From: Chrysomallon squamiferum
Lineage: Eukaryota; Animalia; Mollusca
DNA: 64,000 bases
NCBI GenBank assembly: GCA_012295275.1
Contig: CM022675.1
Span: 2,666,001-2,730,000 of the forward strand
Direction: 5' to 3'
In this document: piece after piece, positions 1 through 64,000 of the stretch
Layout of the letters: every line of letters begins with the position of its first letter
Position numbering within the stretch: position 1 is the first letter of the stretch
Notes under the pieces: generated by a model
What the model saw: the letters and a program-made list of their open reading frames with translations, nothing else
What the model was told of the DNA's origin: nothing
Database searches by the model: none
Position numbers and translations under genes: made by a program

Positions 1-7
1 ATTTTAA

Positions 8-15
8 TTATTATA

Positions 16-80
<65 letters not shown>

Positions 81-131
81 TTATTGTTATTGTTAATATT
101 GTTGTTATTATTATTATTATTATTATTATTG

Positions 132-180
<49 letters not shown>
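8..180. repeat. (TAT)n microsatellite
   Basis: Near-perfect ATT/TAT run. Similar runs lie at about 2497-2570, 13380-13415, 13660-13720, 23960-24013, 39570-39625, 41560-41630, 58955-59033 and 62035-62130. Confidence 0.95.
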
Positions 181-2511
181 CGTAATGGTATTAGTATTAC
201 TTAATTTTTTTGCTTCTTCTGCTGCTAGTAAAGCTTGCATCTGTATTTTTTCGAAAGATATATTTTTTTGTTTCTTTATTATTATAACAATGATTATTTT
301 ATGTTTAATTATATTTTCAACAGGTTTAATAAATGCTTTTAGAAATGATTTTCTTGTAATTTGTTTTCTTTTCTGCAAGAAATCTCTATTTGTCAGCGAT
401 TCTATTGTGTTTTCTCATATAGTACTGTCCTATCCGTTTAACTTGGTGCATCTTGTCTAGTCACGTCTGTATCTTGATGTTAATATCTAAGGGGAAATGT
501 AAGTATTCTTAGAAACATTTAATGTGAAGAGTGGTTGCCCACATTTTACCATACCGTTACCAGTTCATGCTCATTTTACAAAATCTATTTATCACTTTTC
601 TCTTTCTTTTAGTTTTGATTTTGAATTCATTTAGTACAAACAATAATTTTCTAATGATCAAATATTGCCATTCACCAAAATAAGCTTCACTTCGAGAAGA
701 GTTTTCAGTATGGATGTCATCAGTGAACGAATACGTGAATTCAGAAACACATCAGAGAGGAGAAAAAAGAGAGAACAAGCAGGAAAAGACAAGAAACAAA
801 TTTAATAATAATAACAGTAGTAGTAGGTCATTTTAACTATGTACAAACATTTAAATATGATTTAGTTCATCATTCTGTGATATTTATTGCCAGTAATTCT
901 CTTTCACCAGCCGGAATTATAGAAATTGATAAAAATGTCCCGAAAAGTAAAAACAAGAAAGAGACAGATTCGTTCCTTCTACCTGACCTTTGTGTCATTT
1001 ACAGCCAGTATCTCTCTTTTACAAAGAGAAATTAGACAAATAAAACAAAATAAAAAATAAAAAAAATGAAATGTGTGCGTATCCGTGTGTGTGTGTGTGT
1101 GTGTGTTCATGTGTGTGTGCGTGTATGTGTGTTTGTGTTTGTGCCTACACTTTTTCCTTTACAGATCCTGTCATTATGAGTGATGAAGTTTAATTAAACA
1201 ATAGTGGACATTTTAGCAAAGCACAAAATTACTAGTAGATGAAATCTGTCTGTGCTCCACCCAGCACTCACAGTCCACGTCTAATGCAGCTCTAGACAAA
1301 ACTACTTCAGCCTTTTTCATTTTTTGTTAAATTGTTTTTAAACTTCACTTTTCTCTCTCAGATTGTTTTCACACAAAATAGAGAGCTATATGATGTGGAT
1401 GAAAGAATGACGCACCTTTTCTAAACTTTTCTCTCCAAAGAAATCAAACAAATATGACGAGTTGATAGATGTACTCAAGAATTAACTTATTAGTCTGTGT
1501 AGTGCACACACCACTTATCTGAAAATACAACTTCACTTCATCATCCTAACTCCTGCAGAGAAAGGATCCATATCAGACAGGTTTTTTGTTTTTATTTATT
1601 TTTTAATTTTATTATTATTATTATTATTATAAAAAATATTTCACGTTATAGTCAAATTTGGAAATAGAGATGTCATTTAATTTAGCATTCTGAAACATGT
1701 TTAGATTCTATCAATATTGTGCTTTGCTGTTTTTCAAAAGGACTGTATGTGTGAAATTTTACAGATATTTTTTTTTTCTCTTATCTAACAAAAGTGCAAC
1801 AAGAATAACAAAAACAGTCATAAGTACTTTTGTAAATATATTCATTTCAAAAAGTTATACAAAAGAATACTGAAAATATGAAACAGAGAATAAGTTACAC
1901 TGCAGTGACACAAACAAGTTAACTTACATTATTGTTTAACATAATACATCCAGAACTGTCAGATGTAGCAGTCCACTTGTGAATAAAGAAAAAAACATGT
2001 TAATAGTAGTATGTATCAGTCTAGTTGTATACAAATATTGTGAACAGTGTATATACCAGTCTAAGTGAAAATAAAATATTGTTAACATTGTTATGTACCA
2101 GTCTAGCAGTAAACAAATCATGTTAACACTGTTAAGTACCAGTCTAGCTGTAAACAACTTTTATTAACAGCATCATGTACCAGTCTAGTTTGAAACAAAT
2201 CTTGATATCAGATGAAACATCCATATTAACACAAATGTAAATACTTTTACTGATATTTTAAAAATAAAATGTTAATATAATCAGGGTTCACAGTTTATTA
2301 GAAAAGGACATTGTTAATTTGAGAAATTATTAAAACTTCATTATAATACTGCTGTATTAAAGCAGCTGTTTTAATGGAGTTTTTTCACGAATTGTAAAGT
2401 CCTGAAACAAAAAATAATAAAAAAAATAAAAATAAACAAATAAAGTAAATAAATAAATAATAACAATTATAATAAAAATATAAATTAAAAAAAAAATTAA
2501 TAATAATAATA

Positions 2512-2569
<58 letters not shown>

Positions 2570-4434
2570 CTTTTGTTTTCATATGTGCTACCTATAAAAT
2601 ATAAAAGTGCAGGCTGGCATAAAAATATCTTATTATGATGTATATATTTGATGCACTGTATATCTAAGAAAATACTAATAATAACAAAACAAAACAAAAA
2701 TTAAAATTAAAAAAAAAATTTATAAAATACATTGTTAATTAATACTACACAGTAAAATTAAAAAATTAAAAAATATTATAATACAAAAATAAAACTACTA
2801 GACAATTGTGTTGTAATTGCTATATTTCTTACTGCTCATCAGTTTCATATTCAAATACTGTGAAGAAAACTGGTATGTAATATCTTGTTTATGTAAAAAT
2901 GTGATGTAGGCTACATTTAAATACAAAAGTTATATCTAGTTTAAGTAGACAGGTGACAAGCAGGCTGTGATAGTTGACTTAGCAGAACTTGGATGACAAA
3001 TGTTGAGAATTTCCTGATATGAAAACTAATAATACTTCAACCAAAAAAGTATAGTTATTTTATTTTTGTTATTAAATAACTAAACTGTGATATACTGGAT
3101 ATTTTTTCTCTTATTTATTCATTTATTTAATTTCATTATTTAGCATTATAATAAATATACATTTTAATTTATTTTCTTATTATAATTTTATTTTTTGTTT
3201 TTCTTAGCAATTACTGGCTTATATTTTGATTTTTCTCAACATCACAGAAGGAAATATGTATTTATTCTTTGTATGTTTGTTTTATATTTTATTTATTTTA
3301 AATCTATTTTATCTATGTTAACAATCATATAAAATAATGGACATACACACAGATATACATATCAACATACAACATACTGATCGTCATGCATAACTTGATA
3401 TATTATCATGCTGATGATAATAATAAACCATACATACATTATACATGCAAATCATAATTAAAAGAAATATACATTTAAAGAATGGACATGCAGCATTTTA
3501 CAAATATTCAAATTTGCATTTAACATTTTATATCATACAGTTCAATGAAAAATATGCAGTTTCTGAAAACCCTGCCTATAATTATAATGGAGTGTAAATT
3601 TAAAAGAAATTGTAAAAGAAAACATTTAAAATAATAAATAAATAAAAATGAATGATATAGTTTTATTGCATGCCTGCATATTGGTATAATTTGTAGAGTT
3701 TGTAAAATTGTCTATTTTATGATTGTAGTCACATCATATCCTGACACCAGATACAAAAAAAAAATATATAATCTGCATCATCGTTATCTCACAAAATGAA
3801 AAAAAAAAACCAAAACCCCAAAACCCCATATATTTATAGTTTTTCAAACTCTTTTATTATTAATATATCAAAAATGAAATTCTAATATGTATGACAAAAC
3901 TGATAAATCAATGATACTTGGTTTATGTTATCTATACAGATACAAATTTAAAAAATCTATTTGATTGCATACAGTTCTATTCTGAAGACAGCAAGTGAGT
4001 ATTTCAAAACTGTAATAATTAGAAAGAAAAGGTAATAAAAATCTCTGAAGTGACTAACATGAATTAGAACTGTGTATGAGTCACAGAGTTTGTTAAGTTT
4101 CTCTGATATTACAATTAATCTCAACATTCAATCTGGACAAAGCCAGTTAGTATTTATTAATCTAAAAGAAAAAAGAATATATATATATATATATTATATT
4201 AAAGAAATTATATAAGTTTTATTATTGTAAGCTTCCAAGCTGACACTGTGTACTGTTACAACAGTTATATCAAAGATTTAAAAGAGAAACAGTTTCTTGA
4301 TACAACAGAGTTACAACAATCAGTGATAAACAAATGTGGAATGCTCTTCATCTTTGGCTTATGTTATCTGCACGAAAAAAACTGCTGTGTTTGAAATTGT
4401 GTAACACTCCAGACACTAAAATCCATCATTCACC

Positions 4435-4672
4435 CAGTTTGTTAAAATGTTGTAAAATTACATTAGTTTCATAAGTTCTACAGTTTGTTAAAATGTTGTA
4501 AAATTACATTAGTTTCATCAGTTCTACAGGTTGTTAAAATGTTGTAAATAACATTAGCTTTATCAGTTCTACAGTTTGTTAAAATGTAAAATTACATTAG
4601 CTTTATCAGTTCTACAGTTTGTTAAAATGTTGTAAAATTACATTAGCTTCATCATTTCTACAGTTTGTTAAA
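4435..4672. repeat. 46-bp tandem repeat, about 5 copies, downstream of the chimaerin stop codon
   Basis: Unit cagtttgttaaaatgttgtaaaattacattagtttcatcagttcta at 4435, 4481, 4527 and onward. Confidence 0.9.
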
Positions 4673-5189
4673 GTATTCTGATGTTACATTATAAGAAGAA
4701 AAAAACATACTGTTTCTGTTATCTGTTGAAAAATATTATTAATTAAAATTCATTATTAGTATCCAAGTATTACACCAATTAATAATAATGATTTTTAGTT
4801 GAAATGCTCTACTATGACATTCCATTAACTAGATGTAACAATTTTTGTTAAAAAAATAATGTAACCATATGATTTGAAACATAATATAAATGTCCTCATA
4901 TCTGAAACATTGCATTAATTAATATCAAAATTACAAATGCCACAAATTTTTTTTATCAATAGTCTGAACATATAATCATCATTTTGTGTTGAAACATTAG
5001 AAATAGTAATCATTTCTGTTTTGACATTACAGAAAACTTGTCTTTCACAGTGTTACTTTAAGTGAGTTCAGTTGAAAGATCAAACAAAGTAAGATCTTCT
5101 GATCTAGACACATCTTTTTAATTTAATGCTGTTCTGAGTAGAACTGACCTGAAATGAAACTGAAGCAAAACTGACCAATGGTCAGTCAG

Positions 5190-8100
5190 TCATTTAGAAA
5201 ATATATCTTTGTAGTTGAGAAGCATCAGTTCTATGACTTTCTGTTCAAACTTGGCAGCCATCAGACTGATCATGGGGTCTGTTTCAAGTGGCCTCATCAA
5301 CGTCGGCGCAAACACGATAGCCAGGTTCTCAGCACTCATCATCGTCTTCTCCTTCATCTCCGCAACTCTGAAACACAACATTTCAACTCTGAAACACAAC
5401 ATTTCAACATTCTAACTCTGAAACACAACACTTCAACATTCTAACTCTGAAACACATTTCAACATTCTAACTCTGAAACACAACATTTCAACATTCTAAC
5501 TCTGAAACACAACATTTCAACATTCTAACTCTGAAACACAACATACATTTTAACTCTGAAACACATTTCAACATTTTGTTTTTAACTCTTAAATGCCCAA
5601 CATTTCAACATTTCATTTTTAACTCTGAAACACACAACATTTAAACATTTCATTTTTTACTCTGAAACACAACATTCCGACATTCAATTGTTAACTCTGA
5701 AACAGTACAGTTCAACACTTCTGTTTTAACTATGAAACAAAATATTTCAATATTTCATTTTTAACTGTGAAAGAAAAAAAAACATTTCAGTATTTCCCTT
5801 TGAAACGAAAAACAAACATTTCAAGTTTCATTTTTGTCTGATGAAAGACAACACAGAACTCATCTAAAGGAGACAGAAGGCATTTCAGTATCTGGTAGTC
5901 TGCTCACCTCACTAAGTGATACAAAAGATATTTCAGTGTCTGAGAGTCTGCTCACAGTACTCACTTGACTAAGTGAGACAGAAGATATTTCAGTGTCTGA
6001 GAGTCTGCTCACAGTACTCACTTGACTAAGTGAGACAGAAGATATTTCAGTGTCTGAGAGTCTGCTCACAGTACTCACTTGACTAAGTGATACAAAAGAT
6101 ATTTCAGTGTCTGGCAATGAGCTCACAGTACTCACTTGACTAAGTGATACAAAAGATATTTCTGTGTCTGGCAATGAGCTCACAGTACTCACTTGACTAA
6201 GTGATACAAAAGATATTTCTGTGTCTGGCAACGAGCTCACAGTACTCACCTGACTAAGTGAGACAGAAGATATTTCATTGACTGGTAATGAGCTCACAGT
6301 ACTCACCTGACTAAGTGAGACAGAAGATATTTCAGTGTCTGGTAATGAGCTCACAGTACTCACCTGACTAAGTGAGACAGAAGATATTTCAGTGTCTGGT
6401 AATGTCTGCTCACAGTACTCACCTGACTAAGTGAGACAGAAGATATTTCAGTGTCTGGTAATGAGCTCACAGTACTCACCTGACTAAGTGAGACAGAAGA
6501 TATTTCAGTGTCTGGTAATGAGCTCACAGTACTCACCTGACTAAGTGAGACAGAAGATATTTCAGTGTCTGAGAGTCTGCTCACAGTACTCACCTGACTA
6601 AGTGAGACAGAAGATATTTCAGTGTCTGAGAGTCTGCTCACAGTACTCACCTGACTAAGTGAGACAGAAGATATTTCAGTGTCTGGTAATGAGCTCACAG
6701 TACTCACCTGACTAAGTGAGACAGAAGATATTTCAGTGTCTGGTAATGAGCTCACAGTACTCACCTGACTAAGTGAGACAGAAGATATTTCAGTGTCTGG
6801 TAATGAGCTCACAGTACTCACCTGACTAAGTGAGACAGAAGATATTTCAGTGTCTGACAGTCTGCTCACAGTACTCACCTGACTAAGTGAGACAAGATAT
6901 TTCAGTGTCTGGTAATGAGCTCATAGTACTCACCTGACTAAGTGAGACAGAAGATATTTCAGTGTCTGGTAATGAGCTCACAGTACTCACCTGACTAAGT
7001 GAGACAGAAGATATTTCAGTGTCTGACAGTCTGCTCACAGTACTCACCTGACTAAGTGAGACAGAAGATATTTCAGTGTCTGGTAATGAGCTCACAGTAC
7101 TCACCTGACTAAGTGAGACAGAAGATATTTCAGTGTCTGGTAATGAGCTCACAGTACTCACCTGACTATGTGAGACAGAAGATATTTCAGTGTCTGGTAA
7201 TGAGCTCACAGTACTCACCTGACTAAGTGAGACAGAAGATATTTCAGTGTCTGGTAATGAGCTGGGGCTAACTTGTTACAGATCTCCTTCACCTGTCTGA
7301 CTTTCTCAGTGTTGTCTACGTCACATTCTACAAAATTGTCAAATTCTGTTTAAAACACTGATACAAGTGAGAAGATGTGACAGCTAAAAGCTTTTCTGAA
7401 CTTAATCAAAAACACAAACATATCATTCCAACATTCAACTTCTTTAATTGTAATTACTCAAAAATAATTTAATGTTTATTTAATCATTCTCCGACCGTTT
7501 TCACAAGACGGTGACAAATGATTTCTTAATAGATGAAATTAGTTAATTAATATATTAGTTATTAATAAATGATTTTCCAAATGTATAAAATTAATAATGT
7601 GAACTCTTAGTTAAAGACTGAATTGAAATAAATTATTTCTAAAACACAGAAGAAGAGTCAAAGTATAATTATCACGTCTTTTCAATAGTGTTTAAGAACT
7701 TACTTATAACGTCTAACAGAAGCTTGTAGACATCAAATGAGACTAGTGGTATTGGAAGTAGTCTAAAATACAGTTTCAGTGCACTTGTGATTGTATTGAT
7801 GTCATCATACTTGCTGGCACTGATGTCAGCATTCTCAACATCTACAACAACAACAAAAATGTTTACATTTGTGTGTTCAAAAGTATAATCATGTGTATGT
7901 ATGAATATGTATCTATGTATATATGTTTGTATGTATGCAAGTGTGTATGTATGTGTGTTGTGTTACTCAGTATTTTTTTTTTTATATAGTTAATAATCTT
8001 CATATTACTTATCTAAACAAGCTGTCTGTGAACGTTTTTAAAAATGAATTTTAAAACATTTATGTAAATAAAATAAAAATGTAAACAACACATTTACATT

Positions 8101-11100
8101 AATCTCTAACCTTTATCAAACGCCATTCTGATTGATTCTACATCGTCATGGAAACCTGCTATCCGATACAATCCTTCTGAGTTCATACCTTTCAAGTAAC
8201 AAAAATAAACAAGTTATTTAGCTACTAATAAGATATACCTACAAATATTGCATAAAACAGTTTCATTTCAAATTTTATGTTGAGTTAATACATGATTATC
8301 ATGTTTCAGTTCACAAAAATTATAACATCATTGTCATAAAAAAAATAAAAATAGAAATAAAAATAACATTTTAATAATAATAACATCAACAACAACAACA
8401 GTAATAGTAATAATGATAAAACTACTAAAAGTACTACTACTATACTACTACTACTATTATTACTACTACTACTGCTACTACTACTACTACTACTACTATT
8501 AACAATAATAAATATAAATCAGTCAAATGTAAAGACAGATTTTTAAAGATCATATTGTGTAAGTTCACTGAAAAGAACATTTCTTACCTCTAGATTCTAT
8601 TTCTTTTATACATTTTTCTACAACGTGAGGTATCCCAGTCTTCTGAGCTTTGACCACTGTGGTCAGATCAGCACCGTAGATGCGCTTCACGTACTTCATG
8701 TCAGGCATGCAGTCGTTAGGAACTTTCTCTGAGCACTTCTTGTGAGCCTCAAAACCACAGTCTGAAATTTACTCTTCTCCTTGTCACATACTCTTTATTT
8801 TATTCAACAACAGTTAATATTACACAAACAACAGCTATTATTACTTCCACCACTAGTACCATTATTACTACTGTTACATCAACTACTACTGCTGCTATTC
8901 CTACCACTATTAGTCTACTACTGCTGCTATTCCTACCACTATTAGTCTACTACTGCTATTACAAGAGTTACATTAACAACTACAACTACTATTAGCCTAC
9001 CACTACTACTACTACTGCTAGCGTTACATCAGTAACTTCTACTCCTATTACTACTACTACTGCTATTACTATTACTATTGTCATTTCAACAACTACTACC
9101 ACTATTACTACTACTACTATTATTTACACTACTACTACTACTACTAGCCCACTATTACTCTTATTAATAAGACTGCTACTATTACTAGTGTTTCATTAAC
9201 ATCTACTATTAGTGGTATTTGTGATAGTAGTAGTAGTAGTAGTACTAGTAGTAGTGACTGCAGCAGTGTAGTTGTACTGTTACTACTGCTGCCTTTGCTG
9301 AGAGCTACATTATTATTAGAAAGTAATAAAAAAAGAAACAGAAGCCCAGTAGAGTTGTTGTGGTAGATGCTACTGTGTGCGCTGTTGTATATTTTAAACA
9401 AATATCTGACACTGACCTTGACATTTGACCCCTTGAGCTATTAATCCCCACATAAAGTTGGCACAAAAGTCACACCAGTGAAGGCCCATAAAATTCTGAA
9501 CCTGTGAAATTTAAATAAATTAAAATTAATAACCAAAATGTTGTTAAATAACCACGTATACATGTATTAGCCTCTCACAAACACTCATGTTGTTTTACTA
9601 TATAAAATTCTGAACCTGTGAAATTGAAAATTGAAAATTAATAACCAAAATGTTCTTATATAAACTACATATAGATGTATTAGACTCTCATGTTATTTTA
9701 CTATATAAAATTCTGAAGCTGTTGAATAGAAAATTTGAAATTAAATTTAGAAATAAACACGCTATCATTAGAAAATGTAGTTTACATACATATATATTAT
9801 TTTCTAATGATAGCGTGTTTATTTTAATGGATAGTTAAAACTGTTATGAACAGTGTAAGCAGTTTAAGGCTTTTTTTTATCATTGATATTAAAATACTTA
9901 CTAAATAGTGCACAATATCTCACACACACACACACACACTCACACACACACACACACACACATGCACACATAAACCAAAAAAACAAGATTCTATGTCTCC
10001 AAGGCAACAATATCCTCAGTTACCTTAAAACAATGAGCTTTCTCTGTGTCCTTCCAGTCAGGTGAGAAATCTTCATCATCATCCTCCTCCCCCTCGTCTG
10101 TCATCGACTCCTGCAGTGAAAACAATACAGTGTCTAGTGTGGACCAACAGTGAAAACAACAAAGTGTTTAGTGTGAACCAACAGTGAAAACAACACAGTG
10201 TCTAGTGTGGACCAACAATGAAAACAACAAAGTGTGGACCAACACAGCGTCTAGTGTGAACCAACAGTGAAAACAACACAGTGTCTAGTGTGAACCAACA
10301 GTGAAAACAATACAGTGTTTAGTGTGGACCAACAGTGAAACAATACAGCGTCTAGTGTGGACCAACAGTGAAACAACACAGTGTCTAGTGTGAACCAACA
10401 GTGAAAACAATACAGTGTTTAGTGTGGACCAACAGTGAAAACAACACAGTGTCTAGTGTGGACCAACAGTGAAACAATACAGTGTCTAGTGTGAACCAAC
10501 AGTGAAAACAATACAGTGTATATTGTGAACCAACAGTGAAAACAATACAGTGTCTATTGTGAACCAACAGTGAAACAATACAGTGTCTAGTGTGAACCAA
10601 CAGTGAAAACAATACAGTGTCTAGTGTGAACCAACAGTGAAAACAATACAGTGTCTAGTGTGAACCAACAGTGAAAACAACACAGTGTCTAGTGTGAACC
10701 AACAGTGAAAACAATACAGTGTCTAGTGTGAACCAACAGTGAAAACAACACAGTGTCTAGTGTGGACCAACAGTGAAAACAATACAGTGTCAAGTGTGGA
10801 CCAACAGTGAAAACAATAGTGTCTAGTGTGGACCAACAGTGAAAACAATACAGTGTCTAGTGTGAACCAACAGTGAAAACAACACAGTGTCTAGTGTGAA
10901 CCAACAGTGAAAACAACACAGTGTCTAGTGTGGACCAACAGTGAAAACAATACAGCGTCTAGTGTGGACCAACAGTGAAAACAATACAGTGTCAAGTGTG
11001 GACCAACAGTGAAAACAATACAGTGTCAAGTGTGGACCAACAGTGAAACAATACAGTGTCTAGTGTGAACCAACAGTGAAAACAACACAGTGTCTAGTGT

Positions 11101-13378
11101 GGACCAACAGTGAAACAATACAGTGTCTAGTACAGTAAAAACAAATTTTATTTTAAACTGCTTAAAAGGAATAAACGAGTGTCATAGCTACCACCATAAC
11201 ACATTATCTTGTTACAGAAACACACACACACAGAAATAAAATAATAAAAAATAAAATAAAATAAAGTAAAGTAAAAAAAAATAATAATAATAATCAATAA
11301 ATAAAAATAAAATAAAATAAAATAAAATAAAATGAAGTAAATAAATAAAAAATAAAACATAATAAAATAAAATAAAATAAATAAATAAAACAAAATGAAA
11401 ATCAATAAATAAAATAAAAAATAAATAAAATAAAATAAATAATAAAAAACAAAAAAAATAAATAAATAAAATAAAATAAAATAAAATAAAATAAAAACAC
11501 ATGAAAGAAAAAGATAAATGGAAAAACAATTAGTAAAACAGAAAAAAAATAAATGAAAAGAAATTATTTACCATTTATGTTATAAAAAAAGCAGTTAGTC
11601 ATAAAAAAATGTATTCATATATCATCTTTCAAAAACCAAATTAAACAATCCAAAATGAAAACCCTGCAGCTTAAATTAGGGAAAGATAATAAAAAGAATT
11701 TGACTTAAATACAAGGGCAATAACATTTGTATTCTAGAGCCTAGAAATAATCATTCAAGACCAAATAAACAGGTCAAAACAAATCTGGCATTAAGCAGAA
11801 AAATTATCATAAAAAAAATATATATATAAAATTTTACAATACATACTAAGTGTTTCATAACTTACAAATTAATTGTTAAAAGTTTTATAAAAACGAACAA
11901 ATTCCTAACTGTATATTTAAATCCCATAGTTCCAAATCATGGCATTACTTTATCAGAATTTAACATAAAAAAATAATAATAATAATAATAATAATAAAAA
12001 TAATTTTAAAAGTATACATATCTAGTTTCATAAAAAAGGTGAAGGGTAATGAAAAGACAAGCTGTTTAAAATTTAATAAAGTTGTTTTAATGTGTGAAAC
12101 AGGAAACAGTTTTCTGTTTGCTGGGCTGGAGAGGCAGACAGACAAAGAGCAATGATAAAGAGAAAAGTACTGACAGGGGTAGACAACTCTTGCTGCCTGG
12201 TGTCATCGCGACTGTCGGTGACATCGAGTCTCCGTGCTGTTTTGGCTTTGCTCCGTGTTTTGTACTTAGATTTGTAGTTGTACGCCAGGTACGGAGACTC
12301 CTCGTAGTTCGATTCGTTTGACAACGTGGAGATGTAGTCGGAGGCTCGCAGCTCAATGTAAAAGTGGATGAGGCCATCTGCCACGAGGTCGTGAACAGTG
12401 TCAAAACGTTTCTCACCAACAAAATGTTTTCCTTCATAATACAACTTGAAATTTTTGGTCTCTCCATTGAATCTGCAAAAAAGAATTAAGAATTAAACAA
12501 ACAGGACAACAACAGTAAAAACAATGACAAAATGTTTCACAGAAAAATGTATTTTTAAACAGAGAATTTAGAGAGGTTTCTTGATGGGAAAAGAGGAGAT
12601 TATAAATTGTCAGCATTAAAAGCATCAATTTTAAAGTAAATCAGATTTAGACCAAAATTGTCAAGTTCTGACTAAAGTAATCAGGTTTAGACTAAAATAG
12701 TCAAGTTTTGACTATAGAAATCAAGTTTAGACTAAAATAGTCAAGTTCTGACTTAAGTAATCAGGTTTAGACAAAAACAGTCAAGTTCTGACTAAAGTAA
12801 TCAGGTTCAGAGTAAGACTGTGAGTTCAGCAAGCTTACTAAGTAGATTTTACACAGCTCAAAGTAACTGTTTTAATTTCTTTTATCTGCCACAGTACTGA
12901 AAAATACAGTTAAAATATGTCTAATTCTGCCTGTTAGTAGTGTGTGTAATAACGTATTGCTAACACATTTAACTACGTGTCTACTGTTTATTGTTAAGCT
13001 AGCTCACCTGATAGCGAGAGTGAATGCATCAGGAGCCCGCTCACTCTTTCTCACGAGATAACAACCGTCTCCTTCACTTAGGAGCTGGTCCGTTTCTTCT
13101 CGACTGATACTTCCGTGAAATCTGCAAACAAAATGAACTTCTTTTACAAAATCTGTTGTTAATCATATCTTTAAACTCATTTAAACTAAAACAACAACAC
13201 TCGTAATAACAAAATAAATAATAATAAGAAGAAATTATGATAACAGTATTAATAACATCTAACGATGATAATATCAAATATGTAAGATTTTGGATTAGCT
13301 GAATTTGATGAATACTTTAAGTATTTTGTTTCAAATAATAATCATATATAAAACATTGTTAAATTAAAAAAAAAACAG

Positions 13379-13416
<38 letters not shown>

Positions 13417-13656
13417 AACTTTGATTTTCTCCTCATACTAAACTACTTTAGAAATGCTATTTTGTTTCTGTCATTGCTATAATCATTTATATTTATGAAA
13501 AGAAACTCAATTAAGTTCTGAGTAAGTAATAACCAATCAAGCAAACAACCAAAGACAATAAACAATGAAACAAACAAAGAAACAAACAAAAAAGCAAATA
13601 TATAAAATAGGTTTACTTACTCTTTACCATAGAAGAAGGGTCTGTTCAAAACCTGA

Positions 13657-13712
<56 letters not shown>

Positions 13713-16700
13713 TAACAATATACAATAAATAAAAAATATAAAAAAAATGAATGAATAAAAAAAACAGAAATATTAAAAGAAAAATAAACAATATAACATG
13801 TCACTTATTTTTTATTTTTTTGTTTTTTTTTATCTACAGTTGTAATAAAATTAAATTTTGCTCCAGTAGTATAACCTTTCTACTGCTTTAGTCACATTTT
13901 CTAACTTCCAGTTGTCACATAACAACCATATATAAATACAAATCACAGTTTAACACTTTAAATTCTGATTTATTACCATAAAATGTTCAATGTTTTCCTT
14001 AATTATATTTACAAACAATCACAATAATTTATTAAACTGTTGAAGTCAGTCATAGCCTGTTCAGACTAGATCATGATTTATCTGAAAGTGATAAGATAAC
14101 TACTGAAATTTAATAGTTTAACATTATGCAGACAGTACAATGAAACATAAAATGAAAAAGAAAACCAAGAAAAAAACCTTTTTATTTAAAAATTATTGAA
14201 TAAAATCTTGTGTGAAATGTAGCTACTACTTTAAACTAGACTAATCAAAATCACACACACACACACACACATGCAATCACACACACAAATACACATATTA
14301 ACACAAAAATTACTGAATATAATTCAAAATATGAAATATAGCTATTATTAAACTAGATCAGTGAAAATCATACACATACACTGAAATGAAAACATAAATA
14401 AAGAAATAAAAATAAAAATATCTTCTCTTTCATAGTATATAAGCAAACTAACTTAACTAACTAAATAAGCAAATAAATAAATAAATAAATAAATAACATT
14501 TAAATCTGCATTTTGCAAGAGGTTTAATTAATTACTAATTATTTTATCACCAGGCTTCAAAGTATTTCTGTGTTGCACTCACCTCTCTCTGACAAATTAT
14601 TCTTCTAGGTTTGGGTGCTTCCTGTTGCAAAGTGTATACTGTGTAATATAAAAATATCACATTGTAGTATGTATATATTGTGTTTACAATAATTACTTAC
14701 AGTATGTGTGTACAGTGTAATATAAAAATATCACACTGTAGTGTGTATATATTGTTTACAATAACTTACAGTATGTGTGTACTGTGTAATATAAAAATAT
14801 CACACTGTAGTGTGTATATATTGTTTATAATAACTTACAGTATGTGTGTACTGTGTAATATAAAAATATCATAGTATAGTGTGTATATATTGTTTACAAT
14901 AATTACAGTATGTGTGTAGTGTAATATAAAAATATCACACTGTAGTGTGTATATATTGTTTATAATAACTTACAGTATGTGTGTACTGTGTAATATAAAA
15001 ATTTCACATAGTATGTATATATGTGTTTATCATTCTAATAATAACTTACAGTATGTGTGTACTGTGTAATATAAAAATATCACACTGTAGTGTGTATATA
15101 TTGTTTATCATTCTAATAATAACTTACAGTATGTGTGTACTGTGTAATATAAAAATATCAGACTGTAGTGTGTATATATTGTTTATAATAACTTACAGTA
15201 TATGTGTACTGTGTAATATAAAAATATCACATTGTAGTGTATATATATTGTTTATAATAACTTACAGTATGTGTGTACTGTGTAATATAAAAATATCACA
15301 CTGTAGTGTGTATATATTGTTTATAAAAACTTACAGTATGTGTGTACTGTGTAATATAAAAATATCACACTGTAGTGTGTATATATTGTTTATCATTCTA
15401 ATATAAAAATATCACAGTGTGTGTGTAGTATAATTGTTTATAAAAATATCACATGTGTGTACTGTGTAAAAATATATATGTTGTGTATATTGTTTATAAT
15501 AACTTACAGCATATGTGTACTGTGTAATATAAAAATATCAGACTGTAGTGTGTATATATTGTTTATAAAAACTTACAGCATATGTGTACTGTGTAATATA
15601 AAACTATCAGACTGTAGTGTGTATATATTGTTTATAAAAACTTACAGCATATGTGTACTGTGTAATATAAAACTATCAGACTGTAGTGTGTATATATTGT
15701 TTATAATAACTTACAGTATGTGTGTACTGTGTAATATAAAAATATCACATTGTAGTGCATATATATGGTTTATAATAACTTACAGTATGTGTGTACTGTG
15801 TAATAAAAAAATATCACACTGTAGTGTGTATATATTGTTTATCATTCTAATAATAACTTACAGTATGTGTGTAGTGTAATATAAAACTATCACACTAGTA
15901 TGTGTGTATATATTGTTTATAATAACTTACAGTATGTGCAGTGTAATATAAAACTATCAGACTGTAGTGTGTGTATATTGTGTTTATAATAACTTACAGT
16001 ATGTGCAGTGTAATATAAAACTATCACACTAGTATGTGTGTATATATTGTGTTTATAATAATAACTTACAGTATGTGCAGTGTAATATAAAACTATCACA
16101 CTAGTATGTGTGTATACATTGTGTTTATAATAATAACTAACAGTATGTGCAGTGTAATATAAAACTATCACACTGTAGTATGTGTGTATATATTGTGTTT
16201 ATCACTCTAATAATAACTTACAGTATGTCTTCCATGTTGGCAGTGGCTGACTCTCCTCCCCATCTGCAAGAACAGTAACATAGTCATAATTACGTTGATG
16301 TCTGCATTGGTTACGATGATGTGAGTGTTTTGATCTGAAACTTACGTCTGTAACCTCCATTATACAACTCACTGCTCAATGTATATTACAATGTTCATAA
16401 AACTCACTGCTCAATGTATATTACAATGTTCATAAAACTCGCTGCTCAATGTATATTACAATGTTCATAAAACTCACTACTCACTGTATGTTACAATGTT
16501 CATAACACTCACTGTTCATTTTATATTGTGTCTTTGTCAAAATAAATTTAAAAAAAAAATTATTTAATCTTTGATGCACTGTAACCTGCAAACTGTTTAT
16601 CCTGACAAAGTACATAATATTTCAGTGTTTACAGAAAAATGGTGATGTTTTATTAATTCTGTATAAAAATAAAGTCAAGCAATCATCTCAGATAAAATTG

Positions 16701-18959
16701 AACATATTATTTTTCCTTTTTTTTCCTTTTTTTGTTTTGTTTTTAAATACAGAAATAAATATATATAGTAAAAGAATTTCAAACAGTGGTGCACACAAAG
16801 CTTTCACAAAAATGTTTCCTGTTTACAGCTGAGATTTCAGTTTCCTGCAATGAAAGTTGAAACATTTGTCATTATTGTAATCCTCTTTTAATACTGACAC
16901 AATAATTAACATCTTTCTTTGATCAGTAATTTTTTTCTCTCTTTTTTTTTTTTTTGTTGTTCCTTTGTTTCCTACAGGAAATGTAAATGGGTCAGTTCAA
17001 CTGTTATTATAAAAAGTAAGAATCTGCAACATCCTTGTTTATCAGAAAACACTGTAAGTCAACTCTCCTTTAGTAGACTCCAGAGTAATCTACACATTAA
17101 TCTACAAATTTAATCTTCAGTGAATTAACACTTCACACATTAAACTACAAATTGTCCATCAAGGAAAAAATTAATAAAATAAAATAAAATAAAATAAAAT
17201 AAAAAATAAAATAAAATAAAATAAAATAAAATTAGCAGAAAGTGTTTAGACAATTGGTAAATAAAAGTAAATAACAAATTTGTTTTTCTAATAAAGTAGA
17301 TTCTCTGAATCCTTTTTTCCTTTATCTTCCTTTGAACAGTGAGACTTATGTGAATAAATGATGAACACAGCCAATTAATCTGAGGTAGTCAGGAATTTGT
17401 CCTTGACCTTGCACAGTCCTTTTAATTTATTTGTTCAAACGAACAAAACAAAATGTTATCAGAAAATTAGTTATAAACTGTCTGAGAAGAGAAGAGTACA
17501 GTTTGACACTTCCTAGTCACTAACTTACATTGAAATTACTTCCTGGTATCTGACCTGCTGGTCACATGACCCCCATCATTATATACAGAGATTTACTTAT
17601 CCACTGAGAAAACATCACGACACTGGTAGATCAGTTTACACTGTAACAAGTGAGTCGTGAGCACCTACACGATAAAAACTAGAAATAACAACAGTAACTA
17701 GTTCAAAACTCCATACAAGTTTATATCTCTGTCATGTTTTGGGAGACGTTTTGTTTGTTATTTTTTTGCTTGTGTGTTTTTTGTTGATTTTTTTCCAGAA
17801 TTTAATGTGATAACTACAACTAGACAAAATAAAATATTTAACTAACATGATTATAAATCAACGAGCAAAATACATATTTATAAACAGTAATATTGTGATT
17901 GGTAAATATAAATAAATAATAAAATTTTATAATAATTACAGTAAAAATAACTTATCTTGATTATTATTATTTTTATTATAAAAAATAAAATAAAAAATAA
18001 CAGTTGAAAATTATCTCATTCAAGCAGAATAACAAACTGGAGTTTGTTTTTTGTTTATGTGAAACTGATCCTCAGCTACTAGCTCCGTCACTGTATTATA
18101 CACATTTTAAAACTGCCACCACTGATTATAAAACATTTATCACTCTATGCAGGTATTTGTTTTACAATGTAGTTATTAACAATCTCCTTTCAGTGATAAT
18201 TTTATTATGCATGTGTAATCATGTTTTCCTGGTTATGACACCAGTCTAAATACATTATATAACAGGAAATAATTTAATGCAAATACATTAATTTTCTCTT
18301 TTTTTAAATTTCAATTTTTATGTTATTTTTTATTTTTTATTTTTTTTTTTAGTAAGGATTAATGCAAAAGCTATATTTACTGTTAATATTAATAAAAAAT
18401 AAAATTGTATTTTTAATCTTAATGTTTTCGCATGACAATATGATTCAATATGGGATAATACATTGGTTCACACCACTCTACTCTGTTTTTATTATCACTT
18501 AACTATTTTTGAGATCTGAATACATCTGCACCACTATAAAAAGTCTATAGTATCCTACGATGAACACAGTTTAGATATTATGACATCACACACAAAACAT
18601 AAATGAATATATATATTACCTCCACACAAAGATATATGTTTCAACACAGCAAGAAATAACTAAACGACTAAAGATTATAATTACACAATTTACAGTATAT
18701 TCTTTTTTTACTGAAATCTGGATGAAAATGCAGACATGAGAATAAGGATGTAAACTCTGTACATATCCATTACCGTAACTCTTTATCTGCAGGACCATGT
18801 ACTTTAAATAATAATAATAAGATTAAGAAGAAGAAGAATACAAAGAAGAAGAAGAACTATTCAACTAACAAACGAAATTATAAATAAATAGTGTTCATCC
18901 GCAATATTTTGTGTCGCTTATAGAAATGTTTGTAATAAAAATTTAAACAAATAACTGCA

Positions 18960-19003
<44 letters not shown>

Positions 19004-19167
19004 ATTTTTTAAAAAATATTTTGTTCATTATCATGACATAATGATAATCTAGATTGTAATATCTAGTCTTAGAAATGAAATGCCGACCTATCTACTACTA
19101 TAAATAAATGTAATAAACCTAAAAATAAAATCTTACAGTGCATCTTGGTCGCCCTCTCTTTTACCAT
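5190..19167 (-). CDS. CHN1: Chimaerin (SH2 + C1 + RhoGAP; N-/beta-chimaerin-like), 13 coding exons
   Basis: Hand-assembled GT-AG exons with consistent phases: 19167-19137, 16263-16222, 14638-14583, 13652-13621, 13121-13008, 12472-12175, 10110-10024, 9501-9417, 8761-8588, 8188-8111, 7841-7704, 7327-7219, 5367-5190. The translation includes [22 protein letters not shown]2 [14 protein letters not shown]...YLVRKS, C1 [50 protein letters not shown], and Rho[40 protein letters not shown]. It is probably co-orthologous to CHN1 and CHN2. The first exon is the least certain. Confidence 0.93.
5364..5770. repeat. ~29-bp tandem repeat spanning the acceptor of the last chimaerin exon
   Basis: Unit aactctgaaacacaacatttcaacattct reads tgttgtgtttcag|AGTT on the minus strand. 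Copies degrade with distance from the exon. Confidence 0.9.
5860..7263. repeat. 51-bp minisatellite, about 27 copies: end of chimaerin exon 12 plus its splice donor
   Basis: Minus-strand unit gctcattaccagacactgaaatatcttctgtctcacttagtcag|gtgagtactgtga is identical to the real exon end ([15 protein letters not shown]) plus the donor. Confidence 0.97.
8400..9270. repeat. Degenerate (ACT/TAG)n low-complexity tracts flanking chimaerin exon 9
   Basis: actactact runs at 8420-8500 and 8840-9150, and agtagt at 9225-9255. Confidence 0.8.
10114..11130. repeat. 33-34-bp minisatellite, about 30 copies, abutting the chimaerin exon 7 acceptor
   Basis: Unit cagtgaaaacaatacagtgtctagtgtg(a/g)accaa. On the minus strand the last copy runs straight into cag|GAG at 10113-10110. 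Confidence 0.95.
11232..11496. repeat. (AAAAT)n low-complexity tract
   Basis: Imperfect aaaat/aaat runs. Confidence 0.85.
12630..12815. repeat. ~41-bp tandem repeat, about 4 copies
   Basis: Unit tcaagttctgactaaagtaatcaggtttagactaaaatag. Confidence 0.8.
14631..16228. repeat. ~69-bp minisatellite, about 22 copies, filling chimaerin intron 2; the unit is a mini-intron plus a 12-nt exon-derived spacer
   Basis: Minus-strand unit: gtaagttattataaacaatatatacacactacagtgtgatatttttatattacacag|TACACACATACT. The terminal copies provide the real donor (16221) and acceptor (14639). Confidence 0.95.
16366..16516. repeat. 35-bp tandem repeat, about 4 copies
   Basis: Unit aactcactgctcaatgtatattacaatgttcataa at 16366, 16401, 16436 and 16471. 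Confidence 0.9.
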
Positions 19168-19736
19168 TCACCGGATTAATCAGAGGCACAATTTAAACAA
19201 TCAAATGTTCATGTGCCAAACAAAATCAATACAATATCGTCCATTTTGAATTAACTGGTGTTAATCATTAGACGTAATGATGTATGAGGTACTAGTTTCA
19301 CTTTCGGCGCTGCTGAACCGTGCTCATTGTACGATAACTTTCACTGACCTTTTTTTATTTATTTATTTTTTATTATTATTATTTCAATCCTTTTTCTCAT
19401 TTTACACAAAATGAATTGAAATGACCTATTAGTATTATTTAAAAAAAAAAAAAAAAATTCATTTCGATGAATTATTTATAATCAGATTTTTAAAAATATT
19501 CCAGTGGCAATAAAAATATAAATATAAAAATTTAAACTATAAATATAAATGTCGGTGTCAGTCGTTCATTTATTTTAATATTTATTTATAACAAGTTTTT
19601 AATTTTTCTTCCTTTCTTTGTTTATTATTATTTAACAGTATATTTATTTATGTTGTAATGAAAACAAATATTTAGCAAAGATTACATATTATTTCCTAAG
19701 AACCCCACCACAATTAAGTAATAAATAAAATTTCAG

Positions 19737-19770
<34 letters not shown>

Positions 19771-20227
19771 TTACAAGATTTTTTTTTAAGTTATCAAATT
19801 AGAAAAAGAAATGTAAAGAATATTTTCTTTCCGTTTTCTTTCCTTACTCTTTTAGTGCCGTATTTTTATTTATTTATTTACTTTTGTATTTATTCAATTT
19901 TATATTTATTTATTTCTCGCCCCGGCCTTTTAAAGTAGATTTAAGTAACCGTATTTTAGATGCACTTTCTCTCTTAGTTTCTTCCGGCTTCGTTTTTTGT
20001 AACAAAATTATTTATTGGTTAGCATGTAATTAAATAACCAATCACTTTTCGTGTAATAATTACAAGCATTCATCTTTTACTTCCGGACAAGGGCGAAGGA
20101 AAGGCATGCTTTAAAATCACGTTTTCGCTTTGCTTTTGAGATTGGTTTTGTTTTAGGAATAATATTTGTTTCACAAAGAGTGTTGTTTTAAGAAATTATT
20201 GAAGTGAGGCACTGAGCAACCAATTCA
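19168..20227. promoter_or_regulatory. Divergent promoter region between chimaerin and YME1L1
   Basis: The start codons are about 1.06 kb apart, head to head. The region is locally CpG-enriched, with ETS-like CTTCCGG (19981 and ~20080), CCAAT boxes (~20014, ~20038) and a YY1-like CCATTTTG (~19241). Motif function is inferred. Confidence 0.6.
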
Positions 20228-39885
<19,658 letters not shown>

Positions 39886-41147
39886 CTAGGAAAGAAATTA
39901 GGTTCACAGTGTGTTCCAACAACCTTGTCTCCTGATAAAATAACAACTTAAAACATGGAGATGTTTTACTGTGTCTTACTTACATTTAAAAAAAAAAAAA
40001 AAAAAAAAATACTGCTAAACATAACATAAAAATCTGAGAGATTTTACTGTGTTTTATATATATATTAAAAGAAAAGACAAATAAGTAGATTTTACAAAAT
40101 AACAGAATTAAAGATTGAGAATTATTGTCTTATGTACATTAAAAAAATTATACAGTTTGCAAATGTAGCCACTTATAAAATATTAACATAAAACACTGAG
40201 AAATAGAATGAGTTTTCTTTGTGTTATGTTTATGTTACAAAAATATATTGTTTATAAACTATCAACATAAAGCATGGAAATTTTATTGTTGTGTAATAGT
40301 AACAGTAAAAAATACATTAAACCATATCAATATTAATTAAAAAAAAATGTATTATTATTATTATTATTATGAAGAACAGTTTCCAAACTACCCATTTACT
40401 GTAAAATATTAATTTTAAAACTGTGCAATGCCATCAGAAATATTTTCTCTGTTTTAAAAGATGTATTGAGAAATAAATTTGTCCACTTAAAAATATGAAA
40501 ACTGAAATTTATCCTGTAGCAGTGTTCAGTTTGATGCCTAACATTTTCACAGACCTGTAATTATTTTTTAAACCGTTCTTAATTTTACAATAATTACTTG
40601 TGAAAAAATATAATATCTATTACACAGGTAAATGTGAATAAGTTTCAGATTTTCTTCTCTACAGAACAAATGTGGTAGCTAAAATATTTTAGTTTATTTA
40701 AAAAAGTAAAAAAAATAAAGTATCAATATGTAGGTAACATAAAACAATGAGTCAGAAGTGTTGATGCTTGTTGTTACTTGTTGTTACTTGTTATTTTCTA
40801 ATCATCATCATTATACTCGCTTTATTTGTAATAACATCCCAACCACATAAAACAATGTGATATATCTTAAAACAACATTAAATGATGAAAATGTAAACTG
40901 TTCTGCTACATTCATTATGCAATATGACATTTACTTTAAAACAAGAATTCTCTTTCTAATCTTACTGGCTCTCCTGTTTCGATTTTAATAATTTTATGAT
41001 CTGATTTGTGTATGTGTGAAAAGATTTAAGGAAAAATGTAAAGCAAAAAACAGGATTTGTAGAAAGTTGTGTGTATATACTGATGTCCTTTTTAAGCCAC
41101 CTTTTATGGCAACAAGATGTTGCAAAAGACTTTTGTTTGTTCAGCTA

Positions 41148-41184
<37 letters not shown>

Positions 41185-41551
41185 TTATTTATTTAATATT
41201 TTATTATTATATTTTTTCTCTTGGTAAAAGCTATGATTTATTTTATAGACATTCTGCTGTGAATTCTGTTAACTGATTTTTAAATGTATATACTTGTTGA
41301 GGAAAACAAAAACAAAAATGTTTACATGTAACATGTATTTGTTTAACCAATTTCAAAATGTAATAAACTAATGTATTTGTATGTTCTATTTATTTTATTT
41401 GTGTTTCTTTTTCAGTATAGATTTGTATTATTTAAATTTGTATACAGAAATTGAACTTTGAATGCAGTTCAAAAACAGGTTGTAAAAACTATTCTTTTTG
41501 TTTTATTATTATTTTTTTTAATCATTTTTATTTATTTATTATTATTTGCAT

Positions 41552-41586
<35 letters not shown>

Positions 41587-41587
41587 G

Positions 41588-41633
<46 letters not shown>

Positions 41634-43364
41634 CTTGTTTGTCATCATAGTCCTTTCAGAAAACTGTACAAAGATATGTCTTGTGTGTCTGATAAAACTG
41701 TATGATCAGAAACAATGTCTGTTTACTTGTTTTATTTTGTACATTTTTAAAAATACTTCAATAACTTTGAAAATCAGCTTTGTCCATTCTGGGTTTCAAA
41801 AAGTCTCTAATTTTATCATGAAAATCAAATATTTTGTAGTGAAGAAATTAATAAAGTATGAAAAAAATCCCATCAAATTATCCATTCAGTAAAAGTAAAA
41901 TGTTTTGGAAGATGACATGTTGTAAGTAATTAGCAGAAAAGAGTTTATTACAGAATGTGAAAAAAATTCTTTAATGTTTGAAAATGTGCAGAAATATTTA
42001 TCTTATTACCTAGTTTGTATGATCATTCAATGGTGATCTGAATATATTTGATGTTGACATTTGAATGTGTATTATGTTTGATGGTCAAATGTTAAGCTGT
42101 ACTTTTTTTTATTTATTTTTATTTTTTGTCTTTATTATTATTGTAATAAATAGTTAACATTTTATCTTCAGTTTGATTGTTTTATAAAGTAATTTTCTGA
42201 TTTTTACTTCAGTTTGTTGTAAATTCTTTTAAAGTACTGAAGTTTAGTATCTCTGCAGTGAATTATACATCAGGTGAACCTTTTCTGTCTGTTGTGTTTT
42301 TGAAAATATTGTTTTGAGTTTCACCACTCAGTCTTACTGCAGCCATGTCTCTCTAGTTGTTAGCTTTTAGCATTTAAATTTGAAGACTACATAATACATA
42401 GTGTACGTTTTAATTAAAAAAAAATTAAAATAAAATCTAATATTTGACAAAACAGAAAAATAACGCACATTTTAATTTGTACATAGAAAATTGTCAAAGG
42501 AATTTCTACTGTGTAGCTATATAAATTGTAATTAAGAAAGAATATGTAATTAACAAGGTAAAATGTATTTGTAGTTTTGTAAATTAACAAAGATGGTTGT
42601 TAAAGTTTATGTAAAATGTTACAGATGTGTGTTCATGTCAGGTTGCGGTTATTGGGACATCTTTTGAAAAATATTTTATTTTATTATTATTATTATTTTA
42701 TTATTTTTTTATTTTTTTAACTTTTATTCATGCTATAAAACAAAACAAAAAAAATAATTTTGTTTTGATTTATTTAGTTTTTTCTGTATTTTTTTTTTTT
42801 TTTTCCATCAAGAAACAAAGTACGTGAATAAAAATGTTTTAAACATTTACATTGCTGTTATATTGTTGATGTTACCACAACTACCATCACTACTGCTACT
42901 ACTACTGCTTTCACTGCTACTATTATTATCATTATTGATTTAATTTATTAGGATTTTCAGACAGTGAGAAACATGACATAATCGTTTGACAGGTTAAGAA
43001 GCTGAGTCACACTAGTAACACTAACTGAGGGTATCAGTGTGACAATGTGTCACGTGTCAGGTGGATAACTGATAATGTCACAGACACGTGATTTTCTTCA
43101 GACTAAAGCAGTTGTATCAGTAACAGGATAAACTAGATCCTAGAATTCATTATCATTCACAGTCCTGTGCTTCAACATTTACAGCATGATTCAAAGTATT
43201 TATAATCATGAATAGAGATTTTTTTTATTTTTTTTCACAACATACTCGATTATACACCGTCTCTCATTATTCATAGCAAAAACATCATTCACAAAATCAT
43301 TTCTGGAAAATTCAGAACTTAGTGATTCATAATGTGTAAAATTATTGACAACACAGAAAATTAT

Positions 43365-44095
43365 TGAGTACACTGGATCATTCACAGTACAGAGAAGTAC
43401 TCAGTACACTGGATCATTCACAGTACAGATAATTACTCAGTACACTGGATCATAAATTAATACACATACTGCAGTGAAAGATTGTTTTTGAATATTTGTT
43501 TATTTTGCTAACTTTTGAAAGCTTTTTAAAAACCAAGTATTTTTGTTTTACTATTTTAATAATCCCATGCAAAAATTAATATCAAGAGAAAACAGAAAAG
43601 CAAATGGCAGAGACTGCCGTGAGTCATACTTTGTTATTAGTAAAGAATAGTGACAAAAAAAAAAAAACACTTGCAAGTATATGAAATATTTTATATTCAG
43701 GCAATTTGTAGACATCACCACATTATGATAAATAAAAACAAAACAATTTGTACTGACTGCATTTATCAACAAGCAATCAATGATTTTCATAATTATCTTT
43801 CTTACTCTGTCCAGTGTTTATGAAATGATTTCACGTCTTTCTCAAATGAAACTTTTATTCGAATCCACTGATAAAAATCTGTAAAAAGCAGGAAAAAGTA
43901 CATTTGAGACATCAGTCTTATTAACAGTTGGTTCTAAGCCTTTGCCTTCCACAGCTTTAATTAGCCATCCTGAGAATTATGTCCCTTGAATTAGTGATCC
44001 TCAGAATTATGTCCCTTGAATTAGTGATCCTCAGAATTATGTCCCTTGAATTAGTGATCCTCAGAATTATGTTCCTTGAATCTGTCATTCTCAGA
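43365..44095. repeat. Two short tandem repeats (38 bp x ~2.5 at 43365-43453; 30 bp x ~4 at 43960-44095) between the convergent YME1L1 and FBXL 3' ends
   Basis: Units gtacactggatcattcacagtacagagaagtactca and gaattagtgatcctcagaattatgtccctt. Confidence 0.85.
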
Positions 44096-44535
44096 TGACT
44101 AGTAGCCACTGAAAGTTTTATTGTCAGAATTGTATTCTTTAAATAAATGAAGGTTTCAGTTTTACATTCTGTTTCTTCATTTCTTGTAAACTGGAATTTT
44201 CATACACAGATCTTGATACATTTTGACAAAGAAGAAAACTTTAATTTTAACTAAATTAGTTTTCTGAAAATATTTAATGTTCTTGTTTGTCTTTATTACA
44301 CTGACAATAACTATAAACTGTGGACACAATGTATTATATCAATTTACAACAGTATTTTTTTTCTAACCATAAGCAATAACTATACTTAAAAAACTGTATA
44401 ATTATCAGTAATAATTTGAAATAAGTAATTCAAAATGTTCATCAACATAATTTTACTGAACTGATGTAACCAGTACAAAGCAGATTGCCATTTCCTCAGA
44501 AAATCTATTGTAAAACTGTGTGTGTGCTTATGTGC

Positions 44536-44537
<2 letters not shown>

Positions 44538-44622
<85 letters not shown>
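44538..44622. repeat. Compound (AG)n(GT)n microsatellite
   Basis: Directly visible. Confidence 0.95.
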
Positions 44623-45731
44623 CATTTTAAAATAGGTTATCTGTAGAGTTCCTGTCAGTTCTGAACTGGTTGCACTCTTAGAATTATTTGATAAACATTT
44701 TTTTCAATATATACACGTGTGTGTTTGTGTTAAAAATAAAAACTTTGTTAGCAGGAACATTCACTTTTCAGTAACTTGCTACAACTGTTTCATGAACTCA
44801 AAACACTTGTTTCAGTGGACAGTCACTATCAACCTACAACAAAGACAGTGAAAAATAAGCTGTAATACCTAACTGTACAAAACATATCACATATATGAGT
44901 CAGCCACAGTGTAACCATGGTGACGAAAAGAACACTGATGAAACCTTGTTCCACAGACGTATATGGATGGCAGTCTGGTAAACTCAGTTACACTTGTTTT
45001 TTTTGGTTTTGTTTTCTCTCCAACGATTACTTTATACATCACAGCACATTGATTAACATCCTCCCTGTCTGGTCAAACCACACCACTTTCTCCTCTCTCA
45101 CACCATACAGTGTCTTAGTTCAAAGTAAAACTGTCTTCTATCTTTTAAAAAAATCTATTATTATTAACATTATTATTATTTTAAAAATAACCTACATCTT
45201 TATGGACATCTAGCTTTGATACTCATTTAAAAAAAAAAAAATGTATTACCATTATATGAAAAAGCCAAATTAATTTGCTCATTTCTTCGTTAGTTTGAAC
45301 ACTAAAGCCGTACACAAGTTTTGAGATTATTTAAATTCTTAAAATTAAAAATACTCTTTAATTAATTATAATATAAAAATATAAAAAAGTGGAAGTTAGA
45401 GTAACTACATTAATTTCATTCCATCCGGAAAATCAATTCGAATTTTTTTTTTTTTTTAAATAATTATTATTTAAATGTGTAAAAAAAATGCTTTTAGACG
45501 TTACTATGGTACCAGAGTGTTCCTGCAGACAACACGAGAATACATTAAAACCAAGAACCTCTCCAGTCTTCAGCCATGTTGTTCAAGCTAAAACTAGGGA
45601 GAGGAGGAAAGCAGTGACGATCCACCAGACACAAGAAAACAAACGTTTGTACGTATCTGCCTCTTGTTGTTTCCACTGACATCATGAAAGAAAACTGTGA
45701 CAGACAGACAGACAGACAGACAGGCTGTTCG

Positions 45732-48700
45732 TCAGAGGATAACACAACATTTACAATATCTCTGCCTCCCACCACCCACTGAGGGTGGGGGAGTCACAGG
45801 TGCGAAGTAGGCGTGTACTTTAATATCAGGAAGTCGAGTCTGCAAGTAAAGTTTAAATATATATATATACATATATAGATCATCACATCATAGTACCTCT
45901 GTTATAGTATATTAAATTATATTACATCTATATGTCATTTTTATGTTATATCACATTTATGTTATTTTATTTTCATGTATTATGAGACTGGTGTAGTGAT
46001 ATACAGTATTATGGTGTAGTGACATACAGTATTATGGTGTAGTGACATACAGTATTATGGTGTAGTGACATACAGTGTTATGTGTAGTGACATACAGTAT
46101 TATGTGTAGTGACATACAGTATTATGTGTAGTGACATACAGTATTATGTGTAGTGACATACAGTATTATGTGTAGTGACATACAGTATTATGGTGTAGGA
46201 CATACAGTATTATGGTGTAGTGACATACAGTATTATGTGTAGTGACATACAGTATTATGTGTAGTGACATACAGTATTATGGTGTAGGACATACAGTATT
46301 ATGGTGTAGTGACATACAGTATTATGGTGTAGGACATACAGTATTATGGTGTAGTGACATGGTGTTATGAGGCTGGTGTAGTGATATACAGTATTATGGT
46401 GTAGTGACATACAGTATTATGGTGTAGTGACATACAGTATTATGGTGTAGGACATACAGTATTATGGTGTAGTGACATGGTGTTATGAGGCTGGTGTAGT
46501 GATATACAGTATTATGGTGTAGTGACATACAGTATTATGGTGTAGTGACATACAGTATTATGGTGTAGTGACATACAGTATTATGGTGTAGTGACATACA
46601 GTATTATGGTGTAGTGACATACAGTATTATGGTGTAGTGGTGTAGTGACATACAGTATTATATGTGTAGTGACATACAGTATTATGGTGTAGTGACATAC
46701 AGTATTATGTGTAGTGACATACAGTGTTATGGTGTAGTGACATACAGTATTATGGTGTAGGACATACAGTATTATGGTGTAGTGACATGGTGTTATGAGG
46801 CTGGTGTAGTGATATACAGTATTATGGTGTAGTGACATACAGTATTATGGTGTAGTGACATACAGTATTATGGTGTAGTGACATACAGTGTTATGGTGTA
46901 GTGATATACAGTGTTATGGTGTAGTGATATACAGTGTTATGCTGTAGTGACATACAGTGTTATGGTGTAGTGACATACAGTACTATGGTGTAGTGACATA
47001 CAGTGTTATGGTGTAGTGACATACAGTGTTATGCTGTAGTGACATACAGTATTATGGTGTAGTGACATAAAGTACTATGGTGTAGTGATATACAGTATTA
47101 TGGTGTAGTGATATACAGTATTATGGTGTAGTGACATGGTGTTATGAGGCTGGTGTAGTGATATACAGTGATATGGTGTAGTGATATACAGTGATATGGT
47201 GTAGTGACATACAGTATTATGGTGTAGGACATACAGTATTATGGTGTAGTGACATACAGTATTATGGTGTAGTGACATACAGTATTATGGTGTAGGACAT
47301 ACAGTATTATAGTGTAGTGACATACAGTATTATGTGTAGTGACATACAGTGTTATGGTGTAGTGACATACAGTATTATGTGTAGTGACATACAGTGTTAT
47401 GGTGTAGTGACATACAGTATTATGGTGTAGGACATACAGTATTATGTGTAGTGATATACAGTGTTATGGTGTAGTGACATACAGTATTATGGTGTAGTGA
47501 CATACAGTATTATAGTGTAGTGACATACAGTATTATGTGTAGTGACATACAGTGTTATGGTGTAGTGACATACAGTATTATGGTGTAGTGACATACAGTA
47601 TTATAGTGTAGTGACATACAGTATTATGTGTAGTGACATACAGTGTTATGGTGTAGTGACATACAGTATTATGTGTAGTGACATACAGTGTTATGGTGTA
47701 GTGACATACAGTATTATGGTGTAGGACATACAGTATTATAGTGTAGTGACATACAGTACTATGTGTAGTGACATACAGTATTATGGTGTAGTGACATACA
47801 GTATTATGTGTAGTGACATACAGTGTTATGGTGTAGTGACATACAGTATTATGGTGTAGGACATACAGTATTATGGTGTAATGATATACAGTATTATGGT
47901 GTAGTGACATACAGTCTGAGACTGGTGTAGTGACATGGTGTGACACAGTGAGGTTATGTTTAAAGTCTGAGCCACTCACTATGTGTAGTGACATACAGTA
48001 TTATGGATGCCACAGAGTTATGAGCTGACATACAGTGTTACAGCTCAATCCTCTCCAGACTCTGACAGGACATACAGCAGGTGTTCTAGAGATGCGTCAG
48101 TGATCAGAGGACAGTTATCCAGTTCCAACACTTCGAGGTGTTCTATAGCACATGGACTTTCTCCTAGCTGTCGAATTCCTTCATCAGTTATCAGCTCACA
48201 GTGAGAGAGACTCTGTGTAATCATAGTAACAATCATAGTAGTAAGTTGTTGTTGCAGTAGAAATAATACTAGTAGTAGTATTAATAACAGTAATAATAAT
48301 AATGATGGTGGTAGTAATAGTTGTTATAGTAATAATAATAGCAGTAACACTAATAATAACATTAATAGTAGTAGTAGTCATAGTAGTAGTAGTAGTAGTA
48401 GTAGTCATTGTAGAAATAATAGTAGAAGTAGTAGTAGAAATAATATAACATAAATAACAATCACATTGATGATGATGATGATGATGATAATAATAATGAT
48501 GATGATGATGATAAAGGTAGTAGTAATAGTAGATATAAATCTAGTAGTGGTAGCTGCTGTCATAATAATAAAAATAGTGGTAGTAATAGTTGTTATAGTA
48601 AGTTAATACCAACAGCAGTACACTAGTAATAAAATTAACAGTAGTAGTAGACATAGTAATAGTAGTAGTAGTAGTACAAATAATATAAGAAACAAATCAG

Positions 48701-51700
48701 AAGTAGTATGAAATAATAATAAATAAATAATAATAATAATAATAATAATAATGAAGATGATGATGATGATGATGATAAAGGTAGTAGTAGTAATAGTAGA
48801 AATAAATCTAGTAGTGGTAGCTGCTGTCATAATAATAAAAATAGTAGTAGTAGTAGTAATGCTAGTAGTAGTTGAATTACCAACAGCAGTAGTACTAGTA
48901 GACTAAGTAATAGTACTAGTAGTCAAAGTAACAGTAGTAGTAGACTAAGTAATAGTAGAAGTAGACTAAGTAATAGTAGTAGTAGTAATACTTAGACTAA
49001 GGAAACAGTAAAAGATCTGTCTCTGTCAATCAATCTCTGTGTCTGTCAGTGTGTCTGTCTGTCTGTCTGTCAGGCTGTCTGTTTGTCTGCTTGTCAGTGT
49101 GTCTGTCTGTCTGTGTGTCTGTCAGTGTGTCTGTCTGTCTGTCTGTCTGTGTGTCTGTCTGTCTGTCAGTGTGTCTGTCTGTCTGTGTCTGTGTGTCTGT
49201 CAGTGTTGTTGTCTGTCTGTCTGTCAGTGTTTCTGTCAGTCTGTCTGTGTCTGTCAGTTTGTCTATCTGTCTGTCAGTGTGTCTGTCTGTCTGTCTCTGT
49301 GTCTAACTGTAAATTACTTACCAAGGCTGCAAGTTTATTACAGTACAAAGCAAGATGAGCAAGAGTTGTGTCTGTTATCTAAAAATAGAAACTGAGAATG
49401 TTTCATCTGTGTTCAAAATATTTAAATATAGAAATGTTGTTGTTCAAAATATCTAAAAAATAGAAACTATGAATACTTTATCTGTGTTCAAAATATTTAA
49501 ATATGCAAATGTTTATGTTTTGAAAATCTTAAAATGGAATTTGAGTATTTCATGTTCAAATTATCTAAACACAGACTCTGTCAATAAAATATCTTGAAAA
49601 TATCTCAAATTAGTCAAGTGTATCCCAGCCAAAAAATCTAAAAATAACATCTGTCATCAGAATACTTAAAAACAGAAACTTTAAACATTTTAATTATTTT
49701 CGTGTTCACCAACAGAACACATTGAGCTAGTACAGTGTTAAAAGAACTGAGTTAACTCACCTGAATACACACCAACAGAACACATTGAGCTAGTACAGTG
49801 TTAAAAGAACTGAGTTAACTCACCTGAATACACACTAACAGAACACATTTAGCTAGTACAGTGTTAAAAGAACTGAGTTAACTCACCTGAATACACACTA
49901 ACAGAACACATTGAGCTAGTACAGTGTTAAAAGAACTGAGTTAACTCACCTGAATACACACTAACAGAACACATTTAGCTAGTACAGTGTTAACTCACCT
50001 GAATACACACCAACAGAACACATTGAGCTAGTACAGTGTTAACTCACCTGAATACACACTAACAGAACACATTGAGCTAGTACAGTGTTAACTCACCTGA
50101 ATACATTCTTCTAGATCCATCTTTTCCAACTGATGACAGTTCTGCAATATGTAAATATATAAAAAGATAAACACAAACTAAGTTATACTTAAATACAAAC
50201 TAAGTTATACTTAAACACAAACTAAGTTATACTTAAACACAAACTAAGTTATACTTAAATACAAACTAAGTTATACTTAAACACAAACTAAGTTATACTT
50301 AAACACAAACTAAGTTATACTTAAATACAAAGTGAAAGTTAAATAAATACAAACTAAAGGATAGGTAAACTAAGTGAAAGTCAAATACTAACTACTAAGT
50401 CATGTACAAACTAAGTGATAGTTAAATTCCAAGTCATAGTTAAATACGAACTATGTGTAGTTAAATACTAAGTGATAGTAAAATTCAAACTGATAGCTAA
50501 ATACAAACTAAGTGATAGTTTAATACAAAATAATTATAAACACACACAAAGTGAAATTTAAATACAAAAAAATAAATGGTAGTTAATTACTAAGTAATAA
50601 TAAAATATTAACAAACTGATAGTCTAATACAGACTAAATGATAGTTGAAAACCAAATAATAGCTACATACTAACTAAGTGATAGTTAAATACTAAGCAAT
50701 AGTTAAACTAAGTGATAGTTAAACACTAACTAAGTGATAGTAAAATACAGACCCTGGCTAAAGCCTGAAATCCACTGTCAGTGAGATGTGTACAGCTTGC
50801 AACTTCCAAAGTTCTGAAAATTTTAAAATAACTTGAAAAATTCTCTTGTGTTTTAAAACAACTTGAAAAATCTCTTGTGTTTTAAAATAACTTGAAAAAC
50901 TCTTGTGTTTTAAAACAACTTGAAAAATCTCTTGTGTTTTAAAACAACTTGAAAAATATCACTTCAATATTTGTTGGGTTTTTTTGGTTTTATTTCATTT
51001 TTACTCCAGATATTTAAATCTTAGTTTTTTTCTTTTTTTCTTCATTAAATAAATAAATAAATAAAACTATCGAATTTTAAGTTACATTTTAAGTTTCATT
51101 CATGCAGATATATTATGAAAAAAAAAAGAAGAACTGATAAATTTACAAAACGTGTTTTTAAAAATGACGTAGAAGTGTAAACAGAAAAATGTAAGATGAA
51201 AAGAGAACTTACTCAAGTTCATGGCAACCGTTGCCGAGCGATGTGAGAGCAGAGTCAGTGAGGCGTGGACAGTTGGACACACACAGAAACAGAAGCCCGT
51301 GACACTTGTTACTAATGATGTGAATAGCTTCGTCTGTGATCAGCTGTATTCAGTAAAAACAACTTGTTAGAAAACACACTGTCTTGTGTAACATGAATGT
51401 ATTATACGTAACATATGTATTAAATGTAACATGAATGTATTATACGTAACATATATATATATTAATGTAACATGAATGTATTATACATAACATATATGTA
51501 TTAAATGTAACACAAATGTATTATACGTAACATATATGTATTAAATGTAACATGAAAGAATTAAACGTAAAATATATATGTATTAAATGTAACATGAATG
51601 TATTTTGAGTACAGGAATATATTAAGTGAAACATGAATGTATTAAGTGTGATATTAATGTATTAAGTGTAACATAAATGTATTAAGTATAACATAAATGT

Positions 51701-54700
51701 ATTAAGTGTAACATGAATGTATTAACTGTGATATCAATGTATTGTTAATGTATTACGTGTAACATGAATGTATTGTTAATGTATTAACTGTGATATCAAT
51801 GTATTGTTAATGTATTACGTGTAACATGAATGTATTGTTAATGTATTAACTGTGATATCAATGTATTGTTAATGTATTACGTGTAACATGAATGTATTGT
51901 TAATGTATTACGTGTAACATGAATGTATTGTTAATGTATTACATGTAACTTGGATGTATGAAAACAGACCTGACAACCCTGCAAGTTGAGTCTGCGTAGA
52001 TGAGGACAGTGTTCTGCTAGGTGACGAATTCCATCATCACTGATCTGAAATACAAAAATATCTTACAGAAAACACAATCACTGATCTGAAATACAAAAAT
52101 CTCTTACAGAAAACACAATCACTGATCTGAAATACAAAAATCTCTTACAGAAAACACAATCACTGATCTGAAATACAAAAATCTCTTACAGAAAACACAA
52201 TCACTGATCTGAAATACAAAAATCTCTTACAGAAAACACAATCACTGAAATGAAATACAAAAATCTCTTACAGAAAACACAATCACTGATCTGAAATACA
52301 AAAATCTCTTACAGAAAACACAATCACTGATCTGAAATAAAAAATCTCTTACAGAAAACACACACAACAAAATATTTTACTTTCATGTCTGAAATTTCAA
52401 AACCAATAACTAAACAAACACAAACATTTTTAGAAAAAAATATAAAATAAAGAAAATTAAATTTAAAAACTTATTTTCGTAATTTGTAAAATCTAAATTA
52501 TAATTTGTTAATAAAAAGGAACAGTTATAAATTTTGAACGAAATATACCATTTAAAGAGTTATTTGCATACAACATTTTACAAAATGAAACCTATAATTA
52601 TTTTAACAATCGTTTGTAAAATGTATAAACTAAAAAAATAAACAATGATGTAATAATTACTGTAAATAGTATTTCAAAGCGACTACTGAATAAATGATAA
52701 ATACCAAAGAACAACCACGTCCAATAAAAATAATCAGTTTGTTGCAGCCTTTAGCGAGAGCCTCAATCCCATCATTAGTGATTGAAGTGCACCAGGATAT
52801 ATCTAAGTACTCCAGCTGTCGACACCCATCACTGAAACATTGTTACATACTTACTAAAATACACAAAATTACAGCAAGTATTAAATGTTTTATTAATACA
52901 CAAAATTGTTTATTACTAATATTATATTTCAAAATACACAAAATTATTAAATATTATATTTTAAAATACCATAAAATTGTTAAATATTTATTAAAAGACA
53001 CGAAATTATTTAAATATTATGTTTTTAAAATATACAAAATTATTAAGTATTTATTAAAATACACAAAATGATTACAAATGTTTTAAAATACACAAAATTA
53101 TTACATATTCTGTTTATTAAAATATACAAAATTTTCCAAAAAAATTCCCCCCCCCCACTAAGATACATAAAATCTTAATATCAAAACTTTTAGCAACATA
53201 TTCAGTTTCAGAGTAACAGGTGTACACTATAATAGAAGTAAGTTTTCACTCATACACACATTACTAGTTTTATAATGCAGTTATTTAACAAATAAATATT
53301 TCTTCAAATAAAATTCTACCATATACTTCTTACTCATAATCTGTCAATTTTAAAATGTCATTATTTTAAAATTCTAATTTATATATAAATACAAACACAG
53401 TCAGTGCTGTCATTCATCTTCAATTTTTAGAGATCATACTGAAATAAATACGTCAGTAAGAGTCATATGAGTCACTGCATGTTACTTCAATGTCATACTG
53501 TCTTACTATAGCATGTTAGCATTGTTATATTAAAATTATAGTGTGTTGTGTTAATCATTCTGATGTTAGTGTTCAGTCAGATTGATGTGATGTGTAACAC
53601 TAGTGCCACACTGATTTATTATGTGTAATATAAATGTTTTAAGTTTATCACTGAGTTGAAGGTTTCTGTTAAGATTTGTATTGTTAGTTGTCATGTGGAA
53701 AAGCACTATTACTGTTTATTTCTCATACAGAACAAGGTATGTGATGAGGATGATAATATACTCTCTTATCATCACAAGCTATTTTTATCAAGTATAATAT
53801 TTTAACTAAAATGTTAATGAATGCTAGGATGTAGCAAGAATTACCTGAGAGCTTTTAGAGAATTGTTTGTGATGTCTGGACATGAACTGAGAATTAACTT
53901 CAACAGTTTCTCACTGTTTCTTCCTAAACTAATACATGTTCTGTAAAACAAAAATATTTAAGTTTCACTCAAGTCAAACAGTGACTAAACAACAATATTT
54001 AACAATTTCACTCACGTCATACAGTGACTAAACAAATATTTAACAGTTTCACTCAAGTCAAACAGTGACTAAACAAATATTTAACAGTTTCACTCAAGTC
54101 ATACAGTGACTAAACTAAAATATTTAAGTTTCACTCAAGTCAAACAGTGACTAAACAAATATTTAACAGTTTCACTCAAGTCATACAGTGACTAAACTAA
54201 AATATTTAAGTTTCACTCAAGTCATACAGTGACTAAACTAAAATATTTAACAATTTCACTCACATCATACAGTGAGTAAAATAAAAATATTTAACAATTT
54301 CACTCACAACATACAGTGACTACACTAAATATTTAACAGTTTCACCCACATCATAGTGAGTAAACTAAAAATATTTAACAGATTTGTTCAGACAAAACTA
54401 AACACTCATACAGCCTAAAGGAAAGAAAAACAAAACATAATATGGAAAAGCTTCTCACAAATCAGTAATTTTTTTACAGTTGTTCAGATTCAACACTTCT
54501 ATATTTCTGCACTGTTCTGCAAATGTTCTGAAAATAAAAGTAACGATTGTAAAAATAAATACATTACATTCAGAAAAGCTCTGATCAAGATGTATATCAA
54601 GACTTGGTAAAGAGATTTTTTTAGTTACAGGAAAAAATACAAAACGTTGATTTCTTTTATTTAATGAAAAATAGAATACTTCAAATAATTTTATCTTTTC

Positions 54701-56286
54701 GACAAAACAAAACTTGAAATAACTGACTAGTTATCACAGCACTTTTGTAAACATGAACTTACGAATAACACCTTGCAATGAAGTGGTTGTATGAACACAT
54801 ACAAACAGATACACAGACATACAAGTTTAATACATACTGAAGTACTGTGTGCACATTTTAACTTCCTCTTAAACTAAGACATATAAAAAAGTATTTGTTT
54901 TGTACAGACAGACAAACAGACAAAGGTAATACATACTTGAGAGCTGTATCTGTAATACTCTGACATCCCCGTAAACTAAGAGATTTTAGAAATCCTCCAC
55001 ATCTTTTTGAAATATTTTCTACAACTGGACCCTGGGGAAAAAAAAAATAATAACAATAAACAGTTGTCTTCAGAAATTGTGCATGAAAATGTTACAAGAT
55101 AAAGTTGACCATGAACAGAGGATTCAGATTATAAAACAGTTTCATACTGATCTGCTAATAAAATCAGTCACTTTGTTCACACAGTGTAAATACACAGCTT
55201 TATTATGTATGTTCTAAATTATTGTTATTTTTCTTTTTAATTCTAATATTTTCTCACGTTGGTCTCTGCAACTATATAGAATCAACAAGTGAATCTTACT
55301 GCAAAGTTTTTCATGCTTTTTACACATTATCTGCATATTAATTAAATATTTATTTATTTATTTATTTGGTATTCAGCTAGCAGAAAAATAAAATAAAAAT
55401 GGTTTTACACGTTTAAAATCCAAAACTTATGAATGCTGTAACTCATACTAAGAACATGAATCAGATAATTATATTTATTTCATGGAAATTGGTTGAGCAT
55501 TTTTAAAACAAAAGTAAAGATGTGAAAGCAGCATCTCCATGGTTACAAATACTTGAAACAGTAGTAAATATATATATATATATATAAAACACAGATTTCA
55601 AAATTATAAATCAGTGTGATCAAAGTTTATAGCAGACACTAATACTGCTAATTAATGTTGCTATAGTTACAGCAGGATTTCGACATACTAGCTTACAACA
55701 TGTTTTACCAAACAGTGAATCATTTGATTTAAAATTCTTAAATTAGTCATGAATGGGAAAACAGCTTTTGATGGTTTCATACCATAACACTTCAAAATCA
55801 TATTCATCCATAATCAGTACACAACAAATAAAATACTAGCTTATAACAATACATACATACCATAGCTATATCATACCAGATCATATTGTAACAGTATCAT
55901 ACCAGTTCAAATATAATCATATCATATGCACAATTTTATTGTTATAGATTTCAAATATGGCTATTGTTGTTAAAGAACTGTTACTACAATGTGATATATT
56001 ATTGTTACCATATTTTTTAGAAAGTTAGTACAGTTGAAATATTAGACTGGTATGACGGTGGTTATCAAATTTTTACAAGCTGGTAACAAAATGACTAAAA
56101 AACATGGAGACAGAGTGTATCTAGAAACATGTTCAGCATCTCACGTGTATTCTAACCATTAGACTAGTTAAGTGTTTACCTCTACGTCTGTCTGAAAGTC
56201 AAACAAGTCAACACGTTGCCAGTTGCTGCCATCTAAAGCTAACACATTCCAGTACTGAAAATATAAAAAAACAGTACTGTATGTGT

Positions 56287-56368
<82 letters not shown>

Positions 56369-56988
56369 TGGATAAGTGTCCGCATGTAAAGTAATAGTTC
56401 CAGTGTTTATGTTAGAAACAAATGTTTCTGAGAGATTGTGAAGAGGCAGAATGCAAGTTTACATGTGTTTGTATGTGAGAAACTGCATAAATAAATAAAC
56501 ATATGTATCTGTATATTTGAGATTCAAACCTAAAATATACATTAGTATTCTCTTTTTTTTTTTTTTTTTTAAACGTACATTTACCAATAAAGAATATCAA
56601 AGTTATAAATATACTATTGCAAACAAAAATAAAATTTAAAATTTTCACCGATACATCAAAATTAAAACTGATGATGTACTATGTAAATTTATAAAAAATA
56701 TATTTTAAAAAGAAAGGTGTATTATGGTGGATGATGGACGATGGTCATTTTTCTGGGATGTGAAAGTTTTTGTTGTTTTACCTTGGAAACCTGGGCACAG
56801 CGACAGAGTGACACAACATCCAGAAATGAAAATATTCTGAAAAAACAAATAAATATTTGTAATGAAAACATAGTTTTGATATTAATTTTCCCCCACCATT
56901 TATTTATTTATTACAGGTTTTTTTATGTTTATGGGATTAGATTTTTTTTTTTCTTTTTTCTTTTTTCTTTTTTAATTGTAAATTTTTA

Positions 56989-57020
<32 letters not shown>

Positions 57021-58987
57021 TTCAGGTGTTTTTTTTGTTTATTGTGTTATGTGTGTATATTATTTTTCCTCTCAGTTTCTTCCATGTATTATGTTTTTAA
57101 AAGATTATTAATTTTTATTTATTATCTATAAATCGAAGCCTTGTGAAGAATGAATTTGCTGATTATATTTTTTTGTTGAAATTTGCTTTCTTTAAACCAG
57201 TGGTGGCAAAGCACTGATGCTAGGCATGTCGATACTTTTATATCTTAGTCATTTTTACATCGTCGTGTGTCAGTTCTAAATTTATATTGTCAAGTGGTAT
57301 TTTTAATATTTAGTGTATGAATAGGAATAAATGTACAGCGAGTTCTGCTTTCACCTACAACTTTTAATTTTCTTTTATTAACTTTTAAATTATATGACCA
57401 AAAATATTCGAGAATATATTAAATCAATGTCCAAGGTACTCAGTGTCTCACATCTCACTTAAAATAACCTTACATCTCACTTAAAATAACCTTGCATGTC
57501 ACTTAAAATAACCTTGCATGTCACTTAAAATAACCTTGCATGTCACTTAAAATACCCTTGCATGTCACTTAAAATAACCTTGCATGTCACTTAAAATACC
57601 CTTGCATGTCACTTAAAATACCCTTGCATGTCACTTAAAATAACCTTGCATGTCACTTAAAATACCCTTGCATGTCACTTAAAATACCCTTGCATGTCAC
57701 TTAAAATACCCTTGCATGTCACTTAAAATAACCTTGCATGTCACTTAAAATACCCTTGCATGTCACTTAAAATACCCTTGCATGTCACTTAAAATACCCC
57801 ATGTCACACCTTGCATGTCACTTAAAATACCCTTGCATGTCACTTAAAATACCCTTGCATGTCACTTAAAATACCCTTGCATGTCACTTAAAATACCCTC
57901 ACATGTCACTTAAAATAACCTTGCATGTCACTTAAAATAACCTCTCGTGTCACTTAAAATACCCTCGCCTGTCACTTAAAATAACCTCGCATGTCACTTA
58001 AAATAACCTCGGTAATCATTTAAAATACCCTCACATGTCACTTAAAATACCCTTGCCTGTCACTTAAAATAACCTCGCATGTCACTTAAAATACTGTGAC
58101 GTGTCACTTAAAATAACCTCTTGTGTCATGTAAAATAACCTTGCCTGTCACTTAAAATAACCTCGCATGTCACTTAAAATAACCTCGCCTGTCACTTAAA
58201 ATAACCTCGCATGTCACTTAAAATAACCTCGCGTGTCACTTAAAATACCCTTGCATGTCACTTAAAATACCCTCGCATGTCACTTAAAATAACCTCGCAT
58301 GTCACTTAAAATAACCTGGCATGTCACTTAAAATAACCTCGTGTATCACTTAAAATACTGTGACGTGTCACTGCTGACATGCGTCTCAAAGTTTTGCCAC
58401 CACTGCTTTAGACAGTAATGTAACTAAATTAAAAATATAGAATAACAGGAAAAAACATTATTCCGTTTTCTGAAGTTGTATGTGAAAATATTTTTAACAT
58501 TTAAATTCTGTCACTGATTTATCTCTGAAATGTTTGTTCACAGTGACTAAGACATAAAAAGATATTTATTTCAATACATAGACAATGTGTTTGTTGACAA
58601 AAATAAAATAATAATAATATATTATTAACAGTTTCTTTAGAAATAGGATAAATAAATAAATAAATAAAAATGCAGTGATATAAATAAATAAAAAATTAAA
58701 ATTTTGAAAATAAAAATGTAAAGTATATAAATATTTTCTAGTTTATTTCTTAAAATATATGAAAAATTTGGTCAGAGTTTGAAAAAATTTAGTAAGTATT
58801 CGAACTGTTAATTTAAACATTAATTAATATTAAAATCTTTAGTGTGACAAAACACAAAACAAAAAAAAAATTAATATGCAATATGCTGAAAAACAGTAAA
58901 ACCATGTACATAAATTTAAATGCTTAAAAAAACAAAAAAAACTAAAATACAATAGTAATAATAATGATAATAATAATAATAATAATA

Positions 58988-59034
<47 letters not shown>

Positions 59035-60612
59035 AATGAAAAATAGATAATTTATAATTAAATGTTTTACCTTAAAAGAAGTTCTTTAGGTAATTTCTGG
59101 TTGATAGTTGCCTCACCATCGGAGAAATACTGAAACAACAAAATAATTAACTATTTAATTAGTAACTGTGTTTAAAAAAAAAAAAAAAAAAAAAAAAAAT
59201 TGTAATAAATAACTGATTTATAACTACGTAGAAAAATACTAAGGTGTTAACTAATTAGTAACCATGTTAAAACAAAAATGTTAAACTGATGAGAAACTGC
59301 AGGAAATATTAGAATGGTTAACTAATTAGTAACTATGTAGAAAATATTAAATAGTAACTAACCTTCTAGTTTTATTTTATTAAAAAGAAAGGCAGATAAC
59401 AATAACAACAATGATAATAATTAACTACATAAGGAAGGTTAACCCACATTACATGCTAGTAGTACCGATTTTACACCGATGTTACTAGAACAAGACACTT
59501 TTCTAAATCATTCAAAAAACTAAGTCAAACAATTAAATAATTCATAATTCAGTTTTAATATTAATGTAATAGGTTTGGATGCCAAATTGATTTTTTTTTT
59601 TTTTCTTTTTTTTTTCCATAGGGTTCAAAATATATAAGCAGTTTGTGTGGAAACTTTCTGACTATAACAGAGTAGTCTAATATGTAAGGTTTGATGGATT
59701 CTTATATTTTCAACATGATAAAGATTCAAAAATGTTTAGTCAGCAAAAAAATATAGCTGAAGAATCGAGGAACACTAATGCTATTATAACTGATACATAA
59801 AAACTCAAACATTTTTTTATATCACTTGTTTAATTCCAAACATTTTATTTGTGTTATGATAGTAAGTGTAGACACATGCAAATATTAGACAGATAATAAT
59901 CTGTTAGCAGTAAGACAGCCTTTACACGCCACCACCCCAGGGACAGGAAACCCTGTACTTTGGGTACTGCTCTAATAACAGCTTTATGAAGATGTTTGCC
60001 ATTTCCTGTTTTAGTTCTACTCTTGCTTTCCATTATTATTATTTTTTTTTTTTTTTTCTAGAATTTCAACCTATAATGAAGTTATTTGAAAAAATAAAAT
60101 ATTTTTAATTTCTTACAAAATTTAAAGTTTGTTAAATATTTTACACATTAAGTCCAGAATGGTGTGTTTGGAATTAATTGTTTACTTATTCTTTTTGAAA
60201 TTCAAAGAATTCTAACTTCAAATACTTCAGTTTTGTCATTATTTTAAATATAATTTGATTTATTTTTATATATTTTTTAATTTGTCTTATGAAACTGGCT
60301 TGATTACTTCATTCTAATCTAAACTGAAAACTGAATATTTTTCAAATAACAAAACAAGAAATGCAATCACATTGCACACACTGATCTTAGAAAAGACATC
60401 AGAAGTAAGAAACCATGAAATTCAAATATGGTGTAATCCTTTGTCATAATGATGTTTTTATGAGAAAAACAATATACAACCCAGTTAGTGCCCAATGAGT
60501 GGCCTACTTTGTGCCACATAAATATGCTAATTGGACAAAATATATTATAACCACTTCTCCAAACCATCACAAGTTTATTATCATTACTATGTACTATTCT
60601 TTACTTAATTTA

Positions 60613-60648
<36 letters not shown>

Positions 60649-61352
60649 TCTTTTCTTTAAAATGGGTTAAATTAAATTTTAATAATTCAAAATAGTTTTA
60701 AAAAGGTCTGCAGTTTTTTGCATCAGCCTATTATGAGACAGGGAATAATTGTATACATCAAACCCCATCTAAACAATACACAGAAACAACAAAAATACTC
60801 AACAATACAAATTGCTGTTTTGGTATAACTAATATTCATAAATAAATATAAACTTAAGAAATGTTAATTCTTTTTAAATATTACAAATTATAAATTTTTG
60901 AAACAGTAAATTAGGAAGTCAGTTCTGTGTGTATCATTTGAGAACAATGAAACAAAGCTGTTTAAACCTATTATGTAAGTTGATCCAAAATGATAGGGCT
61001 TTTGTTGTTGTTGTGTTTAGCTATCAATTAAACACTCATGTGCTTGCACTTCCTAACAATTTTAAAATTAAAATTCCCTTTTTACTTTACATATTTAATT
61101 GAAAAACCTAAATGACTGTTTTAATAAGTGATTAGTGAAAGAAATTATCATTAGATGAAATCGATCATGTATCTGGGCAGCGGAGTTTTAAGTGCAAGAA
61201 ATAAACAAAAAAAAAAAAAAAAAAAAGAATAAAGTCGCGACATGATATATCCTTTTTCTCGTTAATTTGACACAGTATGCTAATAGAAGACTTACATCGG
61301 AGCGAGTTTTCACATGATGACTGAAGTGGTTGAAATGGTTGTGATTGTTCAT
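45732..61352 (-). CDS. FBXL20: F-box/leucine-rich repeat protein, FBXL2/FBXL20 family, with C-terminal CaaX (CVIL); 15 coding exons, the penultimate one corrupted in this sequence
   Basis: Exons: 61352-61296, 59129-59071, 56836-56782, 56254-56180, 55031-54937, 54527-54459, 53940-53845, 52831-52705, 52044-51970, 51343-51213, 50813-50753, 50141-50097, 49378-49322, 48212-~47980, 45839-45732. F-box [48 protein letters not shown], cysteine-containing LRRs, and C-terminus [28 protein letters not shown]. It is probably co-orthologous to FBXL2 and FBXL20. Confidence 0.93.
45985..48077. repeat. 22-23-bp minisatellite, about 90 copies, filling the last FBXL intron and encroaching on the penultimate exon
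   Basis: Unit gtagtgacatacagtattat(g)gt. Confidence 0.96.
48230..49305. repeat. (TAG/TAA/GAT)n low-complexity region followed by a (TGTC)n-derived tract
   Basis: Trinucleotide runs at 48230-48990 and gtct/gtgt runs at 49020-49305. Confidence 0.88.
49706..50105. repeat. 50/63-bp tandem repeat spanning the FBXL exon 12 donor
   Basis: actcacctgaataca (minus strand TGTATTCAG|gtgagt) occurs 7 times. The copy at 50091-50105 is the real junction. Confidence 0.94.
50169..51955. repeat. Three intronic tandem arrays in FBXL: 22 bp (50169-50745), ~30 bp (50820-50957), ~20-29 bp (51385-51955)
   Basis: Units aaacacaaactaagttatactt; ttttaaaacaacttgaaaaatctcttgtg; tgtaacatgaatgtatt. Each begins within a few tens of nt of an acceptor. 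Confidence 0.85.
52037..52362. repeat. 41-bp tandem repeat, 8 copies, spanning the FBXL exon 9 acceptor
   Basis: Unit atcactgatctgaaatacaaaaatctcttacagaaaacaca reads tttttgtatttcag|ATCAGTGAT on the minus strand. Confidence 0.95.
53950..54381. repeat. ~41-bp tandem repeat, about 10 copies, abutting the FBXL exon 7 acceptor
   Basis: Unit aatatttaa(ca)gtttcactcaagtca(a/t)acagtgactaaac. Confidence 0.9.
56289..56365. repeat. (AG)n microsatellite
   Basis: Perfect AG run. Confidence 0.97.
57198..58405. mobile_element. Non-autonomous hAT-like DNA transposon (MITE) with an internal 23-bp satellite
   Basis: 13-bp perfect TIRs CAGTGGTGGCAAA (57198) and TTTGCCACCACTG (ending 58405). The flanking 8-mers CTTTAAAC and CTTTAGAC match at 7/8, consistent with a TSD. 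No ORF. Confidence 0.85.
57447..58371. repeat. 23-bp minisatellite, about 40 copies, inside the hAT-like element
   Basis: Unit catgtcacttaaaata(a/c)ccttg. Confidence 0.96.
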
Positions 61353-61411
61353 CTCTCTAAGCCATTAAATTCAGAGATTTTTGTCTTGCTTCTCTTCCTC
61401 CTATGACAGAC

Positions 61412-61870
61412 CTGAACAAAAGAAAATAATAACATCGAGACCTGTCTTTCTGCATTTTGTGTCGTTTATTTTGATTGGTCGGTAGCTGAGCAGGAAAAGG
61501 CGATTTACAAACAGTTCTATCACCATTTCATTCGACGTTCCTGATTAACTTAAAGGAGTATAAATACAGATATATTTCTACAGAATTGCTTTTATATTAA
61601 TCAGTTTCAATTTAGCAATTGCGTTGTGTACTAAGTACATATTACAGTTTATTTTCATTATTAGGCATAAAATAGCGGACCAATCAAAATTGCCATTACA
61701 ACTCTAGACAGACAGCTGGTTCGCCTGCACTTCCAATGTTTTGATTTGACGATGACGTCATAATACGGGAAAGTATGCCACAGCTGATAGTAAATTCGGC
61801 AGGTGCACGAAGCTCGGAATCCAAATTCAAACGTTATTATCTTTCATATCCGATGCTCATTTAGCATTTG
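61412..61870. promoter_or_regulatory. Divergent promoter region between the FBXL and FYCO1-like genes
   Basis: CpG-enriched patch between head-to-head genes. It has inverted CCAAT-containing 15-mers at 61468-61482 and 61676-61690 and a perfect CRE palindrome TGACGTCA at 61753-61760. Confidence 0.6.
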
Positions 61871-62030
61871 CAAAGCCTGACTTATGTAATAAATAAATAT
61901 TTAAACATGAATGTTGATCAATAATGTAAAATATTTAATTCGGTATTATTATTGTAATTTGTATTTAAAGATAACAGAAAGAAGAACTTATATATAATAA
62001 TATATAATTATATAAATAACGATAGTAAAT

Positions 62031-62114
<84 letters not shown>

Positions 62115-62625
62115 AATAAATAAATAAACGTTTGTAACAAGATATAAACATTCGCATTTTAGAAGGAACCTTATTAAAGGGAGATAAATACTAGATTATT
62201 TGCGTGATTTTTATTTTTATTGCCATAGGACGTACTATATTCTTCAGGTAGAACAAATGAGATTAATATTATTTCCAGATGAATTCTTTAATTTATATAC
62301 TTTATAAAAGCTGAAGCTACTTGAAAAGGTAAATTGATAAGAAAATAAAAAAACAAAACAAAGTGTGACAAAAACATCAAAGATAAAAGATGAATAACCA
62401 GAATATCATCAATATGCATTATGTGGTTGTGGTAATTTGTGTTTTCTCGTGAGCTGTCAAATCTAAGATGAAAAGTATGAGCTTGTTTTTTTATTTGTAA
62501 ACATATATGTTTTGGAAGAATATATTTGATTAATATGCATGTTTATTTACGTGTTGTATAAAATAATCTCATCGTTTGTAGACGACAGCAATGGAAATAC
62601 TTTAAAGAAGTGAAAAACGATCAAA

Positions 62626-63576
62626 ATGTCAGTGCCCTCCCACGAAATAGTGACACCTCCTCAACAGAAAATTTTACAAGATATTAAAGGTTTGATTTTA
62701 TCAAGCAAAACATAATTACTTAACTTTACGAAACATAATTAGGATGCTTTCTTAAGTACTTGCATTCAGCTGATATTTTTGTTTTAAAGTGTTGCAACCT
62801 ATATCATATGTATGATGTTTGCAAAATAAATTTAGTTTTATTATTTTAGGATATCTACCTAATGACACATAAAATGTCTAATGATGATGATTAAATGGTG
62901 CAATTTTTTTCTTGTCATTTTAAAAAAAAAGTTTAAACACAAATAGAAATAGAAAAAAAAAATGATGGACTTAGTGGTTGAAACTTATATATTAAATTAT
63001 TGTTGTTGTTGTTTTCAATCAGTCTTCGTTATTGTGATACATATTACATTAGTGTTTGCAATATTCATGATATGTTTGGTTAAGTCTTAAAGACAACTCA
63101 GAATATTTACTATTCTAGCCATCTGTTACAAGAAAGAGAACGTACTTCAAAATGTATTTATGACTAACACTGAGTGATATCAGTTAAATAGAAATTATTT
63201 ATAACTAAATAGTAATATAATTCAATATACTGATAACTAACTTAGACTTTAGAGTTGCATAAATAAAATACATCAATGACTAACTTAGAGATGCATAAAT
63301 AAAAAATATATATGATTAACTTAAATAAAATATAACTTTCACAGAATTGTCTAAATAATATATATTAATAACTATATTAGAGTGATTACAGAAACTGAAA
63401 GCATAATTTAATAACTGAAATTATAATTATAAAAACATGAATATGTTGTTTTACAGAATGTGTAACTCAGCTAACTGAGGAATTCACGCAACATCGTGTT
63501 CCCGTCAACGATGACAGTCAAACATTGCAACGTTTCTGTGCTAAACTGGAATATCTGCTTCAAACACACATGAAAG
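62626..63576 (+). CDS. FYCO1: First two coding exons of a FYCO1-like RUN-domain protein (gene continues beyond the window)
   Basis: Exons 62626-62689 and 63457-63576 (phase 1) give MSVPSHEIVTPPQQKILQDIKECVTQLTEEFTQHRVPVNDDSQTLQRFCAKLEYLLQTHMK. This resembles the FYCO1 N-terminus as I recall it (QRIIRDLQDAVTELSKEF...PITDDS..LHKF.YKLEYLLQ). Confidence 0.75.
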
Positions 63577-64000
63577 GTTAGTCTGTATGTCTGTCTCTCT
63601 GATATTCTCATTTTGTCTTTAGAAATGAGATAAAATTAGAGTGATAAGTAAAAGTACTTTATCTGTGTATCACTGTGTTTTAACATGTCTGTGTTGTTTT
63701 ATGTTATTCACAGAGAAATACAAATATTTTAATACCAGTAATTAAGAGAATGAAATTTCTAAAATAAATATTTGTTTATATATTTAGTGTTGTGATAAGA
63801 CAGGATTTAAAAAAAATAAAGAAAATAAAGTTTAAACTAGTTGTTGATTAACCTAATAGTAAAAGTAAATAAATAAAATTAGTAGATAAAATATAATATT
63901 TCCTACTGGTGTCATAGAAATAAACAAACTAGATACGAATATTTTGGATAACTGTTTCATGTTAGAAGAAAAAGGATAAATATAAATACAGTTTTTGATA

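What the first reader, a model, noticed from the sequence alone, without database searches (positions are those of the whole stretch)
5364..52362. Tandem repeats repeatedly seeded on exon-intron junctions (decoy splice-site arrays) in three unrelated neighbouring genes
Seen: at about 10 loci the repeat unit contains the real splice site plus adjacent exon bases, and the functional junction is the terminal copy of the array. Loci: chimaerin 5364-5770 (acceptor), 5860-7263 (donor), 9489-9720 (acceptor), 14631-16228 (both); YME1L1 23520-23859 (acceptor), 32536-32745 (donor), 32868-33037 (acceptor), 33093-36610 (donor), 38115-38689 (acceptor); FBXL 49706-50105 (donor), 52037-52362 (acceptor). Several more arrays stop a few nt from an acceptor (10114, 26122, 50820, 53950). 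The units are unrelated in sequence and length (about 26-91 bp), so this is not one transposon or satellite family. Inference: either a lineage-specific process amplifies DNA preferentially at splice junctions (for example, splicing-coupled R-loops or repair at exon/intron composition boundaries), or originally short introns expanded by random duplication and only expansions into the intron survived. Either way the spliceosome must pick one real site among up to dozens of near-identical ones.
Basis: partly seen in the sequence, partly recalled or inferred. Interest (0 to 1): 0.88.

Follow-up and report, generated by a model that had tools for sequence, protein, structure and literature searches.

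The report
Snail splice-junction "mirage" repeats
In three neighbouring genes of a snail, short stretches that straddle exon-intron borders have been copied head-to-tail into the introns, a repeat type already known from lancelets and humans; RNA at the three borders tested uses the normal splice site, so the copies are likely harmless, though they sit on borders about twice as often as chance predicts in this one window.

Summary
Observation confirmed. In a gastropod related to Gigantopelta aegis, 12 of 36 intronic tandem arrays span a splice junction (13 of 87 junctions). All 11 listed loci hold, one only weakly. Short-read DNA contigs support the arrays tested, and RNA contigs use the exon-adjacent copy at 3 of 3 junctions tested. 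This is a known kind: amphioxus "mirages" and the human F7-type VNTR; the scan has noted it in annelid, shark and urchin DNA. That the functional site is the terminal copy follows from duplication geometry, and 113 of 117 decoys would give a premature stop. Enrichment depends on the null: 4.7x on present introns, 2.4x (P=0.002) on collapsed introns, 1.1x (P=0.37) when each array stays in its own collapsed intron. Two things keep a junction bias alive: all 9 arrays with units of 50 nt or more span junctions (post hoc), and a related species has its own junction arrays at two other junctions of the same gene. Most likely neutral mirages in a very repeat-rich genome; junction-biased seeding about 25%. 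One window, picked for this pattern; no genome-wide test was possible.

The parts
5189..19167 (-). Chimaerin gene, 13 coding exons (19137-19167, 16222-16263, 14583-14638, 13621-13652, 13008-13121, 12175-12472, 10024-10110, 9417-9501, 8588-8761, 8111-8188, 7704-7841, 7219-7327, 5189-5367)
   Evidence: Exons 2-13 align at 87% over 465 aa to P0002; exon 1 placed by tblastn of the P0002 N-terminus
20228..39885 (+). YME1L1 gene, 19 coding exons, open 737 aa
   Evidence: 81% over 701 aa to P0001; open frame; five exons joined in RNA contigs
45732..61352 (-). FBXL2/FBXL20-like gene, 15 exons; the 3' half of exon 14 is frame-broken in this sequence
   Evidence: 71% over 359 aa to P0122
5363..5777 (-). 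Acceptor mirage (21/29/35-nt units, 5 exon nt) on the last chimaerin acceptor (5368); 10 AG-intact decoys, 8 identical to the real site
5860..7263 (-). Donor mirage, 57-nt unit (45 exon nt), donor 7218; 22 GT-intact decoys, all giving a stop in the inserted part
9488..9744 (-). Acceptor duplication, about 103-114-nt unit (14 exon nt), acceptor 9502; 1 intact decoy
   Evidence: not reported by TRF
14632..16228 (-). Whole-intron mirage, about 69-nt unit holding donor 16221, a short intron and acceptor 14639; 19 donor and 14 acceptor decoys; 13 in-frame 12-nt pseudo-microexons
23520..23858 (+). Acceptor mirage, 82-nt unit (24 exon nt), acceptor 23834; 2 intact decoys
32538..32749 (+). Degenerate donor mirage, about 26-nt unit, donor 32547
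   Evidence: Weak (score 33); sequence spanned by DNA contigs of two studies; RNA contigs use 32547
32868..33037 (+). Acceptor duplication, 91-nt unit (52 exon nt), acceptor 32985; the decoy 91 nt upstream is skipped in RNA contigs
   Evidence: DNA loop in X1 and X3; RNA joint in X6 and X7
33093..36610 (+). Donor mirage, 69-nt unit, donor 33138; 26 GT-intact decoys; split by a 1441-nt unrelated insert (33980-35420)
   Evidence: RNA loose end joins 33137 to the exon at 36755
38111..38689 (+). Acceptor mirage, 68-70-nt unit (33 exon nt), acceptor 38656; 6 intact decoys; fills most of the intron
   Evidence: acceptor position supported by homology
49376..49513 (-).
   Evidence: TRF; score only 22
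49707..50105 (-). Donor mirage, 63/49-nt units (9 exon nt), donor 50096; 6 decoys identical to the real site
   Evidence: contig break at 49736 and a 93-nt loop-sized contig
52036..52362 (-). Acceptor mirage, 41-nt unit x8 (9 exon nt), acceptor 52045; 6 intact decoys
   Evidence: contig break at 52340 and 71-nt loop-sized contigs
10114..11131 (-). Near-miss array, 34-nt unit, ends 3 nt before acceptor 10111
25689..26124 (+). Near-miss array, 27-nt unit, ends 3 nt before acceptor 26127
50821..50957 (-). Near-miss array, 29-nt unit, ends 7 nt before acceptor 50814
53946..54381 (-). Near-miss array, 41-nt unit, ends 5 nt before acceptor 53941
   Evidence: high-depth piece 54117-54209

Best explanation
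These are 'mirage' minisatellites: tandem copies of exon-intron borders, likely born as ordinary local duplications in a very repeat-rich snail genome and likely tolerated because the spliceosome keeps using the copy attached to the whole exon. Step 1 (inferred): a 25-100-nt segment duplicates in tandem and grows by slippage or unequal exchange; this happened at least 36 times in the 44 introns here. Step 2 (geometry, follows from the sequence): when the segment straddles a donor, only the first copy stays joined to the full exon; for an acceptor, only the last. The functional site is therefore always terminal. Step 3 (shown for 3 junctions, inferred for the rest): splicing uses that exon-adjacent copy, as exon definition or oriented scanning predicts; leaks to decoys would nearly all carry a premature stop and be removed by NMD (predicted). 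Step 4 (inferred): duplications inside exons, or ones that divert splicing, are purged. Arrays at intron edges may also persist longer because deletions there risk the splice signals. With short exons (median 95 nt) and collapsed introns of about 330 nt, 5 to 11 of the 12 spanning arrays are expected with no targeting at all.
For: Real in reads. RNA contigs of two samples (one study) use the terminal site at 32547, 32985 and 33138. 113 of 117 GT/AG-intact decoys give a premature stop (one search counted 116 of 120; I dropped 3 chance hits at acceptor 49379). 24 of 36 arrays do not span a junction. Expected spanning rises from 2.6 to 5.0 (pooled collapsed), 7.3 (36 introns collapsing below 750 nt; 12 of 32, P=0.04) and 10.8 (own intron, P=0.37). 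Units under 50 nt span at the chance rate, 3 of 27 vs 2.8. Spanning units are longer than intronic ones (P=1e-4), the direction random placement predicts. A sham GT/AG control gave 14.1% vs 13.8% for real sites (inflated, see Tried and rejected). Same structures with normal splicing in amphioxus (PMC3087553 passages; PMC3902484 passage) and human F7, 6-16, CBS, LAMIN B2, PDGF (PMC1557585 introduction and discussion).
Against: The pooled collapsed null still leaves 2.4x (P=0.002). All 9 arrays with units of 50 nt or more span a junction (expected 2.2 pooled, 5.3 own-intron, P=0.003; post hoc). Non-spanning arrays also crowd the edges: 11 of 24 within 30 nt (expected 3.1 pooled, 7.3 own-intron, P=0.04). 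Array number does not grow with collapsed intron length (Spearman -0.30, P=0.046). A related species has junction arrays at two other junctions. No clear microhomology at the breakpoints of two clean arrays (read by eye), so the seeding route is not shown.
Confidence: 0.6

Rival explanations
1. Junction-biased birth: long (50-100-nt) duplications arise preferentially at exon edges in this snail lineage, for example because nucleosomes sit on GC-richer exons and place lagging-strand flap errors there, or because co-transcriptional splicing or R-loops expose these spots.
For: 9 of 9 long-unit arrays span junctions and no array with a base unit of 50 nt or more lies wholly in an intron. Exons 45% vs introns 29% GC. 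The relative (run X10) has 83-nt and 55-nt units over a donor and an acceptor where this species has none. Loss of flap endonuclease raises tandem duplications in yeast (PMC13167724 abstract). Nucleosome-on-exon and nucleosome-phased Okazaki fragments are recalled, not from a call.
Against: Post hoc split, n=9, in a window chosen for this pattern. It becomes 9 of 10 if the 62-nt higher-order unit at 51716-51959 is counted apart. Only spanning arrays can be seen in the relative, so it gives no null. An earlier scan note reports chance-level frequency in an annelid (e1-9992352, unchecked). PMC13167724 has no occurrence of 'splice', 'intron' or 'exon'.
Confidence: 0.25
2. Short introns are inflated: arrays are kept because they lengthen introns that were too short for this lineage's splicing (apparent floor near 250 nt).
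For: The 17 array-free introns are all 253 nt or longer, whereas 11 of 27 array-bearing introns collapse below 250 nt and hold 16 of 36 arrays.
Against: Collapsing understates ancestral length if arrays replaced unique DNA; the relative's introns look longer than my collapsed values (weak); 44 introns only.
Confidence: 0.06
3. The decoys are functional: they tune expression through NMD, or add 4-residue microexons in chimaerin.
For: Many decoys are identical to the real site; 13 in-frame AG-12 nt-GT units in chimaerin intron 2 would keep the frame open.
Against: Arrays are not shared with the relative at the FBXL junctions seen; RNA contigs show only the terminal site; identity among copies is expected from recent expansion.
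Confidence: 0.06
4. Assembly artefact: the arrays come from read stutter or polishing.
For: FBXL exon 14 carries frame-breaking patches that match the neighbouring 23-nt array (31 of 108 9-mers vs 3 of 4379 in all other exons), so the sequence may be unreliable next to arrays.
Against: Independent short-read contigs reproduce the duplications tested; copies carry graded divergence and one array holds an insertion.
Confidence: 0.03

Closest known systems
Amphioxus 'mirages' (Adh3, globins BflGb6/BflGb9, TnC, PGBD5). PMC3087553: abstract passage and section 16 passages seen. PMC3902484: one passage seen. Canestro et al. 2002 (PMC117041): not held, not read.
   Same: Minisatellite-like tandem copies of donor or acceptor borders, units of 10-160 bp, many but not all copies keep AG/GT, normal mRNA reported, several genes per genome.
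   Different: Here a gastropod; 13 of 87 junctions across three adjacent genes; up to 26 decoys; one unit holds a whole intron with both sites; independent cases in a related species. Copy-number or somatic instability not tested here.
Human F7 IVS7 37-bp VNTR and similar minisatellites in 6-16, CBS, LAMIN B2, PDGF. PMC1557585: abstract, introduction and discussion read.
   Same: First monomer spans the donor; identical pseudo-sites follow; the most upstream site is used (in 6-16 and CBS two further sites are also used).
   Different: Those are single donor-side loci; here 8 of the 13 junctions are acceptors and the density is far higher. The scanning mechanism was shown in mammalian cells, not in snails.
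Microhomology-mediated tandem duplication as the seed of tandem repeats. PMC13167724: abstract and start of introduction seen.
   Same: Offers a generic seeding route, mostly neutral evolution and purging from coding regions.
   Different: No clear microhomology at two clean breakpoints here; the paper does not deal with splice junctions.

Membership tests
Mirage minisatellite | Tandem, minisatellite-like copies | tested here: met
   TRF and lag scan, units 26-103 nt, about 2-26 copies
Mirage minisatellite | Unit spans an exon-intron boundary, donor or acceptor | tested here: met
   11 of 88 junctions strong, 2 weak; exon positions fixed by homology
Mirage minisatellite | Many but not all copies keep AG/GT | tested here: met
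   For example 14 of 21 acceptor copies at 14639, 22 of 22 donor copies at 7218, 6 of 7 at 52045
Mirage minisatellite | Normal splicing is kept | tested here: met
   3 of 13 junctions tested, all use the terminal site in RNA contigs X6 and X7.
Mirage minisatellite | Length instability between haplotypes or somatic cells | not testable with these tools
   Only short-read contigs were available; they collapse arrays
F7-type donor VNTR | First monomer contains the donor and downstream pseudo-sites are identical | tested here: met
   17 of 22 identical at 7218, 20 of 26 at 33138, 6 of 6 at 50096
F7-type donor VNTR | Pseudo-sites are functional but out-competed by oriented scanning | not testable with these tools
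   Needs minigene mutagenesis
Single satellite or transposon family | Shared unit sequence across loci | tested here: not met
   Consensus units differ in sequence and length and each matches its own host junction; judged from the lists, no all-against-all alignment run
Microhomology-mediated tandem duplication | Short direct repeat at both ends of the seed unit | tested here: inconclusive
   About 0-1 nt at the 41-nt and 63-nt arrays by eye; other ends eroded

The most novel reading that the evidence does not exclude
In this snail lineage, long-unit tandem duplications are born preferentially at exon edges and turn over fast, so that 10-15% of all splice junctions carry a species-specific ladder of decoy sites. 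The genome would then hold thousands of natural experiments in donor and acceptor choice and reveal a splicing- or chromatin-coupled mutation process.
Probability: 0.25. Interest if true: 0.72.

Novelty: new member of a known kind. Interest (0 to 1): 0.38.

Why it matters
As neutral mirages this extends a little-studied repeat type to gastropods, at high density and with independent cases in a related species; my searches found no such report for molluscs (open-access library only). It also warns that sequence beside such arrays may be mis-assembled. If the long-unit bias holds genome-wide, it would link exon architecture to where duplications arise, and give many acceptor-side test cases for how the spliceosome chooses among identical sites.

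Tried and rejected
No whole genome is held, so no genome-wide test. (blind exon finder) was swamped by array hits; models were built by hand and checked by homology. One search had a self-overlap bug (floor score 34) and was redone. The sham-site control showed no enrichment (329 of 2329 sham sites, 14.1%, vs 12 of 87 real, 13.8%); I weigh it lightly because it counts the far ends of the junction arrays themselves, degenerate array interiors and microsatellites. The collapsed version gave 3.3% vs 13 of 87, but omits the intronic part of spanning units and is not length-matched, so it overstates. A candidate chimaerin exon at 16346-16371 beside the 35-nt array was rejected: the homolog's N-terminus maps to 19137-19167. 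Three 'decoys' at acceptor 49379 are chance AT-rich matches and were dropped. The FBXL exon 14 donor is uncertain and was left out (87 of 88 junctions). The array list of 36 was curated by me; merging and unit choice are judgement calls; dropping 6 microsatellite-derived or low-complexity arrays gives 12 of 30 vs 4.4. RNA runs X6 and X8 did not cover FBXL exons, so nothing follows on splicing there. A metagenome scan for FBXL exon 14 found nothing. Canestro 2002 could not be read. No supplementary files were opened.
Full report
Setting. The window is AT-rich animal DNA (22-37% GC per 2 kb). No whole genome is held. The closest named proteins are from the vent snail Gigantopelta aegis, so this is a related gastropod; I did not determine the species. 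Tandem repeats are reported to be abundant in this family (about 10% of one peltospirid genome vs about 3% in Pomacea; PMC7736800 passages). Three genes were modelled and checked by homology: chimaerin (87% over 465 aa), YME1L1 (81% over 701 aa) and an FBXL2/20-like gene (71% over 359 aa to Lottia). They have 44 introns totalling 44,273 nt, which shrink to 21,731 nt when arrays and microsatellites are collapsed.

An anchored search from each of the 88 splice sites found 11 with a strong copy in their own intron that includes the GT or AG and 5 to 40+ exon bases; 74 of 88 sites scored 22 or less. The YME1L1 donor array at 32538-32749 is degenerate but recognisable. A weak extra case lies at 49376-49513. 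The four near-miss arrays end 3-7 nt from acceptors. In chimaerin intron 2 the 69-nt unit carries a donor, a short intron and an acceptor, so the whole small intron was multiplied.

The arrays are real where tested. Eleven runs were listed; six were laid. On 30790-33150, DNA runs X1 and X3 (two studies; one may be the source of the window) both show the 91-nt duplication as a 102-nt piece plus a 49-nt piece at about twice the local depth (18.3 vs 8-13; 113.9 vs 55-72), and both span the 26-nt donor array without a difference inside it. On 49310-54600, X3 has high-depth pieces at 51716-51807 (328 vs about 77), 50170-50243 and 54117-54209, and its single-copy contigs break at 49736 and 52340. 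One caution: the 3' half of FBXL exon 14 is frame-broken by patches matching the adjacent 23-nt array (31 of 108 9-mers, vs 3 of 4379 in other exons); a polishing error is my inference, untested.

Splicing. RNA contigs X6 and X7 (two samples, one study) join 32546 to 32986 and continue from 33137 into the exon at 36755. The exon-adjacent copy is thus used at 3 of 3 junctions tested, out of 13. Of 117 GT/AG-intact decoys (120 counted, 3 chance hits dropped), 113 would give a premature stop and 4 stay open in frame; chimaerin intron 2 also holds 13 in-frame 12-nt pseudo-microexons. That the working site is terminal needs no special mechanism: in a tandem duplication across a donor only the first copy keeps the whole exon, and across an acceptor only the last.

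Is it more than chance? Of 36 curated intronic arrays, 12 span a junction. Expected: 2.6 on present introns (P=3e-6), 5.0 on pooled collapsed introns (2.4x, P=0.002), 10.8 when each array is kept in its own collapsed intron (P=0.37), and 7.3 of 32 when the 8 longest collapsed introns are dropped (P=0.04). Uniform ancestral introns of about 200 nt would remove the excess; the collapsed median is 331 nt. The own-intron null is partly circular, since it absorbs any tendency of arrays to follow junction number rather than intron length, and arrays here do not increase with collapsed length (Spearman -0.30). A sham-site control found no enrichment but is inflated; a collapsed version overstates it. 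Post hoc, the excess lies wholly in long units: 9 of 9 at 50 nt or more (expected 2.2 pooled, 5.3 own-intron, P=0.003) against 3 of 27 below (expected 2.8); it is 9 of 10 if one 62-nt higher-order unit is counted. All of this comes from one window picked for the pattern, so the P values are optimistic.

A relative does it too. Run X10 (another organism; exon pieces 82-94% alike) shows a 113-nt contig at depth 53 (others 9-17) holding the FBXL donor at 53844 with the same letters on both loose ends, implying an 83-nt unit, and a joint going back 34 nt with 21 letters between at the acceptor 51344, implying a 55-nt unit. This species has no spanning array at either site. So such arrays arise repeatedly and independently: at least 2 of the roughly 16 exon ends in that stretch, similar to 13 of 87 here, though the table was cut and only spanning arrays are visible this way. 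X10 contigs run 111, 131 and 285 nt into introns that collapse to 73, 123 and 52 nt here, a weak sign that 'tiny ancestral introns' is not the whole story.

What is known. Tandem repeats spanning exon-intron borders are described in amphioxus as 'mirages' (Adh3, two globins, TnC, PGBD5), with variable units, many intact AG/GT signals and normal mRNA; their origin is called unclear (PMC3087553 passages; PMC3902484 passage). I was led to the term by earlier scan notes and checked it in those papers. In human F7, 6-16, CBS, LAMIN B2 and PDGF a minisatellite's first unit spans a donor; in F7 the pseudo-sites are functional but the most upstream site wins (PMC1557585). The scan noted the same in annelid, shark and urchin DNA, and one note reports chance-level frequency in an annelid; these notes are unchecked. 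Five searches of the open-access library found no mollusc report and no genome-wide test of junction enrichment (listings only).

Verdict. A dense, well-supported set of mirages in a new animal group: a new member of a known kind. Most likely neutral duplication shaped by geometry and survival (0.6). A real junction bias for long duplications remains open (0.25) and can be settled by one genome-wide count. Interest 0.38.

Noticed in passing
window 47975-48090 (-), FBXL exon 14: The 3' half of this conserved exon is frame-broken by three patches identical to the neighbouring 23-nt array (45989-47936). Probably an assembly or polishing error; gene conversion or an array born from this exon end are not excluded.
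   Followed up: partly
window 33980-35420: A 1441-nt single-copy insert splits the 69-nt donor array; no terminal inverted repeat found and no ORF over 147 aa. Possibly a transposon remnant.
   Followed up: partly
window 14639-16221 (-): Unit-to-unit joints form 13 AG-12 nt-GT pseudo-microexons that would add four residues in frame to chimaerin.
   Followed up: partly
all 44 introns: No intron is shorter than 253 nt, and all 11 introns that collapse below 250 nt carry arrays.
   Followed up: partly
run X10 laid on window 51315-51348 and 53843-53891: A related species has its own junction-spanning repeats (55-nt and 83-nt units) at FBXL junctions that lack them here.
   Followed up: partly
window 54897-54936 and 50649-50752 (-): Two further FBXL donors have old partial copies of their first intronic bases (scores 33 and 38, 0-1 exon nt); not counted as spanning.
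   Followed up: no
window 63457-63576 (+): An exon of a fourth gene (RUN-domain-like by recall, not tested), with a short 20-nt repeat ending about 15 nt before its acceptor.
   Followed up: no
window 26732-30778: A 4-kb array of a 31-nt unit (about 130 copies) fills YME1L1 intron 10 and stops 24 nt before the acceptor.
   Followed up: no

Follow-up and report, generated by a model that had tools for sequence, protein, structure and literature searches.

Intron 2 of a chimaerin gene of Chrysomallon squamiferum raises the question of how a transcript is spliced when the intron is built from tandem copies of a short unit that carries its own donor and its own acceptor, and whether the scraps of exon sequence between these copies act as exons. 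An earlier note, made from the sequence alone, had described the array and proposed several roles for it. The locus was analysed within a window of 64,000 nucleotides, which is the whole stretch of contig CM022675.1 that we examined; positions are counted from its first letter.

The window is AT-rich (22-37% GC), minisatellites with a period of at least 15 make up 33% of its bases, and it contains three genes, of which all 44 annotated introns are GT-AG. The host gene was identified as a chimaerin by its largest exon, which matches N- and beta2-chimaerin in the PDB with an E-value of 1e-20, and the best of 143 protein matches to the gene was Gigantopelta aegis with 83% identity. On the minus strand 13 exons join into a single open frame that runs through to the stop codon. 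The chimaerin gene carrying the array is an intact gastropod gene, and the gene, the exon numbering and the phase 1 assigned beforehand were all borne out. The other two genes, judged by motifs in their translations, presumably resemble YME1L and FBXL2/20. Chimaerin and the YME1L-like gene lie head to head with their starts about 1 kb apart (19167-20228), possibly with a shared promoter region.

Intron 2 is a GT...AG intron of 1583 nt in phase 1. Tandem Repeats Finder (TRF) reported a period of 69 with 21.6 copies and 85% matches at 14632-16183, and cutting the intron at its donor motifs gave 21 donor-led blocks, i.e. about 21 copies of a 69-nt unit. The array occupies the entire intron head-to-tail, and each unit holds both a donor and an acceptor. 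The intron-like part of the blocks measures 57 nt in 10 of 21 and 56-72 nt in 10 more, while one block is rearranged; the earlier count of about 22 mini-intron copies separated by 12-nt micro-exons is thus confirmed by TRF and by the blocks. GT stands at the start of all 21 blocks, in 18 of them as GTAAGTT, and 13 of the 20 internal spacers consist of 12 nt with AG before and GTAAGT after. The spacer had been read as a fusion of the start of exon 3 with the end of exon 2, and indeed 11 of its 12 bases are identical to the first 5 nt of exon 3 followed by the last 7 nt of exon 2, the two pieces sharing a 2-nt AC overlap. Placed between exons 2 and 3, the 13 intact spacers keep the frame and are free of stops; they add the residues H-T-Y-L (nine spacers), H-I-C-L (three) or H-I-Y-L (one), as expected from the predicted in-frame addition of four residues.

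The copies are not uniform. The AG is lost in 7 of the 20 internal copies (blocks 1-5, 17 and 20). The claim that this loss is confined to the edges holds for blocks 1-5 and 20 and fails for block 17 (~14917), an interior copy that had been overlooked. Alignment scores to a central unit were 44-51 in blocks 1-4 versus 51-67 in the other full-length blocks, with the reference block itself left out and with length differences contributing to the scores. The array has a homogenised centre and diverged boundary copies. A second site for the 69-nt unit was not found elsewhere in the window beyond short AT-rich bits. The features are collected in Table 1.

Table 1. Features of the chimaerin gene in and around intron 2 (window positions).
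Feature	Position	Strand	Remarks
Exon 1, coding part	19137..19167	-	located via RNA loose end; completes open reading frame of 13 exons
Exon 2 (42 nt)	16222..16263	-	last 7 nt repeated in every spacer; gives the used donor
Intron 2, ~21 copies of 69-nt unit	14639..16221	-	TRF, block cutting; removed whole in RNA contigs
Blocks 1-5	15862..16221	-	donor retained; acceptor AG replaced by TG in four blocks and deleted in the remaining one
Five intact 12-nt spacers (15784-15795, 15715-15726, 15646-15657, 15577-15588, 15508-15519)	15508..15795	-	
Rearranged 173-nt block	15335..15507	-	intact spacer at its end, 15335-15346
Five intact spacers (15266-15277, 15197-15208, 15128-15139, 15050-15061, 14974-14985)	14974..15277	-	
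Block 17	14907..14973	-	acceptor AG deleted (~14917); next donor weakened
Two intact spacers (14839-14850, 14770-14781)	14770..14850	-	
Block 20	14701..14769	-	AG to TG; this completes a 13-bp hairpin predicted to cover the acceptor region
Block 21 (62 nt)	14639..14700	-	bears the used acceptor
Exon 3 (56 nt)	14583..14638	-	first bases repeated in spacers; follows the used acceptor

The use of the splice sites was followed in four RNA runs of one study (X1-X4), which were at hand as assembled contigs with a depth of 13-19 and were compared at the two intron ends, 14500-14700 and 16150-16355. Such contigs drop rare variants, e.g. infrequent isoforms or bubbles of 12 nt, and the sample possibly contains no nervous tissue. 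On the exon 3 side (X1, X3 and X4) exactly one contig per run was found, which leads from exon 3 straight into exon 2. On the exon 2 side (X2, X3 and X4) the sole contig leaving the 3' end of exon 2 enters exon 3 directly. The loose ends of the RNA contigs are exon sequences, letter for letter. None of the four runs had a spacer-bearing contig at either intron end, rare forms being dropped from such contigs, and no contig of X1-X4 lay on the first or the last unit. The contigs show that the dominant mRNA removes the whole array as one ordinary intron. The outer copies supply the real donor and acceptor, as the earlier note had proposed. The functional use of internal sites that it had also envisaged is not supported: the direct exon 2-3 junction, its own condition for refutation, was the only one in 4/4 runs, at the resolution of contigs that hide rare isoforms and nascent intermediates. 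The same runs contained two 5' forms of the chimaerin mRNA, one spliced from exon 1 at 19137 (X2, X3) and one in which exon 2 runs upstream beyond 16355 (X2, X3, X4); the upstream-extended exon 2 (16264-16355 region) is an alternative start or a retained intron end.

How do the outermost sites prevail? Sites were scored with a matrix built from the other 43 introns of the window. The real donor reached 7.1 versus a median of 8.0, the real acceptor 4.2 versus a median of 11.6. Eleven internal donors are identical to the real donor over -7 to +11 (18 nt), and the real acceptor has nine exact internal copies over -21 to +2 (23 nt). Because the internal sites are exact copies, site strength does not pick the real ones. 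Acceptor-donor pairs 16-300 nt apart and above the score cut-off enclosed a frameshift (17) or a stop (34) in 51 of 51 cases, and such larger chance exons would likely be degraded. Very short exons are poorly recognised without helper factors, and the shortest internal exon in the window has 32 nt. We infer that the first donor would be taken together with exon 2 and that the last acceptor would be chosen because it alone opens a definable exon, exon 3 with its 56 nt being of ordinary size. The 12-nt spacers would be too short for exon definition without helper factors, and products with larger chance exons would be cleared by virtue of their stops or frameshifts. In the human F7 gene, according to PMC1557585, the most upstream among identical donors wins.

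Taken together we favor the view that the array is a splice-junction minisatellite, which is spliced as one intron in the RNA contigs and probably arose, without effect on fitness, through local tandem duplication, and we give this reading a probability of roughly 0.75. Several points count against it. All 13 intact spacers are in frame and stop-free, so degradation would not remove a product that contained one; nested splicing within the array would yield an identical mature mRNA; and the exon-definition step draws on general knowledge of splicing.

The earlier note had considered the array a possible route to intron gain. A degenerate donor pattern picked three loci in metagenome contigs. 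Two of them (L001 and L003) were chance matches without exon 3 and were dropped. The third, L002, lies on a metagenome contig of another marine animal and is a chimaerin with an intron at the same position and in the same phase, followed by a 56-nt exon 3; this intron has 3852 nt and contains no junction copies. Because its position is common to another animal, intron 2 is, as judged from this sequence comparison, old in position and no intron was gained here; the proposed gain fails on the shared position, phase and exon 3 length. Nothing pointed to a mobile or dispersed element either, as the unit had no second site in the window and the spacer junction had no match in viral contigs.

In the spacer, exon 3 sequence precedes exon 2 sequence, an order that calls for a jump backward over the intron. 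A slip or a switch of template would have led from the first bases of exon 3 to the last bases of exon 2 and so created the first fused spacer, and the 2-3 nt shared as AC or ACA could have provided the microhomology for this jump. Slippage or unequal crossing-over would then have multiplied the unit and kept its copies alike, those at the edges diverging most.

Within this scheme the ancestor may not have been a 57-nt intron at all. Instead, deletions and template switching among the junction copies would have trimmed a longer intron before the shrunken unit spread through all of it, and we regard the chances of this course as even. The other 43 introns of the window span 253-4269 nt with none below 253 nt, and the same intron is long in L002; yet 43 introns are a small sample and L002 comes from a distant animal. 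The donor-to-branch distance of just 39 nt in the unit also speaks for a longer ancestor, although a single duplication of a short intron is simpler. Further support comes from the middle of the unit, where blocks 1, 2, 3 and 5 contain an exact second spacer-like 14-mer, i.e. a 14/14 match to the exon 3/exon 2 fusion. For block 1 this match was reached by 13 of 20000 shuffles, and in block 21 a shorter mid-unit form matched 10/10, which 127 of 20000 shuffles reached. However, the match was tested post hoc with three query forms in low-complexity TA/CA sequence, and it is absent from the central block 13, where 11931-16984 of 20000 shuffles did as well. Also in favour of a longer ancestor, the left arm of the predicted hairpin described below resembles an inverted copy of the acceptor.

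If the array were a micro-exon nursery, some of its 13 in-frame 12-nt exons would enter the mRNA at a low rate or in neurons, or nested splicing would remove the intron. We judge this alternative as a whole unlikely. By sequence the 13 spacers fit the form of microexons, as their 12 nt fall within 3-27 nt, preserve the frame and are flanked by AG and GT. Inclusion of some spacers at low level or in one tissue, e.g. neurons, would amount to micro-exon birth in progress, and it would add four residues at a position where they could loosen the autoinhibition of chimaerin. The split codon of intron 2 aligns with L20 of human alpha2-chimaerin (an offset of 4 was checked on A223 and G228), and L20F in the human protein destabilises the closed, autoinhibited form, as stated in PMC7531002. 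The segment had one constant length in all 62 homologues in which the pattern found it, out of 122 proteins. Because of this single length and the L20-equivalent split codon, inclusion of a spacer would hit a constrained site.

That 13 of 20 spacers keep AG, GTAAGT and frame without a stop, that their sites score like the real ones and that the added residues would fall at a position with a known regulatory role in human chimaerin would suit inclusion; the loss of AG in 7 of 20 copies, none of which stands out as conserved, and the absence of any length change in 62/62 homologues argue against it, as do the four RNA runs without a spacer-bearing contig. In addition, no TGC was found within 25 nt upstream of any of the 11 scored internal acceptors, and this lack of a UGC element (0/11) makes use as a microexon less credible. 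The element is typical of SRRM3/4 microexons, though not strictly required according to bioRxiv 2024.09.17.613571. The spacers are like the SRRM3/4 neural microexons portrayed in that source in being short and frame-preserving with AG and a consensus donor at their flanks, and they differ from them by the missing UGC, a weak pyrimidine tract near the AG, the decay of the copies and the fact that inclusion was not seen in contigs. On balance we consider spacer inclusion improbable.

The losses of AG deserve a closer look, as those at the edges could also stem from selection against inclusion, which would weigh against a neutral array. Of the last 21 intron positions, the A of this AG ranks among the two with the greatest variability (7/21). 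The 3' half of the unit is an imperfect inverted repeat, which is extended by the change of AG to TG in blocks 1-4 and 20. In block 20 the predicted hairpin has 13 perfect pairs and 1 of 200 shuffles folds as well, whereas for a typical unit 22 of 200 shuffles do. Hairpins are known to template mutations, and on the folding model this mechanism may explain the AG losses without selection. Selection against inclusion as the cause of the edge losses is not established because the independent events are few, block 17 in the interior is also AG-less and the change of AG to TG extends the predicted hairpin. A role of the hairpin as a general silencer was rejected, for the real acceptor has such a predicted hairpin too, a typical unit does not fold clearly better than its shuffles, and the hairpin is weak in blocks 8-10.

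Functional splice sites inside a larger intron are characteristic of recursive splicing, with its AG/GT ratchet points, and of nested introns or stwintrons. The chimaerin array is similar in having functional-looking sites within a larger intron and differs in that AG and GT lie 12 nt apart. Classical recursive splicing requires an AG immediately before a GT. Such a ratchet point was sought at the internal AGs and was absent; TAC follows the AG and the donor comes 12 nt further on. Because the internal AGs precede TAC rather than GT, classical recursive splicing is excluded by the sequence, and the recursive-like splicing suggested earlier falls in its classical form. In nested splicing, internal donor-acceptor pairs would be spliced first and the outer sites joined afterwards to give the normal mRNA. 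The internal pairs share the site sequences of the outer pair, and the mature exon 2-3 junction is compatible with one step or with several. Yet the same lack of a ratchet point tells against this order of events, the distance from the donor to the candidate branch A within one 57-nt unit is only 39 nt, the acceptor of a single unit is weak (4.2-4.4 bits versus a median of 11.6), the predicted hairpin covers branch point and pyrimidine tract, and no intron of the window is as short as a unit, the limit being 253 nt. The bare first and last units in the RNA contigs add a weak sign in the same direction. Like the inclusion of spacers, nested splicing is improbable.

A further run, X5, looks like genomic DNA and may or may not be independent of the assembly. 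It holds a 256-nt contig that passes from exon 2 into block 1 with a depth of 55, together with contigs of the unit and of unit-to-unit junctions at depths of 39-303, i.e. at most 5.5 times that of the exon 2 contig, where depth does not equal copy number. Because X5 contains these unit and junction contigs, the array was not invented by the assembly. That it is an artefact of assembly or polishing is very improbable given these several contigs, the passage from exon 2 into block 1 and the ordered differences between copies, even though the exon 3 side is uncovered in X5, the array is not bridged by any read and an exon beside another repeat (47980-48080) looks corrupted. The X5 contig through exon 2 differs from the window at two positions, 16204 and 16306, the latter being shared by three RNA runs; these are alleles or assembly errors.

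A splice-junction minisatellite has known relatives. The mirages of amphioxus are described as tandem copies of exon-intron boundaries in which cryptic AG and GT are kept and splicing is undisturbed, with examples in Adh3, the globins BflGb6 and BflGb9, troponin C and PGBD5, and they were proposed as a route to new introns (PMC3087553, PMC3902484). Going by these reports, the two systems have in common the minisatellite-like boundary copies, the units of tens of bases of which many but not all keep AG/GT, and the divergence of the boundary copies with regular splicing unaffected. The chimaerin array has boundary-spanning units with GT in 21/21 and AG in 13/20, and its regular splicing is kept in the RNA contigs. 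Length differences between haplotypes or cells are a further trait of the class; the contigs of X5 are short and none reaches across the array. In the mirages as reported one boundary each is copied, whereas the chimaerin unit has donor and acceptor in intron order. Furthermore, the chimaerin array has a 12-nt in-frame exon scrap between copies, forms an entire intron of ~21 copies and occurs in a gastropod. It is best classed among the mirage minisatellites, as a variant with two junctions.

In intron 7 of human F7 the first monomer of a 37-bp minisatellite spans the real donor; the identical downstream pseudo-donors are normally silent and the most upstream one is chosen (PMC1557585). The same source names IFI6/6-16, CBS, lamin B2 and PDGF as further human cases; occasional use of the nearest pseudo-sites is described for 6-16 and CBS. 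F7 and chimaerin are alike in having identical internal donors next to the used one, but the F7 repeats, as presented there, hold donors only. Tandem repeats at exon-intron boundaries are also reported from human segmental duplications (PMC2812944). Tandem duplication of a whole intron with flanking exon is represented by Arabidopsis TOUCH3 and by Gao and Lynch 2009, both as cited in PMC4974935. As in TOUCH3, duplication of a whole intron with exon sequence from both sides multiplies the intron; in contrast to the case cited there, the intervening exon of chimaerin is just 12 nt long, there are ~21 copies and the internal ones are skipped in RNA. A published intron made wholly of two-junction units was not found in a literature search that ran mostly outside subscription journals.

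The array extends mirage-type repeats to a gastropod and to units with both splice sites. It also represents a natural experiment in splice-site choice, in which 11 donors and 9 acceptors are exact copies and the outermost pair is used, so that the choice comes down to exon length and context. If any spacer were included, micro-exon birth could be viewed directly; without inclusion the array is probably a neutral by-product of a very repeat-prone genome. Were the nursery to exist, intron multiplication and micro-exon birth would be under way in an animal at a residue that controls autoinhibition.

Finally, copies of splice junctions were counted throughout the window. Intron 2 has 17 extra copies of its donor junction and 14 of its acceptor junction (at most 2 mismatches in 18 nt). 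In the window census 9 of 44 introns had at least one extra copy of a junction of their own and 12 of 88 junctions were copied, while matches of junctions in other introns numbered 0 of 3784. As a rough control, in which microsatellites are included, 880 intronic 18-mers were drawn at random, and 291 of them were duplicated within the same intron. Junction copies are real and common in the window, and not above the general rate of duplication; on this comparison (12/88 versus 291/880) the idea that duplication is directed at splice junctions was rejected. Intron 2 is the only one of the 44 with both junctions copied many times in one unit. In all three genes of the window, arrays that copy junctions are frequent; they form a described class, which the earlier note had overlooked.

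The start of chimaerin intron 12 (5903-7263, minus strand) is occupied by a 57-nt unit, equal to 19 codons, which combines the end of exon 12 with its donor and is present in ~24 copies, with 22 extra donor copies. The YME1L-like gene contains a donor-spanning 69-nt array (33133-36610, plus strand) with 20 extra donor copies; a non-repetitive insert of 1.4 kb (~33980-35420), possibly a mobile element, splits this array. Other junction-spanning duplications with 1-7 extra copies each lie at 23529-23870, 32868-33037 and 38111-38689 on the plus strand and at 52036-52362, 49707-50105, 9500-9630 and 5364-5772 on the minus strand. In the FBXL2/20-like gene the second-last exon is out of frame in its 3' part (47980-48080, minus strand), where pieces of the adjoining 23-nt repeat (45989-47936) are interspersed; this reflects a polishing error or a real conversion by the repeat. 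Large purely intronic arrays were seen at 10114-11131 (minus), 25689-26124 (plus), 26732-30777 (plus) and 53946-54381 (minus); they stop within a few dozen bases of an acceptor, and one with a 31-nt unit comprises 130 copies.
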